DNA from: Patescibacteria group bacterium
GTDB taxonomy: Bacteria > Patescibacteriota > Minisyncoccia > Phycocordibacterales > Phycocordibacteraceae
Assembly (NCBI GenBank): GCA_040388985.1
Contig: JAZKAU010000003.1
Span: 110,896-174,895, forward strand
Direction of reading: 5' to 3'
DNA length: 64,000 nucleotides
Made by a program: the position numbers and the translations under genes. This document shows, piece after piece, positions 1 through 64,000 of this stretch (its first letter is position 1; the number at the start of each line of letters is the position of its first letter). The notes below the pieces were generated by a model. The model saw only the letters and a program-made list of their open reading frames with translations. It made no database searches and was not told the origin of the DNA.

Positions 1-774
1 CGCTGAACGCACCACGGCCTCGAGAAATGCGCCGGCAGGCGCATACAAGCCGAGCGCGAAGAGCGTCGCCAACAGCCAGGCATGCGCGAGCGCGGCGCTC
101 GCGGCGCTTCTCAGAAAACGAGATGGTTTCCATACGAGCGCGAGAAACGCGCAGAGAACGAGGAACGAAGCGTCGCTGAGCAGGCCGCCATCGATAGATT
201 TATCAAGCACGATGAATGATACGAATCCGTATAGCAGCAGGCGGATCAGTTGTCTGCGCCTGCCCACTACCCCTTCAGTCTGCGCTGGCACTACGAGGAG
301 TGACGAAAGGAACGCTAGCGCGAATAGCACTACGCAGAGCCAGCGTAGTGCTCCCGGCACGTACGGGACCAGGGCGCTCCCCGTATCCGCGCGACCGATA
401 AGCACGGATGTCCAGGCAGTCCCGGCAGTCGCGATAACGACCTTGCCGATATGGGTATGGGTGACACGCGTTCCGCTGAGCTCGTCGCCTGAGAAAAATA
501 CCGCCACCTCCGTCTTCGGAATCCCATATAGATCGAACACATGCCACTGCCAGAATCCGATGATCATGAAGAGGCTGATGAGGGAAAGAGAGGCGATCGA
601 CGCTATCCAGCGGTAGATACGACTCGCGGAACTGACACGAAAGGTCGTACGCAGAAAAAGACCCGTTCCGAGCACTGCTGCCAGATATGCGGCTAGTAAG
701 AAAAAGCGTATCGGATACGTGCCATCCGATCCTATGGCCATCACACTGTTCAATGCGGCGAGAAGCAACGACAT
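1..774 (-). CDS. Integral membrane protein, 5'-partial in window (N-terminus MSLLLAALNSVMAIGSDGTYPIRFFLLAAYLAAVLG...; continues past the window edge)
   Basis: Manual minus-strand translation from ATG at 774..772 gives a strongly hydrophobic, multi-TM sequence in the same frame as, and 1 codon after, the stop of the upstream membrane-protein gene. The ORF track does not list it because it runs off the window edge. Confidence 0.45.
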   Translation of the reverse strand, partial: MSLLLAALNSVMAIGSDGTYPIRFFLLAAYLAAVLGTGLFLRTTFRVSSASRIYRWIASIASLSLISLFMIIGFWQWHVFDLYGIPKTEVAVFFSGDELSGTRVTHTHIGKVVIATAGTAWTSVLIGRADTGSALVPYVPGALRWLCVVLFALAFLSSLLVVPAQTEGVVGRRRQLIRLLLYGFVSFIVLDKSIDGGLLSDASFLVLCAFLALVWKPSRFLRSAASAALAHAWLLATLFALGLYAPAGAFLEAVVRSA

Positions 775-777
775 GGA

Positions 778-1278
778 TCAGAGCGGCCGCGGCCGCACAT
801 GCAGAGAGAATGCGATGGTGGTAACGACTGGCGTGAGGATAAGCGTAAGCAGCCAGGCTATGAAAAAGGATGCTAAGGATAGTGATCCCATAGCTATCAG
901 GAAGATGCCTGCAATCAGTACGTAGTTGCCGTGATCGACGAATGGCAGGAACGCGCCACGCGGCAAGCCGCATCGCCGCTTTATGAAACTTCCGGCCGCG
1001 TGTCCGGCATAGACAAGAAGAGCGAGCACCAGAGCGTGCGGAATTGGCAGCACTGCTTGTCCAATACTGCCGATCAACACGCAAAGCACTAGACCGCACC
1101 ACGTGGTCGAGTCTCCGAACAACCGGTGTCCGTCAGGAAGCGTCCACCCTCCATCAAGCGGCCTATCCCTATGCCGTACGCGCGGATAGGTAGCGCCGAG
1201 ATATCCGAGGCCATTGAGACTCAGGTTCACGAACCAGCACCAAGGAAGGAACCAGAGGAGCTCGGTCATCATATGCAT
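778..1278 (-). CDS. Small polytopic membrane protein (hypothetical)
   Basis: The C-terminal 160 aa of ORF 778..1479 are hydrophobic with about 4 TM helices (GLVLCVLIGSIGQAVLPIPHALVLALLVYAGHAAGSFIKRR...). The first 67 aa of the tracked ORF are low-complexity, so the start was moved to ATG at 1278 (MHMMTELLWFLPW). Tightly spaced with its neighbours, operon-like. Confidence 0.45.
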   Translation of the reverse strand: MHMMTELLWFLPWCWFVNLSLNGLGYLGATYPRVRHRDRPLDGGWTLPDGHRLFGDSTTWCGLVLCVLIGSIGQAVLPIPHALVLALLVYAGHAAGSFIKRRCGLPRGAFLPFVDHGNYVLIAGIFLIAMGSLSLASFFIAWLLTLILTPVVTTIAFSLHVRPRPL

Positions 1279-1297
1279 GAGTATACTCCGAACCTCT

Positions 1298-1732
1298 CTA
1301 TCCGGCCTTTTTCGTCCGGAACACCATCCGGGACATACACATGTTGAAGACGTACAAGATACTAATGGTCGCGATAACCCCGAGCGGCGGCGGGAGATGC
1401 ACCCATTCGACAAGGAATACAAGCAATGGAAGACCGAGCAGGTATCCGCCTGCTTCCAGGAGCGAGAAGCCGATGACATGCCGAGCGATGGCGTATCTGG
1501 TCCGGTGTCCGAATACCCAGATGCGCAGCGCGAAGAATTTGAATATGAAACGCGCGAGGAACCCGATGAGTGACGCGAGCACGTACCAGACGCCGAAGAA
1601 ATGATAGAGGACCCAGAATACGCCGAAGTTAAGGGTCACATTCCCCATACCGACAAGGACGTATCGGGCCAGGAATACAGAGTCAGTCGAGGTGACGCGC
1701 CATGCGTGCGTGAGTCTTGGCATGATATTCAT
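1298..1732 (-). CDS. GtrA-family membrane protein (polysaccharide synthesis / flippase-associated)
   Basis: 144 aa with 4 TM helices and the typical GtrA pattern VFLARYVLVGMGNVTLNFGVFWVLYHFFGVWYVLASLIGFLA. ATG start verified. Confidence 0.65.
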   Translation of the reverse strand: MNIMPRLTHAWRVTSTDSVFLARYVLVGMGNVTLNFGVFWVLYHFFGVWYVLASLIGFLARFIFKFFALRIWVFGHRTRYAIARHVIGFSLLEAGGYLLGLPLLVFLVEWVHLPPPLGVIATISILYVFNMCMSRMVFRTKKAG

Positions 1733-1761
1733 CCCTGTATTCTACCCGAACGCCGTTGTCG

Positions 1762-3144
1762 CTAACTGCCTGAGAGCGTATCGATATCTGACTGGAACTG
1801 GGCGGCGAAGCCCATGACGCCGTCGCCATAGAAGGAATATGCAGGATTGCTAGCGCCTCCCCAACCGGCGAAATAGCGGAGCGCCGCCAGGCGCTCCGCC
1901 TCCGGGGTCTTCGCGGTAGCGCCATTGTCCGCCATGAGGATAGCGGTGGCCGTAAAGGCGTCGAGATTATTCCACGGATTGGCGATAGTCCCGGGATGCC
2001 CTGCAGCTGACGCGACACGGCTCGCATACAGGACCCAGGTCGAAGGGATGAACTGTGCCGGTCCCATAGCGCCGCCATAGCCGCCTGCCTGCGGACAAGA
2101 GATGACCTGGCTGAAGGGATCGATGCCGAGCGATGCCGTTATCTGCATGAACGGATCCACATCGCGCGTAGGCTTCATGACGCCCGAGAACGGCGTACCC
2201 GTGTTCTTCCCTTTTCCGTCGCCGATGTTAGGCGAATTCGTAAGGAGGCACTGACCGACATTCTGTCCGAGGTTCGTCTCTTGTTTCAGGATGCCGAGGA
2301 TAAGCGCGGGGCGTACGCCAGTCGATGCTCCCGCAGCTTTGGCAAGCGATATGGCGGCCGGCAGTGATATCTGTCCGCTACCTCCGGCAAGAGCGAAGAG
2401 TTCCGCGCGGATCTGCGCGGCCGTCTTCTGCTGCGTATCGAAGATACTCTGATAGGTCGCGGCCGTGTTCTTATTAGCCGCCAAGAGCTTCTTCTTCTGA
2501 TTCTGTTGATCCACTATCTGCGCTTCTTCGCTCGCCTGTTCCTGGCGGAGCCGTTCTTGCTCGGATTTCTGATCAACGAGCGCATCCTTCTCAGTCTCGG
2601 TAGCCGAGCGGGTGTGGTTCAGCTGGTCGGATGACTTCGCTATCTCCTGCTTGAGCGCGACGAAGGAGTCGAGATCGCCGAAGAACGAGGAGACGTCCTG
2701 GGCTGAGAGCGCGACTTCGACGAGCGAGTAGTCATCTATCTCGGATGTCTGACGCAGGATCTGCGCGAGCGACTCCCGTTCGCTCTCGAGCTCGCCCGAA
2801 AGCTGGCCGATGGTGCTGGCATGTATCGTGATGTTCTGCGCGAGCGCCTCGATCTGCACCTGTGTCGCCCGTATCTGAAGCTGGGAGCGCTTGATACCTG
2901 CGTCAAGGATGCTGATATCGCGCTGGATGGACTGCCCTTCGGCGTGGAGGCCGGTAAGCGTGCCCTGGGTCTGTGCTATCTGCTTCTCCAGATCATCGAG
3001 CTGGGCCTGGAGCGCCGCGCGGCGCGCGGCTATGTCGCCGTCGGTCTGGGCGAAGGTGGGGTGTATAAGGACTGCGTAGGCAGCGAGCATGACAGCCAAG
3101 ATGCTTAGGACTGCCAGGGAACGACGTAAGAAGGTACGGGACAT
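1762..3144 (-). CDS. Secreted coiled-coil protein with C-terminal lytic-transglycosylase-like domain
   Basis: Signal-peptide-like N-terminus from ATG 3144 (MSRTFLRRSLAVLSILAVMLAAYA). It is followed by about 230 aa of Q/E/L-rich coiled coil, then ALILGILKQETNLGQNVGQC...AGGYGGAMGPAQFIPSTW, which resembles SLT/MltB-type muramidase cores. The tracked ORF extends to 3216, but its first 24 aa are not protein-like. Confidence 0.5.
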   Translation of the reverse strand: MSRTFLRRSLAVLSILAVMLAAYAVLIHPTFAQTDGDIAARRAALQAQLDDLEKQIAQTQGTLTGLHAEGQSIQRDISILDAGIKRSQLQIRATQVQIEALAQNITIHASTIGQLSGELESERESLAQILRQTSEIDDYSLVEVALSAQDVSSFFGDLDSFVALKQEIAKSSDQLNHTRSATETEKDALVDQKSEQERLRQEQASEEAQIVDQQNQKKKLLAANKNTAATYQSIFDTQQKTAAQIRAELFALAGGSGQISLPAAISLAKAAGASTGVRPALILGILKQETNLGQNVGQCLLTNSPNIGDGKGKNTGTPFSGVMKPTRDVDPFMQITASLGIDPFSQVISCPQAGGYGGAMGPAQFIPSTWVLYASRVASAAGHPGTIANPWNNLDAFTATAILMADNGATAKTPEAERLAALRYFAGWGGASNPAYSFYGDGVMGFAAQFQSDIDTLSGS

Positions 3145-3213
3145 GGTAGAGAAGCAGTATAACATTTGAGACGTTAGGTTTCGTGAAGACTTACGAATAT
3201 GACCGAACAAAGG

Positions 3214-3250
3214 CAAAACAGCAGCGCGCCGAAGGCGCGCTGCTGTTTTG
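3214..3250 (-). terminator. Rho-independent terminator downstream of rplY (perfect stem CAAAACAGCAGCGCGCC-GAA-GGCGCGCTGCTGTTTTG)
   Basis: 17-bp perfect inverted repeat with a GAA loop. On the minus strand it is followed by TTTTGCCTTTGTTCGG. It lies between the rplY stop (3271) and the next gene start (3144). Confidence 0.7.
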
Positions 3251-3270
3251 CCTACACTGATCCTTCGAAA

Positions 3271-3927
3271 TTATTCTGCCGCAGCAGGAGCCTCCTCTTC
3301 AGCTTCTCCCTCTCCCTTACCCTTCTGCTCCACTTCGATAGCGTCCATATCAGGAGCCGCAGTATCGGTCTCTTCCTCCTGTGAGGCTTCCTGTACGAGT
3401 ACGACGACTTCTTCGACGTCGGTGGGCGTCTCGACTCCCTTCGGAAGCTTGATGTCCTTCACGTGGATCTGCGCGCCGATCTCAGCGAGTACGGAAATGT
3501 CGACTTCGAGCTCGTGCGGGAGACTGCTCGCATCAGCGACGACGTCCAGCTCATGCATTACCTTGACGAGGTTCGCGCCGGCCTTCACTGCTGCTGACTC
3601 GCCGACGAAGACGAGCGGCACGGAGACTTCGACTTTCGCGCCCTTCTCGATGGCATAGAAATCAGCGTGGCGCGGGAGCGTCGTCACCGGGTCGCGATCG
3701 ACGTCGTGGATGAGCACCTGTAGAGATGAACCGAGTCCCGTAAGCTCGATGATGGAAGACTCACCGGCATCGCGAAGAACTTTCTTGAATTCCGGGAGTA
3801 CGAGCGTGATGGCCATGCTCTCCTGCTTAGGCCCGTAGACCACTGCTGGCATGCGGTCGTCTTTAAGAAGCCGGCGCGCGGCGCTGCCCGTTTCCGAGCG
3901 CTTGGTAGCGTTTAACGTAATGGTCAT
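3271..3927 (-). CDS. rplY: 50S ribosomal protein bL25 / general stress protein Ctc
   Basis: MTITLNATKRSETGSAARRLLKDDRMPAVVYG... matches the L25/Ctc N-terminal beta-barrel. There is an acidic C-terminal tail. ATG verified. Confidence 0.85.
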   Translation of the reverse strand: MTITLNATKRSETGSAARRLLKDDRMPAVVYGPKQESMAITLVLPEFKKVLRDAGESSIIELTGLGSSLQVLIHDVDRDPVTTLPRHADFYAIEKGAKVEVSVPLVFVGESAAVKAGANLVKVMHELDVVADASSLPHELEVDISVLAEIGAQIHVKDIKLPKGVETPTDVEEVVVLVQEASQEEETDTAAPDMDAIEVEQKGKGEGEAEEEAPAAAE

Positions 3928-3985
3928 AGTGAAAAGACTGTATCAGATTGCAGACGTACGAGCAAATAGGCTGGCTTTGAGAGCC

Positions 3986-5071
3986 TTAACACGCAGAGTC
4001 TTTGAGAGTAAAACAGGCGTCCTCCTTGAGCCGCGCCAGGAAGGCCTCACGCGCGGCAGGCACGTTCTCGTCCTTCCCTTTCCATATAGTGAGCGCCTCA
4101 TCCTGGAGCGCGCGGGCGTACGAGAACGTGAGAGGCCATGGCACGTTCTTTTCTTTAGCCTTCGCTTCAATAGCTCGTAGGTTCGCGGTAGCCTGTTCGG
4201 TCGACTGTCCGCCGGACAAGAAGACGATGCCGGCCATACCTTTAGGTACGGTCTCAAGAAGTACGGCGATCGTATCTTCTGCCACTTCTTCGGGAGTATC
4301 GATGCGGCCGCTCTCGCTTCCGGAAAGTACCATCGAGGTCTTGAGGATTACGCCGGAGAGGTCTACGTGCTGGTCTTGAAGCGTATTCATGAGCGTGCCG
4401 AGCGTCTGCGCCGTCACTTCGCGCGCACGAAGTCTGCTGTGAGTCCCTTCGTGGAGCACTTCAGGCTCGACGAGAGGAACCATGCCGGCTCTCTGGGCTT
4501 CTAGAGCATATGAGGCGAGACGCTTTGCGTTCTCGTGGATGGCGGTAGCGGTCGGCAACCGCGTGCCGTCTATCTTTATAGCGGCGCGCCACTTCGTGAA
4601 GCCGGTATCGTACTTCGCCTTGAAATCCGCGAGACGCTCAGCGAGCCCGAGGAGACCTTTGGTGATAGTCTCGTCGCCGCCTTCCGGAAACGGCTCGAGA
4701 CCCTGGTCTACCTTTATGCCCGGAATGATTCCCTTCTTATGCAGGAACTCTGCGAACGGCGTACCATCGTCAGCTTTCTGGGTAAGGGTCTCTTCGTAGA
4801 GGATGACGCCCGAGAGATACAGCTCTGCACCGGGAGCGGCGAGGAAGAGGTCTCTAAATTTACGCCGCATCTCCGCGCTGCTCTTTATGCCGTACTGCGT
4901 AAGACGCTTGTCGGCAGTGGTCGTGCTCTCATCGGCCGCAAGGATGCCCTTGCCGGAGCGGAGGAGCTGATGGGAGGTATAGGCGAGGTCGATCATTGCT
5001 TGCAGTATAGCAAGAGTTTGCACGCATGCCGGGCAATTGTGCTGTGGGTCGGGTGATATAGTGGGAGTCAT
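3986..5071 (-). CDS. fba: Fructose-bisphosphate aldolase, class I (eukaryotic-type, Schiff-base)
   Basis: GKGILAADESTTTADKRL and LSGVILYEETLTQKADDGTPF are hallmark class I aldolase motifs. ATG at 5071 verified. An alternative ATG at 4996 would leave too few residues before the GKGILAADES motif. Confidence 0.85.
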   Translation of the reverse strand: MTPTISPDPQHNCPACVQTLAILQAMIDLAYTSHQLLRSGKGILAADESTTTADKRLTQYGIKSSAEMRRKFRDLFLAAPGAELYLSGVILYEETLTQKADDGTPFAEFLHKKGIIPGIKVDQGLEPFPEGGDETITKGLLGLAERLADFKAKYDTGFTKWRAAIKIDGTRLPTATAIHENAKRLASYALEAQRAGMVPLVEPEVLHEGTHSRLRAREVTAQTLGTLMNTLQDQHVDLSGVILKTSMVLSGSESGRIDTPEEVAEDTIAVLLETVPKGMAGIVFLSGGQSTEQATANLRAIEAKAKEKNVPWPLTFSYARALQDEALTIWKGKDENVPAAREAFLARLKEDACFTLKDSAC

Positions 5072-6067
5072 ATGCGACCTCTAGATTTCCTCGCCATCGG
5101 CGACATCGTTACCGAGCCCTTTATCCGCCTTACTGATGCGACGGTGGCACAGGCTGCGGACGGCACCCAGATGCTCTCCATGCGTTTCGGCGACAAGATA
5201 CCGTACGAATCGAGCACGGATATGCCGGCGGTCGGGAATGCATCGAATGCCGCCGTCGCAGTAGCGCGCCTCGGTCTCTCTTCGGCGCTTCGCGCGTATG
5301 TGGGCGACGACGTGCAAGGCACGCAGTGCCTTGCACGTCTGGTCGAAGAAAAAGTCGACACCGAGTACATGGTCACGGAGCCGGGCTCGAAGACCAATCA
5401 CCACTACGTGCTCTGGTACGGCAATGACCGGACCATCCTCGTGAAGCATGAAGCTTTTAACTACGACGTACCGACCATCGCGAATCCTCCGAAATGGGTC
5501 TATCTCTCTTCGCTTGCGGCCAACACTCTCGCCTATCACCACGCCATCGCCGAGATGCTCTCGTACCATCCGGATACGAAGCTCGCCTTCCAGCCCGGCA
5601 CTTTCCAGATGTCGCTCGGCGTCGAAGCGCTGAGGCCCATATATGAGCGCACGGATTTCTTCGTCGTGAATGTCGAGGAGGCCGAACGCATCTTGGGACT
5701 TCCTGAAGGACAGGACATCTCTCTGCTGCTCGAAAGCGTACACGCGCTCGGGCCAAAGGTCGTCGCCATCACTGATGGCACGAAGGGCGCGTACGCGTAT
5801 GACGGTACGCGCAAGATGCGCGTACCTATGTATCCGGACATACGAGGGCCCTATGAGCGTACCGGGGCCGGCGACGCATTTGCCTCCACGACCGTCGCCG
5901 CGCTCGCGCTCGGGAAACCGCTCGAAGAAGCGCTTCTATGGGGCCCGATAAATTCCATGTCGGTCGTTCAGGACGTCGGTGCGCAGCGCGGGCTCCTTAC
6001 CCTCGATACCCTCCTCGACTATCTCGTTAAGGCGCCTCCCGAATACGCGGTGACCGACCTGTCATGA
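5072..6067 (+). CDS. PfkB-family carbohydrate/nucleoside kinase (ribokinase-like)
   Basis: N-terminal DFLAIGDIVTEPFIRL and C-terminal TGAGDAF (the PfkB signature 2 anion hole). 331 aa. Confidence 0.8.
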   Translation: MRPLDFLAIGDIVTEPFIRLTDATVAQAADGTQMLSMRFGDKIPYESSTDMPAVGNASNAAVAVARLGLSSALRAYVGDDVQGTQCLARLVEEKVDTEYMVTEPGSKTNHHYVLWYGNDRTILVKHEAFNYDVPTIANPPKWVYLSSLAANTLAYHHAIAEMLSYHPDTKLAFQPGTFQMSLGVEALRPIYERTDFFVVNVEEAERILGLPEGQDISLLLESVHALGPKVVAITDGTKGAYAYDGTRKMRVPMYPDIRGPYERTGAGDAFASTTVAALALGKPLEEALLWGPINSMSVVQDVGAQRGLLTLDTLLDYLVKAPPEYAVTDLS

Positions 6068-6094
6068 CTTGCGCTCAATCTTTGTAGCTTTCCT

Positions 6095-6130
6095 CGGAAC
6101 ATCGTACGTCCTAGGACGTACGATGTTCCG
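6095..6130. repeat. 36-nt perfect palindrome CGGAACATCGTACGTCCTAGGACGTACGATGTTCCG, 28 nt downstream of the pfkB stop
   Basis: Read directly; every position pairs. It is followed by GGGAGGCCTTTCTATT. Likely a transcription terminator or protein-binding site. Confidence 0.6.
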
Positions 6131-6440
6131 GGGAGGCCTTTCTATTAAAGTCGCACGGCTTGCATCCTGGGAATGCGATAAACGCGTGAGGCCCACTTCT
6201 TCCGTAAACGGGAGAAGTGGGCCTAGATGTAGTGACCTGCGAACCCGAAGGCTTGCAATTCCAAGACGAAGTCCGTAATTCTCTTACGTCGGACTTAGGC
6301 ACCAGTGCGGTTGGAAGACGCACTATAGGTAGCTCGAAGGATGGTCAATCCTGCGAACCTTGCCGCTTTTGCGCGACGGCCGTCTTGGGTATCTTTCCAA
6401 ATACAGTATACAGACTTGAACAAGTTTGTCAAGCATCCTT

Positions 6441-6519
6441 GAAATTGGGTGAAATTGGGGTCAGGCACCATTTCTTGTGAAATTGGTGTCATGAAATTGG
6501 TGTCAGGCACCATTTCTTG
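6441..6519. repeat. Direct repeats: two 27-bp units GAAATTGG(G/T)GTCAGGCACCATTTCTTG (6451..6477 and 6493..6519) plus two extra GAAATTGG half-sites
   Basis: Read directly from sequence. Only two full copies with 15-bp spacing, so not a CRISPR array. Confidence 0.7.
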
Positions 6520-6540
6520 AGCCGCAAGAGATGGTAACCC

Positions 6541-7542
6541 TTATCTTATTCCCGCCATCTGACGAGCGACTTCAGCTATGTGGGCAGCAGAAAGGCCGTA
6601 GTGTTCGAGAAGCTCTTCGGGAGTGCCAGATTGGCCGAAGACGTCGAGGATGCCGAGGCGCGTGATAGGCACAGGATACTTTTCTGATAGGCACTCGGAG
6701 ACTGCCGAACCGAAGCCGCCAGCGGCTTGGTGCTCTTCTATAGTGATGACTTTGCCGGTGCGCTTGGCGGCTGCGACTACCGCTTCAACATCGAGCGGTT
6801 TGATAGTCGCGATATGGAGCACGATAGAACCGATGCCGTCGGCCTCAAGCGCGCGAGCAGCCCCGAGCGCGGTCGAGCTCATGCTGCCGGTAGACATAAG
6901 CGTCACCTTCGGCGCCCCTTTATCTCCTTGTGATTCCCAGAGCGTGAGCGCCTTCCCTATCTCAAACGGACTCTCGGGAGTCGAGATAAGCGGCACGGGA
7001 GCGCGACCGAACCGGATATACGTCGGGTCTTTGGTCGCTGCCGCAGCCACCGTCGCCTTTCGCGCTTCTTCCGCGTCCATAGGGTTCATGACGACCATGC
7101 GCGGAAGCATGCGCATGAGACCGATATCTTCTAACATCTGGTGGGTGGCGCCGTCAGGCCCCACCGACACGCCCGCGTGCATGCCAGCAATCTTCACCGG
7201 TACATTGTTAAGCGCGATGGTCGTGCGGATCTGCTCGTAGTTGCGGCCGGGACTGAAGGCGGCGTAGGAAGCTATGAACGGTATCTTGCCGGCAAGCGCG
7301 AAGCCTGCGGCGAGCGCCGCCATGTTCTGCTCGGCGATGCCGACTTCGATGAAGCGATCCGGGAATTCTTTTTCGAACCATTCTGCCCTCGTCGACTCCT
7401 TCAGGTCGGCGCAGAGTACGACGACATTCGGGTCTGTCTTCCCTGCCTCGATGGTACCGGTGCCGAAGCCATCACGCGTCGACTTCTGTTCGACGTCCTT
7501 GTCGAATACGTTCGGTACCAATTTCGCGTGAGGGGATATCAT
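6541..7542 (-). CDS. tkt: Transketolase, C-terminal subunit (pyrimidine-binding and C-terminal domains)
   Basis: 333 aa; ...FIEVGIAEQNMAALAAGFALAGKIPFIASYAAF... is typical of split transketolase subunit B. ATG verified. Its start overlaps the MazG stop (ATGA). Confidence 0.85.
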   Translation of the reverse strand: MISPHAKLVPNVFDKDVEQKSTRDGFGTGTIEAGKTDPNVVVLCADLKESTRAEWFEKEFPDRFIEVGIAEQNMAALAAGFALAGKIPFIASYAAFSPGRNYEQIRTTIALNNVPVKIAGMHAGVSVGPDGATHQMLEDIGLMRMLPRMVVMNPMDAEEARKATVAAAATKDPTYIRFGRAPVPLISTPESPFEIGKALTLWESQGDKGAPKVTLMSTGSMSSTALGAARALEADGIGSIVLHIATIKPLDVEAVVAAAKRTGKVITIEEHQAAGGFGSAVSECLSEKYPVPITRLGILDVFGQSGTPEELLEHYGLSAAHIAEVARQMAGIR

Positions 7543-8057
7543 ATGCCGTCGTTCTTACGATATTCCTTCTTCACCTTCCAATACGCGTCCTCAGTGCCCG
7601 GCTCCTGGCCTTCCGGCCGATCGCTGAAGAGCTCTGCTGGGTATTTCTTCTTCGCATGCTCGAGCTTCTCTCGGATCAAGGCGGCGGTATCAAGCCCGAG
7701 CGACACGGATATATCAAGACAATAGATGAGTACGTCAGCCAACTCTTTCTTGATCGCGCTTACCTTCTCAGGATTCCCTTTCACTTCCTCCAGGCTCGGA
7801 TTATCCCACTGAAAGAGTTCGAGTAATTCTCCCGCTTCGATGGAAACGGATTTCGCGAGGTCGCCGGGACGGAGCTGGTGCCATTTCCGTTCAGTGAGAT
7901 ATTCACGTATCTCTTGTTCAAGGTCTTGCATAGAGACTCCTGAAATTCCCCGATCTACTGCGTTGTCGCTATCACTCGAGCCTTCACCGTACGGCTCAGT
8001 ACGGCTCAGGCTCTCATTCTGCTCCGCCTTGTATATCGGGTTTTTCTGAAGTCTCAT
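7539..8057 (-). CDS. MazG-like nucleotide pyrophosphohydrolase domain protein
   Basis: EEVKGNPEKVSAIKKELADVLIYCLDISVSLGLD matches the MazG/NTP-PPase EExxE helix. 172 aa, sitting between the two transketolase halves. Confidence 0.65.
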   Translation of the reverse strand: MRLQKNPIYKAEQNESLSRTEPYGEGSSDSDNAVDRGISGVSMQDLEQEIREYLTERKWHQLRPGDLAKSVSIEAGELLELFQWDNPSLEEVKGNPEKVSAIKKELADVLIYCLDISVSLGLDTAALIREKLEHAKKKYPAELFSDRPEGQEPGTEDAYWKVKKEYRKNDGI

Positions 8058-8061
8058 AGAT

Positions 8062-8919
8062 TTATTGGTGTTCGCTCGTTATCTTTCCGTTAAGGGTCCG
8101 GAGTTCATTCAAGAACTTCTGCGCTTCTTCCTTCGACTTCGGATAGCCATGGTAGTGATAATCGAATTCTATCTCGGGAATACCTTTGCCCGGTATGGTG
8201 TGCGCGATGATGACGGTCGGCTTCTCGTATATGGTCTTCGCTTCTTCTATAGCGCCCACGAAGGCGCGGATATCGTGTCCATTCACTTCAAGCACGTGCC
8301 AGTTGAACGCTTCGTATTTCTCCTTGAGAGAATCGAGCGGCATGATGTCCTCCGTCATGCCGTCGATCTGGATATTGTTGCGATCGATGACGGCGGTGAG
8401 GTTGCTGAGCTTATTCTTTCCGGCGAACATGACCGCCTCCCACACGTTGCCTTCGTTCTGTTCCCCGTCGCCCATGCATACGTAGGTACGATTGCGCTTA
8501 CCGTCCATACGAGCGGCATAGGCCAAGCCGCACGCTTGCGAAAGTCCCTCGCCGAGCGGGCCTGAGGTGGTCTCAAGTCCCGGCAATCGCTCGCGCTCCG
8601 GGTGTCCCTGAAGCCGGCTTCCGAACTTGCGGAGTGTCAGGCACTCCTCTATCGGGAAGTATCCCGCATGCGCCATCGCAGCGTAGCGCACGGGTACGAT
8701 GTGGCCGTTGGAGAGGATGAGGCGATCGCGCTCTTCCCAGTCAGGGTTCGCGGGATCATGTTTCAATATATGGAAATAGAAAGCAGAAAATATATCTGCC
8801 ATATCGAGCGGGCCTGCGGTGTGCCCGCTCCCCGCTGCGATCAGCATGGACAGTATCGTTTCGCGTATCGCTTGCGCCTTCGCTTCAAGTTCTTGGATAT
8901 CGGTATCAGTAAGAGCCAT
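8062..8919 (-). CDS. tkt: Transketolase, N-terminal subunit (thiamine-diphosphate binding)
   Basis: SGHTAGPLDMADIFSAFYF..., GHPE..., CMGDGEQNEGNVWEA (TPP-binding GDG motif). 285 aa. Confidence 0.85.
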   Translation of the reverse strand: MALTDTDIQELEAKAQAIRETILSMLIAAGSGHTAGPLDMADIFSAFYFHILKHDPANPDWEERDRLILSNGHIVPVRYAAMAHAGYFPIEECLTLRKFGSRLQGHPERERLPGLETTSGPLGEGLSQACGLAYAARMDGKRNRTYVCMGDGEQNEGNVWEAVMFAGKNKLSNLTAVIDRNNIQIDGMTEDIMPLDSLKEKYEAFNWHVLEVNGHDIRAFVGAIEEAKTIYEKPTVIIAHTIPGKGIPEIEFDYHYHGYPKSKEEAQKFLNELRTLNGKITSEHQ

Positions 8920-8946
8920 CAGTAGAAGGATACCATGCGTACATTT

Positions 8947-9393
8947 CTAGAAATTACACAGATTCGAGGCGCCGGCACCCCACCAACCGGTATCAACGTT
9001 AACTCCGGTAAGACAGTTACTGCCTTTCTTTTCTGTATATACCCATAGTCCGTATGATTTCCCGGAAGAACCCCATACGTATCCGACATACGCTCCTTGC
9101 GGGTCCGGCGTGATTGCGGAGATATATGTTGGCGTAAGATAGGGAGCCAGACTGGTAAATGCAGTGCCGGCGTCCTGGCCGCCAGCTTGCGGATATGTGC
9201 TATTGGTATCGTAATACAGCTCAAGCGCAGTCTTGATCTGCCGTACAGTGGATATCCGTTGCGCGTCACGCGCTTTAGCGCGTGCGCTGTTGAGGCTTGA
9301 GAGCACTACGCTTGAAAGTATGCCGATGATGGCGATGACCACGAGAAGCTCGATGAGCGTAAATCCTTTCTTCTGAATCTGCGTTATTGTCAT
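8947..9393 (-). CDS. Type IV pilin / pseudopilin (prepilin-type N-terminal cleavage-methylation domain)
   Basis: QKKGFTLIELLVVIAIIGILSSVVL is the classic class III signal. Start chosen as ATG 9393 (MTITQIQKKGFTLIELL); the tracked ORF extends to 9510. Confidence 0.7.
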   Translation of the reverse strand: MTITQIQKKGFTLIELLVVIAIIGILSSVVLSSLNSARAKARDAQRISTVRQIKTALELYYDTNSTYPQAGGQDAGTAFTSLAPYLTPTYISAITPDPQGAYVGYVWGSSGKSYGLWVYTEKKGSNCLTGVNVDTGWWGAGASNLCNF

Positions 9394-9400
9394 ACGAGCA

Positions 9401-9673
9401 TCAGCGAGCATTTCCTTGTGGCGGAAGCAGTACATTCTGCCCTTCGACATACGGATTCTTAGGAGGAGCATCTTTCCCTCTGGTAAAGAACATCGCCCCG
9501 AGCCCGACAATACAGAGTATGAGGACTATTACTAGCGCCCGCTGCGCTCCTTCTTCATCCTTAGCGAGACCGAGAGCGATGACAAGATGCTTCATTCCTG
9601 AGACAGATTTCGCCGAAGATAGGGCGCGCGACTCAATATCTATATTCTCTGAATCAAACCGTACTTCTGTCAT
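9401..9673 (-). CDS. Small single-TM membrane protein (hypothetical)
   Basis: 90-aa ORF with one hydrophobic helix (LVIVLILCIVGLGAMFF), directly upstream of the pilin gene and co-oriented. No family recognised. Confidence 0.3.
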   Translation of the reverse strand: MTEVRFDSENIDIESRALSSAKSVSGMKHLVIALGLAKDEEGAQRALVIVLILCIVGLGAMFFTRGKDAPPKNPYVEGQNVLLPPQGNAR

Positions 9674-9693
9674 GTGGATATGCTAGCACGCGG

Positions 9694-10416
9694 CTACGCG
9701 TACATGCCATAGCGCACCGTGAGATCGGTGAATTCCTTGAAGGCCTCCGGCATGTTCGGCGCGCGCCAGAGCGCGGATCCCACGATAAGGCGCGAGACGC
9801 CCGCGGAGAGGAGGTCCGGCGCAGTTGAGAGCGAGACGCCGCCGTCTACCTGTATGGGCATATCCGGATACGTGCGCCTCCAGGCCGCGATCTTCGGAAG
9901 CACTCTACGGTCGAACGGTTCTCCCTGCTTCCCTATCGAAGAGATGCCCATAAATTGCACGTAATTGATATGGTCGAGATACGGCTCGATGAGGGAGATG
10001 TCGGTCCCGATATGGATAGCGAGTCCGAAGGACAACAGGCCCGCGAAATCCTTGTCGTGACCGTACGTAGTCTTAAAGTCGCGAATAAGTCTCGGAAGAT
10101 TGTGTGCAGTTTCCGCATGCACGGTTATGCGGCTCGCGCCTGCGCGTATCCAGCGCGCGATCTCGATTTCCGGACGTTCGACCATGAGATCCATCTCGAG
10201 GCATAGCCTGCCGAGATATGAGAAGGCGTCATCCTCAAGCTCCGGTTTCTCGTGCGCCGTTGCCGGATGTTCCGAGTAGGGCCATGACGCAGGTCGCACA
10301 TAGCGGCCGTCGACGATATCTATCTGCACATCAGTACAGAGTCCCTGCAACTGGAGCAGCTTCTCGTCGAGATCGGCGCGGGATGTCGGGAGTATGGCGG
10401 GGATGATGACGCTCAT
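9694..10416 (-). CDS. rpe: Ribulose-phosphate 3-epimerase
   Basis: From ATG 10416: MSVIIPAILPTSRADLDEKLLQL..., HLDIMDGxF-type TIM barrel, MGISSIGKQGEPFDRRVLPKI..QVDGGVS. The tracked ORF start at 10602 adds a non-protein-like extension. Confidence 0.8.
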   Translation of the reverse strand: MSVIIPAILPTSRADLDEKLLQLQGLCTDVQIDIVDGRYVRPASWPYSEHPATAHEKPELEDDAFSYLGRLCLEMDLMVERPEIEIARWIRAGASRITVHAETAHNLPRLIRDFKTTYGHDKDFAGLLSFGLAIHIGTDISLIEPYLDHINYVQFMGISSIGKQGEPFDRRVLPKIAAWRRTYPDMPIQVDGGVSLSTAPDLLSAGVSRLIVGSALWRAPNMPEAFKEFTDLTVRYGMYA

Positions 10417-10487
10417 GTCACAAAGTATAGCGCAGCGAAGGGACGCATCACGTTCCTGCGCTGTGCTATCGCGCGCGTATAGATAGT

Positions 10488-10970
10488 CTAAAATTTTCCG
10501 AGCCTGCGCGCGTGGCGCTCGTCTCCCGTGAACGGAGTCGTGAGGAAGGTACGCACGGCCTCGTCCGCCTGCGGCGGCGATACGAATCGCGAACCGATGC
10601 ACAGTATGTTCGCATCATTATGACGCCTGGCGAGTCGGACGATGTCATAACCATTCTCGGAGTGCCCGCCTTCGCGGTCGAGTGCCTCGATTGCCGAGAG
10701 CGGACCGTAGAAGACGGCAGCGCGGATTCCGGGAACGCGGTTCGCGCACATCGCCTCACCCTGTCCGCTGCCTGCGCATACGATGCCGAGCGAGCCGGCG
10801 TCCGCGAGTACCTTTTGAGTGAGTGGCTGCACGAAATCCGGATAGTCGTCATCCGGGTCAAGCGTGAACGCTCCGCAGTCTTCTATGTCGTTACCGAGAA
10901 GCGTCAATTGCTCGATAAGCGCATTCTTAAGTCCGAATCCGGCGTGATCGCAGGCAAGATATATCTTCAT
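10488..10970 (-). CDS. rpiB: Ribose-5-phosphate isomerase B (RpiB/LacAB family)
   Basis: MKIYLACDHAGFGLKNALIEQL...GIVCAGSGQGEAMCANRVPGIRAA is a strong RpiB match. 160 aa. Confidence 0.85.
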   Translation of the reverse strand: MKIYLACDHAGFGLKNALIEQLTLLGNDIEDCGAFTLDPDDDYPDFVQPLTQKVLADAGSLGIVCAGSGQGEAMCANRVPGIRAAVFYGPLSAIEALDREGGHSENGYDIVRLARRHNDANILCIGSRFVSPPQADEAVRTFLTTPFTGDERHARRLGKF

Positions 10971-11012
10971 ACTTATATATAGTACTAGCGAGCGTGAGAG
11001 GCGTATGAAGCG

Positions 11013-12026
11013 CTATGCGTTGCCGGCCTTTATCGCATGTTCGACGAGCGTATGGGTGTACCCTGCTTCGTTGTCATACCAGGCGAGGACCTTAACGAGA
11101 TTGCCATCGACCACGCGCGTCATGCCGAGGTCAGCGATGGAGGCGTATCGCTCGCCGATGATGTCGCTTGAGACCAGATCTTCGTCGGAGGCGCTGAATA
11201 TTCCCTTCCAGCGATCCTGTACCGCCGCGTCCCGCAAAATCTGATTCACTTCTTCAACGGTCGTCGGACGCTTTGCAACGAATGTAATGTCGGCAATGGA
11301 GCCTGCCGGCACCGGGACGCGCAGGCTGATGCCGTCGAACTTGCCGGCAAGCGACGTGTAAGCCTTCGTAACCGCGATCGCGGCACCCGTGGAGGTCGGA
11401 ACGATATTCTGGGCCGCTGCGCGACCCTCCTTCATATCTTTCTTCGACGGCCCATCGACGATGGACTGCGAGGCGGTATAGGCATGCGTGGTCGAAAGTA
11501 TGGCCTTCTCGATGCCTATCGTCTCGTCGAGTATGGCGATGACCGGACTTGCGGAGTTAGTGGTGCAGGACGCGTTGCTCGTTATCGGACATGTCGCGAA
11601 TTTCGATTCGTCGAGACCCATGAGGATGGTCGCACCGAGCGGACTCTCCTCCTTTACGGGCGCGGTAATGACGACACGGCGAGCGCCTGCCGTAATGTGC
11701 GCATTGGCTTTGTCGTAATCGGTGAAAAATCCGGTCGATTCGATGACCACATCCACCTGCAGATCCTTCCAGGGCAGGAGCGCCGGATCTTTCTCGGATA
11801 AGAACGCTACTTCTTTCCCATTCACGAGGAGCTTGCCGTCCTTAGCTTCCACCGGAAACGGCGCGCGCCTATATACGGTGTCGTATTTGAGAAGGTAGGC
11901 GAGATTCTCCAGAGAGCCGAGATCGTTTACGGCGACGAGCTCTATCTCGGGACGATTATACGTCTCTCGTACGAAGGCGCGGCCGATGCGGCCGAATCCG
12001 TTAATGGCGACGCGAATGGGTTTCAT
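11013..12026 (-). CDS. gap: Glyceraldehyde-3-phosphate dehydrogenase, type I
   Basis: INGFGRIGR Rossmann motif and catalytic SNASCTTN. 337 aa. Confidence 0.9.
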   Translation of the reverse strand: MKPIRVAINGFGRIGRAFVRETYNRPEIELVAVNDLGSLENLAYLLKYDTVYRRAPFPVEAKDGKLLVNGKEVAFLSEKDPALLPWKDLQVDVVIESTGFFTDYDKANAHITAGARRVVITAPVKEESPLGATILMGLDESKFATCPITSNASCTTNSASPVIAILDETIGIEKAILSTTHAYTASQSIVDGPSKKDMKEGRAAAQNIVPTSTGAAIAVTKAYTSLAGKFDGISLRVPVPAGSIADITFVAKRPTTVEEVNQILRDAAVQDRWKGIFSASDEDLVSSDIIGERYASIADLGMTRVVDGNLVKVLAWYDNEAGYTHTLVEHAIKAGNA

Positions 12027-12099
12027 ACAGGAAATCAGAAAATCTAGGAATTAATACCTTGAAATTCTACCACGCCCTATCTACCCATAAAGAAGCTCC

Positions 12100-12126
12100 A
12101 TATATGGACTTACGTTGTCCATATAT
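12100..12126. repeat. REP-like palindrome copy 1: ATATATGGAC-TTACGTT-GTCCATATAT
   Basis: 10-bp perfect arms, 17 bp upstream of the transposase GTG start. It is the reverse complement of copy 3. Confidence 0.75.
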
Positions 12127-12142
12127 AAGATATTAGAAATTA

Positions 12143-12844
12143 GTGAGATTTATTTTAAGGCAGGTTTGCTATATTCTTCACGTGACTCTTTTTCATGCAC
12201 TTAACCGCGGAGTTGATAAGCGAGAATTATTTCTCGACGAAGAGGATTATATACGTTTTATACATGACTTATATGTATTTAATGATGTCGAGGAGATATC
12301 ACCGAATCATCGTTTTCATACTTCATATATGGACAACGTAAGTCCATATATACGGAGTCCGCTTGTGACGATTCATGGATGGTGCTTGATGGATAATCAT
12401 TATCATTTGCTTCTATCGGAACTTGTAGAAGGAGGTCTACGCTTGTTCCTTCGACGGCTGAATGTCGGTTATGCAAAATATTTTAATGAGAAATATAAGC
12501 GTATAGGAGTGCTCTTCCAGGGAAGAACGAAGAAAATCCCGGTTAACGATGAGGCACACTTCCTGTATATCCTGCATTACATACATTTAAACCCATTAGA
12601 CTTATTGCCAGGAGCACGTGACTGGCGTACCAGGGACGGTGCGCAGATCCAAGATATGCAAGAAGCACTGGCATATCTTACGACCTACCGGTGGAGCAGT
12701 TATCTGGATTATGTAGGAACGAAGAATTTTCCTTCGCTTATTGATCCTTCGTTCTTTAATGATGCACTCGATGGCTACGCAGAATCACTCCAAGAATTTC
12801 TTTGGGATCGAGCAATCTCTCAACTTCCGTATGTGTTGGAGTAG
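12143..12844 (+). CDS. HUH Y1 transposase, IS200/IS605-family, REP-associated (RAYT-like)
   Basis: N-terminal HVTLFHALNRG, HUH motif DNHYHLLL, and C-terminal YRWSSYLDY, which resembles the RAYT WSS-Y catalytic region. GTG start (first in-frame start after a stop). The gene is AT-rich (about 40% GC) against a roughly 60% GC background. Confidence 0.65.
   Translation: MRFILRQVCYILHVTLFHALNRGVDKRELFLDEEDYIRFIHDLYVFNDVEEISPNHRFHTSYMDNVSPYIRSPLVTIHGWCLMDNHYHLLLSELVEGGLRLFLRRLNVGYAKYFNEKYKRIGVLFQGRTKKIPVNDEAHFLYILHYIHLNPLDLLPGARDWRTRDGAQIQDMQEALAYLTTYRWSSYLDYVGTKNFPSLIDPSFFNDALDGYAESLQEFLWDRAISQLPYVLE
12325..12351. repeat. REP-like palindrome copy 2 (ATATATGGAC-AACGTAA-GTCCATATAT) inside the transposase ORF, in frame (encodes ..SYMDNVSPYI..)
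   Basis: Read directly; identical to copy 3's core. Confidence 0.75.
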
Positions 12845-12856
12845 AGGTCTCAGGAG

Positions 12857-12879
12857 ATATGGACAACGTAAGTCCATAT
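12857..12879. repeat. REP-like palindrome copy 3: ATATGGAC-AACGTAA-GTCCATAT
   Basis: Starts 13 bp after the transposase stop and ends 9 bp before the giant gene's stop codon (12888); inverted relative to copy 1. Confidence 0.75.
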
Positions 12880-12887
12880 TTTAAGAT

Positions 12888-15800
12888 TTAGGATGCGGGG
12901 GAAGAGTCAGGAGTTGGTGCAGGGTCGGATGAGACTACGGGGGCAGGATCCGGTTCGGGCGCAGGAGGCGCATCGGATCCCCCGCCTACGGCAGGCGCGA
13001 GCACGCTCACGGTGCGCGTTGCTTCTGCAAAGCGGCCGCTGGCGTCAGTCGCGCGGTAGGTCAGCGTGTAATCCCCGGGGGTCTGCGCATTCACGCCGCC
13101 CGAGACCGCGATCGAGCTCGTGAGGTCGGTGCCGTCAGCGGCTGCCGCAGTCGCGCCCGGATCCGTCCAAGTCGCGCCTTGCGCGATCTGGATCGAAGAT
13201 CCTCCGGTAAGCTGTATGACCGGATCGGTACCATTCTGAGGTTGTGTCCCGGACGGAGGAGGAGTCTGCTGATCTCCCGAATTCGGCGGCGCGACCGACG
13301 GCTGCGAAGGCGGAACGTTTCCGACGCTCGCTATCTGACCCTCAGTCTGTACGAGGAAGTAATCGAAGGATACCGGGATATCCTGCGCCTTGGCGAGCGT
13401 TATCGTGAAGCTTCCCTGCTCCTTCTTCGAGATGTACCAGGAACCATCGATTGAGCTCGTGAAGGTGAGGAATATCTTGGAAGTCGGGAGAACGAGGCTG
13501 TTCTCGACCTTGAATTCGGTCTGGCCGTTCGGAATCACGACGGATCCGGCGCTTGCCGTGCCGTTGCTATCAGCACTCAGTACGAGCTGATGCGTGACGA
13601 TGGTCGTGAACTGCGCGATACCGTCATGCACGATGATACCGAGCTCCTCGAGCAGCTTCTCGAGTCCGGAAGCCGCGATGCTGAGCGGGCCGGTGGCGCT
13701 CGTACTCGTAGCGTTCTTAGCTGTCTCGAGAAGGGCGAGGCGCGACTCAAGGTCGTCGATACGCAGTGCGAAGGTGTCGAAGCGTGCGCTCAGCGCCTGT
13801 ACGCCAGCGACGCCGTAGCTTGCGAGCTTGTAGAGATCCACGTTCGTAGCGCTATCGGTAAGGACTTCGTCGGGCAGCGTCACGCTGATAGTCGTCGAGC
13901 CGTACGCGAACGTCGTGGCGTTCGCCGGCACGATGTAGCGGGCAGCCGATACGGTGCCGTCGGCGTTCACGCTCTGCGCGTGCAAGGTGCCTGCAGATAC
14001 GCCTTGCGCAATCTCCATGCTCGCAGCCGTCACGCTCGTAGCCACGAGCTCATGCGGGAGCTGCGCCGCCGCCTGCTCGGCGGTCGCCTTGCTCTCGACG
14101 CTATCCAGGCGGACCGCGAGGCTTGTGAAGGAACTCGCGAAGGAGTCAGTCCTGCCAGCGAGCTCCTTGATGGCGTTCACGCTCGCGGCGATGATAGGAC
14201 GGTCGGCAAGCGTGAGGAACCCCCGGCTGTCAGTTGCCACGGCTTCAGGAATGGCCGATTGCACGTTCTGGGCGCTGAAACCGGCATACTGGCCGTTCTG
14301 GTCGAGTCCGGACGTCGCATTCCAGTGGTAGAGGATAGGTGAAAGCTTCTCTATATCCGCGAGCCCGCGCGTAAAGCTACCACTGATGTTCTTCAGCCGC
14401 TCGTCGGAGGAAGCCGTTACATTTCCTAAGTTGTCGGTCGTGAGATTCGCGCCCGCGCTCGCAAGGCCGGCGAAGCGGACCGAGCCGGTGGTCGTGAGCT
14501 GTGCGGTAGGCGTACTGGTACCGATACCGAGATTACCGGCACCGGTGAGCGTAAGGAGGTTCGCGCCGGATGAGGACGCTACGGTGAAGGGATTCGTACC
14601 CGCCGTCCCGAGCACGGTGAGGGATCCTCCTGAGGATATGCCGCCCGTACCTACCAGCAGTCCGTTGCGTATATAGAGGTCACCGCCGATGTCCCCGTTC
14701 TCGAGCACGCTCAGGGTCTGCGTATTGGCGGCACCGAAGCTCGCCGAGGGCGCTTCCATGCCATCTATATCAAGGACCGTGAACTTCGAGCCAGCGTTCA
14801 CGTACGCATACTTTCCGGAGATGAATATGCCGCGCGGATTATTCAGGTTAGTCGAATCCTGCAGCGACGTGACGACCGTAGGCGCAGCGGGATTCGAGAT
14901 GTCGACGATCGTAAAGCGGTTAGTACCGTTCGCCGAGACGTACGCATAGCGGCCTGCGACATACATGTTCTTCGGCGCGTTCAGGTTCGTGTTATCCACG
15001 ATTCCGGCCACGAGAGTCGGGGCCGACGGCGTCGAGACATCGACGACGGCGAACGAGTTCGTATTCTGACCGAGCACGTATGCGTAGCGGCCGGACACGT
15101 AGACGTCCTTTGCGTTGAGCAGATACGTAGCATTGTTGAGGGATCCGACGACGACGGGAGCGGCTGGGTTCGAGACGTCGACGACCGTGAGTCTGGAGCC
15201 GGTCGCTCCCGCCGTGGTCACATACGCGTACTTTCCCGAGACATACACAGAGTCCGGGGTCAGGAGGTTGGTAGCATCTACTATCGAGCCTGCAATAACC
15301 GGCGTAGTCGGATTCGAGATGTCGACGACGACGAGCGCGTTCGCGCCGTTCGCGGCGACATACGCGTAGCGGCCGGAGATATACAGGCCGCGCGCAGAGT
15401 TAAGGAGCGAGTTAGTTACGGAGCCGACCACGGCAGGAGCGGCAGGATTCGAGACGTCGACGACCGTGAACCTATTCCCGCCGGTAGCGGTCACATATGC
15501 ATACTGGCCCGCAACGCGGACGGTGAATGCACCGTTCAAGTTGGTGGAGTCGACGACCGAGCCTACCACAACGGGGGCAGACGGGACTGCGATATCGATG
15601 ACGGACAGCTTGAAACCGCCAGCCGCGTCGACCGAGTACGCGTAGCGGCCGGAGATAGCCACGCCGATGCCGTTCGTACCGCTCGCTATGCTCACCGTGC
15701 CTTTCACGGTAGGGACTGTCGAGACGGTCTGGAGATAGCTGCCTCCAGTGAGCGCGAGGCGGGTTGAGGGGGTCGAGGTACCGATTCCGACGTTCCCGGA

Positions 15801-18800
15801 ATCGAGGACAGTCAGGAGCGGCGTATTGGATGAGTTCGTAAGCTGGAAGTTCGCAGCAGTGGTCGTTCCCACGCCCTTGACCGAGAGCCGGGCGAACGGA
15901 GAGGTCGTTCCCACGCCGAAGTTACCGGTGGTATCGAGGAAGATAGAGGAAGTCGCCGTGAACGTATTGGTAGCGCTGAAGTAGCCGAGCTGGCCGGTGG
16001 TACCGGTCAGGAGAGCCTGCTTATTGTTGAACGTGATCCAGTCAGCTGCCGTAAGGAAGCCCTTGGTGGTCGAGGCGGCGGCCTGGCCGTTGGCGTAGTC
16101 GAGCGATATGAGACCTGAACCGTTGTCGTTGAAGTCGGCGGCTAGGAAGGTTGCCGCTCCCTTGGTGGCGCCGTCTGCCACCGCGTTGTTGATACCGAGC
16201 GCGCCTCCGGTGAAGGTGAGCGGGCTCGATACCGTCGCGTTGCTGAAGCCGCCCGAACCGTTTCCGTAGAGGAGTGAGGAGCCGGTGGTGGCGGGGGCCA
16301 AGCCCAGGGAAGTGGTGGAGACCGAAAGCGCGCCTCCGACATTCGAAAGTCCGCTGCCAAGCAAGCTGGTGAAGGTGGAGCCTCCCAGGGTGAAGTTGGT
16401 CGTAGCTTCGTTGGTAGTCGTAGCGCTTGAGGCAGTGAGCGTGCCGAGCGTGGTGGCTCCTGAAACGGTGAGATTAGTCGTCGACGCATTCCCCAGACTG
16501 GTCTGGCCCGACACCGTAAGACTCGTGAGCGTACCCACGCTCGTGAGACTTGAGTTGACGACATTCGCGGCGAGCGTCGTACCCGTGAGCGTTCCTGCCG
16601 GAGCCACCACCGCGTTCGTGGAGACTGCGGTGATGAGGCCCTTGGCGTTGACCGTGAAGCTCGGGATGGCGGTGGATGAGCCGAAGGAGCCTGGGGTTGC
16701 GTTGACAGTGGCGAGGGTGAAAGTTGCGGAGCCCGGGCCTGTGGCGGTGCCGTCACCCGTGAGTGCGGTGATGTAGTTGCCGGATGCTTGGAAGCCGAGG
16801 GTTGAAGTGGCGACCCATTGAGGCGGAGCTCCTGCACCGAAGGACTGCAAGACCTGGCCTGAGGTGCCGGCTTGGCTGTTGAAGAGTGCGGCACCTGCCT
16901 GCGTGATCTCGAACATGCTGGCATTGGTGGATGAGGATACGCGGAACGGATTGGTTCCCCCGAGGCCCGTGACCTGCAGAGTGGTTGCAGGGGTAGTGGT
17001 GCCGATGCCGACAGAGCCCGCAAAGTAGTTGATGTCTGAGGTGCCCGCCGCATACACGCCATATCCGTTGGTCACGCCAGTGATCTTCTGCGCCTGCGCA
17101 TACAGGCCGTATGCATTCGTCACAGTTCCTGACGTTATCGTAGGAGTACGTCCGACCACTCCATATCCGTTGGTTATCGTTCCACCTCCGAGGATACGCA
17201 CACTAGCGATCGCTCCGTATGCGTTTGTCACGGTACCCGCGTTACTGACTTGTGAGTTTCCATCAAATCCGGTGGCGCCTCCGATCCCCGTATTCGTGAC
17301 CTCGAACGCAGCACCGTAGGTCATGCTCGAAGTGTTGAAGACGGTAGAGTTCGATGAAGAAAGTAATGCAACGGAAGTGCTGTTACTGCCGTTACCAATA
17401 ACGAGGTTTCCGCCGAGCTTAACATTGCCCGCCGCGACATGAAGAGCCCACGCGTTCGTAATCGTTGTATTGGTGCTCGCAAGCGGTGCGTTCGCTATAT
17501 AGAGAGTAGAGGCATCCGTAAGAGTAACCGGGCTCGACGCGACGAGCGTCGGCCTTCCGAAGGAGCTCGCGGCGCGCGTCGCGATAGTGCCAGAACCTGA
17601 GGTGTCTGTGAGCGTACTCGCATCTACCGCGAGGTTGAGGCCGGTTGTCGTCCATGAGGCTGCAGATTTCGCGCCACCGATATTCAAAAGTGCGGCAGGT
17701 GCGATAACTCCGATTCCGACATTCCCCGTACTAGTGACCGTAAGCAGTCTCGCCTCCGTAGAAGAGGCAATGGCGAATATATCTCCCGTGCCTGCGGTTC
17801 CGGTAACGGCAAGTCTTGCCGACGGCGTACTCGTCCCCACTCCCACATTCCCTCCGCTCGTGATGGAGAGTCGCGTGGTATTGCCCGTGATGAGATTCAG
17901 CTGGTTGCTGTCGATGGTGCCGAGCGTCGCTGTCGCTCCGAATGAGTTGCCTCCTTGTTTGAAGTAGGTGGTGTCGAGTGCAAGAGATGATGTTGAAACA
18001 GTGAGAACTCCTGCAGTATTGGTAAGACCGGTACCAAGAAGTGATGTGAAGGTCGAACCACCGAGCGTGAAGTTGGTCGTAGCTTCGTTGGTAGTCGTAG
18101 CGCTTGAGGCAGTGAGCGTGCCGAGCGTGGTGGCTCCTGAAACGGTGAGATTAGTCGTCGACGCATTCCCCAATGTGGTCTGGCCAGAGACCGTGAGCGC
18201 CGTGAGGGTACCGACGCTTGTGAGGCTCGAGTTCACGACGTTCGAAGCGAGCGTGGTCCCGGTCAGCGTCCCTGCTGGAGCCACCACCGTACTGGTGGAG
18301 ACCGCGGTGATGAGGCCTTTGGCGTTGACCGTGAAGACTGGGATGGCAGTTGAGGAGCCGAAGGAGCCTGGGGTTGCGTTGACAGTGGCCAAGGTCGCAG
18401 CAGCTGAGCCGGGGCCGGTCGCGGTGACGTCACCGGTGAGTGCGGTGATGTAGTTGCCGGATGCTTGGAAGCCGAGGGTTGAGGTGGCGACCCACTGGAT
18501 ACCGGTGCCGGTGGTCTGGAGGACTTGGCCGTTTGTTCCAGCTGAGGTGTTGCCCGCGTACAGAGCTCCAGTGAGGCCGATGTCGCCTGCCACCGTGAGC
18601 GTGCGTCCAGGGGTGGTGGTGGCGATGCCGACGTTGCCAGCTGCAGTAAGTACCATTGCAGCATTTGATGTGGCACCAATAAAGAGATTGCTTGAGTAAC
18701 GAATACCAAGGTCGGTAGCCGCAGAGCCTGTGAAGTACGCAGATGCGCGACCGAAGTTCTGAACTGAAGCGCCAAGTGCGGAAAGTGAAATAGTTGGGAG

Positions 18801-21800
18801 TACCGATGCTGTACCACTATCAATATGGAGCTGAGTAGAGGGTGTCGTCGTCCCGATACCGACGAGACCTGCCTGAGTGATAGTTACTTTGTCAGTACCT
18901 GCGGTCTGCAAGCGAAGGTTCGCTGTTCCTCCTGCTGAGAACGTAGAGTTTATATATGCGCCACTCGCGTCTGCTCCGAGCTTAATGAGATTATTCCGGC
19001 CGGCCACAGCATCGTAGAGCGTCAACGTGCCTCCCGAACCGATAACGGTTGCAATGTTTCCATTTACATCAAGTTTGTTTGTAGGCGTCGTAGTACCAAT
19101 GCCGAAGTTTCCTGTCGAAGTGAGGTATGCCTGATAGCTAGTCGCGCCGGTAGCATATGCAGTATTCCCGCCCGTAAGTCCGATTCCTCCGAAAGCGCTT
19201 ACAGAAAGGTCACCCGTTGCCCCTGTGCTTTGACGTGTGAGCGAGAACATCCCCGAACCTGCTCCATTGTCTGCATAAATACCCTGCCCTACGCCTATTG
19301 CTGATAATCGCAAGTTACCGGCAGATACATTGAGCTTATCCGCAGGCGTCGTCGTCCCGATACCGACGAGACCTGCGCTTGAGATATACATCTGCGAAAC
19401 ATCGTTCATACGGAAATCGAGCGCCCCGCCGGTCGGCCTGTTAATGAACAGTGACGTACCCGCACTATAGAAGTTCGCACTCCCTGTCGCGAGCGAGCCG
19501 CTAAGCGATATGGCTCCGTAGGTGGAACCTCCTCCCCATTCTCCTATCGCTACGTTTCCTGTTCCTGATCCTTGAACTATGAGCTTGCTTCCAGGAGTAC
19601 TCGTCCCCACCCCCACATTCCCTGACGTATCGATCGTGAGACGCGTGGCGTTGTTGGTCTTGAACTGCAGGAGGTTCGAGTCGTTCGTACCGAGTACAGC
19701 CGTCGCCCCAAAGCTGTTCCCTCCCTGCTTGAAGTAGTTGGTGTCGAGTGCCAAGGATGAGGTGGAGACGGTGAGGACACCTCCTGAGTTGGTGAGACCC
19801 GTACCGAGGAGCGAGGTGAAGGTCGAGCCTCCCAGGGTAAAGTTCGTTGTCGTGAGCGATGTGGTCGTTGCAAGAGCAGCGGTGAGGTTTCCAAGAGTTG
19901 TAGCTCCTGAAACCGTAAGCGCAGTGAGGGTACCGACAGACGTGAGCGAAGAAGTAACAACATTAGAGGCAAGCGTGGTCCCGGTCAGCGTGCCCGCCGG
20001 AGCCACCACCGCGTTCGTGGAGACTGCGGTGATGAGGCCCTTGGCGTTGACCGTGAAGGTCGGGATGGCGGTGGATGAGCCGAAGGTGCCGGGGGTTCCG
20101 TTGACGGTGGCCAGCGTCGTGGCGATCGAGGTGGTGCCAGAACCGGTGACGTCACCCGTGAGAGTGATGGTCTGGTTGCCGGTGAGGTATGAGACGTTGG
20201 AGGCTGCGGTGACGAGGCCTTTGCCGTTCACCGTGACGTTGTTGAAGGTGCCCACGTTTCCGTTGACGGTGGCAAGCGTGAAGGCGGCTGAGCCGGGGCC
20301 TGTAGCGGTGCCGTCACCGGTGAGTGCGGTGATGTAGTTGCCGGAGGCCTGCTTCCCGTTGAACGTGATCCAGTCAGCTGCGGTGAGAAAGCCCTTGGAG
20401 GTAGAGGCGGCTGCCTGGCCGTTGGCGTAGTCAATTGAGATGTTGCCGGAAGAGGCGTCAAAGTCGTTAGCGTTGAAGGAGGCTGCACCCTTGGTTGAGC
20501 CGTCAGCGAGCGCGTTCGCGATACTGATGGTATTTGATGAGATAGAAAGCGGAAGAGTCGCGCTGGTGATGCGATTCTGATACGCAGTCTCCCAGTTCGT
20601 GGTGGAAGCAGTGAGCGGTATATTGTATCCACTCGTTAGAGAGAAGACACCTGTGCCTGAGGTATACGTGAGACCGGTAGCGGTTGAGGAGAAGAGACCG
20701 CGGACCGTAGAGGAGTCGAGCGTGAGCGCACCACCTGTGTTCAGGAGCCCGGTGCCAGTGAGGTCGGTAAAGGACTCGCCGTTCACGTTGATGCCGGAGG
20801 AGAATGTAGCGAGGCCGGTAGTGAGCGAGGTGCTACTCACGAGCAACGTGCCAGCGATGATGCCATTGCCACCGACCGTAAGAGCCTCCGATGCGGTAGT
20901 GGTGCCGATACCGAGATATCCGTTTCCATCGATGCGCGCACGCTCCACGCTACCTGTACTGAAAGCGATCACGTTCGCCGTCGGGTGTCCGATACCGGTA
21001 GACAGATCCCCGGTCCACGTATAGGAAGGAACGGAAGCTGACGAACCGATGGAACTCACGAGCTGGCGCGCGGTATTGATGCGCAATGCTTCCGTATTAT
21101 TCGTCTCGAAGACGAGCGCATTGCCGTCATTGGTGCCGAGCGTCGCGGTCGCTCCGAATGAATTACCATCTTGCTTGAAGTACGTGGTGTCGAGAGCGAG
21201 GGATGAAGTCGAGATGGTAGCGGTAAGCACGCCTCCCACATTGCTGAGCCCGCTGCCAAGCAAGCTCGTGAAGGTCGATCCGCCGAGCGTGAAGTTGGTG
21301 ACGCCGAGATTCGTGGAAGTGGCGCTGGTGAGGGTGGTGTTGCCGAGCGTAGTCTGGCCTGAGACCGTCAGGTTAGTCGTCGACGCATTCCCCAATGTGG
21401 TCTGACCCGACACCGTGAGACTCGTGAGCGTACCCACGCTCGTGAGTGAGGAGTTCACGATGTTAGAGGCAAGCGTGGTGCCGGTCAGCGTTCCTGCAGG
21501 AGCCACCACCGCGTTCGTGGAGACTGCAGTGATGAGGCCCTTGCCGTTGACCGTGAAGGTCGGGATGGCGGTGGAAGAGCCGAAGGTGCCGGGGGTTCCG
21601 TTGACGGTGGCCAGAGTGAAGGTTGCGGAGCCCGGGCCAGATGCTGTTCCGTCACCGGTGAGTGCGGTGATGTAGTTGCCTGCTGCGGCGAAGCCAAGTG
21701 TACTGGTACTCACCCATTGAATTCCTGTGCCGGTGGTTTGGAGGACTTGGCCGTTTGTTCCGCGGGTGCTATTTCCGTCGTATATGCCACCGCCGCTCAC

Positions 21801-24800
21801 TGAGAGGTCACCGACTACCGTGAGCTTTGCGAACGGGGTGGTGGTGCCGATGCCGAAGTTACCCGCAGACGTGAGCGTAGCACGTGTACCGCCATTCGCG
21901 CGGAAGATAAGGTTATTACCGTTGGAGCCAATACCTTGGCCGTTTGCAGCTGTAGAACCGCTGTCTGCGAGCATGAGGTATGAGAAGGTATCGGTTGATT
22001 GTATCTGCGCCAAGGCTTGTGCCGAACCATACACATGGAGTGCTGCTGACGGGCTCGTAGTACCAATACCGACGTTGCCACTTGAGGTATTGAACACAAC
22101 CTTGTCGGTACCATTCACATCAGCAATCGAGACAACGTTCGGTGCAAAATAACGGAACTGACCTCCAGAAACACCACTTGAAGATAGCTGTAAGAATGAA
22201 TCGTTTGCGGTACGATCGATGGTTATGCCGGCTTGGCTTCCCGCAATCGTAAGAAGTGAACCCGGAGTGGTAGTACCGATACCCACGTTGCCGTTATCGA
22301 GCACCTCAAAAGCATTTGTAGGCGTTCCATTTACGTCTGAGGCTATCCGGAATAGTGAGCGCCCCACCTCGGCCGCTTTTGAAGCGAAATAAACCATCGG
22401 CGCAGTAGGATCGGTCCAGCCATCTACCTTAAAGGAAGATGCGCCTGTAGAAGCTCGATATACCTCGAGATTTGAAGTTGGAGAGGTAGTACCGATACCG
22501 ACGTTGCCACTCGTATCGATGGTAAGTCGCGTGGTGTTGTTGGTCTTGAACTGCAGGAGGTTGCTGTCGATGGTACCGAGTACGGCTGTTGCACCAAATG
22601 AGTTTCCGTTCTGCTTGAAGTACGTACCATCAAGACCAAGCGCGTTTGACGTTGTGGCGACAGAAAGAGTTCCTGCAGCAAATGAAAGACCCGTACCAAC
22701 TGTTGCATTGCTGAAGCCACCCGTTCCATTTCCATACAGAAGGCTGTTGCCGGTGGTAGCACCTGCAAAGCCGAGGGTGCTGGTACTCACCCACTGAATT
22801 CCTGTGCCGGTGGTTTGGAGGACTTGGCCGGTGGTTCCGCGGGTTGCGTTGTTGTCATAGATTCCTCCTCCACTAATTGAGAGGTCACCGACGACTGTGA
22901 GCTTTGCAAAAGGAGTGGTGGTGCCGATGCCGACGTTACCAGCAGCAGTGATCCTGAGCCTCTCGGCTAGGGCGCCTGACGAATTCTGCGTTAAGAATGT
23001 AAGCGCTGTGGGTGCTGCAATGCCAGCGTAATCCGCACCGTCAGCGACGACGTTTATATTGGCGACTTCACGGTTGATCAAGGAAGAAGCATCGGAGGTG
23101 TAGAAACCGATCTTTGCGACCGTATCTCCATTTACTACGGCAGCGCTCGTATTGCCTATAGCAATCTGGTTCGAACCCGTTGCTCCAGCGATCGACAACA
23201 GAGATATCGGCGACGAGGTACCAATACCGACGTTGCCAGCACCAGTTATACGCAGCTTCTCTGTAGACGCAGAAGCCCCAAGACCACTATTGGTGTAGAA
23301 GGCCAGGTTGCCTGTGCTACCAGCAGCATCTGTTACGCCAGCAATGCGTGCGTAGGCATTAGCCGCCGCTCCAGCGTTAGCTGAACCGGCGTACCAGTCG
23401 ATTGAGTGCCCCGCATTCACGGCACTTATTCCTCCTTCTATGCGTAGCGCCCCTGATACCGTACTTACAGAGCCATTGTTTATATCAAGCTTAGCTGCAG
23501 GAGTCGTTGTGCCGATACCGACGTTGCCACCCGTCTTTAGAGTAAGCAGGTCACCAACTCCCTGCTGGTCGTAGAAACGCAGGTCGCCAGAGCTTGCTGG
23601 GTTATAGATATTCCAATACGAAATATTATCCTTTGCGAAGCTGAGCGTCTTTGCCGCTGAAGCTGGGCCATCGATCCTGATTACCGGAGTCGCTGCATAG
23701 ACATGCAGCGTTGTACCTGGTGATGTGGTGCCAATCCCGACGTTGCCCGCACTCGTGACAGAGAGCCGTGTCGTATTGCCCGTGATGAGATTCAGCTGGT
23801 TGCTGTCGATAGTACCGAGCGTCGCCGTCGCCCCGAATGAGTTGCCTCCTTGTTTGAAGTAGGTGGTGTCGAGTGCGAGTGACGAGGTCGAGACGCTGAG
23901 AACTCCTGCAGTATTGGTAAGTCCCGTGCCAAGGAGCGAGGTGAAGGTTGAGCCGCCGAGAGTGAAGTTCGTTGTCGTGAGTGATGTAGTCGTTGCGAGA
24001 GCAGCGGTGAGGTTTCCAAGAGTGGTTGCGCCAGAGACCGTAAGCGCCGTAAGGGTACCGACCGAGGTAAGGGAGGAGTTCACGACGTTAGACGCAAGCG
24101 TCGTACCCGTGAGCGTTCCTGCAGGAGCCACCACCGCCACTGAGCCTGCTGCGGTGATGAGGCCCTTGGCGTTGACGGTGAAGGTCGGGATGGCGGTGGA
24201 TGAGCCGAAGGAGCCTGGGGTTGCGTTGACAGTGGCGAGGGTGAAAGTTGCGGAGCCCGGGCCTGTGGCGGTGCCGTCACCCGTGAGTGCGGTGATGTAG
24301 TTGCCTTGAGCCTGGTACTGAGGGATGTTGAGGACGTTTGCAGTGAGGGTGGCGGCTCCAGAGGTACCGGTGGTGGTGAGTGAGGTGATCCTGTTCTGGT
24401 ATGCGGCCTCCCAGTTAGTGGTGGAGGCGGTGAGCGGGATGGTGTATCCAGCGGTTAAGGAGAAGACACCGGTACCTGCGGTGTAGGTGAGGCCGGTCGC
24501 CGTGCTTGAGAACAGGCCGCGTGCAGTCGTCGCGAAGTCAGAGATAGTCGCAGCAAGCTGCGTACCTGTGTGGTTCGCGCGGTTGAGGTAGTAGGTGCCG
24601 TCCTGGCCGTCGAGGAGGTCGGCGTTGAAACCGGAGCCGCTTCCGGAGAAGGAGGTGGTCGAGACCGACAGAGCTCCGCCGGTATTCACGAGACCGAAGC
24701 CGGTGAGGTCGGTGAGGTAGTCGCTCCCTACGCCAAGCGTAGTCGCATACAGCGAGGTAGTGGTCGCGTTCGCAGCCGTGAGGTTGCCGGTCGCGGATAT

Positions 24801-27800
24801 ATTGCCGCCAAGCGACAGGTTACCCGAGAGGATTCCGTTGCCTACGACGGTTAGCGCCTCCGCAGGCGTTGAGCTTCCGATCCCGAAGAATCCGTTGCCG
24901 TCGATATAGGCACGGCCGACGCCGCCGGTAGCGAATCCGATCAGATTAGAGCCTGCGTGATAGAGGCCGGTCGTAGCGTCCCCTGCGAACGAGAAGCCTG
25001 GCGCGCCTACCGAATCGCTTGCACGGAATTGCGGAGCGGTAACGGCGCCTCCGGTAAGCGCGAGATTCGTACCATTATAGGTAAGCGCCGAGCCCGACGT
25101 GATGCTCGTACCATTGAAGTACGTCACGCCGTTCGTCGTCTGGGACGCGGCATTGGTGCCTCCGTTCGCGATACCAAGCGTACCGGCAAGCGTAAGCGTG
25201 CCCGAAGTGGTGATGGGACCGCCGCTGAAGGTGAGGCCCGTGGTGCCTCCCGAAGCGTCTACGGAAGTTACCGTTCCGCTCGTGAATCCGAGCGTACTAG
25301 TACTCACCCACTGTATGCCCGTGCCGGTGGTTTGGAGGACTTGGCCGTTGGTTCCTGCATTGGTGTTTCCTGCGTACAGGGCTCCGGTGAGACCGAGGTC
25401 GCCTGCGATGGTGAGGGTGCGGCCGGGGGTGGTGGTAGCGATGCCGATCTTCCCTGTCGCTGAAAGGAAGATGGTCGATGTCGCTGTCAGTGTGTTCGTG
25501 CCGTTGTAGTACGGGAACTGACCGGCAGTACCCCCAACCGCAGTCACGGCCGAAGCGCCGTTACCCTGAAGCAGGCCGGAGAGGCTGGAGAAGATAGGAG
25601 CGTTAGTGAACGTCTGGGTGCCTCCCCAAGTATTACTGGTGGTGGTACCGGCATAGAGAGGTATGTTCAAGACGTTGGCGGAAAGAGTTGCGGCTCCGGT
25701 ACCGGTGGTGGTCAGGCTCGTGATGCGGTTTGTATACGCAGTCTGCCAGTCAGTCGTGCTTGCAGTCAGAGGGATGGTGTACCCGCTCGTGAGTGAGAAG
25801 ACGCCGGTGCCTGCGGTATACGTGAGGCCGGTGGCGGTTGAAGAGAAGAGGCCGCGGACCGTAGTGGAGTCGAGGGTAAGCGCACCACCGGTGTTCACGA
25901 GACCCGTACCGGTGAGATCGGTGAAGGACTCGGAGTTAATGCCCAGAGTAGTGGTGTAGAGAGAGGTGGAGGTGGCGTTCGCAAGCGTGGTGTTGCCAAG
26001 CGTGGTGGCACCTGAGACCGTCAGGTTAGTCGTCGACGCATTCCCCAATGTGGTCTGACCCGACACCGTGAGACTCGTGAGCGTACCCACGCTCGTGAGT
26101 GAGGAGTTCACGATGTTAGAGGCAAGCGTGGTGCCGGTCAGCGTTCCTGCAGGAGCCACCACCGCGTTCGTGGAGACTGCAGTGATGAGGCCCTTGCCGT
26201 TGACCGTGAAGGTCGGGATGGCGGTGGAAGAGCCGAAGGTGCCGGGGGTTCCGTTGACGGTGGCCAGAGTGAAGGTTGCGGAGCCCGGGCCAGATGCTGT
26301 TCCGTCACCGGTGAGTGCGGTGATGTAGTTGCCGGATGCTTGGAAGCCCAGGGTACTGGTGCTCACCCACTGTATGCCCGTGCCGGTGGTTTGGAGGACT
26401 TGGCCGTTTGTGCCTGCTGAGGTGTTGCCGGCAAAGAGGGCGCCGGTGAGACCGAGGTCGCCTGCGATGGTGAGGGTGCGGCCGGGGGTGGTGGTGGCGA
26501 TGCCGATGTTTCCGGTCGTATCAATTACCAACTGTGCCGTGAGTGCTCCCACCGGGCTAAATATCGCCTTTCCGTTGTGCTGAAGATATGTGTTGCCGTC
26601 AGAGAACGGATAGATATTGAACTGGTTCGCGCCGGTATTGTTGTACGCAAAGGTTGCCGCAGGAATCCCGTTATTCGTACTCTGAACGCTCAGGATAGAG
26701 CTCGGTGACGACGTACCGATGCCGATGTTACCCGTCGATATCGTTGCGCCCGTGCCTGAAAGGCCGGTTCCGTATATGAGGTTACCGATGTTGAGCTGAT
26801 TGCTTGCCGTCGAGCTTGCAACAGCGACATCGTTACCGATTGAGATATTATTTGAACCGGTCGTCACTTGATTCAGTGATGCGGTAATAGTGCTGTTGCC
26901 AAGGAATACGTTGCGCGCACCTGTCGTGATACTGCGACCAGACTGGTAACCGATGAGGGTATTGAAGTCGGAACCGGTATCAAGGCTCATACCAGCCTGG
27001 AAACCAACGAAAGCACCGCCCTGGTTTGAGTATCCTACAGCTCCAAGTCCTGCGCGCGCGCCAATCGCTACCGTAGTCGTTGCTGAAATATTATTCTGTA
27101 GCGCAGATGAGCCGATAGCAGTCGCACTGATGCCGGTAGAGCTCAGCAGAGCCGCTGAACCGATAGCCGTATTGCCTGAGGAAACGGTGTTTGCAAAGAG
27201 CGCTTCGTATCCAATACCGACATTGTTGTTGCCAGTCGTATTCGCAAGGAGTGCGAGGGATCCAATACCGACGTTAGTTACGCCCGTCGTATTACTCTGC
27301 AGGGCTTGCGAACCGATAGCCGTGTTTGCATTCCCCGAAGTATTGGCGCGAAGCGCGAAGAAACCGATTGCGGTGTTATCGCTAGACGATGTCGCAGTAA
27401 AGAGCGCCTGGTGTCCGAGAGCAGTGATATGGGTTGCAGTCGTTATTGAGGCGCCGGCAGAAATACCCACGAGGAGGTTATTAAGCGTCGACGAAGCAGT
27501 AAGAATCGTCGAACCGGCCTGCTTATAGCCGCTGTACTGGTCGGTGTTTATAAATCCTGCAACATCGAGCTTATAGAGAGGGCTTGTAGTCCCAATGCCG
27601 ACGTTGCCGCCGGGAAGGACAGTTACGTAGGATGAGAGGCCGCTCGTAGTTCCCTTATTCGCAGCACCCTGTCCATATATCGTGAATGCGTTGGCAGCAT
27701 TGAACACAAGCCCCGTTCCACCGGATGTCGCAATGGTGGACGTATAGTTACCACCCGGTCCTTCAACGAGACTGACGGCACTCGAACCTGCAGAATAAAT

Positions 27801-30800
27801 GTGAAGTATCGAAAGGGGTGATGTAGTGCCAATCCCCACATTCCCTCCACTCGTAATAGAGAGGCGTGTCGCATTGCCCGTGATGAGGTTCAGCTGATTG
27901 CTGTCGATGGTGCCGAGCGTCGCCGTCGCCCCGAATGAGTTGCCTCCTTGTTTGAAGTAGGTGGTGTCGAGTGCGAGGGATGATGTTGATACGGTGAGAG
28001 TACCACCAACGTTGCTGAGTCCCGTACCAAGGAGCGAGGTGAATGTTGAACCACCGAGAGTGAAGTTTGTGACGCCGAAGTTAGTAGAGGTGGCGTTCGT
28101 CGTCGTACCGCTGGTTGCAGTGAAAGTAGAGAGTGAAGTAGCTCCTGAAACCGTAAGCGCAGTGAGCGTACCGACAGACGTGAGTGAAGATGAAACAACA
28201 TTGCTTGCAAGTGTCGTGCCGCTAAGTGTTCCTGCTGGAGCCACCACCGCGTTCGTGGAGACTGCGGTGATGAGGCCCTTGCCGTTGACGGTGAAGGTCG
28301 GGACTGAGCTGGCACCTCCGAAGATACCCACGTTGGTGTTGACTGTGGCCAGGGTAAAGGCGGCTGAGCCCGGGCCAGATGCTGTGCCGTCACCCGTGAG
28401 TGCAGTGATGTAGTTGCCTGAGGCTTGGAAGCCGAGGGTTGAGGTGGCGACCCATTGTATGCCGGTGCCGGTGGTTTGGAGGACTTGGCCGTTTGTTCCG
28501 CGGGTGCTATTTCCGTCGTATATGCCGCCGCCGCTCACTGAGAGGTCACCGACCAGAGTGAGCTTTGCAAACGGGGTGGTGGTACCGATGCCGATGTTGC
28601 CCGAACTATTAATCGTCATCTGCTGTGCACCGCTGGTATTGAAACGTATCACGCCGTTACCAACGGTAATGGAGTTGTTAGAGGTGTAGGAAAGTATTGA
28701 ACCACCCGCATTACTAAGACTAAGAGATGGATTAATTGTATCGCCATACAAGAATCCTCCTGTTGAAAGAGCGATGTTGCCCGCTACGTCTAGCTTCTGG
28801 CTTGGAGTGGTGGTGCCGATGCCGACATTGCCATTATCAAGAATTGTAAACAATGCTGTATCCAAAGAGTTTGTGGTCTGGAAGTTTGTAGTAGCCGACG
28901 TGTTTCCAAGACCTTTTACAGTAAGACGTGCGAACGGCGACGTAGAGCCAATACCTACCTGTCCACCTGTGAGGAAACTCATTATTTCGGTTTGCGTACC
29001 GTTAGAGGCTGTTCCCGTAATCGAACCTCGATAGAGACCGCCCGAGTTAGATCGAATTCCATATCGTATAGCATCTTGTGCTACCGCTGATCTAGAGAAA
29101 CTGATTCCTTGATCTACGTTAATTGCACTCGGAACACCGACTGTTAGAAGGTAGTTAGGAGTAGTTGTCGCAATACCGACGTTGCCTGTAGTTGAAATCC
29201 AAAGCGCAGAAGAGGTGGACGTAGGACTGATCGACGAGCCGCCCAGACCAGGTGTAAAGCCGATGCCACCAAATGCTGCTATCTGTAGTGAGGCAGAGGA
29301 AACGTCATCCTTGCGTGAGAATCCGAATAGTCCAGAACCGTTGACTGGATTAACAGCGCTAATAAGCGGTGATGCAGAACTTATGCGGAGATTACCCGCC
29401 ACATCAAGTTTATCGCTTGGCGTGCTGGTACCAACTCCCACATTCCCTCCACTCGTGACAGAGAGGCGCGTCGCATTGGCCGTGATGAGATTCAGCTGAT
29501 TAGCGTCGATAGTACCCAGAGTAGCGGTTGCACCGAAGCTGTTCCCTCCTTGCTTGAAGTACGTGGTGTCGAGTGCCAAGGATGAGGTGGAGACGGTGAG
29601 GACGCCTCCTGAGTTGGTGAGACCCGTACCAAGGAGCGAGGTGAAGGTCGAACCACCGAGCGTGAAGTTAGTGACACCGAGGTTGGTGGAGGTGGCGTTC
29701 GCGAGACTTGTATTCCCTGAGACCGTGAGACTCGTGAGCGTACCAACACTAGTGAGTGAGGAGTTCACGACGTTAGACGCAAGCGTGGTGCCGGTCAGCG
29801 TTCCTGCAGGAGCAACCACCGCGTTGGTTGAGACTGCGGTGATGAGGCCCTTGCCGTTCACCGTGAAGGTCGGGATGGCGGTGGATGAGCCGAAGGTGCC
29901 GGGGGTTCCGTTGACGGTGGCCAGCGTCGTGGCGATCGAGGTGGTGCCAGAACCGGTGACGTCACCCGTGAGAGTGATGGTCTGGTTGCCGGTGAGGTAT
30001 GCGTTGGTGTCGACCGAAAGAACACCTGAGGAATCCGTCTTAACGAAGCCTGCGGTCGCGAGATTTGAGAGCGTAGTGATGTTCTGAGAAGTGTTTACGT
30101 TGAAGCTGCCTGCGGAATACGTGAGGCCGGTGCCTGCGGTGGTGGTAGCGACCCACGTCGGAATGCCGGCGACAAGCGCGAGGACCTGGCCGTTAGATCC
30201 GGGAGTCGTCGTCGCAAGCGCTGACGAACCATTTCCATAAAGGACGGCTCCAGAAGTGATAGTGGACCAGCCGGTGCCGCCATTTGTCACTGGCAAGACG
30301 CCCGAGACCTCGGAGCCAAGAAGTACGTTGCTTGCTCCGACGACACCGCTTGAGGCGTGAAGGACGCCAGTCAAAGAGCCGAGGGTGACCGTACCTGCGG
30401 TAGTGATGCCGCCACTAAAGGTCTGGAGAGCGCTCCAAGAATTGGCGCTCGTCGTGCTCACGATGAGCGGGATGTTGAGGACGTTTCCGGTAAGCGTTGC
30501 CAGGCCGCCTGAGCCGTTCGTGGTAAGAGACGTAATTCTATTGGCATACGCAGTCTGCCAGTCAGTCGTGCTTGCGGTCAAAGGAATGGTGTAGCCGCTC
30601 GTAAGGCTGAAGACGCCGGTGCCTGCGGTATAGGTAAGGCCGGTGGCGGTTGAGGAGAAGAGGCCGCGTGCGGTTGTGCTGAAGTCGCTGATGGTTGAAG
30701 CAAGCTGCGTACCGGTGTGGTTCGCGCGGTCGAGGTAGTAGGTGGAGTCCTGGCCGTCGAGGAGGTCTGCGTTGAAGCCTGAGCCGCTTCCGGAGAAGGA

Positions 30801-33800
30801 GGAGGTCGCGACGGAGAGGGTGCCGGTGGTGAGCGTAAGGCCGGTGCCCAGCGTGACGGAAGAGAGCTGCTTGGCGCCATTAGCGTAGGTAAGAGTATTT
30901 GCCGTAAGGCCGTTGTCGATAAGCTGGCCGAACGTACCCGTACCTGAAATGAGCGCATTGCCGCCTACTGAGAGCGCTGCCGAAGGACTCGTCGTCGCGA
31001 TGCCGAGCCTCGTCGAGATATACTCCTGTCCACTCACTTCGAAGATGCTGTTAGTGGTCGAGGTCGCATTCGTCCCCACGAGGAGTACGTTCGAAGTATC
31101 GATAGGGTAGATCAGATTTGTAGACGTAGCGAAGACGCCGTCGCCGCTGCCGCCGGCTCCTATCGTCTGATCGATTCCCCAAGCCGGGAATCCAGCCTGC
31201 ACTTTCAGCACCTGCCCGGAAGAACCGACCGGAAGCTTCGCGAGGACCCCGCTGTTATCGGCATAGAGGATATCGCCGGGACTATAGCTCGCGAAGCCGG
31301 TGCCTCCGTTTGCGCTCGGGAGCGTGCTCGTCACGTCGGTCGAGAGATCGATGAGCGCGGTTCCCACCGTTCCGGCAGTAGCCTTGAGGAAGCCGGACAA
31401 AGAACCGATGCTGAGCGAATTCACGTTCGCAGCCCCGGTGGTCGTGAGACTCGCCGCTGATACCGAGCCTGAGATTGCGGCGTTGCCCGCAACCGTAAGA
31501 CGTTCCGGAGGCGAGGTGGTGCCGATGCCGAAATTCCCGTTGGTAAGGAACGTTGCGACCGTCGCATTACTCGTAATGATATTGAGCGGATTGACGTCCG
31601 TAGTGCCGAACCTTGCCGTCGTACCGAAGGCATTTCCTCCCTGCTTGAAGTACGTGGTGTCGATCGCAAGCGATGAGGTGGAGACGTTGAGCGTGTTCCC
31701 TGTCCAGGTTAGGCCCGTACCTGCGGTGATGCGGGTGGAGGGAGTCTGGTAGAAGGAGTCCCAGTTGGTGGTGGAGGCGGTGAGCGGAATGGTAAAGCCG
31801 GGAGCCACCGAGAGCGTGCCCGCGCTGAAGGCAAGCGGTGAAGAGACGGTGGCAGCACCCACAGTCCCGTTATTTCCATACAAGAGACCTGAGAGTGAGC
31901 CGATGGTGAGATTAGTCGTCGACGCATTCCCCAATGTGGTCTGGCCAGAGACCGTGAGACTCGTGAGCGTGCCAACACTAGTGAGTGAGGAGTTCACGAC
32001 GTTGCTTGCGAGCGTCGTACCCGTGAGCGTTCCTGCCGGAGCCACCACCGCGTTCGTGGAGACTGCGGTGATGAGGCCCTTGGCGTTGACGGTGAAGGTC
32101 GGGATGGCGGTGGATGAGCCGAAGGAGCCTGGGGTTGCGTTGACAGTGGCGAGGGTGAAAGTTGCGGAGCCCGGGCCTGTGGCGGTGCCGTCACCCGTGA
32201 GTGCGGTGATGTAGTTGCCGGATGCTTGGAAGCCCAGGGTACTGGTGCTCACCCACTGTATGCCCGTGCCGGTGGTTTGGAGGACTTGGCCGTTTGTGCC
32301 TGCTGAGGTGTTGCCGGCAAAGAGGGCGCCGGTGAGACCGAGGTCGCCTGCGATGGTGAGGGTGCGGCCGGGGGTGGTGGTGGCGATGCCGATGTTGCCG
32401 CCAAGGAACACTCCGGCTGGCCCGCTACCGTTCTGCTGTATCAGGAACGCAGTACCGGACGAAGTTGATGATGCAGAGAGTTGAGCTGAAGGAGTTGTTG
32501 TCCCGACGCCAAAGAATCCGGTAGCAGCATCGAATCTAGCCATTTCGGACGGCGTAGCACCAAATCCATAGAATGAGATGTTTCTCCCTGCACTTGCACT
32601 CGTATTGATAATGCGTAGGTTTGTTTGATTCGCCTGTAAGTACGCAGTATTAGCGGTTACTCCAACAGTATTAGCGGTATATGCCGTTCCGACTGAACCA
32701 AGTGTAATTCCTACACCGGCTGCGCTCTGTGCCGTAATCACCGGACCCGAGTTTGTACCGTTCAAGAAGTTCATTACTAGAATTCCCCTTTGAGAGTTTG
32801 CTGCTAGAGAGATACCTAAGCCATGTCCTGAAAGCGTCGTCGTACCTATCCCGACACCCGTGGTGGTAAAGATGTCACCGCTTACAGAAAATAGAGACTG
32901 CGGCGTACTCGTCCCCACCCCCACGTTCCCTGACGTGTCGATCGTGAGACGCGTGGCGTTGTTGGTCTTAAGCTGAAGAGCGTTGTTGTCGATGGTACCG
33001 AGTACAGCCGTAGTACCGAACGAGTTCCCGTTCTGCTTGAAGTACGTAGTGTCGAGCGCAAGTGATGAGGTGGAGACGTTGAGCGTGTTCCCTGTCCAGG
33101 TTAGGCCCGTACCTGCGGTGATGCGGGTGGAGGGAGTCTGATAGAAGGAGTCCCAATTAGTCGTGCTTGCAGTCAGAGGAATGGTGTATCCGCTCGTGAG
33201 CGAGAACACGCCGGTGCCTGCGGTATAGGTGAGGCCGGTGGCGGTTGAGGAGAAGAGGCCGCGGACCGTAGTGGAGTCTAGGGTGAGCGCACCACCGGGG
33301 TTCAGGAGTCCGGAGCCGAGCAGGCTCGTGAAGGTCGAACCCCCCAGCGTGAAGTTAGTGACACCGAGGTTGGTGGAGGTGGCGTTCGCAAGCGTGGTGT
33401 TGCCAGACACCGTGAGACTCGTGAGGGTACCCACGCTCGTGAGTGAGGAAGAGACCACGTTGCTGGCAAGCGTGGTACCCGTGAGCGTTCCTGCAGGAGC
33501 CACCACGGCGTTCGTGGAGACTGCAGTGATGAGGCCCTTGCCGTTGACCGTGAAGGTCGGGATGGCGGTGGAAGAGCCGAAGGTGCCGGGGGTTCCGTTG
33601 ACGGTGGCCAGCGTCGTGGCGATCGAGGTGGTGCCAGAACCGGTGACGTCACCCGTGAGAGTGATGGTCTGGTTGCCGGTGAGGTATGAGACGTTGGAGG
33701 CTGCGGTGACGAGGCCTTTGCCGTTCACCGTGACGTTGTTGAAGGTGCCCACGTTTCCGTTGACGGTGGCAAGCGTGAAGGCGGCTGAGCCCGGGCCTGT

Positions 33801-36800
33801 GGCGGTGCCGTCACCGGTGAGCGCGGTGATGTAGTTGCCCTGAGCCTGGTACTGAGGGATGTTGAGAACATTTGCAGTGAGGGTGGCGGCTCCAGAGGTA
33901 CCGGTGGTGGTGAGTGAGGTGATCCTGTTCTGGTATGCGGTCTCCCAGTTAGTGGTGGAGGCGGTGAGCGGGATGGTGTAGCCGCTCGTGAGGCTGAAGA
34001 TGCCCGTGGAATTGTCATACGTGAGGCCGGTGGCAGTCGAGGAGAAGAGGCCGCGTGCGGTTGTGCTGAAGTCGCTGATGGTGCTCGCGAGCTGCGTACC
34101 GGTGTGATTCGCGCGGTTGAGGTAATACGAACCGTCCTGGCCGTCGAGGAGGTCGGCGTTGAAGAGCGAGCCGGAGCCTGAGAAGGAGGAGGTTGAGACG
34201 GAGAGCGCCCCACCAACGTTCGAAAGTCCGCTGCCGAGCAAGCTGGTGAAGGTTGAGCCGCCGACATTAATGCCTGACGTGAATGTCTGCAGTGCGCTCC
34301 ATGTGTTCACGCTCGTCGTGCTCACGATGAGCGGGATATTGAGCACGTTGCCGATAAGCGTGGCGAGACCACCTGAGCCGTTGGTGGTAAGGCTCGTGAT
34401 CCGATTCTGATACGCTGTCTCCCAGTTAGTAGTCGAAGCAGTGAGCGGGATGGTGTATCCGGGAGTCAGGCTGAATACTCCCGTAGAGTTGCTATAGGTA
34501 AGGCCCGTCGCTATCGAGGACAAGAGACCTCGTGCGGTCGAGGAGAAGTCGCTGATGGTACTCGCAAGCTGGGTTCCGGTGTGATTCGCGCGGTTCAGGT
34601 AATACGAACCGTCCTGGCCGTCGAGGAGAGCTGCATCGCCGCCGGAGAAGGACGTGGTAGCCAGACTGAATACGCCGGTCGAATTGTCATAGCTGATCGG
34701 TCCGGTTGCGCTCAGCAATCCGCGCAGGTAGGAATCCGAGGCTCCGTTCAGCGTGTTGCCGCTCCACGAGAGATTCGTTCCAGCCGTGATGCGCGATGAT
34801 GGCGTCTGGTAGAACGAGTCCCAGTTAGTAGTCGAAGCAGCGAGCGGGATGGTGTAGCCGGGCGTGAGAGAGAAGACGCCGGTGGAACTTGCGTACGAGA
34901 GGCCGGTGGCGGTTGAGGAAAGCGCACTGCGTGCGCGCGCGTCGGTGTAGTACAGATTGGAACCTTCCGCGAGATTAGTCGTGGACTTGGTAGTAAGCCA
35001 GGTATCTGCAGAAGTAGTAGAGAATGAATTGCCGAGGAAGTATGTGGAGTCGAAGCCATCGAGAAGGTCGGCGTTGAAGCCTGAGCCGCTTCCGGAGAAG
35101 GAGGTAGTGGAGACCGACAGAGCTCCGCCGGTATTCACGAGACCGAAGCCCGTGAGGTCGGTGAAGTAATCGCTTCCGATTCCCAGGATCGTCGTAAAGA
35201 GAGAGGTAGTCGTAGCCGAATCTGCAGTAAGATTCGTCACCGCTGCGTCGGTACCCGTGATATGCGTGGCGAACAGGTTGGTGCTCGTAGCATTCGTACT
35301 CGTCGCGTTGGTGAAGGTCGCATTAGTCGCCGTCAGATCCGCGATCACGGCCGTGGTGATATTCGCGAGCGTCGCCGTGAAGGAACTGAGTACGGCATTC
35401 AGGATAGTGCCGGTCGTCGCGAAGAAGTTCGTGGTGGTCGCATTCGTAGTCGTCGTGTTCCCGAATATCGCATTCAGCGCCGAGAGCGTATCGAAGCTGC
35501 CGGAAGTAGCGTGCAAGAGCGATGCGAAGAGATTCGTAGACGTCGAATTCGTGAAATTCGAATTAGTGCCCGAGAGGTTCGTGATGGCGCCATTCGTGCT
35601 CGCGAGATTCGGAAAAGTGGACGTCGCCGTCGTCGAAGCTGCCGTGAAATAGGGCGCGCTGACCGCGCTGCCGGAAGAAAGATTCGAGACCGTAAGCGTT
35701 CCTGCGGTAAGGGTGCCGCTTACCGTGAGATCACCCGTGACGCTCGTCGTTGCGAGAGACGATGCGCCTGCAGCAAGCGTTCCGGTCGTCGTTGAACCGA
35801 TGGTCGCCGTGTCTGCGGTCAGGTTCGTGAACCGAGCATTACCGCTCTGGATATCGACATTCGTGAGCGTCGCGCCGTCGCTTGATACGCCGCCCCCTGA
35901 ACTGCTTCCGCCTCCTCCCCCGCCGCCACTTGGACGATTACGTAGCGTCGCGTCGATGCTCTCCGTCACGAAGGGGCGCACGATAGCGAGAACCGCTTCT
36001 TCCGAAAGCGCACCGATGACGCTCTGCGGGAAGAGATTCTGAACGATATTCTGGATGACCGTCGTGTGCGATACAGAACTCACAGACGTCGAAGCCGCAT
36101 ATGACGCCGTATCCGCAGGAGTGAACGCTACGGTATTGGTCTGACCGAACGGTACGACAGACAGGCCTGGCGCCAGGCTCGGCGGCGTTACCGCGCCCGC
36201 GATCGCACGGATACCGGTATCGATGAGCGAGCGGGCGAGCCGGGATCCGCCGATGAGCAGATGTGCGAGCGCTCGCTCGAGCGAAGCGGGCACTGACGTG
36301 AGTGCGCTCGCTGCGAGCTGGCTCGATGCCGCGTACCCGCTCCCTGAAGCCTGTACCGCGCTTGCAAGAGCGCCAGCTCCTACATGCGCCCTGGGCGACA
36401 CTACGGCGACAGTCACATCTGCTGCTTCATAGAGATTTGCGCCTGCTTCGCCACCATGCTCGATGAGCGCGAGATACTGCGTGCCGATGTTCTGAACCGG
36501 TTCAAGAAGCGCCTGACCGCTCCGGACTTGAGCTGTCGTGACTGAACCTACAAAGGCGAGCGATGAATCCGTCCACGTCTGCGCAAAAGAATCATTAGCT
36601 GCAGCAAGCATGGACGGCGCGTCCGCTGCAGTGGCGCCCACGGCCTGTCCTGCTACATACACGTAGCCGAGCAGTTCGCCCGCGACGCGCGGCGACGCGT
36701 CAGTCCATGCGTAGACTGCCTGCGCGTACGCAGCCGTAAGCGAGTCAGCGTAACGCGGCATCGACACCACGGTGTCGCGCGCAGAAGCTGCAGTCGCAAG

Positions 36801-37664
36801 AGCACTATCACCCGTTCCCTGTACCGTAGCGAGATATATATTCCCGATATTCTTGCTGAGCGCGAGTGCATCCGTTCCGATCTCTACATATGCTTTCGCC
36901 ACTGTTCGCGCGCTGTCCCGAAGTGCGCGCAGTGGATGCATCGCGATCGCCTGCAGAGACGTTATGCGCGCACGCGCGATGTCAGCGATGCTCGCGCCTG
37001 AAGCGGTAGCGACATCGACTGCGGCGGGATATGCGTTCGTATAGGTGCCGGTCGCGAACGCGACATCATGCGAGAGTACGCCAGCGTCCGGTACGACGAG
37101 CAGAGGAGCAGCATTCTGCGCAACGCGCGTATCACTCGGTCGGAACGATGATGGCAACTCTGAAAGATGCTGCACCAGAAGCGCTACTCGCAGCGCCGTG
37201 TCAGGAAGGTTCGAGAGCGCCTCTTGTACCTGCGGAGACACCGACGCATACGCACTGCCTGCGACGAGCACGAGCGTGACTGCGGCGGCGGCAAGTGGCG
37301 CATGTACGCGCGTGCGCATCGGGCTTAAGACGGGAACGCGTTGCGGTGCTGCGCCGTTCGGGGTCCGTTCTTCACGCACTAACTTGACTGTCGGCGTAGA
37401 TAGTTTCTGCTGAGCTAAGAGATATTCCTGCGAACGCGCCGCGGCTATCTGTGCAGTAAGTTCGATCTTGCGCTGCCGCTGGTCTTGAATGAATTTCTCG
37501 AGCGAATCCCTGTCAACGAGCCAGGCGCGTCCGACCTGTGCACCTTGTATCTTTTTCGAACGACAGAGGCGTGCGAGATAATCCGGATTGTATCCGGAAA
37601 TGGTTGATGCTTCTTTCGTTGAGACTAACGAAGAGGAGAGGATGTTTTTAGAAAGATCAGGCAT
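12888..37664 (-). CDS. Giant (8258 aa) membrane-anchored, phage-tail-fibre-like repeat protein with LVIVD propeller, S74 intramolecular-chaperone domain and Ig-like C-terminus
   Basis: A single uninterrupted ORF of 24,777 nt with a verified ATG start. It carries an N-terminal HTH-like domain and one TM helix (aa 122-140). It has hundreds of T/S/G/A-rich modules, including FNADLLDGQDS.YYL and LTGDGTATGPGSATFTLATVN..TFTVNAKGLITA, both reminiscent of phage tail-fibre repeats. It also has recurring GNVGIGTTSP motifs. Near the C-terminus it has 6-7 LVIVD repeats (YAYV...VVDVSNPAAP), then SDERLKNISG...LSPILYHW...GFSAQNVQSAIPEAV (Peptidase_S74-like), a coiled coil, and an Ig-like DUF5011-like domain. 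Codon composition is native high GC. Confidence 0.85.
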   Translation of the reverse strand: MPDLSKNILSSSLVSTKEASTISGYNPDYLARLCRSKKIQGAQVGRAWLVDRDSLEKFIQDQRQRKIELTAQIAAARSQEYLLAQQKLSTPTVKLVREERTPNGAAPQRVPVLSPMRTRVHAPLAAAAVTLVLVAGSAYASVSPQVQEALSNLPDTALRVALLVQHLSELPSSFRPSDTRVAQNAAPLLVVPDAGVLSHDVAFATGTYTNAYPAAVDVATASGASIADIARARITSLQAIAMHPLRALRDSARTVAKAYVEIGTDALALSKNIGNIYLATVQGTGDSALATAASARDTVVSMPRYADSLTAAYAQAVYAWTDASPRVAGELLGYVYVAGQAVGATAADAPSMLAAANDSFAQTWTDSSLAFVGSVTTAQVRSGQALLEPVQNIGTQYLALIEHGGEAGANLYEAADVTVAVVSPRAHVGAGALASAVQASGSGYAASSQLAASALTSVPASLERALAHLLIGGSRLARSLIDTGIRAIAGAVTPPSLAPGLSVVPFGQTNTVAFTPADTASYAASTSVSSVSHTTVIQNIVQNLFPQSVIGALSEEAVLAIVRPFVTESIDATLRNRPSGGGGGGGSSSGGGVSSDGATLTNVDIQSGNARFTNLTADTATIGSTTTGTLAAGASSLATTSVTGDLTVSGTLTAGTLTVSNLSSGSAVSAPYFTAASTTATSTFPNLASTNGAITNLSGTNSNFTNSTSTNLFASLLHATSGSFDTLSALNAIFGNTTTTNATTTNFFATTGTILNAVLSSFTATLANITTAVIADLTATNATFTNATSTNATSTNLFATHITGTDAAVTNLTADSATTTSLFTTILGIGSDYFTDLTGFGLVNTGGALSVSTTSFSGSGSGFNADLLDGFDSTYFLGNSFSTTSADTWLTTKSTTNLAEGSNLYYTDARARSALSSTATGLSYASSTGVFSLTPGYTIPLAASTTNWDSFYQTPSSRITAGTNLSWSGNTLNGASDSYLRGLLSATGPISYDNSTGVFSLATTSFSGGDAALLDGQDGSYYLNRANHTGTQLASTISDFSSTARGLLSSIATGLTYSNSTGVFSLTPGYTIPLTASTTNWETAYQNRITSLTTNGSGGLATLIGNVLNIPLIVSTTSVNTWSALQTFTSGINVGGSTFTSLLGSGLSNVGGALSVSTSSFSGSGSLFNADLLDGQDGSYYLNRANHTGTQLASTISDFSTTARGLFSSTATGLTYDNSTGIFSLTSGYTIPLTASTTNWETAYQNRITSLTTTGTSGAATLTANVLNIPQYQAQGNYITALTGDGTATGPGSAAFTLATVNGNVGTFNNVTVNGKGLVTAASNVSYLTGNQTITLTGDVTGSGTTSIATTLATVNGTPGTFGSSTAIPTFTVNGKGLITAVSTNAVVAPAGTLTGTTLASNVVSSSLTSVGTLTSLTVSGNTTLANATSTNLGVTNFTLGGSTFTSLLGSGLLNPGGALTLDSTTVRGLFSSTATGLTYTAGTGVFSLTSGYTIPLTASTTNWDSFYQTPSTRITAGTGLTWTGNTLNVSTSSLALDTTYFKQNGNSFGTTAVLGTIDNNALQLKTNNATRLTIDTSGNVGVGTSTPQSLFSVSGDIFTTTGVGIGTTTLSGHGLGISLAANSQRGILVMNFLNGTNSGPVITAQSAAGVGITLGSVGTAYTANTVGVTANTAYLQANQTNLRIINTSASAGRNISFYGFGATPSEMARFDAATGFFGVGTTTPSAQLSASSTSSGTAFLIQQNGSGPAGVFLGGNIGIATTTPGRTLTIAGDLGLTGALFAGNTSAGTNGQVLQTTGTGIQWVSTSTLGFQASGNYITALTGDGTATGPGSATFTLATVNATPGSFGSSTAIPTFTVNAKGLITAVSTNAVVAPAGTLTGTTLASNVVNSSLTSVGTLTSLTVSGQTTLGNASTTNLTIGSLSGLLYGNNGTVGAATVSSPLAFSAGTLSVAPGFTIPLTASTTNWDSFYQTPSTRITAGTGLTWTGNTLNVSTSSLAIDTTYFKQGGNAFGTTARFGTTDVNPLNIITSNATVATFLTNGNFGIGTTSPPERLTVAGNAAISGSVSAASLTTTGAANVNSLSIGSLSGFLKATAGTVGTALIDLSTDVTSTLPSANGGTGFASYSPGDILYADNSGVLAKLPVGSSGQVLKVQAGFPAWGIDQTIGAGGSGDGVFATSTNLIYPIDTSNVLLVGTNATSTTNSIFEVSGQEYISTRLGIATTSPSAALSVGGNALISGTGTFGQLIDNGLTANTLTYANGAKQLSSVTLGTGLTLTTGTLSVATSSFSGSGSGFNADLLDGQDSTYYLDRANHTGTQLASTISDFSTTARGLFSSTATGLTYTAGTGVFSLTSGYTIPLTASTTDWQTAYANRITSLTTNGSGGLATLTGNVLNIPLIVSTTSANSWSALQTFSGGITTAGTVTLGSLTGVLHASSGVVGASNVLLGSEVSGVLPVTNGGTGWSTITSGAVLYGNGSSALATTTPGSNGQVLALVAGIPTWVATTTAGTGLTYSAGSFNVNTSQNITTLSNLATAGFVKTDSSGVLSVDTNAYLTGNQTITLTGDVTGSGTTSIATTLATVNGTPGTFGSSTAIPTFTVNGKGLITAVSTNAVVAPAGTLTGTTLASNVVNSSLTSVGTLTSLTVSGNTSLANATSTNLGVTNFTLGGSTFTSLLGTGLTNSGGVLTVSTSSLALDTTYFKQGGNSFGATATLGTIDANQLNLITANATRLSVTSGGNVGVGTSTPSDKLDVAGNLRISSASPLISAVNPVNGSGLFGFSRKDDVSSASLQIAAFGGIGFTPGLGGSSISPTSTSSALWISTTGNVGIATTTPNYLLTVGVPSAINVDQGISFSRSAVAQDAIRYGIRSNSGGLYRGSITGTASNGTQTEIMSFLTGGQVGIGSTSPFARLTVKGLGNTSATTNFQTTNSLDTALFTILDNGNVGIGTTTPSQKLDVAGNIALSTGGFLYGDTINPSLSLSNAGGSILSYTSNNSITVGNGVIRFNTSGAQQMTINSSGNIGIGTTTPFAKLTLVGDLSVSGGGIYDGNSTRGTNGQVLQTTGTGIQWVATSTLGFQASGNYITALTGDGTASGPGSAAFTLATVNTNVGIFGGASSVPTFTVNGKGLITAVSTNAVVAPAGTLSGTTLASNVVSSSLTSVGTLTALTVSGATSLSTFTATSGTTTNATSTNFGVTNFTLGGSTFTSLLGTGLSNVGGTLTVSTSSLALDTTYFKQGGNSFGATATLGTIDSNQLNLITGNATRLSITSGGNVGIGTTSPLSILHIYSAGSSAVSLVEGPGGNYTSTIATSGGTGLVFNAANAFTIYGQGAANKGTTSGLSSYVTVLPGGNVGIGTTSPLYKLDVAGFINTDQYSGYKQAGSTILTASSTLNNLLVGISAGASITTATHITALGHQALFTATSSSDNTAIGFFALRANTSGNANTAIGSQALQSNTTGVTNVGIGSLALLANTTGNNNVGIGYEALFANTVSSGNTAIGSAALLSSTGISATAIGSSALQNNISATTTVAIGARAGLGAVGYSNQGGAFVGFQAGMSLDTGSDFNTLIGYQSGRSITTGARNVFLGNSTITASLNQVTTGSNNISIGNDVAVASSTASNQLNIGNLIYGTGLSGTGATISTGNIGIGTSSPSSILSVQSTNNGIPAATFAYNNTGANQFNIYPFSDGNTYLQHNGKAIFSPVGALTAQLVIDTTGNIGIATTTPGRTLTIAGDLGLTGALFAGNTSAGTNGQVLQTTGTGIQWVSTSTLGFQASGNYITALTGDGTASGPGSATFTLATVNGTPGTFGSSTAIPTFTVNGKGLITAVSTNAVVAPAGTLTGTTLASNIVNSSLTSVGTLTSLTVSGQTTLGNASTTNLTVSGATTLGNTTLANATSTSLYTTTLGINSESFTDLTGTGLVNTGGALTLDSTTVRGLFSSTATGLTYTAGTGVFSLTSGYTIPLTASTTDWQTAYTNRITSLTTTGTGAATLSANVLNIPLYAGTTTSNTWGGTQTFTNAPIFSSLSGLLQGNGASAVTAVGGTAGQFPYYNGTNTLTATSTIFLSATGKIGIATTTPGRTLTIAGDLGLTGALYAGNTNAGTNGQVLQTTGTGIQWVSTSTLGFTSGTVTSVDASGGTTGLTFSGGPITTSGTLTLAGTLGIANGGTNAASQTTNGVTYFNGTSITSGSALTYNGTNLALTGGAVTAPQFRASDSVGAPGFSFAGDATTGLYHAGSNLIGFATGGVGRAYIDGNGFFGIGSSTPAEALTVVGNGILSGNLSLGGNISATGNLTAANATTTSLYATTLGVGSDYLTDLTGFGLVNTGGALSVSTTSFSGSGSGFNADLLDGQDGTYYLNRANHTGTQLAATISDFATTARGLFSSTATGLTYTAGTGVFSLTAGYTIPLTASTTNWEAAYQNRITSLTTTGTSGAATLTANVLNIPQYQAQGNYITALTGDGTATGPGSATFTLATVNATPGSFGSSTAIPTFTVNAKGLITAAGSVAVVAPAGTLTGTTLASNVVNSSLTSVGTLTALTVSGATTLGNLTAALATTTSLTTTNFTLGGSTFTSLLGTGLTNTAGVLSVSTSSLALDTTYFKQGGNSFGATATLGTIDSNQLNLITGNTTRLSVTSAGNVGIGTTSPGTTLHVYAATPVIRIDGPASAAKTLSFAKDNISYWNIYNPASSGDLRFYDQQGVGDLLTLKTGGNVGIGTTTPAAKLDINNGSVSTVSGALRIEGGISAVNAGHSIDWYAGSANAGAAANAYARIAGVTDAAGSTGNLAFYTNSGLGASASTEKLRITGAGNVGIGTSSPISLLSIAGATGSNQIAIGNTSAAVVNGDTVAKIGFYTSDASSLINREVANINVVADGADYAGIAAPTALTFLTQNSSGALAERLRITAAGNVGIGTTTPFAKLTVVGDLSISGGGIYDNNATRGTTGQVLQTTGTGIQWVSTSTLGFAGATTGNSLLYGNGTGGFSNATVGTGLSFAAGTLSVATTSNALGLDGTYFKQNGNSFGATAVLGTIDSNLLQFKTNNTTRLTIDTSGNVGIGTTSPTSNLEVYRASTGASSFKVDGWTDPTAPMVYFASKAAEVGRSLFRIASDVNGTPTNAFEVLDNGNVGIGTTTPGSLLTIAGSQAGITIDRTANDSFLQLSSSGVSGGQFRYFAPNVVSIADVNGTDKVVFNTSSGNVGIGTTSPSAALHVYGSAQALAQIQSTDTFSYLMLADSGSTAANGQGIGSNGNNLIFRANGGTRATLTSAGNFGIGTTTPFAKLTVVGDLSVSGGGIYDGNSTRGTNGQVLQTTGTGIQWVSTSTLGFAAAGNYITALTGDGTASGPGSATFTLATVNGTPGTFGSSTAIPTFTVNGKGLITAVSTNAVVAPAGTLTGTTLASNIVNSSLTSVGTLTSLTVSGQTTLGNASTTNLTVSGQTTLGNTTLTSATSTNLGVTNFTLGGSTFTSLLGSGLSNVGGVLTATISTSSLALDTTYFKQDGNSFGATATLGTNDGNALVFETNNTEALRINTARQLVSSIGSSASVPSYTWTGDLSTGIGHPTANVIAFSTGSVERARIDGNGYLGIGTTTASEALTVGGNGIIAGTLLVSSTSLTTGLATFSSGINVNGESFTDLTGTGLLNTGGALTLDSSTVRGLFSSTATGLTYTSGTGVFSLTSGYNIPLTASTTNWETAYQNRITSATLPLSISSNTISIANALADGSTKGAASFNANDFDASSGNISIDYANGQAAASTSKGFLTAADWITFNGKQASGNYITALTGDGTATGPGSAAFTLATVNGNVGTFNNVTVNGKGLVTAASNVSYLTGNQTITLTGDVTGSGTTSIATTLATVNGTPGTFGSSTAIPTFTVNAKGLITAVSTNAVVAPAGTLTGTTLASNVVTSSLTSVGTLTALTVSGATTLGNLTAALATTTSLTTTNFTLGGSTFTSLLGTGLTNSGGVLTVSTSSLALDTNYFKQGGNSFGATAVLGTNDSNLLQFKTNNATRLTIDTSGNVGVGTSTPGSKLIVQGSGTGNVAIGEWGGGSTYGAISLSGSLATGSANFYSAGTSLFINRPTGGALDFRMNDVSQMYISSAGLVGIGTTTPADKLNVSAGNLRLSAIGVGQGIYADNGAGSGMFSLTRQSTGATGDLSVSAFGGIGLTGGNTAYATGATSYQAYLTSTGNFGIGTTTPTNKLDVNGNIATVIGSGGTLTLYDAVAGRNNLIKLGADASGAYINSTFSAGGTANLRLQTAGTDKVTITQAGLVGIGTTTPSTQLHIDSGTASVLPTISLSALGASVQNFGRASAYFTGSAATDLGIRYSSNLFIGATSNAAMVLTAAGNVGIATTTPGRTLTVAGDIGLTGALYAGNTSAGTNGQVLQTTGTGIQWVATSTLGFQASGNYITALTGDVTATGPGSAAATLATVNATPGSFGSSTAIPVFTVNAKGLITAVSTSTVVAPAGTLTGTTLASNVVNSSLTSVGTLTALTVSGQTTLGNASTTNLTVSGATTLGTLTASSATTTNEATTNFTLGGSTFTSLLGTGLTNTAGVLTVSTSSLALDTTYFKQGGNSFGATATLGTIDSNQLNLITGNTTRLSITSGGNVGVGTSTPSARLAVTGTAGTGDIFAIASSTEARLLTVTSTGNVGIGVIAPAALLNIGGAKSAASWTTTGLNLAVDASTLTDTSGSGTIATRAASSFGRPTLVASSPVTLTDASTLYIANAPLASTNTTITNAWALHVAAGNVKLGGNLVIGNGSNSTSVALLSSSNSTVFNTSSMTYGAAFEVTNTGIGGATGFDGNSQVSNAGTVTNAYGAIASVRILGGGTITNGYGVVGRTPTITSGTVTNAYGLYAQAQKITGVTNGYGVYAAGTSDINYFAGSVGIGTTTPATTLQVTGLGGTNPFRVSSSTNASMFEITQAGAALFNSQAGTSGQVLQSFGAGAPPQWVATSTLGFQASGNYITALTGDGTATGPGSATFTLATVNATPGSFGSSTAIPSFTVNAKGLITAVSTNAVVAPAGTLTGTTLAANVVNSSLTSVGTLTSLTVSGQTSLGNASTTNLTVSGATTLGTLTASSATTTNEATTNFTLGGSTFTSLLGSGLSNVGGALSVSTTSLGLAPATTGSSLLYGNGSGGFSNATVSSPLTFTGGALGINNAVADGATKGAATFLAADFNDNGSGLISLDYANGQAAASTTKGFLTAADWITFNNKQALLTGTTGQLGYFSATNTFTATSSIFLDTTGNFGVGTTSPFARLSVKGVGTTTAANFQLTNSSNTPLLTVLDSGNVGIGTSTPSTRLALTGGSYLQTVSTVPTVKGTVSIASGTNGIGVAISGRYAYSVDAAGGFKLSVIDIAVPSAPVVVGSVVDSTNLNGAFTVRVAGQYAYVTATGGNRFTVVDVSNPAAPAVVGSVTNSLLNSARGLYISGRYAYVAANGANALVVVDISNPTTPVIAGSIVDATNLLTPDSVYVSGKYAYVTTAGATGSRLTVVDVSNPAAPVVVGSLNNATYLLNAKDVYVSGRYAYVLGQNTNSFAVVDVSTPSAPTLVAGIVDNTNLNAPKNMYVAGRYAYVSANGTNRFTIVDISNPAAPTVVTSLQDSTNLNNPRGIFISGKYAYVNAGSKFTVLDIDGMEAPSASFGAANTQTLSVLENGDIGGDLYIRNGLLVGTGGISSGGSLTVLGTAGTNPFTVASSSGANLLTLTGAGNLGIGTSTPTAQLTTTGSVRFAGLASAGANLTTDNLGNVTASSDERLKNISGSFTRGLADIEKLSPILYHWNATSGLDQNGQYAGFSAQNVQSAIPEAVATDSRGFLTLADRPIIAASVNAIKELAGRTDSFASSFTSLAVRLDSVESKATAEQAAAQLPHELVATSVTAASMEIAQGVSAGTLHAQSVNADGTVSAARYIVPANATTFAYGSTTISVTLPDEVLTDSATNVDLYKLASYGVAGVQALSARFDTFALRIDDLESRLALLETAKNATSTSATGPLSIAASGLEKLLEELGIIVHDGIAQFTTIVTHQLVLSADSNGTASAGSVVIPNGQTEFKVENSLVLPTSKIFLTFTSSIDGSWYISKKEQGSFTITLAKAQDIPVSFDYFLVQTEGQIASVGNVPPSQPSVAPPNSGDQQTPPPSGTQPQNGTDPVIQLTGGSSIQIAQGATWTDPGATAAAADGTDLTSSIAVSGGVNAQTPGDYTLTYRATDASGRFAEATRTVSVLAPAVGGGSDAPPAPEPDPAPVVSSDPAPTPDSSPAS
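12999..13226 (-). other. Ig-like (BIG/DUF5011-like) domain near the C-terminus of the giant protein
   Basis: DPVIQLTGGSSIQIAQGATWTDPGATAAAADGTDLTSSIAVSGGVNAQTPGDYTLTYRATDASGRFAEATRTVSV shows a beta-sandwich pattern and is followed by a Pro-rich tail. Confidence 0.5.
14076..14408 (-). other. Peptidase S74 / intramolecular chaperone auto-processing domain (endosialidase and T5 tail-fibre type) inside the giant ORF
   Basis: SDERLKNISGSFTRGLADIEKLSPILYHWNATSGLDQNGQYAGFSAQNVQSAIPEAVATDSRGFLTLADRPIIAASVNAIKELAGR matches the remembered S74 consensus (SD.RLK.NI ... L.P..Y.y ... GfiAQevq...PE.V ... AIkEL). The serine of SDERLK is aa 7753. Confidence 0.65.
14745..15665 (-). other. LVIVD-repeat beta-propeller block (about 6-7 blades) in the giant protein
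   Basis: Repeated YAYV(x)...FTVVDVSNPAAPxVVGS units about 45 aa apart are characteristic of PF08309 LVIVD repeats. Confidence 0.65.
37245..37301 (-). other. Single predicted TM helix / signal anchor of the giant protein (aa about 122-140, PLAAAAVTLVLVAGSAYASV)
   Basis: Hydrophobic stretch preceded by the basic RTRVH segment. Confidence 0.5.
37485..37664 (-). other. N-terminal excisionase/MerR-type HTH-like domain (HTH_17-like) of the giant protein
   Basis: LVSTKEASTISGYNPDYLARLCRSKKIQGAQVGRAWLV matches the remembered pattern ls.kEaa..lgvs..t.yrl...g.ip..k.Gr.wri. It is paralogous to the N-terminus of the upstream 38357..39262 gene. Confidence 0.5.
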
Positions 37665-38277
37665 GTCGGATATCCGAATTACCTAAATAATAGCTTGCTA
37701 TTTCGTAATGCTCTCTATCGCGCGTGGGGATAAGATTCTGAAAAATTCTATGCCATGAACGTTCGCAAAAAATCTTCACTCGTTGAAGGTTCATGCAGAA
37801 AATGAAAGGAGTTCGATCGCGCATAGTTGCCGGAATTTCGGTTTGCGTGCAACTTTGATCTTCTTGAACGGACAACTTGAGAGAACCTTTGCTGCTTTAT
37901 TCCGTCTGATCAGGACTACAGACCTTCCTAACGAGCGAGAAACCTACCTATGGCAGAAGTTCCGGGGGTGATTCGAGCAACGCGTACTGACGACCGCTAC
38001 CGAAAAAGTAATACCATAGTCAAGAATATAGCTTATAGATACTAGCGATATCGGAAATACAACGGCTGAGGCAATACATATCTTGGGTTCGTGGGTGAAA
38101 TGATGGCGACAAGAAAGGTTACGGAGGAGAAGCCGGAAAGATTCGAATACAAGTAAGTTGTGATTATGTTTGTTTGCGCTGACTCTTTTTTGGACCCGAT
38201 AGTGATGCTCTGATTCCTGCTATAAATGCTGAAGATCATTAGATATTCCTTTGAGCGAGAACAAACGCTAAAGATTA

Positions 38278-38309
38278 TTAAAATAGAGACGAATTCGTCT
38301 CTATTTTAA
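38278..38309. terminator. 32-bp perfect palindrome TTAAAATAGAGACGAATTCGTCTCTATTTTAA (bidirectional terminator-like)
   Basis: Read directly. Located 48 bp downstream of the 38357 stop of the HTH-TM gene and flanked by A/T runs. Confidence 0.55.
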
Positions 38310-38319
38310 TAATTATTGT

Positions 38320-38343
38320 TTCTTGTCTATACGAGACAAGAAA
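38320..38343. terminator. Second hairpin TTCTTGTCT-ATACG-AGACAAGAA immediately after the gene stop
   Basis: 7-9 bp stem flanked by TTT/AAAA, in tandem with the 38278 palindrome. Confidence 0.45.
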
Positions 38344-38356
38344 AGCCTATTATAAG

Positions 38357-39262
38357 CTATCTAGAAAAGACTCTGTTGCCGACGAGAAAATTAATTATCG
38401 CGTTGTTACCCGCCAGCGTTTTCACGTATACGTCCGCATATCCGGATCCTATGACAGCAATAACGATTGCTATCAGTGCAATCGCAAGGAACAGAGCGAT
38501 GACTGGAGCATTGGACCGTCCTGAGAGACGCTCCCTCTTGAATTTAGGTTTGCGACCTTCTTTGCGCTTTTGTTGCACGGGAACTATCTTTTCAGGGGCG
38601 CTTGGCGAGCCTACGCGCCGAATAGGGATAATATCGGCTGCCTCCTCTTCGACAATCTCCTCATCAGGCTCGAGTTGCGTATCTATGCGGTGTAGCGGTA
38701 CGGCGACCTCTTCAGCGTACGAGACTTCTCTACTGTCTTCGTACCCGGTCTCTGGCGCCCCCGCTTCTTCTTCGATGTACTGAGCTACGTCTTGATTCCG
38801 ATTCTCCACAATCGGCTCTATAACGGCCGGAGTTGGTGCCGTCTGCTTCTGATCGAACCATTCCTTCCACGCTGTCTGCATGTCAGTAAGCGTGTCTTCA
38901 GGGGTTTCCGGGATATCTTCTTCCTCTATTACAGGCGTTTTAAGCTCTGGGACGAGAGCAACTGGCTCGGAGGTGTATACCGGCGGCTCCCACGTTGAAA
39001 GCGTTTCCGGAGTCGCCGTATCGCTCTGTGAGCCTACCGGAGCTGATGTTTCGCGTGCCTGCTCGACTTGCCTTACTTCTTCCGCGCCAAAACGATGTGC
39101 ACGGATGGAAGGCTCGTATACATACCAGCCACGACCCACCATCTTCGCATCGATATGACCTTCGCGGCAAAGCTGGCCGACATAATCTTTGGCATACCCA
39201 GTAATCTCTGCCGCCCGCTTAGACGAGATATACGTCTTGTCCCCTATAGTTATTTCATCCAT
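38357..39262 (-). CDS. HTH_17-like N-terminal domain protein with acidic disordered linker and C-terminal TM anchor (paralog of the giant protein's head)
   Basis: From ATG 39262: MDEITIGDKTYISSKRAAEITGYAKDYVGQLCREGHIDAKMVGRGWYV aligns with the giant ORF's N-terminus (S.K.A..I.GY..DY...LCR......VGR.W.V). This is followed by an E/P/T-rich linker and a C-terminal helix APVIALFLAIALIAIVIAVIGSGY. The tracked ORF extends to 39316. Confidence 0.6.
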   Translation of the reverse strand: MDEITIGDKTYISSKRAAEITGYAKDYVGQLCREGHIDAKMVGRGWYVYEPSIRAHRFGAEEVRQVEQARETSAPVGSQSDTATPETLSTWEPPVYTSEPVALVPELKTPVIEEEDIPETPEDTLTDMQTAWKEWFDQKQTAPTPAVIEPIVENRNQDVAQYIEEEAGAPETGYEDSREVSYAEEVAVPLHRIDTQLEPDEEIVEEEAADIIPIRRVGSPSAPEKIVPVQQKRKEGRKPKFKRERLSGRSNAPVIALFLAIALIAIVIAVIGSGYADVYVKTLAGNNAIINFLVGNRVFSR

Positions 39263-39323
39263 GCAGTAAGTATATACGTTTCTCGTCTCGTTTGGAGTAG
39301 GTTGTTCACACAACAAGAAGCGT

Positions 39324-39358
39324 AGTCATATATGGACTTCGTAAGTCCATATATGACT
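39324..39358. repeat. REP-like palindrome copy 4: AGTCATATATGGACTT-CGT-AAGTCCATATATGACT (16-bp perfect arms), preceded by GTAG
   Basis: Shares the ATATATGGAC/GTCCATATAT core with copies 1-3. Located 62 bp upstream of the 39262 start. Confidence 0.75.
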
Positions 39359-39430
39359 AAACCGCTCTCATTTCTGAGGGCGGTTTCGTGCCTGCTTTCC
39401 GATCTACGTATGATTGACCTGTCTCCTAGC

Positions 39431-40858
39431 TTATTGTCGCAATGCTTCGACAATAAGCTCGCGGAGGATGGCGGGATTCCCGGCGCCTTTCATGGCCTTC
39501 ATAGACTGCCCCAGGAGGAACTGGAGGCTTGCCTCCTTCCCTGCCTTGAGCTGTGCTACCGCCTCGGGGTTCGCGGAGATGACTCCTTCTACCGCAGCTC
39601 GCAAAGCTTCGGTGTCGCTTACCTGCAGAAGACCGTGAGCCTCCGCAACGCTGCGCGCTGATCCGCCTTCGGTGTAGAGAATGACGAGCACGTCTTTCGC
39701 GCCGCGCGAAGAGAGGTCACCTGCGTGCGCCATGCGTACGAGCTCGACGAATGCCTCGCTTGTGACTTTGCCGAATATATTCTCAGCGTCCTCGCTCTTA
39801 GCGGCGAGTCCTTTGAGGTCCGAGACGAAATAATTAGAAGCGAGCGTAACGAGTTCGCGCTCTGCACCGATACCCGCAAGTACGGTGTCGAAGTAGGCAG
39901 CATCGCGCGCGTCAGCGCGTATGAGTTCTGCATCGCTCTCTTTGACGCCAAGAGATGCGTAGCGCGTGGCGCGCGCAGTCGGCAGCTCCGGAAGCGATGC
40001 TGCCAGTGCTGCGTCGCTCCACTGCGGGATCTCGCTGCGTACTATCTTAGGCAGATCAGGCTCCGGGAAATAGCGGTAGTCAGCGCTTCCCTCCTTGGTG
40101 CGCTGGCGGAAGGTCTCCTGCTTGGTCTCGTCCCAGCCACGCGTCTCTTGCTCTACGGAACCCCCCTCCTCGATGAGCTTCGTCTGACGGGCGATCTCGA
40201 ATTCGATAGCGCGTTCCACCGACCTGAATGAATTGAGGTTCTTCACTTCCACTTTCGTTCCGAAGTTCTCATCTGTAGATACGCTGATGTTCGCCTCGAT
40301 GCGCATCTCCCCTTTCTCGAGATTGGCGTGGGAGGCGCCGAGCGTGCGCAGCAGAAGCTGCAACTCGCGGGCGAAGCGACCGGCAGTCACTGAGTCATGT
40401 ATGGCAGGGTCGGTGACGAGCTCCATGAGCGGCACGCCGGCACGGTTGAAATCGACTTCGCTCGTACTCTCCGCTCCTTCGTGAGAGGAGCGCGCCGTGT
40501 CTTCTTCCAGGTGCACGCGGGTTATCGGAATGCCTGCGAGCGTGCCGCCCTGGACCAGCGGATACTCGTACTGGCTTATCTGGTATCCCTTCGGGATGTC
40601 GGGATAGAAATAGGATTTGCGGTCGAACTCGGTATAGTCGGCAAGCGTGGAGCCGAGTGCCGAACCCACCTGCAGCACCTTGTGAATCGCTTCGCGGTTG
40701 GCGGCGGGAAGCGTGCCTGGGTGCGCGAGACAGACCGGGCAGACGTTCACGTTCGGACGGGACTCCTCAGGATCGTTGAGGCAGCGGCAGAACATCTTGG
40801 TTTCGGTTGCGAGCTCAGCATGGACTTCGAGGCCGATGGTGGGGCGAAACGACGACAT
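39431..40858 (-). CDS. gatB: Aspartyl/glutamyl-tRNA(Asn/Gln) amidotransferase subunit B
   Basis: MSSFRPTIGLEVHAEL...MFCRC...NVCPVCLAHPGTLP is the canonical GatB N-terminus. 475 aa. Confidence 0.9.
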   Translation of the reverse strand: MSSFRPTIGLEVHAELATETKMFCRCLNDPEESRPNVNVCPVCLAHPGTLPAANREAIHKVLQVGSALGSTLADYTEFDRKSYFYPDIPKGYQISQYEYPLVQGGTLAGIPITRVHLEEDTARSSHEGAESTSEVDFNRAGVPLMELVTDPAIHDSVTAGRFARELQLLLRTLGASHANLEKGEMRIEANISVSTDENFGTKVEVKNLNSFRSVERAIEFEIARQTKLIEEGGSVEQETRGWDETKQETFRQRTKEGSADYRYFPEPDLPKIVRSEIPQWSDAALAASLPELPTARATRYASLGVKESDAELIRADARDAAYFDTVLAGIGAERELVTLASNYFVSDLKGLAAKSEDAENIFGKVTSEAFVELVRMAHAGDLSSRGAKDVLVILYTEGGSARSVAEAHGLLQVSDTEALRAAVEGVISANPEAVAQLKAGKEASLQFLLGQSMKAMKGAGNPAILRELIVEALRQ

Positions 40859-40908
40859 ATAGTACCTAGTAAACAGGACAGGGCGTGACAGCGCAACCGT
40901 GCATAGAG

Positions 40909-40945
40909 AAATCGGACCGGGCGCCAGAGGCGCCCGGTCCGATTT
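40909..40945 (-). terminator. Rho-independent terminator after obg (AAATCGGACCGGGCGCC-AGAG-GCGCCCGGTCCGATTT)
   Basis: 16-17-bp perfect stem between the obg stop (40963) and the gatB start (40858). Confidence 0.6.
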
Positions 40946-40962
40946 CTCACCTGTATTTCGAA

Positions 40963-41940
40963 TTATTTCCCCGCACGAAGCTCCTTCACGAGGTCGTCGG
41001 AAAAGGACTTGAGGAGGTCCTCGTCGATGATAGAGAGCGGCTGGACCGGCTTGCCGCTCGCTTCCTGGAGCTCCGTCATCTTTTTCGCGAGTTCCTCGGG
41101 AGTAAGCAAGTCCACCTTGGACAAGACGACTATCTCGCGCTTCCCTACCAGCTCCTTACCGAAGGATTCCAGCTCGGCTCGTATGGCCCTATAGCTTGCG
41201 GCAACGTCTTCTTGTTCAGCCGAGACGAGATGCGCTATAAGTACGGTGCGTTCTATGTGGCGGAGAAATTTCGAACCGAGACCTCGTCCTGTCGAGGCAC
41301 CTTCGATAAGTCCAGGAATATCGGCAACGAGATAGCCATACAAGTCGCCGAGATGCGGGTCGAGCGTCGTAAAGGGATATGCACCTACTTTTGAGCGAGC
41401 TCGGGTGAGCGCGTTTAGGAGCGATGACTTGCCCGCATTCGGGAATCCGACGAGGCCCACATCGGCGATTATCTTGAGCGTTATCCGGATATCCCCTGCC
41501 TGGCCCGCTCTGCCGGGAGTATTCTGCTCAGGATTCTGGTTCTCGGCACCCTTGAAATGAGCGTTGCCGAGACCGCCCTGACCACCCTTGAAGATGACCG
41601 TCTGCTCCCCTTCGGTGAGCACCTCGAAGGTTTCCTTGGTAGTCGCGTTCTGGATGAGCGAGCCGATAGGGACTTTGAGCACCGTATGCTTGCCGGAAGC
41701 CCCGTGCTTATTATTCCCTTCTCCCGGAAAGCCGTGCTCGGCCTTGAATTTCTTCGAGAACTGGTAGCTTGCGAGCGCTCCCAGGTCCCGAACGCCCTCG
41801 ATGACGATGTCACCGCCGCGGCCCCCGTCGCCGCCCGCAGGACCCCCATGATCCTTCCCCTTCATATGCAGCCAGCGCACGACGCCGTCGCCGCCGCGGC
41901 CCGCAGTCGCGTGAATAGTGATCTCATCGATGAATGCCAT
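40963..41940 (-). CDS. obg: GTPase Obg/CgtA
   Basis: MAFIDEITIHATAGRGGDGVVRW..GGDGGRGGDIV (Obg-fold glycine-rich N-domain) plus G-domain motifs GFPNAGKSSLLN and DIPGLIEGA. Confidence 0.9.
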   Translation of the reverse strand: MAFIDEITIHATAGRGGDGVVRWLHMKGKDHGGPAGGDGGRGGDIVIEGVRDLGALASYQFSKKFKAEHGFPGEGNNKHGASGKHTVLKVPIGSLIQNATTKETFEVLTEGEQTVIFKGGQGGLGNAHFKGAENQNPEQNTPGRAGQAGDIRITLKIIADVGLVGFPNAGKSSLLNALTRARSKVGAYPFTTLDPHLGDLYGYLVADIPGLIEGASTGRGLGSKFLRHIERTVLIAHLVSAEQEDVAASYRAIRAELESFGKELVGKREIVVLSKVDLLTPEELAKKMTELQEASGKPVQPLSIIDEDLLKSFSDDLVKELRAGK

Positions 41941-42195
41941 ATATCAGCACCCTACCATATATAGGTAGAGTCATATAGCGCTATGGCTCGAATCCCAATT
42001 TCCCAAGACTACGGTACGTTGACAAGCAGGAATATACAGAGTAAAGTCTACTCAGCTGCCAACTCGGCCGCAACTACAGTAGCGAGATTTCGCCACTATT
42101 TATTAAGTCCGACCACTCTTGGTCCGACGCAGATACGTTAGAAGAAGCCCGATAGGTAAGGCCTCTTTTCCGTATCACTGTAATCACAGAATCTT

Positions 42196-43968
42196 ATGGT
42201 TCATCAGAATACTTCAGCACGTACGCTGAAGCCCATACATCAGCACGAGACAAATCGGCACGTAAAAGCGCCAGTAGTCTATTCGCCGTCATCTCCCGAG
42301 TCAAATACGGTACGTATCATCCCACTTGGAGGTGTTGAAGAAATCGGTCGGAATATGTGCGTAGTCGAGACTGGCGATGACATATTCATTGTTGATGCAG
42401 GTTTTCAATTCGTATCCGAAGACGAGAATCCAGGCATTGATTATCTTCTTCCAAATATTTCCTATCTCGAAGAAAACGCCGATCGTATTCGTGCAATTCT
42501 TGTTACCCATGGCCATCTCGATCATGTTGGTGCAATTCCCTATATCATGGGGCGCATCGGCAATCCTCCAATATATACCCAGCGTGTAAGTGCAGTGATC
42601 ATTAAAAGGCGCCAGGAAGAGTATCCGGAGGCGGGACCACTAACTATCGTCGAGGTTGAGAATCATTCGCGTCATGCTATTGGCAAGACACATGTGCAAT
42701 TCTTTCCCGTCACTCACTCAATTCCTGACTCAGTAGGAGTTGCTATAGAAACCGCGCATGGAAATGTCGTGTTTACCGGCGATCTGAAACTTAATCATAA
42801 TAACGGCATACCTGCGCCCCATGAGGTTGCAACGTGGTCGGCCATAGGGGCTCAGAAAAACCTTTTATTTGTCGCGGACTCAACAAACGCCGATAGCCCT
42901 GGGTTTTCCATTCCCGAACACCTGGTCCAACAGAACATTAATGAGATTATGGAGGGAATACATGGCCGCCTCATCATTGGCGTTATCTCTACACAGCTGG
43001 AGCGCATGATAAACACTATCGCCACTGCCGAACGATTGGGCAAGAGAATTGTTCCTGTTGGTAGGTCTATTCAAAACAATATCGAGATCGCTCAGAGAAC
43101 GGGATTGCTTGCGCCCAGGCCGGGTACGATTGTACAACCTCAGGATATCGCAAACTATCCATCTGATAAGATGGTCGTTCTTGCAACTGGTGCGCAAGGA
43201 GAAGAATTCGGTGCTCTGACCCGCATTGCTACTAAACAACATAAATATGTTGCGTTTACTAACCGAGATACTGTGATTCTCTCGTCCTCGGTTATTCCTG
43301 GAAATGAACTCTCAGTGCAAAGACTTAAAGATCTGCTCTGTCGTCACAACGTATCACTCATTCATTATCGTTCAAGTGATGTGCACTCAAGCGGTCACGG
43401 GAATGCTGATGAATTGGTCTGGCTGAATCAGCAAGTCAATGCAAAATTCTTCATGCCGTGTCATGGATATTACTCTAAGACCGTGGCACATGGCAAAATT
43501 GTTGAACAAGCGGGACGTGCTAAAGAAAGCATCATTATTGCTGATAATGGGATGGTTATCGATATCGTGAATGGAATGAGGCTTGATATACATTCACAGA
43601 AAGTCCCGAACGCCCCTAGTACTGTAGATGGATTTGCCGTAGGCGATCGCCAAGAGCTCGTTATTCGCGATCGCCAAGAGCTCGCAAAGGATGGGATGTT
43701 CGTAATAGCAGTGACTATCGATGGTAAAACGGGAAAACTTCGCAAATCACCTGATATTATCTCGCGAGGATTCGTATATTTGCGTGAATCGCAAACATTG
43801 CTCCAAGAATCTCGCATGCTAATTAAGAAAGTCGCTGAAGAGGCTTCTAGAGGTAGAGAAATAGACACGGATCATATTCGAGATAAGGTTGCTGATGCTG
43901 TCAGCAGGTACCTGTTCCAGAGGACCAATAAATCTCCGATTGTTACTCCAGTGGTCGTATCTGTTTAA
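42196..43968 (+). CDS. rnj: Ribonuclease J (beta-CASP metallo-beta-lactamase RNase)
   Basis: RIIPLGGVEEIGRNMCVVE, HGHLDHVGAIPYI (HxHxDH) and beta-CASP motifs. 590 aa. The about 35-aa N-terminal extension is unusual, so the true start may lie downstream (no in-frame ATG there). Confidence 0.85.
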   Translation: MVHQNTSARTLKPIHQHETNRHVKAPVVYSPSSPESNTVRIIPLGGVEEIGRNMCVVETGDDIFIVDAGFQFVSEDENPGIDYLLPNISYLEENADRIRAILVTHGHLDHVGAIPYIMGRIGNPPIYTQRVSAVIIKRRQEEYPEAGPLTIVEVENHSRHAIGKTHVQFFPVTHSIPDSVGVAIETAHGNVVFTGDLKLNHNNGIPAPHEVATWSAIGAQKNLLFVADSTNADSPGFSIPEHLVQQNINEIMEGIHGRLIIGVISTQLERMINTIATAERLGKRIVPVGRSIQNNIEIAQRTGLLAPRPGTIVQPQDIANYPSDKMVVLATGAQGEEFGALTRIATKQHKYVAFTNRDTVILSSSVIPGNELSVQRLKDLLCRHNVSLIHYRSSDVHSSGHGNADELVWLNQQVNAKFFMPCHGYYSKTVAHGKIVEQAGRAKESIIIADNGMVIDIVNGMRLDIHSQKVPNAPSTVDGFAVGDRQELVIRDRQELAKDGMFVIAVTIDGKTGKLRKSPDIISRGFVYLRESQTLLQESRMLIKKVAEEASRGREIDTDHIRDKVADAVSRYLFQRTNKSPIVTPVVVSV

Positions 43969-44031
43969 ACCCTGATCCACTCAGCTGGCGTATATATAGC
44001 GAAAGATGCGGATAGAAAGTTTCTCTCTAAA

Positions 44032-44499
44032 TTAACGTTGATATTCAAAGACGTCGCAAGGGTCTCCCGCCTGAGCAAGTGTTTCGCGGATTTTCTTCCA
44101 TCCGTGCGTGAGAAAGAAATCTTCCATAATGGAGTTGTCGGTACACGAAAGAATACGCTCGTCTTTCGCTTGTGCATATGTCATCAACTTGTCATACAAT
44201 TTCTGGAATATACCGCGTTCCCGGTATGGAGGAGCTACTACGACGTGCGCAAGCCATAATGCATCGTCGTCTATACCGTCGGGACTGAATCCATGACCTA
44301 TTGAGGCGAAGGCAATTAGCTTTCCATCAACAAATACCCCCACCCGATGATCAGCCCTCTCGATTTCTTCGAGCGGTGGTAGAGGATAGTCTTCACCCCA
44401 TGAGTATCGGGACACAAGGCTAGCAGCTTCCTGCAGAGCTTCCGCACTCTCTTCAAGGCTTTGTAATTTTGGCTCAACCTCTAGTGAGTAGTCCTCCAT
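44032..44499 (-). CDS. GNAT-family N-acetyltransferase
   Basis: VVAPPYRERGIFQKLYDKL resembles the GNAT acetyl-CoA binding motif A. 155 aa. Confidence 0.65.
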   Translation of the reverse strand: MEDYSLEVEPKLQSLEESAEALQEAASLVSRYSWGEDYPLPPLEEIERADHRVGVFVDGKLIAFASIGHGFSPDGIDDDALWLAHVVVAPPYRERGIFQKLYDKLMTYAQAKDERILSCTDNSIMEDFFLTHGWKKIRETLAQAGDPCDVFEYQR

Positions 44500-44570
44500 G
44501 GGCTCATTATAGGGCAGTCTGAGGAAGGTTCCAACGTCGTCCTAGACGGCCAGCCGGCAAGATGTATGTT

Positions 44571-45692
44571 CTATATCTCCGCTTCGACGAAGCGGCGCAT
44601 CATCTGTATGAAATATCGTATCGGTAGAAGAGGAATGGCTTTATTGCGTAGGTAGCCTAGTATGCCGTCGGCCATAGTCCATCGGTCCATCCGGTCGACC
44701 ATGGTACGGAACTGATGAATGCGCTTCTCGCGCCTGCGTACAAAATTCACCAAAGCTGCCTGGATATCGCTAGTGCGCCGCAGCTCCTCGACGAGTACGA
44801 GCGCGTCTTCCATAGCCATAGAGGCGCCCATGCCGGTCACCGGAGAGACGGCGTGCTGCGCATCACCCATAAGCACGACGTTGCCTTTATGCCACACCGG
44901 CATCTTTACGTACGCGATGTCGTCCTGATATATCTGCTCAGGCGAAGGAACAGTGTCTGCAATATGTTGCGCATCTTCGCAGAAGTCCTTGAACAGTTCC
45001 TTCAGTTTCTGGTCTTCATTAGCGTTGTTGCCACGCCCTGGCGGGACTTTCGCGAAGAACGTAGCCATCGAGCTATCCGCGGAAGGGAGCGTCGCGCATA
45101 TCTTTCCGCTGCCGTAGTAGCTGGTTACGCTCTTTGCATGGGTACCTGCGGGTGCCCACCACATCCATACACGCCAACCATAGTGGTGTATGAAATCAGG
45201 TCCGAAGACCATGTCACGGACCGAAGAATGAATGCCGTCGGCACCAATAACAAGATCGAAGGATTCTCGCTTCTGGCCATTAAATTCAAGCTCTACCGCA
45301 TTACCCTTCTGCTCGATGCTCGTACAGATCGTACTGAATCTGATATCGACGTCATGCAGGAGTTCGAAGAGCCCTCTGTGCAAGTCGGCGCGCTTAATGA
45401 TTATCGGAGGGCCCAGCACCTTGAACTCCTTACCCGGCACCATCTTGAGCAGCCGCCCATCCTTATCAAACACGGTGTCCAGCTCGGGTTCGTATCCTTC
45501 TGCGGCGATCTGCTCATCGATGCCGAGCTCTCGCAAGACCTTTCTGCCCGTATTCCAAAGTCCTATCAGGTACCCTATGTTCGTGAATTCAGGCGCCTTC
45601 TCGACAAGGGTTACCTCTGCGATCTTATATTTGCGCAGTAGGGCGGCAGTGGCGCACCCTGCAATCCCGCCGCCGACTATCAAAACTTTCAT
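44571..45692 (-). CDS. FAD-dependent monooxygenase (PF01494-like, UbiH/salicylate-hydroxylase family)
   Basis: From ATG 45692: MKVLIVGGGIAGCATAALL (GxGxxG FAD-binding), plus a GD..H..P motif (LMGDAQHAVSPVTGMGASMAMEDA). The tracked ORF extends to 45839 with a non-protein-like leader. Confidence 0.7.
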   Translation of the reverse strand: MKVLIVGGGIAGCATAALLRKYKIAEVTLVEKAPEFTNIGYLIGLWNTGRKVLRELGIDEQIAAEGYEPELDTVFDKDGRLLKMVPGKEFKVLGPPIIIKRADLHRGLFELLHDVDIRFSTICTSIEQKGNAVELEFNGQKRESFDLVIGADGIHSSVRDMVFGPDFIHHYGWRVWMWWAPAGTHAKSVTSYYGSGKICATLPSADSSMATFFAKVPPGRGNNANEDQKLKELFKDFCEDAQHIADTVPSPEQIYQDDIAYVKMPVWHKGNVVLMGDAQHAVSPVTGMGASMAMEDALVLVEELRRTSDIQAALVNFVRRREKRIHQFRTMVDRMDRWTMADGILGYLRNKAIPLLPIRYFIQMMRRFVEAEI

Positions 45693-45753
45693 AACGTGGA
45701 GTATATCGTGGAAATCTGGATCCTCTAGATGTCTCAGCCCTGAATTGTTACCT

Positions 45754-46014
45754 TTAACTGTATAACTCACTGTGAGTACCGACTCCGGAGAACAATGCGC
45801 TGTCTTTGTCAGCCATGATATAGATAGCGCGATAATCACCGGTAATGTTTATACTCCGATGTTTCTCGTACCCGCCGTGAAGAGAGTGATTATTCAAGAT
45901 AGGATTAGAAGGATTCTCAGCGAAGATTCGTAACCTTTCCTCGACTTTCTGCTGTATCTCGTACGGCAGTTTCTGATATTGCTTTAGGAAACTCTTCCGG
46001 TAAAAAACATCCAT
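45754..46014 (-). CDS. Type II toxin, RelE/ParE superfamily
   Basis: 86 aa: LPYEIQQKVEERLRIFAENP...HSLHG..EKHRSINITGDYRAIY is typical of RelE/ParE. Located directly downstream of the antitoxin. Confidence 0.7.
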   Translation of the reverse strand: MDVFYRKSFLKQYQKLPYEIQQKVEERLRIFAENPSNPILNNHSLHGGYEKHRSINITGDYRAIYIMADKDSALFSGVGTHSELYS

Positions 46015-46025
46015 GCAGGAACAGG

Positions 46026-46328
46026 TTACCGATGCGATCGAAGATAGGCTATAGCATCATCAACGTCTGAGAATTTAGAGGACAGATTCTTTCTCGCTGC
46101 AATATCGCGTTCGGTCTCTTTGAGAGTCTTCTGGAGACTCGCATTAGGAATTTCTGGGATGGAAAAAGTCATGGCCTGTTCCTGCACGAACTGTCGCAGA
46201 AAGCCGTTCACTACGGTACCAAGCGGCAAACCGATGCCTTCGGCAGTCTTCTGCGCCCTTGCCTTGAGCTGTTTATCGACTTTGACTGTAAGGAGTGTCT
46301 TTGTATTGATGGCAGCTTTCGTGGTCAT
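46026..46328 (-). CDS. Type II antitoxin, RelB/DinJ family
   Basis: From ATG 46328: MTTKAAINTKTLLTVKVDKQLKARAQKTAEGIGLPLGTVVNGFLRQFV (ribbon-helix-helix, DinJ-like). 11 bp upstream of the toxin. Confidence 0.65.
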   Translation of the reverse strand: MTTKAAINTKTLLTVKVDKQLKARAQKTAEGIGLPLGTVVNGFLRQFVQEQAMTFSIPEIPNASLQKTLKETERDIAARKNLSSKFSDVDDAIAYLRSHR

Positions 46329-46415
46329 ATACCAAAGTATATACTTTAGTATATTGGTGTCAATATCCAATCGTGCCGAAGCAGGCTATATTCATGCCTA
46401 TTCTTATATCGGAGC

Positions 46416-48944
46416 TTAGGAGACGATCGTCCAGCCTTCGGTAATTAACGGCTCGGCTTTCTTATATTTGAGCGTCTGGGTCTGGCTGCCGTTGCTGATG
46501 GTAACGGTGTCGTTGCGCTCATACTGGGTTCCCTGCTTGACTATCGGTTCTTGGGCGGCTGAGCCGTCGCCGCCTTCAGTAGCCGCAACGAGCTTTGCGC
46601 GCACTTTCGCTTCTTCTTGCTGGATGCGCGTATCGTCGGCAGGCGCGAGGCGCGGCAGCGCCTCGCGGACTTGCGCGGCGATTCCCGCCTGCATGTCCTG
46701 GAAACGCAGGAGGCCTTCGCGGCGATACTCTATCAAAGGGTCACGTTGACCGTAGGCGCGCAATCCCACCGAGCGGCGCAAGTAGTCCATGTACTCGAGG
46801 TGCTCGAGCCAGAAGGTGTCGGTTACCTGGAGGATGAGGCGGCGCAGGAGCTTCGTCCAGGTCTCGGCACCATATTCTGCGCTCTTGGCCTCGAATGCGG
46901 TGCGGGCAGTCTCGTCGTCACCTATCATCTCTAGGACGAGCGCTGAGATCTCCTCGTCAGTGCCCATGAGCGCGGTACGGCGGCTCGCATAGATGGCGAG
47001 GCGCTGGGTGTTGAGGACATCGTCATAGGCGAGGACCTGCTTGCGCGAATCGAAGTTGAAGCCTTCGATTCGCTTCTGCGCGGTTTCAAGCGACTTGGAT
47101 ATCATAGAGCTTCCTATAGGCTCGTCCTCGGCTATCTTGAACGTACCCATGACGCGCTTCAGCATATCGTTCGCGAAGACTCGCATGAGCTTATCCTCGA
47201 GACTCACGTAGAACTGGGTCTCGCCGGGGTCTCCCTGGCGGCCGGAACGGCCGCGCAGCTGATTATCGATGCGGCGCGCCTCATGGCGTTCGGTACCGAT
47301 AACGAAGAGACCGCCAGCGGCCATGACTTGCTCGCGCTCCTCGGGGTCTACGGGCGCGCCGCCGAGCTTGATGTCGACGCCGCGACCGGCGAGGTTAGTG
47401 GCGACCGTGACGCGTCCTGCGCGTCCTGCCTGCGCGATGAGCTCGCCTTCGCGTTCATGATTCTTGGCGTTCAGGACTTCGTGCGGGATCTTCGCTCCGG
47501 TGAGGAATTCGCTTACGACTTCATTGTCCTCGATGGAGACGGTACCTATAAGGACCGGCTGACCCTTCTCGTGGAGCCTGCGCACTTCGCGCGCGAGTGC
47601 CGTGTACTTGCCGTTATTGGTCTGGAAGATGAGATCGTGGTGGTCGACGCGAGCGACGGTCTTATTGGTCGGAATGACGATGACGTCGAGCTTATAGACG
47701 GTATAGAATTCTTCTTCGCTCGAGAGGCCGGTTCCGGTCATACCAGCGAGCGCCTCATACATACGGAAATAGTTCTGGAAGGTGACGCTCGCGAACGTAC
47801 GCGTCTCTTTCTGTACGTCGACGCCCTCCTTAGCCTCTATGGCCTGATGAAGACCCTCGCTCCAACGACGGCCGGGCTGCATGCGGCCAGTGAACTCGTC
47901 GACGATGACTATCTCGCCGTCTTTCACGACATACTCCTTATCCTTCTGGAAGAGCGCCTTGGCCTTCACTGCGGTCTCAAGGTGGTGAGCGAGCTTCATG
48001 CCTCCTTCGGTATAGAGGTTCTCGATGTTCAGCGCGCGCTCGGCCTTCGTGATGCCTTCGTCGGTGAGTTGTATGGCGCGCTGCTTCTCATCTACGGTAT
48101 AGTCTACGCCTTCCTCAAAACTCGTGGCGATGCCTGCGAAGCGGTCATAGAGCTGCTCGGCGTCGCCGGACGGCCCCGAGATGATAAGCGGGGTACGCGC
48201 CTCGTCGATGAGGATGGAGTCGATCTCGTCCACGATCGCGTAATGGTGCCCGCGCTGCACTATCTGAGAAGAGTCGTAGGCGGTGTTGTCGCGCAGATAG
48301 TCGAAGCCGAGCTCGTTATTAGTGGCGTAGGTGATGTCAGCAGCGTAGGCTTCAGTCTTCGTCGCCGGACGCAGGAAGTCGTAGAAGACGCGGAAGGAAC
48401 CAGTCTCGTCACGCGCCGCGTCCTCGCTATCGCTCACGTGCGTACCGTCATAGACATAGGCGCCGGTGGACGTTACGACGCCCACCGTAAGGCCGAGATA
48501 GCCATACACCTGGCCCATCCATGCCGCGTCGCGGCGTGCGAGATAATCGTTGACGGTCACCATATGCACGCCCTTCCCTGCAAGCGCGCGCAGCGTCGCT
48601 GCAAGGGTAGCGACGAGCGTCTTTCCTTCTCCGGTGCGCATCTCGGCGATCTTGCCTTTTGCGAGCGCGAGACCGCCCAAGAGCTGTACGTCGTAGTGCC
48701 GCTCGCCGAGCGTGCGACGCGACGCCTCACGAACGAGCGCGAAGACCTCGGCGATGTCAGCGTCCGTCTCGGGGCTGCCATTCGTGCGAGCGCGCACGGC
48801 GTCCAGGCGCCCTGCGAGCTCTTCCTGGGTTAGAGCTTCGAGTTCGGTAGCCTGGGATCCTGCGAGCGCCACCATGTTCTGCCCCGCCTTAATAAAGGAG
48901 GCGGACTGGTTCTGACTGAATACTTTCCCTAAAAAGCTGGCCAT
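46416..48944 (-). CDS. secA: Preprotein translocase ATPase SecA
   Basis: 842 aa with canonical DEAD-motor motifs (MRTGEGKTLVATL, VTVNDYLARRDA, DEIDSILIDEARTPLIISG). Confidence 0.9.
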   Translation of the reverse strand: MASFLGKVFSQNQSASFIKAGQNMVALAGSQATELEALTQEELAGRLDAVRARTNGSPETDADIAEVFALVREASRRTLGERHYDVQLLGGLALAKGKIAEMRTGEGKTLVATLAATLRALAGKGVHMVTVNDYLARRDAAWMGQVYGYLGLTVGVVTSTGAYVYDGTHVSDSEDAARDETGSFRVFYDFLRPATKTEAYAADITYATNNELGFDYLRDNTAYDSSQIVQRGHHYAIVDEIDSILIDEARTPLIISGPSGDAEQLYDRFAGIATSFEEGVDYTVDEKQRAIQLTDEGITKAERALNIENLYTEGGMKLAHHLETAVKAKALFQKDKEYVVKDGEIVIVDEFTGRMQPGRRWSEGLHQAIEAKEGVDVQKETRTFASVTFQNYFRMYEALAGMTGTGLSSEEEFYTVYKLDVIVIPTNKTVARVDHHDLIFQTNNGKYTALAREVRRLHEKGQPVLIGTVSIEDNEVVSEFLTGAKIPHEVLNAKNHEREGELIAQAGRAGRVTVATNLAGRGVDIKLGGAPVDPEEREQVMAAGGLFVIGTERHEARRIDNQLRGRSGRQGDPGETQFYVSLEDKLMRVFANDMLKRVMGTFKIAEDEPIGSSMISKSLETAQKRIEGFNFDSRKQVLAYDDVLNTQRLAIYASRRTALMGTDEEISALVLEMIGDDETARTAFEAKSAEYGAETWTKLLRRLILQVTDTFWLEHLEYMDYLRRSVGLRAYGQRDPLIEYRREGLLRFQDMQAGIAAQVREALPRLAPADDTRIQQEEAKVRAKLVAATEGGDGSAAQEPIVKQGTQYERNDTVTISNGSQTQTLKYKKAEPLITEGWTIVS

Positions 48945-49216
48945 GTAGGCCGTAGTATACGACTTTGTTTACTTATGAGCAAAGCGAATTAGTAAACAAG
49001 AAGTGCTCTTGTAGTGCCTGAATAAATAGTAGGCAGAAAGCAGCAGGCAGAAGCAGTTTTAAGACAAAAATGACACAGACTCTAAAGGCCTCTGAAAAAC
49101 CCGAGATGCAAGGCGCCAGCAAGTGAAAGTTCGAGCCAGACTCGCGCGTGCGGTGAGGACTTGAGCGCAGCTGGTAACGCAGCAGGTCGGGAAACCAGAG
49201 GGCTCACACAAAAGCA

Positions 49217-49245
49217 AAAGCCGCTCCCCGAAGGGAGCGGCTTTT
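49217..49245 (-). terminator. Rho-independent terminator (AAAAGCCGCTCCC-CGAA-GGGAGCGGCTTTT) after the lysine-rich protein gene
   Basis: Perfect stem with a tetraloop. On the minus strand it is followed by TTTTGCTTTTGTGTG. Confidence 0.7.
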
Positions 49246-49257
49246 GCGGCCGAAAAA

Positions 49258-49431
49258 CTATTTGCGGCGCTTGACTGCCTTGCGCTTTGCAGGCTTCTTG
49301 ACTGCCTTCTTGACGGTCTTCTTTACTGCTTTCTTCACGGTCTTCTTGACTGCCTTGCGAACCGTCTTCTTTGCAGGCTTCTTTACTGCCTTCTTGACGG
49401 CCTTCTTGGCGGTCTTTCGTTTTGCTGCCAT
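49258..49431 (-). CDS. Lysine/alanine-rich histone H1-like / Hc1-like small basic protein (57 aa) built of KKAVKK/KKTVKK hexad repeats
   Basis: From ATG 49431: MAAKRKTAKKAVKKAVKKPAKKTVRKAVKKTVKKAVKKTVKKAVKKPAKRKAVKRRK. The underlying DNA is an 18-bp tandem repeat. A clean terminator follows. Confidence 0.5.
   Translation of the reverse strand: MAAKRKTAKKAVKKAVKKPAKKTVRKAVKKTVKKAVKKTVKKAVKKPAKRKAVKRRK
49285..49420. repeat. 18-bp tandem repeat (about 7 units, CTTCTTGACTGCCTTCTT-like) encoding the K-rich hexads
   Basis: Read directly: cttcttgactgccttctt / gacggtcttctttactgc / tttcttcacggtcttctt ... Confidence 0.6.
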
Positions 49432-49474
49432 AGGTCTGTGAGTGAAATTGACTATTGCTAATACTCGACCCACA

Positions 49475-49685
49475 CGCGCACAAATCATTCCTCAAGGCGT
49501 TCTCAAGAAATAATTTGTGCGCGAATGTGTTCTGTATCTATTATTACGTGCAAAAATAATTTTTGTACGCAAAAAAACAATTGTGTGGATAACTTTTAAA
49601 AAAAATTTTAGAAATCTTCATCACTCCGAAGAGCTACGACACGCTTTCAGATTTATTTTAAGAAAAGACTAATTAGATTTGATGG
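49475..49685. promoter_or_regulatory. AT-rich (about 30% GC) divergent promoter island with an 11-bp perfect inverted repeat CGCGCACAAAT-N27-ATTTGTGCGCG
   Basis: A sharp compositional drop against a roughly 60% GC background. The inverted repeat is at 49475..49485 and 49513..49523. The region lies between the divergent lysine-rich gene and the MazF-like gene. Confidence 0.45.
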
Positions 49686-50093
49686 ATGTCTTCGCATACT
49701 TTAGGGATGAAATTATTTACTGAATGGCTCCTTCTTAAGAGGCAACTACACGAACGTACGCATCGCCCACCCTATGTGTCGGAAAGAGATATGTGGTGGA
49801 TCAGTATCGGAGAGAATGTTGAGCATGAGATAGATGGTAAAAGCGCCCGATTTACCAGACCAGCCCTTATTCTCAAGAAGCTCGGCTGTGGATTCTATCT
49901 TGTGGCACCGACTACTACCCAAAGGCATGTTGGTAGCTGGTATGTGTGCGTTCGGCTCGGCAAGACTGAGGAATATGTATGTCTTAACCAGATCAGGACC
50001 CTGGATTATCGTCGCGTGTATTCAAAGCTAGGTCAGATAGATACGAATGATTTTCGGAGAGTAAAAGAGGGGTTCAATAACCTTTATATATGA
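49686..50093 (+). CDS. MazF/PemK-family type II toxin (mRNA interferase)-like protein
   Basis: ERDMWWISIGENVEHEIDGKSARFTRPALILKK...YLVAPTTTQRH parallels the MazF/PemK pattern (GDI.wvdf.p..G.Eq.g.RPalvls......vivaPiTs). Lower GC than its neighbours. No antitoxin ORF of 60 aa or more is adjacent. Confidence 0.5.
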   Translation: MSSHTLGMKLFTEWLLLKRQLHERTHRPPYVSERDMWWISIGENVEHEIDGKSARFTRPALILKKLGCGFYLVAPTTTQRHVGSWYVCVRLGKTEEYVCLNQIRTLDYRRVYSKLGQIDTNDFRRVKEGFNNLYI

Positions 50094-50102
50094 ACGTGTT
50101 CC

Positions 50103-50128
50103 GCCGCCCTTGCGGGCGGCGGTCGCGG
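50103..50128. terminator. GC hairpin CCGCCGCCC-TTGC-GGGCGGCGG between the convergent mazF-like and murB genes
   Basis: 9-bp perfect stem; no strong U-tract on either strand. Confidence 0.4.
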
Positions 50129-50216
50129 CTAATGCCGAAGGCCTTGAACCTCAAGGCGTATTAGTAGGATACGAGATGCGATATGTAGAGTCAATAGATA
50201 TAAACTTACAAATGAG

Positions 50217-51239
50217 TTATGCGAGCGTGCGCACTTCGCGTTCGGCAGTGATGCCGGTAGCCTCAAAGAGCCGGCGCGCAATCTCGAGCGCGAGCGCGTC
50301 CACATCGCGCGCCGTCGCGCCGCTCGATGTCGTGAGTACGAGCGTCTGCGCCGGCCACACGAATGCCTGTCCCACGCGCAAGTCGCGTAAGTCGAGGACA
50401 CCGTGCCGATAATCGAGGAGCCAGGCGATGGGGACTTTTACGCCGCCTTCAGGCATCGGGAAGAGCGGCATGCCCGGATACTTCGCGGCGATGAGTTGCG
50501 CTTGGCTCTCCTGCAGCACAGGATTCAGGAAGAACGAGCCTGCTGTGCCATACGCCCTAAGATCGGGGAATTTCTTCGCGCGTATGGACCGGACGGCGTC
50601 GCGGATATCGCACAGCGCAGGCTCGGGTGCATCTTTGAAGTATTCCGCGATATCGCGATAGTCGAGAGAAGGTTGCGGAATACTCGCGAGCGCGAGCGTC
50701 ACGCGCACGACGATGAGCTCGCCGGAGCGACGCTTGAATACGCTGTCCCGGTATCCGAAGGCGCACGACTCTCGATCAAGCGTATGGAACGTGTCGGTCG
50801 TCGTGTCATATGCGTCGACGCTGGTAACGCAGTCCGCGAAGACGGCGCCGTAGGCGCCGATATTCTGGACAGCTGCACTGCCCACAGTGCCGGGAATGCC
50901 TGCGAGGTTCTCAAGGCCCCACAATCCTTTCTCTGTCGTCTGCGTCACGAGCGTATCCCAAGAAACGCCCGCGCCCACCGTGACGAAGGTCAGATCTTCT
51001 TTCTCTTCGTATTCGATACCAGGAATGGCTATCTTAAGGATAGCTTTCTCGATAGGCTCGTCGCTCGCAAGGACATTGCTTCCCTCTCCAAGCGGATACG
51101 TCGCGAGCCCCTGCTCACGCGCGCGCCTTACTGCCTGCGGTACATCCTCCGCCGACTCGCAGGTAATGAAGAGCCGCACTGGCCCTCCTATCTTGAAGGT
51201 GGTGTGGTCCTTGAGCGGAATCTCCTCTTCTACTATCAT
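50217..51239 (-). CDS. murB: UDP-N-acetylenolpyruvoylglucosamine reductase
   Basis: FAD-binding PCMH-type N-terminus (HTTFKIGGP..., GEGSNVL) and a MurB C-terminal domain. 340 aa. Confidence 0.85.
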   Translation of the reverse strand: MIVEEEIPLKDHTTFKIGGPVRLFITCESAEDVPQAVRRAREQGLATYPLGEGSNVLASDEPIEKAILKIAIPGIEYEEKEDLTFVTVGAGVSWDTLVTQTTEKGLWGLENLAGIPGTVGSAAVQNIGAYGAVFADCVTSVDAYDTTTDTFHTLDRESCAFGYRDSVFKRRSGELIVVRVTLALASIPQPSLDYRDIAEYFKDAPEPALCDIRDAVRSIRAKKFPDLRAYGTAGSFFLNPVLQESQAQLIAAKYPGMPLFPMPEGGVKVPIAWLLDYRHGVLDLRDLRVGQAFVWPAQTLVLTTSSGATARDVDALALEIARRLFEATGITAEREVRTLA

Positions 51240-51273
51240 CGCTCTAAATATAGCCTGCTTGGCCCGGTACGTC

Positions 51274-51738
51274 CTAGGGCGTAGGAGGTGCGACAGGATA
51301 GTCCCTCTTTAGATCAAGATCTTTCCAGGAAACTTGCTCACGACGGACGAATCGTTCTACAGCCTCCCTATAATTGGCAAAGAATGCCTGTACCTTAGGA
51401 GTTGTGTACATTTCTGAGATTTCTTTGGGAGTAAAGAATCCAATAGCCTGACCTTCTCCCAAAGCAAGCCTCTCAACTTCGTCGTCTGTAAGATACGCAT
51501 AGAAACGAGCTGCCACATCGCTGTGTCCGAGATACGTAAGCCCCGCCGGGATGATCCCGATTTCTTCCTTACACTCTCTTCTCATGGCCTCTTCAAAAGA
51601 CTCGCCTTCATCTATCCCTCCTCCGACAAGTCCCCAGAGATTCGGATTCGTTATACCTTGCTTGTCATCACGAAGTTGCAGCAAGAATGTACCTTCGTGG
51701 ATGAGAAGCGCACCTACGCCTTTGATATCAGGTTCCAT
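51274..51738 (-). CDS. NUDIX hydrolase
   Basis: Nudix box GGGIDEGESFEEAMRRECKEEIGI. 154 aa. Confidence 0.75.
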   Translation of the reverse strand: MEPDIKGVGALLIHEGTFLLQLRDDKQGITNPNLWGLVGGGIDEGESFEEAMRRECKEEIGIIPAGLTYLGHSDVAARFYAYLTDDEVERLALGEGQAIGFFTPKEISEMYTTPKVQAFFANYREAVERFVRREQVSWKDLDLKRDYPVAPPTP

Positions 51739-52196
51739 GCAATCTTAGTGGACGCAAGCCATTCCTTCCATACAGGCTCCAGTCCGATCTCTCCGTGTTC
51801 GGTTTGAACCACTGCGCTCGCAAGAAGACTCGACATCTGGCCGGGATCGCACCAAAGATGTCCGCGCGTCTCGTCTTCGCTCGCGTGCACCTCTCCCGTC
51901 GTCTCAGCGGTATAGATCCTCCAGTAATGCCAGTCGCCACCTCTGCGACACGGATTCTCTTTCCTGCCTTCAAGCACGAGCGTAAGCGTGGTCGCTGTAA
52001 GTCCTGTCTCTTCCCGAAGCTCATCTATCGCTGCCTTCTGGTAGCGCGCTTCTTCAGAAGCGCTAGCGGCGCCGTGGTCGTCAACGTGCCCGCTTGGTGC
52101 AGCGAGTCCGTACGGCGGCTTCTTGCGGTCTATGAGTAGCAACTTCCCTTCCCTGAAAGCCAAGACGCCGACACTCGTGTGGTCGCAAGGCTGCAT
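51714..52196 (-). CDS. NUDIX hydrolase (second, overlapping the first by 25 nt)
   Basis: Nudix box SGHVDDHGAASASEEARYQKAAIDELREETGL. 160 aa. Confidence 0.7.
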   Translation of the reverse strand: MQPCDHTSVGVLAFREGKLLLIDRKKPPYGLAAPSGHVDDHGAASASEEARYQKAAIDELREETGLTATTLTLVLEGRKENPCRRGGDWHYWRIYTAETTGEVHASEDETRGHLWCDPGQMSSLLASAVVQTEHGEIGLEPVWKEWLASTKIAWNLISKA

Positions 52197-52199
52197 AGA

Positions 52200-52592
52200 T
52201 TACTTGAGCTTACCCGCAAGCTCTGCAGGCGTCTTCGCATACCCGTCGAACAATATGTCGCGACATACTTCCTCGTCCTTGTCTGAGAGCGCGTACACAG
52301 GCTTGCCGAGCGCGACCGCGTAGCCTATCTCGAGCGTCACGCTGTTCCCGCTATATCCGTCCTTATTGAATATGAACGTGGCATCTGCTTTCCGGATCTT
52401 CTGGAAGTGGTCATAGGTGAGGCCCATGGCGATGAACTTCTTATTGTGATCCGTGATCTTCTCGAGGCCGCCGTAATGATAGGTATAGTAATGGGCTGTG
52501 TAGACCGTGATACCGAGCTTCCGGAGCTTGTCTGCGAAGGCGAGCGCCTCTTTCGCGAAGCGGTTACTCGAGCTTATCGTGACCGATTTCAT
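52200..52592 (-). CDS. Nucleoside 2-deoxyribosyltransferase-like protein (NDT fold)
   Basis: From ATG 52592: MKSVTISSS...; GNSVTLEIGYAVALGKPVYAL resembles the NDT catalytic-Glu region (D.GTAFElGya.alGKPv). The tracked ORF start (52616) is GTG. Confidence 0.5.
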   Translation of the reverse strand: MKSVTISSSNRFAKEALAFADKLRKLGITVYTAHYYTYHYGGLEKITDHNKKFIAMGLTYDHFQKIRKADATFIFNKDGYSGNSVTLEIGYAVALGKPVYALSDKDEEVCRDILFDGYAKTPAELAGKLK

Positions 52593-52646
52593 GCCGGAAT
52601 CATAGCACGACTCCACTTAAAGATACCTGTTTCCTCTCCTCCTTGA

Positions 52647-53219
52647 TTATCCCTCCTGATCTGCCAAATGAGGATAGTAGGTTCTAATGATTCCTTCTCT
52701 ATGTTCTTTAAATGGTCCGAGTCCGACCGACGCTCTTCGTTCGTCGATGTGCTCAATATCTTCAATCGGTTGCGGCCCATACGCGACGACTATTTGTCTT
52801 GTCGCCGCATCTCGAGTCTCATGAAATTGCGTTCCATATAACTGAAGCCGTCCAGTATTGACACGGACACGATCTTCTAGAAATGCGGTGTCTCGCACCT
52901 CTACTTCATCTGGAGACTCGGCCTTCATAAGACTAAGACAGTGCTCTTGAAATCCGGAGTCGTGATCTGCATGCTGGACAATAGTCCATGCGGCATGCGC
53001 TGCCTCTTTCCCGACTTTTGAAATTGTTGGCCACCCTATCTCTGCAATGACACTTCTCATCCTTTCCGTATTCTCTCGATCAACATTCTCATCCCATATT
53101 GAATCATCCTTGAGATTGCTACTACGCATGTCCTGGTCCGTTGCATACCGGGCGAGAATCTCCACGGCAAGTTTGGGGTATTGAACAACCCCTTCTCTTC
53201 CTTGATAAGCCTCACTCAT
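52647..53219 (-). CDS. Hypothetical protein
   Basis: 190-aa acidic ORF from ATG 53219 (MSEAYQGREGVVQYPKLAVEIL...). No family recognised. Confidence 0.4.
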   Translation of the reverse strand: MSEAYQGREGVVQYPKLAVEILARYATDQDMRSSNLKDDSIWDENVDRENTERMRSVIAEIGWPTISKVGKEAAHAAWTIVQHADHDSGFQEHCLSLMKAESPDEVEVRDTAFLEDRVRVNTGRLQLYGTQFHETRDAATRQIVVAYGPQPIEDIEHIDERRASVGLGPFKEHREGIIRTYYPHLADQEG

Positions 53220-53286
53220 TAAGGAGATACTAGCAGACTGAATCCTGACCCGCACGGAGCGAGATTATCTCGTGCGTGAGCGGAAC

Positions 53287-55443
53287 TTATTTCGTTATGC
53301 CCAGCTGCTGCAATACCGCCGCACCTTGGCTCGCTGATTCTGGATGCGCCGCGATAGTCGCGTTCACCTGCGCGACCGCGTCCGCGCGGCGGCCGGCTGC
53401 GGAATAGATAGCGGCGAGCTGGAAGCCGGTCGCCGCATCATTCTGCTGCGCAAGATGCGCCTTCACGATGCTGATGAGATCGTCCCAGTCCTGTATCTGG
53501 TAGTACGCGAGCAGGAGGATGGACTGATTGAGCGTCGTGGTGCCGAAGGTCTGCGCAAGGAGCGCCTTTCCGCCAGCGACATCATGCTGCGCGATGAGGC
53601 TCCCCGCGATAAACGGAACGATGTCGGTATCGTGAGTGTCGAGCGCATACGCATCCTTGAAGAATGTCTCGGCGCCGGCATAGTCGTTCGACTGGAAAGC
53701 TTCGAGTCCTTGTTCGAGGATGATGGTCTGCTTGCGCGGCGAGAGCTCGCGGGCGCGGGCGCTCTCGGCCTGCGCGTCCTTGATGCGTCCTATGCTGCGC
53801 AGCAAGAGCGCGTACTGCACGTGCAGGCGAGCGTCCAGAGGCGTATCGGCGAGCTGCCGCTGCATCTCCTGTACGGCATAGGTCGCGACCTCGGCACGCT
53901 GTGCGTCAGGAACGCTGGCATTGCTTGCCACCGTCGGAGCGAAGTTCGCGAGCTGCTCGGCGATTTCCTGGTGCGCGAAGGAGCCGTCGTTCACTGCCTT
54001 CTTGAAGTAGCCCAGTCGTGCGGCCGCGTCATTGGATGGCGTGAGCGCGCCGATGAGATCACCGCCCGCGCTTACGCTCGGCACGTTCACGAACCATATG
54101 ACAAGGATGACGACTACCGCCGCGAGAGGCGCTATGACGGTAGTGAGAGGCGCCTTCCCTACTTCAGGCCAACGCTCCATAAGTGCTATCGGACGCGAAC
54201 GGACCTTGTGCGCCATGGCGAGGATGGCGACGAACGGAAGATAGGTGAAAAGGTTATCGAAGACGACAAGACCCTGGATCACGTAGCCGGTGAGCGCTGC
54301 AAGCAGGAAGATACGTTCTGAACGGGACACAGGCGCGCGATAGAGGCCGTAGGCGGCCGAGAGTAGTACGGCGAGGAAGAGGAGGAGCGCGGGGATGCCG
54401 CCAGCGACCGCCCAATCGAGGAACATATCGTGAGCCCGGTCGAACCACGGCTCCTGTCCGTACATCGACGGTTCGTAGTAGGTATTAAATACGTAGTTGT
54501 AGCCCTCCTGACCCCAACCGGTGACCGGGCGCGCCTGTATGCCCTCCACTGCCATGTGCCAGATAGTGAAGCGCGTCCCGAGCGCTTGCTTTAGCGAGAA
54601 GGCAGAGGCGAGACGATCGAGATTCGGGCTGGCGTGCACGAAGGCGCTATTGCGCACTGCGAAGAGTCCGCCCACCAGAAGTACGAGTACGGCAAAGAGC
54701 GCGACGGCGCCTTTCCTTCCCCGCTTTCCGGCTTCAAGCATCCACAGTACGCTGCCGACGACTCCCGCGCCGATAAGGGCTATGAAGCTGCCGCGCGTGC
54801 CGGTCTGGAAGAGCACGACGAGTTCGAGCGCGGCAAGGACGAAGAGTCCGTACTTGAGCCACGCGTAGTCTTTGCCACGCGTCTCGAATGCCTGCCAGAG
54901 CGCGATGGCGATGGCGAAGAGAAGATACCCGGCGAGATACTCTGCATTGCCGAGCGTCGAGTCGATGCGATCCGCGCTCTGGCTGATAGTAGCCATACCT
55001 GTCATCTGCATGAGTCCGTAGACCGTCACGAGCGCTGCGCCTCCCGTAAACGCAAGCCACCACTTCCGCCAGAGGGTATCGACTGACAGGATGGAGCTGG
55101 CGACCAGCATGAAGAGATAGAGGTGAATCAGGGTTATCCAGCCGTCCATGCGTTCGAAGTTGCTCCAGAAGGCCTTGTGCGGGTTCACGGCAAAGAATAC
55201 GGCGATAAGCATCCAGAAGACGAAGGTCTTGTACCAGGCGAGCGTCCAGGAGAATCGCGGACGGTAGCGGCGATCGGCGAACGCGAGTATGGTCCAGGCA
55301 CCGAACGCTATCTCGACCAAGACGCGGAAGAAGAAGTTCTTGCCGGTGATGAAGGGAAAGTAGGAGCCATTAGCTACATATAAGGAGAGGAACGGAATGG
55401 CGAACAGGGCGACGACGGCGACCCACCAGGCAACTTTTTTCAT
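53287..55443 (-). CDS. O-antigen ligase/polymerase (Wzy_C)-family membrane protein with C-terminal TPR repeats
   Basis: About 10 TM helices, with a large periplasmic loop and a Wzy_C-like core (GTRGSFIALIGAGVV, NRAHDMFLDWAVAGGIPALLLFLAVLL). The C-terminal about 250 aa are TPR-like (AYALDTHD...AAIYSAAGRRADAV). ATG 55443 chosen; the tracked ORF begins at GTG 55464. Confidence 0.7.
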   Translation of the reverse strand: MKKVAWWVAVVALFAIPFLSLYVANGSYFPFITGKNFFFRVLVEIAFGAWTILAFADRRYRPRFSWTLAWYKTFVFWMLIAVFFAVNPHKAFWSNFERMDGWITLIHLYLFMLVASSILSVDTLWRKWWLAFTGGAALVTVYGLMQMTGMATISQSADRIDSTLGNAEYLAGYLLFAIAIALWQAFETRGKDYAWLKYGLFVLAALELVVLFQTGTRGSFIALIGAGVVGSVLWMLEAGKRGRKGAVALFAVLVLLVGGLFAVRNSAFVHASPNLDRLASAFSLKQALGTRFTIWHMAVEGIQARPVTGWGQEGYNYVFNTYYEPSMYGQEPWFDRAHDMFLDWAVAGGIPALLLFLAVLLSAAYGLYRAPVSRSERIFLLAALTGYVIQGLVVFDNLFTYLPFVAILAMAHKVRSRPIALMERWPEVGKAPLTTVIAPLAAVVVILVIWFVNVPSVSAGGDLIGALTPSNDAAARLGYFKKAVNDGSFAHQEIAEQLANFAPTVASNASVPDAQRAEVATYAVQEMQRQLADTPLDARLHVQYALLLRSIGRIKDAQAESARARELSPRKQTIILEQGLEAFQSNDYAGAETFFKDAYALDTHDTDIVPFIAGSLIAQHDVAGGKALLAQTFGTTTLNQSILLLAYYQIQDWDDLISIVKAHLAQQNDAATGFQLAAIYSAAGRRADAVAQVNATIAAHPESASQGAAVLQQLGITK

Positions 55444-55488
55444 ATGCGCGTAGTATACCACCACCCTAATTCTTACTGCGTAGCTATG

Positions 55489-56163
55489 TCAGACACTCTC
55501 AACAGGAGCATCCTTTCTCGTCCAATTCTCCCAATTAAACGTATACATATAGGTCGGGCGATGCGTCAGCGACAATTTCTTCCGTATATCACGCATGCGT
55601 CTTTTCGCGTCAGGCACAAAATTATGAAACTGTATCTGTAGATCCGTAATGTCTTTGACGGTACCGGATGCGATGAGGTGCTCAAGTAACTCGTACTCAC
55701 CTCCCTCTATGTTTATCTTCATGAGATCTATGTGGGAAATGTCGTGTTTCTGTAAGAAGGGAGTCGCTGCTTCCAACGCTACAGTCTCCTGAGACTTACC
55801 GGTCACCGCTTCTTCAAACACTGAAGAGCTTTCCGCGCTTTGAGACATGAGAGCGGTGCGGGTCGTGCCGGCGAGACCTGCCTTATATACCGTAATCTCG
55901 GGGTTATTCTCGAATTTCTTCGCAAGCTGATCGAACTGTTCCGCTATCGGTTCGAAGATGTGTATCTGCGGCTGATAGAGCGCGTGGATGCGTTCTGCCC
56001 AGGTTCCTTCATATCCACCAACGTCGAAGACAACGGAGGAAGGATTCAGGTCGTAGGTATAGCGGAGATTCCTCTCGTGCGCATCTGTCCACCTCCACGT
56101 GCCCCACCGTATGCCGAGCTTGCTCAGAGAGTGACGTACGCGATAGGCGCCTCTAATGGTCAT
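55489..56163 (-). CDS. FkbM-family methyltransferase
   Basis: VFDVGGYEGTWAERI...IHIFEP... matches the Methyltransf_21 pattern. ATG 56163. Confidence 0.7.
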   Translation of the reverse strand: MTIRGAYRVRHSLSKLGIRWGTWRWTDAHERNLRYTYDLNPSSVVFDVGGYEGTWAERIHALYQPQIHIFEPIAEQFDQLAKKFENNPEITVYKAGLAGTTRTALMSQSAESSSVFEEAVTGKSQETVALEAATPFLQKHDISHIDLMKINIEGGEYELLEHLIASGTVKDITDLQIQFHNFVPDAKRRMRDIRKKLSLTHRPTYMYTFNWENWTRKDAPVESV

Positions 56164-56383
56164 AGTAGAATTATAAAGGCTTTGGCATCTATTTGGAAGG
56201 AGCCAGAGATCCAATACGGTTCATGTATCTTCCATCGAATAAGTATAGGGACGCTCTGATGGCGTGATATTCGAAGAGGCTGATATAGGAAGGAGCTCGT
56301 AGCTGAAACTTTCAAAGGATAGAGGTAGTATACTGTCTATATAACGGGTATGAGAAAGGAATGGGCTAATTAATTCATTATTT

Positions 56384-57364
56384 ATGGCGACAACGAAGCA
56401 GCGGAGGGCTCTGGTATGCGGGGCAGGCGGTTTTATAGGAGGACATCTGGTGAAACGCCTCAAAGCTGAGGGATACTGGGTGCGAGGCGTTGATCTTAAG
56501 CATAACGAATACTCTGAGAGTCCAGCTGACGAATTCGTTATCGGCGACCTGCGTGACGTATCGGTATGTGATCGGGTGATAACGTCGGATATTGATGAGA
56601 TATACCAGCTCGCTGCCGATATGGGCGGCGCGGGATACATCTTCACGGGCGAGCATGACGCTGACGTGATGCATAACTCTGCGACTATCAACTTGAACGT
56701 AGCGTCTATCGCGGTCAAGAAAGGCATTGCCAAGATATTCTATTCGTCCTCAGCCTGTATATACCCCGAGCATAATCAGATGAATCCGGACGACCCGAAC
56801 TGCGAAGAATCCTCGGCGTATCCTGCAAATCCAGACAGTGAATACGGCTGGGAGAAACTCTTCAGCGAGCGCATGTATCTAGCCTATCACCGGAATTACG
56901 GCCTCAATGTCCGCATCGCGCGCTTTCATAATATCTTCGGCCCGGAAGGCACGTGGGATGGCGGTAAAGAGAAGGCACCTGCCGCTATGTGTCGCAAGGT
57001 AGCGGAGACGCCGGACGGCGGCGAGATTCAGATCTGGGGTGACGGCGAACAGACACGGTCGTTCCTCTATATAGATGAGTGTCTCGAAGGTGTACGGCGG
57101 CTCATGGAATCAGATTTTACCGGTCCCGTTAATATCGGTTCCGACGAGATGGTAACTATCAACCAGCTGGTCGAGATGGCAATGGACATCGCTGGCAAGC
57201 ATCTTGCTATCAAGCACATCGAGGGTCCCCTCGGCGTACGCGGGCGCAATTCCCATAACGAGCTCATCGAGAAGAAGATCGGCTGGCGGCCGACGCAGCC
57301 GCTTCGTGCAGGCCTTGAGAAGACCTATGTTTGGATAGCGGAGCAAGTAGCGGCGCGCCGTTAG
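56384..57364 (+). CDS. GDP-mannose 3,5-epimerase-like NAD-dependent epimerase (SDR extended family)
   Basis: GAGGFIGGHL Rossmann motif, SSACIYPE, and FHNIFGPEGTWDGGKEKAPAAMCRK. These closely parallel plant GME (FHNIYGPFGTWKGGREKAPAAFCRK; SFTFIDECVEGVLRL versus SFLYIDECLEGVRRL). Recalled from memory, not searched. Confidence 0.7.
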   Translation: MATTKQRRALVCGAGGFIGGHLVKRLKAEGYWVRGVDLKHNEYSESPADEFVIGDLRDVSVCDRVITSDIDEIYQLAADMGGAGYIFTGEHDADVMHNSATINLNVASIAVKKGIAKIFYSSSACIYPEHNQMNPDDPNCEESSAYPANPDSEYGWEKLFSERMYLAYHRNYGLNVRIARFHNIFGPEGTWDGGKEKAPAAMCRKVAETPDGGEIQIWGDGEQTRSFLYIDECLEGVRRLMESDFTGPVNIGSDEMVTINQLVEMAMDIAGKHLAIKHIEGPLGVRGRNSHNELIEKKIGWRPTQPLRAGLEKTYVWIAEQVAARR

Positions 57365-57383
57365 CGGCGCGTACCATCACAGC

Positions 57384-58721
57384 GTGTCCACATCTACCTT
57401 CAGCCGCCTCCGCTCACGAATGCGTAGACACGTGGTCGCGGCGTGGGAGCATGAAGGATTCAAGAAATATTTCGCCAATACCGGGTGGCTATTCGCCGCG
57501 CGGATGATCTCGTACGCAGTGTCGTTCTTCACTATCGCCGTAGTGGCGCGCTACCTCGGTCCCGAAAACTACGGGAAGCTCAGCTATGCCCAGAGCTTCA
57601 TATCCCTATTCTCGATATTCGCCTCACTCGGCATAGATAATATCCTGTACCGCGATCTCATTGCGCATCCGGAAAAGGAGGAGGAACTGCTCGGCACCGC
57701 CATCGTCTCCCGACTCCTCTTCGGATGTCTGACCATAGCCGTCGCCGTCGTCGCCTCGCTCTGTCTTGATAGCGACAAGGTGCTTACCGCGATGATAGCG
57801 ATCATCTCGTTCACGTTCATCTTCCAACCCTTCACTTCGTTCAACACGTACTTGAACGCGAAGATAGCATCCAAGTACTACGCCTTCATATCCATCTTCG
57901 ATTCGTTCTTCATGGCGGGATTGAAGCTTGTATTCGTATACCTGGGCTTCGGAATACTGTATTTTGCCTCTCTGCTTCTGCTCGAAGCCATCTTGTTCGC
58001 AGGATACTATCTGGTCGTGTATGTCGTGCGCTTCAAGGGAAGCCTGGCACGACTCAGATTCTCCGCACGCACCTGCATGACGCTCTTCAAGGATTCCTGG
58101 CCGCTCCTGCTCGCCAGCGTCTCAAGCTATTTCTACGGCCGCATAGACCAGGTCATGATCCAATACTTCATGGACTCTGCCTCGGTCGGATTCTACGATG
58201 CTGCGATGCGGCTCACGGAAGTATGGATATTCTTCCCGTCCCTCATCATCAGCTCGATCTTTCCTGCTGTCGCCAATGCGTATCGCACGGATCTCACGCA
58301 GTACTATCAGCGATTCAAAGTACTCAGCCTTCTCACGCTCGCCTCCATGCTCTGCATCGTAGTGCCGGTCTTCCTCCTCGCGCCTCTCATCGTGCACTTC
58401 GTCTTCGGCAGCGCCTTCGCGCCTACTGCCGGCATCCTACGCATATATGTCTGGTCGGGCATCGGCATTACCTTCATCGCACTCGTGCAGAGCTACCTGG
58501 TCATAGAGAATCGTGGTAAACAGTTCTTCTTGATAACGTTCGCGGGCGCGCTCGCTAACATAGCGCTCAACCTATTCCTTATTCCGCACTACGGTATGGA
58601 TGGCGCGGCAATCGCGACGCTCCTTTCGTACGGCCTGATGGTCATAGCGTTCTGTGCATTCCGAGAGAATCGGGCCGGGCTACTCCAATTCGCACACAAA
58701 AAAGTACGGAATGCCTCATAG
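57384..58721 (+). CDS. Wzx-type oligosaccharide flippase (polysaccharide biosynthesis protein, MOP superfamily)
   Basis: About 12 TM helices; KKYFANTGWLFAARMISYAVSFFTIAVVARYLGPENYGK is typical of PF01943. The start is GTG 57384 or ATG 57420. Confidence 0.7.
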   Translation: MSTSTFSRLRSRMRRHVVAAWEHEGFKKYFANTGWLFAARMISYAVSFFTIAVVARYLGPENYGKLSYAQSFISLFSIFASLGIDNILYRDLIAHPEKEEELLGTAIVSRLLFGCLTIAVAVVASLCLDSDKVLTAMIAIISFTFIFQPFTSFNTYLNAKIASKYYAFISIFDSFFMAGLKLVFVYLGFGILYFASLLLLEAILFAGYYLVVYVVRFKGSLARLRFSARTCMTLFKDSWPLLLASVSSYFYGRIDQVMIQYFMDSASVGFYDAAMRLTEVWIFFPSLIISSIFPAVANAYRTDLTQYYQRFKVLSLLTLASMLCIVVPVFLLAPLIVHFVFGSAFAPTAGILRIYVWSGIGITFIALVQSYLVIENRGKQFFLITFAGALANIALNLFLIPHYGMDGAAIATLLSYGLMVIAFCAFRENRAGLLQFAHKKVRNAS

Positions 58722-58771
58722 CCCGGCTATCGACCGCGTGCTAGAGTTAGCTATCCAATCGAACCACTCGT

Positions 58772-59560
58772 ATGCACCCAACAGTACGCGCTACGCTCAT
58801 ACATCTCATGAACAAGGTCCCGGGCATCCTGGGCCTCTATCAGTTCCTCCGAGGCTTTACCCTGCTTCCCGGTTTCTATCGGGACTACCGCGCCTTTAAG
58901 AAGGCACAAGACCGGGGCGAGGCACGCTTTCCGCTGCGGAAGCGCGACTTCTTCCTGGCGCTTTTTGACAAGACGGGTCACACGCCGTTCGATCCGCATT
59001 ACATCTATCACCCAGCTTGGGCGGCGCGCGTCATCGCGGAGTCGAAACCTGCCAAGCACGTCGACATTGCATCGATTCTTTCCTTCTCCACTGTGGTATC
59101 GGCATTCGTGCCGACGGATTTCTACGACTACCGTCCGGCGCAAGTGACTCTTCCTGACTTCTCCGGCAAACGAGGAGACTTGCTCGCGCTTCCCTTTGAG
59201 GACAAGAGTATCGCCTCGCTCTCCTGCATGCATACGGTCGAACACGTGGGACTCGGCCGCTACGGCGATCCGATAGACCCTGACGGAGACCTGAAAGCTA
59301 TGGCTGAGCTTGCGCGCGTGCTTGCCATAGGCGGCAATCTCCTTTTCGTCGTTCCCGTGGGTGCGGCGCGCATAGAATTCAACGCGCATCGCGTATACAG
59401 CTACGAGCAAGTCATCTCCGGATTCTCCGGGCTCAGGCTTAAGGAATTTGCGCTCATTCCTGACAATTATAAGAAGCACGGCCTCATACGGGGAGCGGAC
59501 CCAGCCATGGTAGCTTCGCAGCGCTACGCCTGCGGCTGTTTCTTATTCACGAAAGACTGA
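58772..59560 (+). CDS. Putative SAM-dependent methyltransferase (DUF268-like)
   Basis: LSCMHTVEHVGLGRYGDPIDPDGDLKAMAELARVLAIGGNLLFVVPVG resembles the class I methyltransferase post-motif region. The family assignment is tentative. Confidence 0.4.
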   Translation: MHPTVRATLIHLMNKVPGILGLYQFLRGFTLLPGFYRDYRAFKKAQDRGEARFPLRKRDFFLALFDKTGHTPFDPHYIYHPAWAARVIAESKPAKHVDIASILSFSTVVSAFVPTDFYDYRPAQVTLPDFSGKRGDLLALPFEDKSIASLSCMHTVEHVGLGRYGDPIDPDGDLKAMAELARVLAIGGNLLFVVPVGAARIEFNAHRVYSYEQVISGFSGLRLKEFALIPDNYKKHGLIRGADPAMVASQRYACGCFLFTKD

Positions 59561-59632
59561 AATCCGCCTTCAAACAGCCGGCCACCTATAGGTGGCCGGC
59601 TGTTTGAAGATAGTCGCTCGCGAGTAACGTAA

Positions 59633-60886
59633 CTACCAGCCACGCAGAACCTGTACGCTCTCAGGGAACCGAAGATTCTCGTAGCCCGGCCATGGACAAC
59701 AGACCACCGCAAGCGCGAGATCTGTACGTTCGAACAGCTCGTCAAGGTCTTCTACATAGGTGAGATGCTCAAGTTCAGCGGGATTGTTGCGCGGGTTAGC
59801 GGCAAAGTCATGTACGAGCACATCATACCCATCTTTCTGCAGAGACTGAGCTAAGATAAGGCCGGCGGCCTCTTCCGTAATGTGCGTGTCCGGCTTGTAC
59901 GTAAGGCCAAGCACCGCAATGGCACCCTTCCCTTTTGGTACCATGCCTTCTACTTTCTTCTGCAGATCCTCATTGCTCATCGTATTCACCTGGTCGGTAG
60001 CTTCGGCAAGCGGAGCGACGACACCCTTCTGGCGCGCGACGTACGCGAGAAGACGATTATCGCGCGGGAAACAGGGACCGCCATAGCTAAGGCCGGCGCG
60101 GAGATATTTCTTGCCTATGCGAGTATCGCTTCCCAGCGCTTCGAGGATCGTATGGATATTGGCTCCAGGAAATTGATCGGCAATCATGCGGAGCTGATTC
60201 GTGAAGCTTATCTTCATGGTCACGAAGCTGTTGACCGATATCTTCGTGAGTTCCGCGCTCACGAGTGACATTCGCGCAATCGTCGGTTGGTTGCGGTTAT
60301 ACGAGCGATAAAGCGTTTCAAGCGCTTCTCCATATTTGGCATGCGACTCGCCGATGAGTACCATATCCGGTTCGAGCAAGCCGTTGACTACATTTCCGAG
60401 CGCAATGAATTCTGGATTGTAACAGAAACCGAAATCTACGCCGCACTTCCCTTCTAGCTCCTCTTCAATAGCGGGAATGAGTACCGACTCGCAGGAGCCA
60501 GGCGTGGTCGTTGAGCTGCAGACAAAGAGATGGTCCTTCTTTCCGGACGCGCGGAGCGCGCGAGCTACCGAACGCATAGCTTTTTCAAGATATTCATTCG
60601 AGAAGCTTCCGTCCGGAAGGCTTGGAGACGGCGTAATAAAGAATGTCACGTCGGAATGAACGAGATCTGCCGCATCAGTCGTAGCGCGCAAATGAGCATG
60701 TCCACTGGTGACGAATTCCTGCAGACGAGGCTCATCAACAGGTGCCTGGCCTGCGTTTATCTTAGCGACTTTCTCCGGGTCGATATCTAGCCCCACGACG
60801 TCATGTCCTGCGGCAGCAAACGTCGCGGCGATACACGCGCCGAGCTTTCCGAGTCCGCACACCGATATCTTTTCTATCTGTTTCAT
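59633..60886 (-). CDS. Nucleotide-sugar dehydrogenase (UDP-glucose/GDP-mannose 6-dehydrogenase family)
   Basis: From ATG 60886: MKQIEKISVCGLGKLGACIAATFAAAGHDVVGLD (N-terminal Rossmann) and the catalytic GGPCFPRD-like motif SYGGPCFPRDNRLL. Confidence 0.8.
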   Translation of the reverse strand: MKQIEKISVCGLGKLGACIAATFAAAGHDVVGLDIDPEKVAKINAGQAPVDEPRLQEFVTSGHAHLRATTDAADLVHSDVTFFITPSPSLPDGSFSNEYLEKAMRSVARALRASGKKDHLFVCSSTTTPGSCESVLIPAIEEELEGKCGVDFGFCYNPEFIALGNVVNGLLEPDMVLIGESHAKYGEALETLYRSYNRNQPTIARMSLVSAELTKISVNSFVTMKISFTNQLRMIADQFPGANIHTILEALGSDTRIGKKYLRAGLSYGGPCFPRDNRLLAYVARQKGVVAPLAEATDQVNTMSNEDLQKKVEGMVPKGKGAIAVLGLTYKPDTHITEEAAGLILAQSLQKDGYDVLVHDFAANPRNNPAELEHLTYVEDLDELFERTDLALAVVCCPWPGYENLRFPESVQVLRGW

Positions 60887-60943
60887 TATTTTTTTCTTTA
60901 GTGGGAGATTTCTGTATACTATACCGAAGCGAAGAATCTGACT

Positions 60944-61813
60944 ATGATACTCACAAAAATCAGCGGGGGCATGGGAAACCAGATGTTCCAGTATGCGCTT
61001 GGCAGGGCGCTTTCCTTGCGCCATAGGGTGCCATTCAAGCTCGATATCACGGCCTTCGAGCACGTTTCGACGAACAAGTATTCGATACGGCATTTCGAGC
61101 TCTCTCACTTCTCTATAGCCGGCGGCATCGCTACGGCTCGGGAGATACAGAAGATGAAATACCCCTTAGGGAAGATCTCCCGCTACTGGCGCGGCATACG
61201 GGCACGTCTGTTTAAAGATACGAATATCCGCTTCAACTCGAAGATACTTGCGAGAAGGAGCGGTTATTTTGACGGATACTGGCAGTCGGAAGAGTACTTC
61301 AAGGAATATGCGGATGTTATCCGATCTGACTTCGCTCCCAAAGAACCCATGAGTGCCAGCGCTCAAGCGCTTGCGCACGAGTTAGTCTCGGCCGCCTTAC
61401 CTGTCTCGCTGCATATACGCCGGGGTGATAACGCGTACAACGCCGATAGCATGAAGAAATTCGGCATGCCTTCGATCGCCTATTACGAAACCGGTCCGTC
61501 GCTCATCGCCCAGAAGCTCGGCAGAGAAGACCTGCACGTATATATATTTTCGGACGATATCGACTGGGTCCGTGAGCACCTCCATCTGCACTTTCCGGTG
61601 ACATACGTATCTCAAGAAGGTATCGCCGACTGGGAAGAGGTCGTGCTCATGTCCCGCTGCGCGCATCACGTGATAGCCAATAGTACCTTCAGCTGGTGGG
61701 GCGCATGGCTTAATCCTTCTCCCGATAAAGTGGTGGTCGCGCCGTTGCACTGGGCCAATGTAGCGCCCCGAGAGTTCACAGACGTCATCCCCTCCTCTTG
61801 GATCCGAGCATAA
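60944..61813 (+). CDS. GT11-family glycosyltransferase (alpha-1,2-fucosyltransferase-like)
   Basis: GGMGNQMFQYALG and HIRRGD motifs, plus the C-terminal ANSTFSWWGAWLN. Confidence 0.75.
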   Translation: MILTKISGGMGNQMFQYALGRALSLRHRVPFKLDITAFEHVSTNKYSIRHFELSHFSIAGGIATAREIQKMKYPLGKISRYWRGIRARLFKDTNIRFNSKILARRSGYFDGYWQSEEYFKEYADVIRSDFAPKEPMSASAQALAHELVSAALPVSLHIRRGDNAYNADSMKKFGMPSIAYYETGPSLIAQKLGREDLHVYIFSDDIDWVREHLHLHFPVTYVSQEGIADWEEVVLMSRCAHHVIANSTFSWWGAWLNPSPDKVVVAPLHWANVAPREFTDVIPSSWIRA

Positions 61814-62909
61814 GAAGTACGTCGTTCTTACGCTCCCGGTGAAGGCTTGAATCCGTGGCCTTACGCCATCCGAAGGCGCGATAGTGATTGAAGACGAGCT
61901 CGTTTTCAGGAACATCCTTCATGCGCTCCCTGTTAACGATGACTTCATGCACACTCATCGCGTCAGCCTTCGGATGCAGGGTCGCTGCTATCTGCTTCGT
62001 CGGGCTCGTCGGTGCCGATTCGCTGTAGAGAAAGCTGCCAACCACTCCCTTGCTAGGTATATCCGCTAGCTCTGTATCCGAACCGCTGAAGAAATAGCCT
62101 TTGATACGCAAGAAAGGATATTTCGCATACCGCCGTATCACGTCAGGTATTGTCTCTCCCGCAGGTGAGTATATATATTCGTCGACGTCGGACATCAGCA
62201 GCCACTGGGTCTCGTTCGCGTACTTATAGAGCGCGTGGTGCATCTGCGGCACCTGCGTATACATATGCGAGTCAAGCGGCCAGAACGGCTTCATGAGATA
62301 GGGGTAGAGATGATACGGATAGGGCCACGAAATATAGGTGGCGATATTCCGATCGACGTACGGCGCGATCGCTTTCTTCACATTACCCTCTCCCGGTTCG
62401 TTATTGTCGTATATATAAAAATGTTCGACTCCCTCCTGACTATGATGCTCTATCCATTCAGCGAGGTATTCGCCTTCGTATTTGATGAGCGTCGTAACGG
62501 ACAAGAACGTGACTGGCGCCTTATCCGCTCTGTTCTCGAGAGTACCCGAGTGCAGTACCGCCCGCCCCCGGCGGACGGTTACCGTCACGTACTGCTCATG
62601 CCGGAGCGCGTCCGGCAGTAGGTAGAGCGCTATGAGACAGGATCGTTCCGGTTCGCGAACGAAGCGCACACGGCTTGAGTACTGCTTACTTCCTGCTGCG
62701 AAATCGCAGACCGAGCCTCGAAAAGCATTCTTGGCATAGTATGGAGTTATCACACAGACGCAGCCACCCGCTTTCTTAGTGACGAATACGTCATAGATAC
62801 GTGGCCCTTGCGTCAGATTCCGGAATAAGGTTCCTAGCTTCACTCCCCCGAACGTCATGAACGCGTATTTCCCATAGCGGTATGTCTTGGATAGTACGCG
62901 TGATATCAT
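61785..62909 (-). CDS. Glycosyltransferase, GT92/DUF23-like (GT-A fold)
   Basis: FLSVTTLIKYEGEYLAEWIEHHSQEGVEHFYIYDNNEP is typical of GT92/DUF23 N-terminal cores. 374 aa. Its 3' end overlaps the preceding GT11 gene by 29 nt. Confidence 0.5.
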   Translation of the reverse strand: MISRVLSKTYRYGKYAFMTFGGVKLGTLFRNLTQGPRIYDVFVTKKAGGCVCVITPYYAKNAFRGSVCDFAAGSKQYSSRVRFVREPERSCLIALYLLPDALRHEQYVTVTVRRGRAVLHSGTLENRADKAPVTFLSVTTLIKYEGEYLAEWIEHHSQEGVEHFYIYDNNEPGEGNVKKAIAPYVDRNIATYISWPYPYHLYPYLMKPFWPLDSHMYTQVPQMHHALYKYANETQWLLMSDVDEYIYSPAGETIPDVIRRYAKYPFLRIKGYFFSGSDTELADIPSKGVVGSFLYSESAPTSPTKQIAATLHPKADAMSVHEVIVNRERMKDVPENELVFNHYRAFGWRKATDSSLHRERKNDVLLMLGSKRRG

Positions 62910-62974
62910 ATGGCTATTCTAGCGCATTCCTTTTCCCTCAGGAATTACGACGCTGAACCGCTATAGCCACCAAT

Positions 62975-63847
62975 ATGGTCATTACTGCTCTCAAGGGAGG
63001 ACTCGGAAATCAGCTGTTCCAATACGCGCTTGGGCGGAAGATATCGCTCCTACGGAGCGATATCTTCAAACTCGATATCGCAGGACTCGACCGCGCGCGG
63101 ACCGTTGGAGACATCTACCGCCCCTTCGCCCTTGGCGCTTTCGCCATACAGGCCAGTATTGCAACATCAGAAGAAGTCGAGAGACTGAAATACCCCTACG
63201 GAGTGCTATCGAAGGCTCTGCGTATATTCCGGGCGAAGATACTCCGTCAGTACCATGTGGGCTTCGAGCCCGACATACTGCGCCGCACCGGCGATCTCTA
63301 TCTCGACGGATATTGGCAATCACCCAAGTATTTCGAGGACATCCGTGGCACACTCCTCGAAGACTTTACGCTCATTGCTCCCCTTTCGGGTCCTGCAGAG
63401 GATTTGAAAGCTCGCATGCAAGCTACAAATTCAGTCTCGGTCCATGTACGGCGTGGAGACTATGTATCAGACCAGAGCGTCGCGCGCGTCAACGGCCCCT
63501 GTACGCTTTCCTACTACGAACGTGCGGTCAGCGAAGTGCGTAAGCGCATAGAGCACCCTACCTGGTTCGTTTTCTCGGACGATATCGATTGGGTGAAGGA
63601 GAATCTCGATCTGCCGGGAACCGTCATCTACGTCTCAGGGGAGGCGCAGAGCGATCAGGAAGAACTGATGCTCATGGCCGCCTGCTCGCACAACGTCATC
63701 GCAAATTCTACCTTCAGCTGGTGGGGTGCATGGCTCAACCAGAATCCTCAGAAAGTGGTCGTGGCTCCTACGCCGTGGTTCAACCTTCATAATGGTGCGT
63801 ACGCACACCTCATACCTTCCGCATGGATACAAGTACAAAAAGCCTAG
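62975..63847 (+). CDS. GT11-family glycosyltransferase (second alpha-1,2-fucosyltransferase-like paralog)
   Basis: GGLGNQLFQYALG, HVRRGDY and ANSTFSWWGAWLN motifs. Confidence 0.75.
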   Translation: MVITALKGGLGNQLFQYALGRKISLLRSDIFKLDIAGLDRARTVGDIYRPFALGAFAIQASIATSEEVERLKYPYGVLSKALRIFRAKILRQYHVGFEPDILRRTGDLYLDGYWQSPKYFEDIRGTLLEDFTLIAPLSGPAEDLKARMQATNSVSVHVRRGDYVSDQSVARVNGPCTLSYYERAVSEVRKRIEHPTWFVFSDDIDWVKENLDLPGTVIYVSGEAQSDQEELMLMAACSHNVIANSTFSWWGAWLNQNPQKVVVAPTPWFNLHNGAYAHLIPSAWIQVQKA

Positions 63848-63873
63848 GCTCCGGGCCGCTAGTAAGCGTGCTG

Positions 63874-64000
63874 ATGCTCACCTATAATCGCGCGGACTTC
63901 ATCGGTCGTGCCATCGAGAGCGTGCTCGCGCAGACGCTCATCGATTGGGAGCTCATTATCGTTGACGACGGCTCGACCGATACCACGGCGGACGTCGTCG
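63874..64000 (+). CDS. GT2-family glycosyltransferase, 3'-partial (N-terminus only)
   Basis: ...LVSVLMLTYNRADFIGRAIESVLAQTLIDWELIIVDDGSTD is the classic GT2 start. The start codon is uncertain: ATG at 63874, or GTG at 63868 or upstream. Confidence 0.55.
   Translation, partial: MLTYNRADFIGRAIESVLAQTLIDWELIIVDDGSTDTTADVV

Follow-up and report, generated by a model that had tools for sequence, protein, structure and literature searches.

The Peptidase_S74 domain is a mark of trimeric phage fibres and of the prey-recognition fibres of Bdellovibrio. In phage fibres and tailspikes such as the K1F endosialidase and T5 pb1, it classically occupies the extreme C-terminus of a baseplate-attached protein. 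The mosaic adhesive trimer (MAT) fibres of Bdellovibrio bacteriovorus, a bacterium living on other bacteria, are chromosomally encoded, phage-tail-fibre-like surface proteins of ~1,000 aa, specified by 21 separate genes; each begins with a signal peptide and a conserved N-domain of 130 aa and carries one tip (Caulton et al., 2024, PMC10769870). As mosaics, they combine common fibre segments with binding domains that vary, and they contain an S74 domain with a SDxxxK motif and a recurring VG..P...L-type loop motif. Proteins combining HTH_17 and S74 (and Ig-like) domains are also found in Patescibacteria, where annotation pipelines name them 'tail fiber domain-containing proteins'; the members listed here (P0281, P0301 and P0373) span 0.9-2.6 thousand aa. 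Further parallels are giant repeat-rich adhesins and the giant genes of Omnitrophota, episymbiotic or predatory bacteria whose assemblies are fragmented by repeats; the latter genes encode much larger predicted extracellular proteins (30,000-85,000 aa) made of HEAT, dockerin, TPR and enzyme domains (bioRxiv 10.1101/2023.11.21.568195). Finally, intragenic recombination between direct repeats has been described for cagY of H. pylori, a single ORF with an exceptional number of short direct DNA repeats, crowded into two regions of a surface-exposed type IV secretion component (Aras et al., 2003, PMC2194252). Its recombination products are all in frame, with deletions and duplications that alter protein size.

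The window analysed here, a 64,000-nt stretch of a metagenome assembly from a Patescibacteria group bacterium, contains a giant ORF (Table 1) that resembles each of these systems in part. The encoded protein is rich in T, G, S and A and devoid of Cys. From N- to C-terminus, it comprises a HTH_17 domain, predicted to lie on the cytoplasmic side, one membrane-spanning segment, about ten tail-fibre-like units, a LVIVD propeller (six units with a period of ~138 nt), a Peptidase_S74 domain and an Ig-like domain. The hydrophobic segment, preceded by MRTRVH and followed by AYA|S, would act as a signal-anchor or, should M116 be the translation start, as a signal peptide that is cleaved off. The S74 motif SDERLK (S7753-D-E-R-L-K7758) lies 506 residues from the C-terminus, counted from the serine, and the domain is thus not at the extreme C-terminus, unlike in classical cases. 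The protein matches PHROG tail-fibre families (E=8.6e-31) and, weakly, the Bdellovibrio MAT fibre proteins 8ojn and 8ond in a PDB sequence search. It also contains 34 occurrences of the motif xG[IV]G[TS]xxPxxxL, similar to the motif of the capping loop in S74 and MAT fibres (PMC10769870). An AlphaFold monomer model of one repeat unit (D-A-B, see below) reached a pLDDT of 67, a low confidence, and had no match in the PDB. The gene is chromosomal, with housekeeping genes as its neighbours; no phage genes were found among the neighbouring ORFs. Domain homology, the sole basis for assigning a function, suggests a trimeric host-attachment fibre. The source organism is an ultra-small bacterium (Patescibacteria) that, like Bdellovibrio, lives on other bacteria.

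Compared with MAT proteins, the window protein is one polypeptide stringing about ten units, with HTH_17 and one membrane segment at the N-terminus, the LVIVD propeller before S74 and ~450 aa after it. It is 5-10 times longer than phage S74 fibres, from which it also differs by its chromosomal setting and by being membrane-anchored (as predicted) rather than baseplate-attached, although its S74 domain exceeds the Pfam threshold and retains the Ser/Lys motif. It is about three times longer than its listed patescibacterial relatives because its D-A-B units have multiplied, and far smaller than the Omnitrophota proteins, from which its tail-fibre modules also distinguish it. Whereas cagY has short, clustered repeats, those of the window gene, which encodes a tail-fibre-like product, are 170-320-nt modules that recur every 1.4-2.6 kb and are separated by diverged inserts.

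Table 1. Features of the giant gene (positions in the window; aa, residues of the encoded protein).
Feature	Position	Strand	Remarks
Giant ORF	12888..37664	-	8,258 aa; 58% GC; tail-fibre-like surface protein
HTH_17 domain, aa 14-63	37476..37625	-	Pfam PF12728, 29.4 bits (cut-off 27)
Sole strongly hydrophobic segment, aa 122-140	37245..37319	-	hydropathy scan and direct reading
Repeat zone, 77 exact direct pairs (30 nt or longer)	16390..35150	-	longest 323, 218, 200, 157, 142 and 136 nt
Module C, FSGSGSGFNADLLDGQD...HTGTQ...	34788..35099	-	
Module C	34383..34652	-	
Module C	33906..34184	-	
Module A half-copy, aa 1273-1327	33684..33848	-	tandem partial duplication; repeat family D3
Module A copy 1, aa 1329-1433	33366..33680	-	
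Module C, partial	33117..33278	-	
Module B, FTLGGSTFTSLLG...YFKQGGNSFG...GNVGIGTTSP	32901..33116	-	
Module D, GNIGIATTTPGRTL...GTNGQVLQTTGTGIQW	32229..32399	-	
Module A copy 2	31908..32228	-	
Module B	31509..31724	-	
Module C	30519..30797	-	
Module A copy 3	29679..29993	-	
Module B	29418..29669	-	
Module D	28428..28601	-	
Module A copy 4	28113..28427	-	most diverged A copy
Module B	27816..28067	-	
Diverged insert (example), aa 3284-3717	26514..27815	-	'NTAIG'-type repeats
Module D	26343..26513	-	identical to D copy 32229-32399
Chimeric D-A unit	26011..26510	-	crossover zone 26311-26333 (23 nt)
Module A copy 5	26022..26342	-	
Module C, partial	25707..25913	-	
Module D	25284..25454	-	
Module C	24372..24650	-	
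Module A copy 6	24006..24314	-	
Module B	23718..23969	-	
Module D	22767..22940	-	
Module B	22479..22712	-	
Module D	21690..21863	-	
Module A copy 7	21369..21686	-	identical to copy 5 across 323 nt
Module B	21069..21296	-	
Module C, partial	20556..20759	-	
Module A half-copy, aa 5772-5826	20187..20351	-	
Module A copy 8	19881..20183	-	
Module B	19593..19844	-	
Module D	18468..18638	-	
Module A copy 9	18147..18467	-	
Module B	17823..18074	-	
Module D, partial	16791..16886	-	
Module A copy 10	16470..16790	-	
Module B, partial	16290..16397	-	
LVIVD beta-propeller	14799..15607	-	Pfam PF08309, 167.6 bits, 6 stretches; TIGR04312; repeat family D17
Peptidase_S74 intramolecular-chaperone domain	14238..14408	-	Pfam PF13884, 35.4 bits (cut-off 22)
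Bacterial surface Ig-like domain	13002..13217	-	Pfam PF16403, 75.8 bits; PDB sequence matches to Ig-like domains

In the giant gene, 77 pairs of exact direct repeats measure 30 nt or more, up to 323 nt, whereas the longest exact direct repeat in 26.3 kb of flanking DNA (37665-64000) is 18 nt; the repeats are therefore far above chance expectation. They cover 4,623 nt, i.e., 18.7% of the gene, the highest density of nucleotide-identical repeats among the loci examined (0-10% elsewhere). Thirty-four pairs reach at least 40 nt, all of them spaced by multiples of 3, and 11 reach at least 100 nt. All the long, near-identical matches listed in an earlier note on this DNA exist, some at slightly corrected coordinates. 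Thus, 21361..21690, paired there with 26010..26340, is 98.5% identical over 330 nt to a copy at register +4653 (the second coordinate was off by 4), with an exact tract of 323 nt (21358-21680 = 26011-26333). Similarly, 20041..20340 and 33541..33840 match at 98.3% over 300 nt in register +13497 (previously off by 3), with 218 nt exact (20077-20294 = 33574-33791). The additional match to 29881..30000 is real and 30 nt displaced (20050-20191 = 29860-30001, 142 nt exact). The pair 24100..24300 and 32014..32214, in the correct register, is 95.0% identical (157 nt exact, 24149-24305 = 32063-32219), and 26329..26510 equals 32215..32396 at 100%, inside an exact tract of 200 nt (26311-26510 = 32197-32396). 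The recurring '50-mer' is present at its three sites, as an inexact 51-nt oligomer, with one mismatch each at 16770-16820 and 18447-18497 and two at 28407-28457.

A module map built by phmmer and HMM searches resolves the repeats into copies of just four conserved modules, A (~107 aa), B (~84 aa), C (~93 aa) and D (~57 aa), usually in the order D-A-B. Diverged inserts, 200-450 aa long, separate one conserved unit from the next. The example insert in Table 1 has no second copy within the giant gene, and its homologs outside are at most 57% identical. The copies exhibit a pN/pS of ~0.36 in the minus-strand frame, which is therefore the coding frame; the identical translations of antisense ORFs pointed out earlier are a trivial outcome of identical DNA.

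We explain these observations, with a probability of about 0.7, by copies of conserved modules in a giant surface-fibre gene that owe their nucleotide identity to recent intragenic recombination. The gene product would be a membrane-anchored surface fibre of a Paceibacteria-type member of the Patescibacteria, assembled from phage-tail-fibre-like parts, in which the inserts lie between some ten conserved D-A-B 'shaft' units and which would terminate in the LVIVD propeller and the self-cleaving S74 chaperone domain. Short-tract gene conversion and unequal crossover among the copies, a form of concerted evolution, would have homogenised the units of the window's lineage and probably increased their number. 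Because all copies share one reading frame, every crossover would leave the ORF intact, so that unit number and order could drift fast over evolutionary time, and the same repeats make short-read assemblers halt or mis-join. This is an ordinary process, within-gene recombination, in an unusual protein.

The earlier suggestion that the repeats are substrates for homologous recombination is borne out by marks of past events, which we read from the sequence pattern rather than from direct observation. Along the 330-nt unit, the closest partner switches from one copy to another, producing mosaic identity tracts, and the unit 26011-26510 combines the units at 21.4 kb and 31.9 kb in a perfect chimera: positions 26011-26333 are 100% identical to 21358-21680 and 85% to the 31.9-kb unit, while 26311-26510 are 100% identical to 32197-32396 and 61% to the 21.4-kb unit. 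A Sawyer-type permutation test on runs of identical polymorphic sites gave P<=0.0005 for 10 copy pairs.

Could the identity instead have arisen without recombination, through purifying selection and codon bias on ancient duplicates, or through selection on antisense ORFs? The protein sequence of module A is indeed strongly conserved across thousands of proteins, and the composition of the giant gene is strongly biased. However, tracts of 100-323 nt without a single difference end abruptly in modules whose A cores have a mean pS of 0.365 (mean pN 0.131), and the permutation tests reject a random spread of differences. Moreover, a homolog of module A with ~82% protein identity, in the phage fibre gene L104 from the same metagenome, reaches only ~70% identity in DNA. 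Codon usage points in the same direction: identical residues are encoded by the same codon in 69% of cases among window copies, but in 36% when these are compared with the syntenic ortholog L003, and in 40% among the copies of L003 itself. These four observations refute this reading, which we consider hardly credible. Codon sharing and the mosaic pattern point to gene conversion or unequal crossover and not to protein-level constraint. The best pair between window and L003 is 73% identical in nucleotides, below the mean among window copies (80%), and homogenisation is specific to the window's lineage. Recent segmental duplication followed by point divergence could account for part of the identity, though not for partner switching. 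We infer that the recombination is RecA-type and still ongoing.

The earlier note also proposed that module number and order could vary in a phase- or antigenic-variation-like manner. The first part of this proposal stands in so far as the D-A-B units of L003 differ from those of the window gene in number and spacing; the module layout evolves. The three copies of L003 are not homogenised, so that the activity of conversion varies across the family. The second part is unsupported, and there is as yet no evidence for a programmed switch at the giant gene. A dedicated, cagY-like system of high-frequency variation, in which direct-repeat recombination yields subpopulations differing in the number, order or combination of inserts, would change fibre length or the host-binding repertoire; it would add frequency and adaptive use to recombination among module copies without conflicting with it. 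Such a system would be consistent with the abundance of long exact repeats in frame-preserving spacing, the cassette-like arrangement of diverged inserts flanked by conserved units, the repeated past events recorded in the mosaic and the different layout of L003, and like features have been shown to produce size variants of cagY within single hosts (PMC2194252). Nevertheless, we regard it as unlikely. Repeats that lie within a single ORF are bound to be in frame with each other, and this is thus not evidence of design. A search for conspecific variant contigs, made to gauge population heterogeneity, returned none, and L001 and L002, from independent assemblies, are 100% identical to the window where they overlap it, neither spanning any repeat. 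No homopolymer or simple-sequence tracts, tandem arrays or inverted repeats were detected in the giant gene, and no silent copies or cassettes elsewhere in the window; the 20 largest neighbouring ORFs include neither a reverse transcriptase nor an invertase.

As the earlier note anticipated, the repeats disrupt short-read assembly. The independent Logan contig L001 (k=31), from a short-read assembly of the same organism, is 100% identical to positions 7949-16419 and breaks off precisely 30 nt inside the first exact repeat (16390-16495), as expected of a k=31 graph if the reads contain this repeat in two contexts. At about half of 52 homologous loci in public MAGs, the contig ends within the gene, and the same problem has been reported for giant genes (bioRxiv 10.1101/2023.11.21.568195). 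The window itself comes from a metagenome assembly, and independent support covers a single repeat boundary; some of the identical tracts could owe their existence or sharpness to mis-resolved repeats or to polishing with short reads. An assembly substantially wrong in unit order or number, through mis-resolution, collapse or homogenising polish, would mean a true gene of different length or layout. Six exact repeats (136-323 nt) equal or exceed short-read length and typical k, and the intact ORF is no evidence of correct order because mis-joins at repeats are also in frame. We nevertheless judge an error on this scale quite improbable. Unique flanks surround the repeats, and the chimeric junction is a join that an assembler would not make, because its 23 nt are shorter than usual k-mers; the L001 break implies two contexts of the first repeat in independent reads, and the identity with L001 over 8.5 kb indicates an accurate consensus there. 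Similar long repeats are also present in other assemblies, where homologous genes carry exact intragenic repeats of 329, 274, 260, 150 and 125 nt, and they are thus widespread among family members.

The C-terminal 1,009 aa of the window protein have homologs at these 52 Patescibacteria loci. Patescibacterial homologs annotated as 'tail fiber domain-containing protein' carry the same set of HTH_17 and S74 (and Ig-like) domains; HTH_17 is recorded, for instance, in P0001, P0281 and P0301. Module A is present in phage fibre genes as well, e.g., on the contig of a SU10-like phage in this metagenome.

The minus strand of the window carries a giant gene, a single uninterrupted ORF of 8,258 codons (12888..37664), in which an exhaustive search for exact direct repeats identified 77 pairs of at least 30 nt. 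Together, these pairs account for 18.7% of the gene, all of it within positions 16390-35150, whereas in control DNA, a stretch of 26.3 kb on the right-hand side of the giant gene, no exact direct repeat is longer than 18 nt. Longer BLASTN alignments of 70-92% identity enclose the exact tracts. An earlier note, made from the sequence alone, had described several long near-identical repeats in this gene; ungapped comparison and the exact search recovered all of them at slightly shifted coordinates (Table), and added a 136-nt pair absent from that note. A 50-mer said to recur three times was also found, at 16770, 18447 and 28407 with 1-2 mismatches, although its length is actually 51 nt. Every repeat spacing checked is a multiple of 3, and predicted recombination products are automatically in frame because the modules sit inside one ORF.

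The repeated part of the protein is built from four conserved modules (A, B, C and D; Table), mostly arranged as D-A-B units. The inserts of 200-450 aa between the units have no nucleotide-identical partner in the exact-repeat search of the gene, and the stretches free of repeats are 430-1,400 nt long. None of the four modules matched Pfam, NCBIfam or Rfam, and the same scans detected neither RNA families nor tRNAs in the window. A profile of module A nevertheless retrieved 7,172 cluster representatives at E<=0.001 (604 at E<=1e-30), often with multiple matches per protein and with up to 27 matched stretches in a single protein; it also matches the 'baseplate wedge initiator' of Pelagibacter phage HTVC008M. 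Close module A relatives are small fibre proteins (150-476 aa) with up to 82% protein identity, and some relatives bear Mtd_N, Gly_rich_2 or S74 domains. In two units, an extra half-copy of module A lies directly before the full copy; these units share the 218-nt exact tract, so the tandem duplication of part of the module must itself have been transferred by copying from unit to unit. One insert, 26514-27815, has repeated motifs that resemble the head repeats of trimeric autotransporters; its homologs elsewhere in a metagenome scan are at most 57% identical, and several of the best ones are located on contigs of 30-50 kb.

Table. Coordinates of the modules, exact repeats and other features (positions in the window unless stated otherwise)
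Feature	Position (strand)	Second position	Details	Interval in the earlier note
Module A			~107 aa; GNYITALTGDG...VVAPAGTL...; 10 full and 2 half copies	
Module A half-copies	20187-20351	33684-33848	directly before a full copy, 162 nt apart	
Module B			~84 aa; C-terminal end GNVGIGTTSP; 9 full (>65 bits) and 1 partial copies	
Module C	31725-31844 (one partial copy)		~93 aa; FNADLLDGQD...HTGTQ; 5 full and 4 partial copies	
Module D			~57 aa; GNIGIATTTPGRTL...GTNGQVLQTTGTGIQW; 7 full and 1 partial copies	
Exact repeat	21358-21680	26011-26333	323 nt	21361..21690 = 26010..26340
Exact repeat	20077-20294	33574-33791	218 nt	20041..20340 ~ 33541..33840
Exact repeat	26311-26510	32197-32396	200 nt	26329..26510 = 32215..32396
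Exact repeat	24149-24305	32063-32219	157 nt	24100..24300 ~ 32014..32214
Exact repeat	20050-20191	29860-30001	142 nt	20041.. ~ 29881..30000
Exact repeat	16661-16796	32099-32234	136 nt	
Exact repeat	16390-16495	18067-18172		
Insert	26514-27815 (-)		repeated NTAIG/NVGIG...AL motifs	
Internal Met (M116)	37302-37319		MRTRVH, hydrophobic core and AYA|S	
Palindrome	38273-38314		perfect, AT-rich, 19-bp stem GATTATTAAAATAGAGACGAATTCGTCTCTATTTTAATAATT; intergenic, upstream of the giant gene, overlapping promoter-like hexamers	
Gene just upstream	38357-39316 (-)		HTH domain, acidic linker, C-terminal membrane segment	
ORF adjoining the 3' end of the giant gene	12143-12844 (+)		sub-threshold, weak IS200/Y1 transposase-like match (E=7.7e-4)	
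Pilin-like N_methyl protein	near 8947-9510		seen in Logan contig L001	
Polysaccharide surface-biosynthesis cluster	53287-61108		Wzy_C O-antigen-ligase-like protein with TPR, Polysacc_synt flippase, UDP-glucose/GDP-mannose dehydrogenase	
Phage fibre gene (contig L104)	10001-11236 of JAWVHB010002877.1 (GCA_040384165.1)		411-aa fibre protein with module A	

Identity at the DNA level could reflect either constraint on the protein or recombination within the gene, and several observations point to the latter. Over a 100-codon core of module A, pS averages 0.365 and pN 0.131, so that the copies have diverged on average and yet contain tracts of 100-323 nt without any difference. In a Sawyer-type permutation of polymorphic sites over ten aligned 330-nt units, the longest identical run gave P<=0.0005 in ten pairs; we relied on these pairwise values, the global P being dominated by one nearly identical pair. 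The nearest partner also switches along a unit: the 31.9-kb copy is closest successively to the copies at 18.1, 29.7, 16.5, 24.0 and 26.0 kb. A perfect chimera is the unit at 26011-26510. Its first part (26011-26333) matches the 21.4-kb unit at 100% identity and the 31.9-kb unit at 85%; for its second part (26311-26510), identity is 100% with the 31.9-kb unit but 61% with the 21.4-kb unit. The two parts have a crossover zone of 23 nt in common. The mosaics, this chimera and the permutation P-values show past recombination, and support in this part the interpretation of the earlier note, which saw the repeats as substrates for it; the phase- or antigenic-variation-like programme and the assembly collapse that it also raised stay hypothetical.

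Comparison with relatives places this process in time. The contig L003 carries a syntenic ortholog, its giant gene being followed by the genes for GAPDH, RpiB and Rpe, with D-A-B units that differ from those of the window in number and spacing. At identical residues, the A copies of the window use the same codon in 69% of cases among themselves, compared with 36% against the three A copies of L003, which share 40% among themselves. The units have thus undergone homogenisation or amplification in this lineage since it separated from that of L003. Other members of the family contain exact intragenic repeats of 329, 274, 260, 150 and 125 nt, but of all loci compared the window gene is the most extreme. 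The giant gene is an example of a well-known phenomenon, the concerted evolution of modules within a large surface protein. Module A is present in a fibre protein (Table; the database protein P0031 is a module A relative on such a phage contig) encoded by L104, a phage contig of 37 kb that also has an SU10-type capsid gene and an HNH endonuclease, obtained from the same metagenome as the organism of the window; L104 may represent a phage infecting this bacterium or its host. Its module A is ~82% identical to that of the window in protein but only ~70% in DNA. Like the codon values for L003, this control points to recombination within the gene rather than to constraint on the protein; because of the low DNA identity, we also rejected a recent transfer from this phage to the chromosome.

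According to Pfam, the giant protein contains HTH_17 (aa 14-63), six LVIVD repeats (about aa 7390-7620), Peptidase_S74 (PF13884; aa 7753-7809, 35.4 bits for a curated cut-off of 22) and a bacterial Ig-like domain (aa 8150-8221). The sequence S7753-D-E-R-L-K7758, read directly, fits the SDxxxK Ser-Lys dyad, the catalytic motif of S74 (PMC10769870). PHROG tail-fibre families match the protein with E=8.6e-31, and a motif xG[IV]G[TS]xxPxxxL occurs 34 times, the last time 40 residues before the S74 serine. With its N-terminal HTH_17, fibre repeats, S74 and Ig-like domains, it belongs with those proteins of Patescibacteria, among them Nomurabacteria and Kaiserbacteria, that carry the name 'tail fiber domain-containing protein' and combine HTH_17 and S74 (and in some cases Ig-like) domains; the database proteins P0281 and P0301 agree with it in their set of Pfam domains. 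The relatives of this type that were listed have 0.9-2.6 thousand aa, making the window protein about three times larger. The C-terminal 1,009 aa have homologs at 52 loci, almost all of them with titles of Patescibacteria/CPR-type or unclassified MAGs. The N-terminal 560 aa, in which HTH_17 and one hydrophobic segment are combined with a lineage-specific region, have a single database homolog, from Candidatus Paceibacterota. The sole strongly hydrophobic segment (aa 122-140) lies between MRTRVH on its N-terminal side and AYA|S on its C-terminal side; we infer a cytoplasmic HTH, a single membrane pass and ~8,100 extracellular residues. Starting from the internal M116, the same segment would form a canonical cleavable Sec signal peptide, so the protein could do without its HTH part, or translation could begin at an alternative start.

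These features suggest a membrane-anchored fibre, probably trimeric and processed by S74, that would serve for contact with host cells. In S74 fibre and spike proteins, the chaperone is the C-terminal end, and ~150 aa are released after cleavage. The window protein resembles them in its S74 domain above the curated threshold and its SDxxxK dyad, but differs in having 506 residues from the serine to the C-terminus, including the Ig-like domain. The nearest analogy for such a host-contact fibre is the Bdellovibrio MAT fibres, in which a conserved domain, ~130 aa long and rich in beta structure, directly follows the signal peptide (PMC10769870). MAT fibres have ~1,000 aa and one tip domain (S74 or other), whereas the window protein has 8,258 aa and about ten internal units. 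A PDB sequence search gave weak matches to Bdellovibrio MAT fibre proteins over only ~90-160 aa (8ojn_C, E=5e-4; 8ond_A, corresponding to Bd2133, E=2e-3). An AlphaFold2 monomer model of D-A-B, built from an alignment of 129 sequences, reached pLDDT 67, and Foldseek found nothing in the PDB below E=2 for it, as one would expect when only part of a trimeric fibre is modelled. Should each residue add a similar length as in the Bd3182 model (~550 Å for a 781-residue fibre, from a 922-aa protein cleaved at S782; PMC10769870), the fibre would reach a length of several hundred nm.

The D-A-B units offer 77 perfect-homology stretches of at least 30 nt for recombination. The minimum homology usually cited for RecA-dependent exchange is roughly 25-30 nt, and 30-nt repeats are above it. 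Conversion between units may account for the mosaics, and unequal crossover for the gain and loss of whole units. A Paceibacteria-type genome devotes 24.8 kb to this one putative fibre made of phage-tail-fibre parts, with conserved shaft units homogenised by recombination while the intervening inserts diverge. To our knowledge, host recognition and attachment in most Patescibacteria (CPR) are not known outside a few cultured Saccharibacteria, for which pili and adhesins are essential. The fibre family is uncharacterised but widespread in Patescibacteria and is of real interest for host attachment; it is a concrete candidate for this function and a possible site of fast host-range evolution.

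The closest documented mechanism is that of cagY in Helicobacter pylori (PMC2194252), which likewise has many in-frame direct repeats within one ORF; size variants of cagY coexist in natural populations. The number of direct repeats in this one surface-protein ORF is exceptional when set against the 18-nt maximum of the control. Other known systems of variation were rejected on the sequence of the window. For slipped-strand phase variation, the giant gene lacks homopolymers of at least 7 nt, long simple-sequence repeats and tandem arrays, apart from one two-copy 24-nt tandem. A shufflon or invertase lacks its required features in the window, the gene having no inverted repeats and no 20-mer in common with its reverse complement. 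Silent-cassette conversion of the pilE/vlsE type has no donors in the 64-kb window, where no module is copied outside the ORF, though donors may lie beyond it. The sequence features required for a DGR are likewise absent from the window, and no reverse-transcriptase domain was detected among the 20 largest neighbouring ORFs. A bolder reading is a self-contained combinatorial array, in which about ten host-binding inserts are separated by near-identical D-A-B 'recombination linkers' and RecA-type crossover or conversion deletes, duplicates and swaps inserts at appreciable frequency, always in frame. We consider this unlikely. Exact-protein look-ups of the flanking genes retrieved only L001 and L002, two contigs from independent assemblies that are both 100% identical to the window and neither of which spans a repeat; look-ups of the upstream gene, GatB and the database protein P0123 found no conspecific contigs, and a protein search for conspecific fragments found none above 79% identity. 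If such an array existed, it would let an episymbiont of ultra-small size and minimal genome alter the length and host specificity of its fibre with no need for silent cassettes, invertases or retroelements, much as phages exchange tail-fibre cassettes, but within a single gene.

The repeats also have consequences for assembly, a hazard that the earlier note had foreseen. The Logan contig L001 (SRR26324622) is 100% identical to positions 7949-16419 and stops exactly 30 nt into the repeat 16390-16495, where a k=31 de Bruijn graph would halt if the reads place this repeat in two contexts. This end independently supports the reality of this one repeat and illustrates how the repeats break up assemblies. 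In about half of the 52 homologous loci, the ORF runs off the contig end on the repeat side, and the same assembly problem is known from the literature on giant genes (bioRxiv 10.1101/2023.11.21.568195). Such genes are systematically broken, and possibly mis-ordered, in short-read MAGs, so that their size, copy number and prevalence are likely underestimated in public genomes. An intact ORF says nothing on the order of the units, because every mis-join at a repeat stays in frame; on the other hand, the 23-nt crossover zone in the chimeric unit is below normal assembler k-mers, and every repeat lies between unique flanks.

The giant gene is surrounded by housekeeping genes (split transketolase, GAPDH, RpiB, Rpe, class I aldolase, GatB, Obg, RNase J, SecA and MurB), indicating chromosomal DNA. 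The gene just upstream has an HTH with 32% identity to aa 12-102 of the giant protein (tblastn E=1.9e-6), so that the two adjacent genes share an unusual 'HTH + membrane anchor' design. The palindrome between them could terminate the upstream gene or act as an operator. The ORF adjoining the 3' end of the giant gene is identical to MES2226076.1 of NCBI, from a 'Patescibacteria group bacterium' MAG. Further out, the window encodes a pilin-like protein and a polysaccharide surface-biosynthesis cluster (Table).

What the first reader, a model, noticed from the sequence alone, without database searches (positions are those of the whole stretch)
56384..63847. A GDP-mannose 3,5-epimerase homolog next to two GT11 'fucosyltransferases' suggests an L-galactose or L-gulose surface glycan
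The epimerase shares long near-identical stretches with plant GME as recalled: FHNI(F/Y)GP.GTW.GG.EKAPAA.CRK and SF..IDEC.EGV.RL...DF..PVNIGSDEMV. GME makes GDP-L-galactose, and L-fucose is 6-deoxy-L-galactose. Two GT11 enzymes (GGxGNQxFQYA and HxRRGD motifs) lie within 4 kb, while no gmd/fcl GDP-fucose synthesis genes are present in the window. Inference: the GT11s may transfer L-galactose or L-gulose rather than fucose. That would be a rare bacterial glycan chemistry.
Basis: partly seen in the sequence, partly recalled or inferred. Interest (0 to 1): 0.6.

Follow-up and report, generated by a model that had tools for sequence, protein, structure and literature searches.

The report
GDP-L-galactose epimerase beside fucosyltransferase-like enzymes
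A tiny-genome (Patescibacteria) bacterium has a surface-sugar gene cluster that carries the enzyme making activated L-galactose next to two "fucosyltransferase"-family enzymes but no fucose-synthesis genes; the same pairing recurs in other bacteria and ocean cyanophages, so these transferases may install L-galactose instead of fucose, though this is not proven.

Summary
Window 56384-57364 encodes a genuine GDP-mannose 3,5-epimerase homolog. It matches the Arabidopsis GME structure at E=2e-99 with 50% identity, and the next SDR scores 3e-27. It has the Cys/Lys/Arg signature that separates GM35E from GDP-fucose synthase. Windows 60944-61813 and 62975-63847 are paralogous GT11 enzymes. No Gmd, Fcl, ManB or ManC is present in the 64 kb window or in 2.7 kb beyond it.

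The locus runs from 53287 to about 64600 and belongs to a Patescibacteria MAG. It holds a Wzy_C/TPR protein, two methyltransferases, GME, Wzx, an NDP-sugar dehydrogenase, GT11, GT92, GT11 and GT2. Both boundaries are visible.

GT11 lies within 10 kb of GME in 7/80 genomes and 26/80 viral contigs, mostly without Gmd/Fcl. Among GT11-anchored viral loci, 16 have GME only, 15 have Gmd/Fcl only, and 1 has both. Cyanophage S-SSM6a/S-SSM7 carries GME, a dehydrogenase and three GT11s.

Three limits remain. The rest of this genome is unseen. The window's GT11s are equidistant from GME-linked and fucose-linked relatives. Donor use cannot be computed. "Rare" is overstated at gene level: at least 587 species and at least 588 viral contigs carry GME.

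The parts
53287..55464 (-). 725-aa membrane protein with a Wzy_C (O-antigen ligase/polymerase-type) domain and C-terminal TPR. It marks the left end of the glycan locus.
   Evidence: Pfam PF04932 at 3.7e-19 and TPR_19. Homologs lie near GME in the CPR loci L002, L003, L009 and L015. Genes to its left are DUF6624, Nuc_deoxyrib_tr, NUDIX x2 and MurB.
55489..56214 (-). FkbM-family methyltransferase.
   Evidence: Pfam PF05050 at 4.5e-11 and TIGR01444 at 2.9e-15. FkbM homologs are frequent direct neighbours of GT11 in other loci.
56384..57364 (+). GDP-mannose 3,5-epimerase (GM35E/GME) homolog, 326 aa.
   Evidence: Matches PDB 2c59 AtGME at E=2e-99 with 50% identity. G13xxG16xxG19, S123, C125, Y154, K158, K197 and R288 are all present. 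E. coli Fcl has H and K at the last two positions.
57384..58721 (+). Wzx-type MOP flippase.
   Evidence: Pfam Polysacc_synt at 3.2e-29 and Polysacc_synt_3 at 4e-25. NCBIfam Wzx_EPS at 1e-19, below its cutoff.
58772..59560 (+). DUF268-family putative SAM methyltransferase.
   Evidence: Pfam PF03269 at 3e-15. Homologs lie next to GT11 and/or GME in L002, L015, L024, L040, L088, L102, L132, L158 and L161.
59633..60886 (-). NDP-sugar 6-dehydrogenase, 417 aa. The longer ORF running to 61108 is probably not used. Its nucleotide-sugar substrate is undetermined.
   Evidence: Pfam UDPG_MGDP_dh N, central and C domains; TIGR03026 at 1.2e-85. The Logan gene call is 417 aa. Best PDB hit is a UGDH, 3vtf, at 210 bits; AlgD GDP-mannose dehydrogenase scores 176 bits. 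Close homologs (300 bits or more) lie within 2 kb of GME in L009, L010, L035, L038 and L080. A homolog also sits in the cyanophage S-SSM7 cluster.
60944..61813 (+). GT11 glycosyltransferase a, 289 aa. Candidate alpha-L-galactosyl- or fucosyl-transferase.
   Evidence: Pfam PF01531 at 3.9e-24. Motifs GGMGNQMFQYA, HIRRGD and NSTFSWWGAWL.
61785..62909 (-). GT92-family glycosyltransferase, 374 aa.
   Evidence: Pfam PF01697 at 1.1e-21. No homolog was found in any of the 80 GME-anchored genome loci.
62975..63847 (+). GT11 glycosyltransferase b, 290 aa.
   Evidence: Pfam PF01531 at 2.1e-35. Motifs GGLGNQLFQYA, HVRRGD and NSTFSWWGAWL. It is a paralog of GT11a at 43% identity.
63823..64000 (+). 5' end of a GT2 glycosyltransferase, 258 aa in full. 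It runs to about 64599, beyond the window, and is the last gene of the locus.
   Evidence: It is seen whole on Logan contig L083 at 4244-5020, with Pfam PF00535 at 2.2e-34. It is followed by a NUDIX gene and a 522-aa ORF with no Pfam hit, both on the minus strand.

Best explanation
This is a Wzx/Wzy-type surface-glycan (or protein-glycosylation) locus of a Patescibacteria (CPR) bacterium.

Shown by sequence: the SDR at 56384-57364 is a GDP-mannose 3,5-epimerase. By homology it should convert GDP-D-mannose into GDP-beta-L-galactose, with GDP-L-gulose as a minor product.

Inferred: because the locus holds GME but no GDP-fucose genes, at least one of the two GT11 paralogs most likely uses GDP-L-galactose as its donor. 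GDP-L-galactose is the 6-hydroxy analogue of GDP-L-fucose. The enzyme would install an alpha-L-galactosyl residue (or L-gulosyl) where classical clusters install alpha-L-fucose.

Also inferred: GT92 and GT2 add other sugars. The FkbM and DUF268 methyltransferases O-methylate residues. The 6-dehydrogenase supplies a uronic acid. Wzx flips the lipid-linked unit, and the Wzy_C/TPR protein polymerises or ligates it. GDP-mannose must come from genes outside the window.
For: GME identity:
- E=2e-99 to AtGME, against 3e-27 for the next SDR family.
- 50% identity to AtGME, the same level the characterised bacterial MfGM35E shows to AtGME (PMC6678494).
- The catalytic Cys, the Lys base (not His) and the Arg (not Lys) are invariant in 82 homologs, and E. 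coli Fcl differs exactly as the review states.

Locus content and boundaries:
- No Gmd, Fcl, ManC or ManB in the window.
- No other SDR in the window.
- Both ends of the locus are visible.

GME-GT11 linkage elsewhere:
- 7/80 GTDB genome loci. GT11 directly abuts GME in L010, L013 and L040, and L024 has the order GME-DUF268-x-GT11-GT2 as in the window. Only 2 of the 7 also have Gmd/Fcl.
- The independent CPR locus L009 repeats the set Wzy-TPR, dehydrogenase, GME, FkbM domain and tandem GT11s.
- 26/80 IMG/VR GME-anchored loci carry GT11, often 2-3 paralogs. Three of these have Gmd and none has Fcl.
- The nearest GT11 is on the same strand as GME in 30/31 loci.
- Reciprocally, GT11-anchored IMG/VR loci split into 16 GME-only, 15 Gmd/Fcl-only and 1 with both.
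- Cyanophage S-SSM7/S-SSM6a has GME, a dehydrogenase, three GT11s and a methyltransferase. No Gmd hit is recorded for S-SSM6a.

Precedent: fucosyltransferases of other families transfer L-Gal from GDP-L-Gal in vitro and in the Arabidopsis mur1 mutant (PMC8787198 section 12).
Against: - The rest of the MAG is not visible. The NCBI contig is 185,696 bp, and other contigs exist. gmd/fcl or a salvage enzyme could lie elsewhere. ManB/ManC are also missing from the window, so absence here is weak evidence.
- Among the closest GT11b relatives in JGI metagenomes with at least 8 kb of flank, 10/32 have Gmd/Fcl and only 1/32 has GME.
- L010 and L013 carry GME, GT11, Gmd and Fcl together, as does cyanophage S-SCSM1 (PMC9602691).
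- The window's GT11s are equidistant from GME-linked and Fcl-linked GT11s, at distances of 0.53-0.59.
- In most GME loci the adjacent transferase is not a GT11. It is a GT4-like enzyme (adjacent in 16 loci) or a GT26 (adjacent in 12).
- No GT11 enzyme has been shown to use GDP-L-Gal. Nothing was found in the literature searched.
Confidence: 0.5

Rival explanations
1. The two GT11s are ordinary alpha-1,2-L-fucosyltransferases fed by GDP-L-fucose made elsewhere, either by gmd/fcl on another contig or by salvage from the host of this episymbiont. The GDP-L-Gal or GDP-L-Gul made by GME is used by a different transferase of the locus, GT2 or GT92.
For: - All characterised GT11 enzymes known to me are fucosyltransferases (established knowledge).
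- The closest GT11b relatives in metagenomes are Gmd/Fcl-linked in 10/32 loci, against 1/32 for GME.
- Other CPR loci (L003, L013) do carry Gmd plus Fcl next to GME, so the lineage can make GDP-fucose.
- ManB/ManC are also outside the window, so pathway genes are evidently dispersed.
- In most GME loci a non-GT11 transferase sits next to GME.
Against: - The locus is bounded on both sides and lacks gmd/fcl. Where CPR relatives have gmd/fcl, the genes sit inside the same locus.
- GT92 has no homolog in any other GME locus, and GT2 is not specifically linked to GME.
- GME-only and Gmd/Fcl-only contexts of GT11 are about equally common and almost mutually exclusive in IMG/VR, at 16, 15 and 1.
Confidence: 0.3
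2. GME works together with the adjacent-type NDP-sugar 6-dehydrogenase to make a GDP-L-hexuronic acid. The route would be GDP-L-Gal to GDP-L-galacturonate, or GDP-mannuronate epimerised to L-gulo/L-galacturonate. That acid, possibly methylated, would be the sugar transferred, by GT11 or by another GT.
For: - The dehydrogenase subfamily (300 bits or more to the window enzyme) lies within 2 kb of GME in L009, L010, L035, L038 and L080, and at 456 bp in L042. These loci come from different phyla.
- It sits next to a GT11a-like gene in L124 and in the S-SSM7 phage cluster.
- It is as similar to AlgD GDP-mannose dehydrogenase (176 bits) as to most UDP-glucose dehydrogenases (175-210 bits).
Against: - The best matches are still UDP-glucose dehydrogenases: 3vtf, and NCBIfam AglM at 261 bits.
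- The AlgD match does not cover the C-terminal nucleotide-binding domain; it spans query residues 6-362.
- GME is equally conserved (about 70-75% identity) in loci with and without the dehydrogenase. This argues for a single substrate, GDP-mannose.
- No such pathway is described.
Confidence: 0.15
3. The epimerase homolog has a different activity from GM35E, for example a single epimerisation or a different GDP/NDP-sugar substrate. In that case no L-galactose or L-gulose is made.
For: No assay exists for this protein. GM35E relatives are often mis-annotated and few have been characterised (PMC8787198).
Against: 50% identity to AtGME, with all catalytic and discriminating residues conserved. The only characterised bacterial homolog, which is equally distant from AtGME, gives the same 80:15:5 product mix.
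Confidence: 0.05

Closest known systems
GDP-mannose 3,5-epimerase: Arabidopsis GME (PDB 2C59 and related entries) and Methylacidiphilum fumariolicum MfGM35E, the one characterised bacterial enzyme (PMC6678494)
   Same: Extended SDR fold. 50% identity to AtGME. GxxGxxG motif, Ser/Tyr/Lys triad, catalytic Cys, Lys base and Arg. The genomic context is a glycan locus with a glycosyltransferase and methyltransferases, as noted for MfGM35E.
   Different: Not assayed. The host is a CPR bacterium. The neighbouring transferases are GT11s rather than the unspecified GT described for M. fumariolicum.
Classical bacterial fucosylation modules: gmd-fcl(-gmm-manC-manB) plus a GT11 alpha-1,2-fucosyltransferase in O-antigen clusters. 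The E. coli colanic acid gmd/fcl genes served as seeds here. The O-antigen examples come from general knowledge.
   Same: A GDP-mannose-derived GDP-L-hexose supply gene sits in one locus with GT11 transferases and Wzx/Wzy-type export genes. The GT11 motifs are intact.
   Different: Gmd and Fcl are replaced by GME. There is no gmm, manC or manB in the locus. The expected donor is therefore GDP-L-galactose (6-OH) instead of GDP-L-fucose (6-deoxy).
T4-like cyanophage sugar clusters: S-SCSM1 (gmd, fcl, GME, alpha-1,2-FucT; PMC9602691) and S-SSM7/S-SSM6a (this analysis)
   Same: A GME homolog at 60-65% identity, an NDP-sugar dehydrogenase, a methyltransferase and up to three GT11 paralogs in one block. 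S-SSM6a also lacks Gmd.
   Different: These are phage auxiliary genes rather than a cellular Wzx/Wzy locus. S-SCSM1 additionally has gmd and fcl. The phage GME genes are mostly annotated as UDP-glucose 4-epimerase.
Promiscuous L-galactosylation by fucosyltransferases: plant FUT1 in the mur1 mutant, mouse FUT8 and AtFucTA with GDP-L-Gal (cited in PMC8787198)
   Same: A fucosyltransferase paired with a GM35E-derived GDP-L-Gal donor.
   Different: Those enzymes belong to GT37, GT23 and GT10, not GT11. There L-Gal transfer is a side activity or an in vitro result, not the proposed physiological role.

Membership tests
GDP-mannose 3,5-epimerase (GM35E, EC 5.1.3.18) | Closest solved or characterised relatives are GM35Es, clearly separated from GalE, GMER, UXS and RmlB | tested here: met
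   AtGME at 2e-99 and 336 bits, against the next family at 3e-27 and 99 bits. GDP-fucose synthase scores 5e-19 and GalE 5e-24.
GDP-mannose 3,5-epimerase (GM35E, EC 5.1.3.18) | Extended-SDR glycine motif and [ST]-Y-x3-K catalytic triad | tested here: met
   G13xxG16xxG19, S123, Y154 and K158. The triad is invariant in 82 homologs.
GDP-mannose 3,5-epimerase (GM35E, EC 5.1.3.18) | Catalytic acid Cys (AtGME C145), catalytic base Lys (K217; His in GMER), and Arg that acidifies the Cys (R306; Lys in GMER) | tested here: met
   C125, K197 and R288 are present. E. coli Fcl has C, H and K at these columns. The criterion is taken from PMC8787198.
GDP-mannose 3,5-epimerase (GM35E, EC 5.1.3.18) | [quoted passage not shown] | not testable with these tools
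   Needs an enzyme assay.
Glycosyltransferase family 11 | Pfam PF01531 match above the gathering score | tested here: met
   85.9 and 122.9 bits, against a cutoff of 23.9.
Glycosyltransferase family 11 | Conserved motifs: N-terminal GGxGNQxFQY, HxRRGD, and C-terminal NSTFSWW | tested here: met
   All are present in both proteins and in the GT11 genes at 7 related loci.
Glycosyltransferase family 11 | Donor is GDP-beta-L-fucose | not testable with these tools
   No solved GT11 structure was found by sequence or profile search. A candidate specificity position failed replication.
De novo GDP-L-fucose pathway locus (Gmd + Fcl) | Gmd and Fcl encoded with the transferases | tested here: not met
   No Gmd or Fcl in the 64 kb window or in the 2.7 kb extension on L083. 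The rest of the genome was not examined.
Wzx/Wzy-dependent glycan assembly locus | Wzx flippase and a Wzy_C-domain polymerase/ligase | tested here: met
   Polysacc_synt at 3.2e-29 and Wzy_C at 3.7e-19.
Wzx/Wzy-dependent glycan assembly locus | Initiating polyprenyl-phosphate phosphoglycosyltransferase (Bac_transf or WecA type) in the locus | tested here: not met
   No such Pfam family appears among the window ORFs scanned or on L083. The gene may lie elsewhere.

The most novel reading that the evidence does not exclude
GT11 'fucosyltransferases' that sit with GME and without Gmd/Fcl are physiological alpha-L-galactosyl (or L-gulosyl) transferases. On this reading, the module of GME, GT11 paralogs, methyltransferases and a 6-dehydrogenase is a widespread, uncharacterised pathway. 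It would be found in CPR bacteria, several other phyla and T4-like cyanophages, and would build L-galactose-based (possibly methylated or uronic) surface glycans as the 6-hydroxy counterpart of fucosylation.
Probability: 0.4. Interest if true: 0.6.

Novelty: new variant of a known kind. Interest (0 to 1): 0.45.

Why it matters
[quoted passage not shown] The GM35E review names the search for glycosyltransferases that use GM35E products as an open need (PMC8787198).

If the GME-linked GT11s are such enzymes, three things would follow:
- Many genes annotated 'alpha-1,2-fucosyltransferase' and 'UDP-glucose 4-epimerase' in genomes, metagenomes and cyanophages would need re-annotation.
- An unknown component of the cell surface of CPR bacteria and of phage-remodelled cyanobacterial surfaces would be predicted.
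- Ready-made GME and GT pairs for making L-galactosides would become available.

If they are ordinary fucosyltransferases, the locus is a routine glycan cluster with an extra epimerase.

Tried and rejected
1. Candidate donor-specificity residue. The His about 13 residues after HxRRGD was absent in 9/9 GME-only-linked GT11s and present in 8/11 Gmd/Fcl-linked ones. This was a post hoc pick. It failed replication, because most GME-linked GT11s in the IMG/VR set do have the His. Rejected.

2. Placing the window's GT11s in a GME-linked or Fcl-linked clade.
   - The NJ tree is star-like.
   - Context is phylogenetically structured overall (67/82 concordance, 0/500 permutations). This is driven by related viral contigs; non-viral sequences give 12/19.
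   - The window's GT11s are equidistant from both classes. The result is uninformative.
   - L162 (next to a GME-like gene) and L125 (next to Gmd) have GT11s that are 76% identical.

3. Structural mapping of the GT11 donor pocket. No solved GT11 structure was found by phmmer or by a profile search, so no model was built.

4. Finding the rest of the MAG. The look-up of encoding contigs returned only 12-kb and 7-kb Logan contigs. The 185,696-bp NCBI contig was not retrievable, and the MAG was not among the 80 GTDB loci returned. A genome-wide search for gmd/fcl was therefore impossible.

5. Literature. No paper in the library links GT11 with GDP-L-galactose or describes a bacterial L-galactosyltransferase.

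6. Assigning a substrate to the dehydrogenase from PDB and NCBIfam similarity. The result is ambiguous.

7. Composition. There is no GC anomaly across the locus, so nothing suggests recent transfer.


Full report
WHAT IS THERE

The window comes from a Patescibacteria (CPR) metagenome-assembled genome. The epimerase protein is identical to an NCBI entry 'MAG... Patescibacteria group bacterium' on a 185,696-bp contig. Most of the window is housekeeping: ribosomal protein L25, class I aldolase, a split transketolase, RPE, RpiB, GAPDH, GatB, Obg, RNase J, SecA and MurB. It also holds one 8,258-aa ORF.

The finding lies in a compact glycan locus with this gene order:
- Wzy_C/TPR membrane protein, 53287-55464, minus strand
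- FkbM methyltransferase, 55489-56214, minus
- SDR epimerase, 56384-57364, plus
- Wzx flippase, 57384-58721, plus
- DUF268 methyltransferase-like protein, 58772-59560, plus
- NDP-sugar 6-dehydrogenase, 59633-60886, minus
- GT11a, 60944-61813, plus
- GT92, 61785-62909, minus
- GT11b, 62975-63847, plus

A Logan contig that overlaps the window end (L083) shows one more gene, a GT2 at about 63823-64599. After it come a NUDIX gene and an unrelated 522-aa ORF on the other strand. To the left of the Wzy_C gene lie DUF6624, a deoxyribosyltransferase-like gene, two NUDIX genes and MurB. Both ends of the locus are therefore visible.

CHECK OF THE OBSERVATION

Every element is confirmed.
- The best solved-structure hits are the four AtGME entries at E about 2e-99. 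The next family scores 3e-27. Identity to AtGME is 50%.
- Both GT11 ORFs pass the Pfam GT11 gathering score and carry the GGxGNQxFQY, HxRRGD and NSTFSWW motifs. They are paralogs at 43% identity.
- E. coli K-12 Gmd, Fcl, ManC, ManB and Gmm find nothing in any six-frame ORF of the window apart from the expected weak Fcl-to-GME cross-hit. The epimerase is the only extended SDR in the window.

IS THE EPIMERASE A GM35E?

The GM35E review (PMC8787198) gives the discriminators against GDP-fucose synthase (GMER):
- Both enzymes have a catalytic Cys.
- GM35E uses a Lys base where GMER uses His.
- GM35E uses an Arg to acidify the Cys where GMER uses Lys.

In an alignment of the window protein with 81 homologs and E. 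coli Fcl, positions S123, C125, Y154, K158, K197 and R288 are invariant. Fcl has H and K at the last two positions. The only characterised bacterial enzyme, MfGM35E, is also about 50% identical to AtGME and yields GDP-Man:GDP-L-Gal:GDP-L-Gul at 80:15:5 (PMC6678494). I take the GM35E assignment as about 0.9 likely. Activity itself is inferred.

HOW COMMON IS THE GENE?

It is very common.
- More than 8000 proteins match at E<1e-30, and the best 120 are 73-85% identical.
- At least 587 GTDB species genomes hold a homolog, across CPR, Acidobacteriota, Bacteroidota, Planctomycetota, Bradyrhizobium and even Nanoarchaeia.
- At least 588 IMG/VR contigs hold one.
- 37 deposited cyanophage records match, mostly annotated 'UDP-glucose 4-epimerase'.

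The chemistry may be rarely described, but the gene is not rare.

IS GME FUNCTIONALLY TIED TO GT11?

(a) GME-anchored GTDB loci, 80 loci with 10 kb of flank on each side.
- GT11 is present in 7: L009, L010, L013, L014, L015, L024 and L040. A GT11 HMM gives the same count.
- GT11 abuts or nearly abuts GME in L010, L013 and L040.
- L024 has GME-DUF268-x-GT11-GT2, the same order as the window.
- The Paceibacterota locus L009 repeats the Wzy-TPR protein, the dehydrogenase, GME, an FkbM domain and tandem GT11s.
- Two of the seven (L010, L013) also carry Gmd and Fcl.
- The commonest direct neighbours of GME overall are a GT4-like enzyme (18 loci, adjacent in 16), a GT26 (17 loci, adjacent in 12) and the dehydrogenase family (12 loci).

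(b) GT11-anchored JGI metagenome loci, which hold the closest relatives of GT11b at 35-46% identity. With at least 8 kb of flank, 10/32 have Gmd or Fcl and 1/32 has a GME-like gene.

(c) GME-anchored IMG/VR loci. 26/80 carry GT11, often two or three paralogs. Three have Gmd and none has Fcl. Across (a), (c) and the window itself, the nearest GT11 is on the same strand as GME in 30/31 loci.

(d) GT11-anchored IMG/VR loci. 16 have GME only, 15 have Gmd/Fcl only, 1 has both and 48 have neither.

(e) Cyanophage S-SSM7 and its near-twin S-SSM6a. They have a block with GME, a methyltransferase, an NDP-sugar dehydrogenase and three GT11s. No record whose organism name begins with 'Cyanophage' appears among the 87 phage records with a Gmd match, so the S-SSM6a genome lacks Gmd. 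S-SCSM1, in contrast, has gmd, fcl, GME and an alpha-1,2-FucT together (PMC9602691).

Taken together, GME and Gmd/Fcl behave like alternative partners of GT11 genes. It rests on gene neighbourhood, not biochemistry. The viral sets also contain many related contigs, so the counts are not independent events.

WHAT CANNOT BE SAID FOR THIS LOCUS

- The window's two GT11s have no close relatives. Their nearest labelled relatives are a mix of GME-linked and Fcl-linked sequences at nearly equal distance.
- A promising specificity position failed. A His present in fucose-linked GT11s and absent in 9/9 GME-linked ones did not hold up in the viral GME-linked GT11s.
- No GT11 structure is available for mapping a donor pocket.
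- The rest of the genome could not be retrieved. ManB and ManC, needed by either pathway, are also outside the window, so absence from the window is only weak evidence about the genome.
- The stronger argument is that the locus is bounded and lacks gmd/fcl, whereas CPR relatives that have gmd/fcl keep them inside the same locus (L003, L013).

MECHANISM I THINK MOST LIKELY (confidence about 0.5)

GDP-mannose, supplied from elsewhere, is epimerised by GME to GDP-L-Gal, with some GDP-L-Gul. One or both GT11s, as inverting GDP-L-hexose transferases, install alpha-L-Gal. GT92 and GT2 add other residues. FkbM and DUF268 methylate. The dehydrogenase supplies a uronic acid. Wzx flips the unit, and the Wzy_C/TPR protein polymerises or ligates it, possibly onto protein, since CPR cells lack LPS (this last point is inference).

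Fucosyltransferase promiscuity toward GDP-L-Gal is documented for GT10, GT23 and GT37 enzymes, but not for GT11.

Rivals:
- True fucosyltransferases fed from elsewhere (0.3).
- A GME-dehydrogenase route to a GDP-L-hexuronate (0.15). The basis is that the dehydrogenase subfamily sits within 2 kb of GME in six loci from different phyla, and it is as similar to AlgD as to most UDP-glucose dehydrogenases.
- A different epimerase activity (0.05).

COMPARISON AND NOVELTY

All proteins belong to known families, and a bacterial GM35E has been characterised. What differs from the classical gmd-fcl-GT11 fucosylation module is the replacement of Gmd/Fcl by GME. This variant recurs in CPR bacteria, other phyla and cyanophages. 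I found no description of it in the searched literature. I rate it a new variant of a known kind and of moderate interest. A glycobiologist would find it plausible rather than startling. It does nominate concrete candidates for natural L-galactosyltransferases, and it points to likely widespread mis-annotation.

Noticed in passing
window 12891-37664 (-): A single ORF of 8,258 aa. The N-terminal 1500 aa have only an HTH_17 hit. The C-terminal 1500 aa have LVIVD repeats (2e-53), a Peptidase_S74 intramolecular chaperone domain and a bacterial surface Ig-like domain. It looks like a giant surface protein of a CPR bacterium and could be a target of the neighbouring glycosylation machinery.
   Followed up: partly
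window 59633-60886 (-); L009 6803-8164, L010 12019-13347, L035 11082-12458, L038 10978-12318, L080 10994-12382, L124 3461-4732, L244 14056-15219: This NDP-sugar 6-dehydrogenase subfamily is repeatedly within 2 kb of GME in unrelated phyla and in cyanophage S-SSM7. It is about as similar to AlgD GDP-mannose dehydrogenase (176 bits) as to UDP-glucose dehydrogenases (175-210 bits). It may act on a GDP-hexose, for example GDP-L-Gal to GDP-L-GalA.
   Followed up: partly
L088, L102, L132, L141, L152, L157, L158, L161 (DUF268); L086, L091, L128, L144, L159 (FkbM); window 55489-56214 and 58772-59560: DUF268-family and FkbM-family methyltransferase genes are frequent immediate neighbours of GT11 genes, in both GME and Gmd contexts. 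This suggests GT11-methyltransferase modules that make O-methylated L-fucose or L-galactose residues.
   Followed up: partly
L076 8682-9929 and 17 other loci (GT4-like); L036 10097-10891 and 16 other loci (GT26 WecG/TagA): In non-CPR bacteria, including Bradyrhizobium, the gene directly next to GME is usually a about 416-aa GT4-like enzyme (adjacent in 16 loci) or a GT26 (adjacent in 12). These are further candidates for transferases that use GDP-L-Gal or GDP-L-Gul.
   Followed up: partly
phage records (e.g. NC_015287.1 200671-201726; HQ317391.1 88821-89876): 37 cyanophage and marine-virus records carry a GME homolog at 60-65% identity. It is mostly annotated 'UDP-glucose 4-epimerase' or 'nucleotide-sugar epimerase', which is probably a mis-annotation.
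   Followed up: partly
L162 9182-10879 and L125 1433-2326: Two GT11 proteins that are 76% identical have different neighbours. One sits next to a GME-like gene (55% identity to the window GME). The other sits next to Gmd and an SDR that only weakly resembles Fcl (89 bits), possibly a different GDP-6-deoxyhexose reductase.
   Followed up: partly
L083 5549-7117 (-), about 1.1 kb beyond the window end: A 522-aa ORF with no Pfam hit. By eye its N-terminal half resembles the C-terminal part of TraD/VirD4-type coupling proteins. It has a long, low-complexity C-terminal tail rich in Pro, Arg and Glu.
   Followed up: no
window 6544-7542 and 8065-8919 (-), with 7542-8057 between them: Transketolase is split into separate N-terminal and C-terminal genes, with a MazG-like gene inserted between them. 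A MazF/PemK toxin gene lies at 49686-50093.
   Followed up: no
L015 9393-9839 (-), L009 8324-8821 (+): A small NUDIX protein that weakly resembles E. coli GDP-mannose mannosyl hydrolase Gmm (42 bits in L015) sits just upstream of GME in two CPR loci. The window has NUDIX genes on both flanks of the locus, but none matches Gmm at E<1e-5.
   Followed up: no
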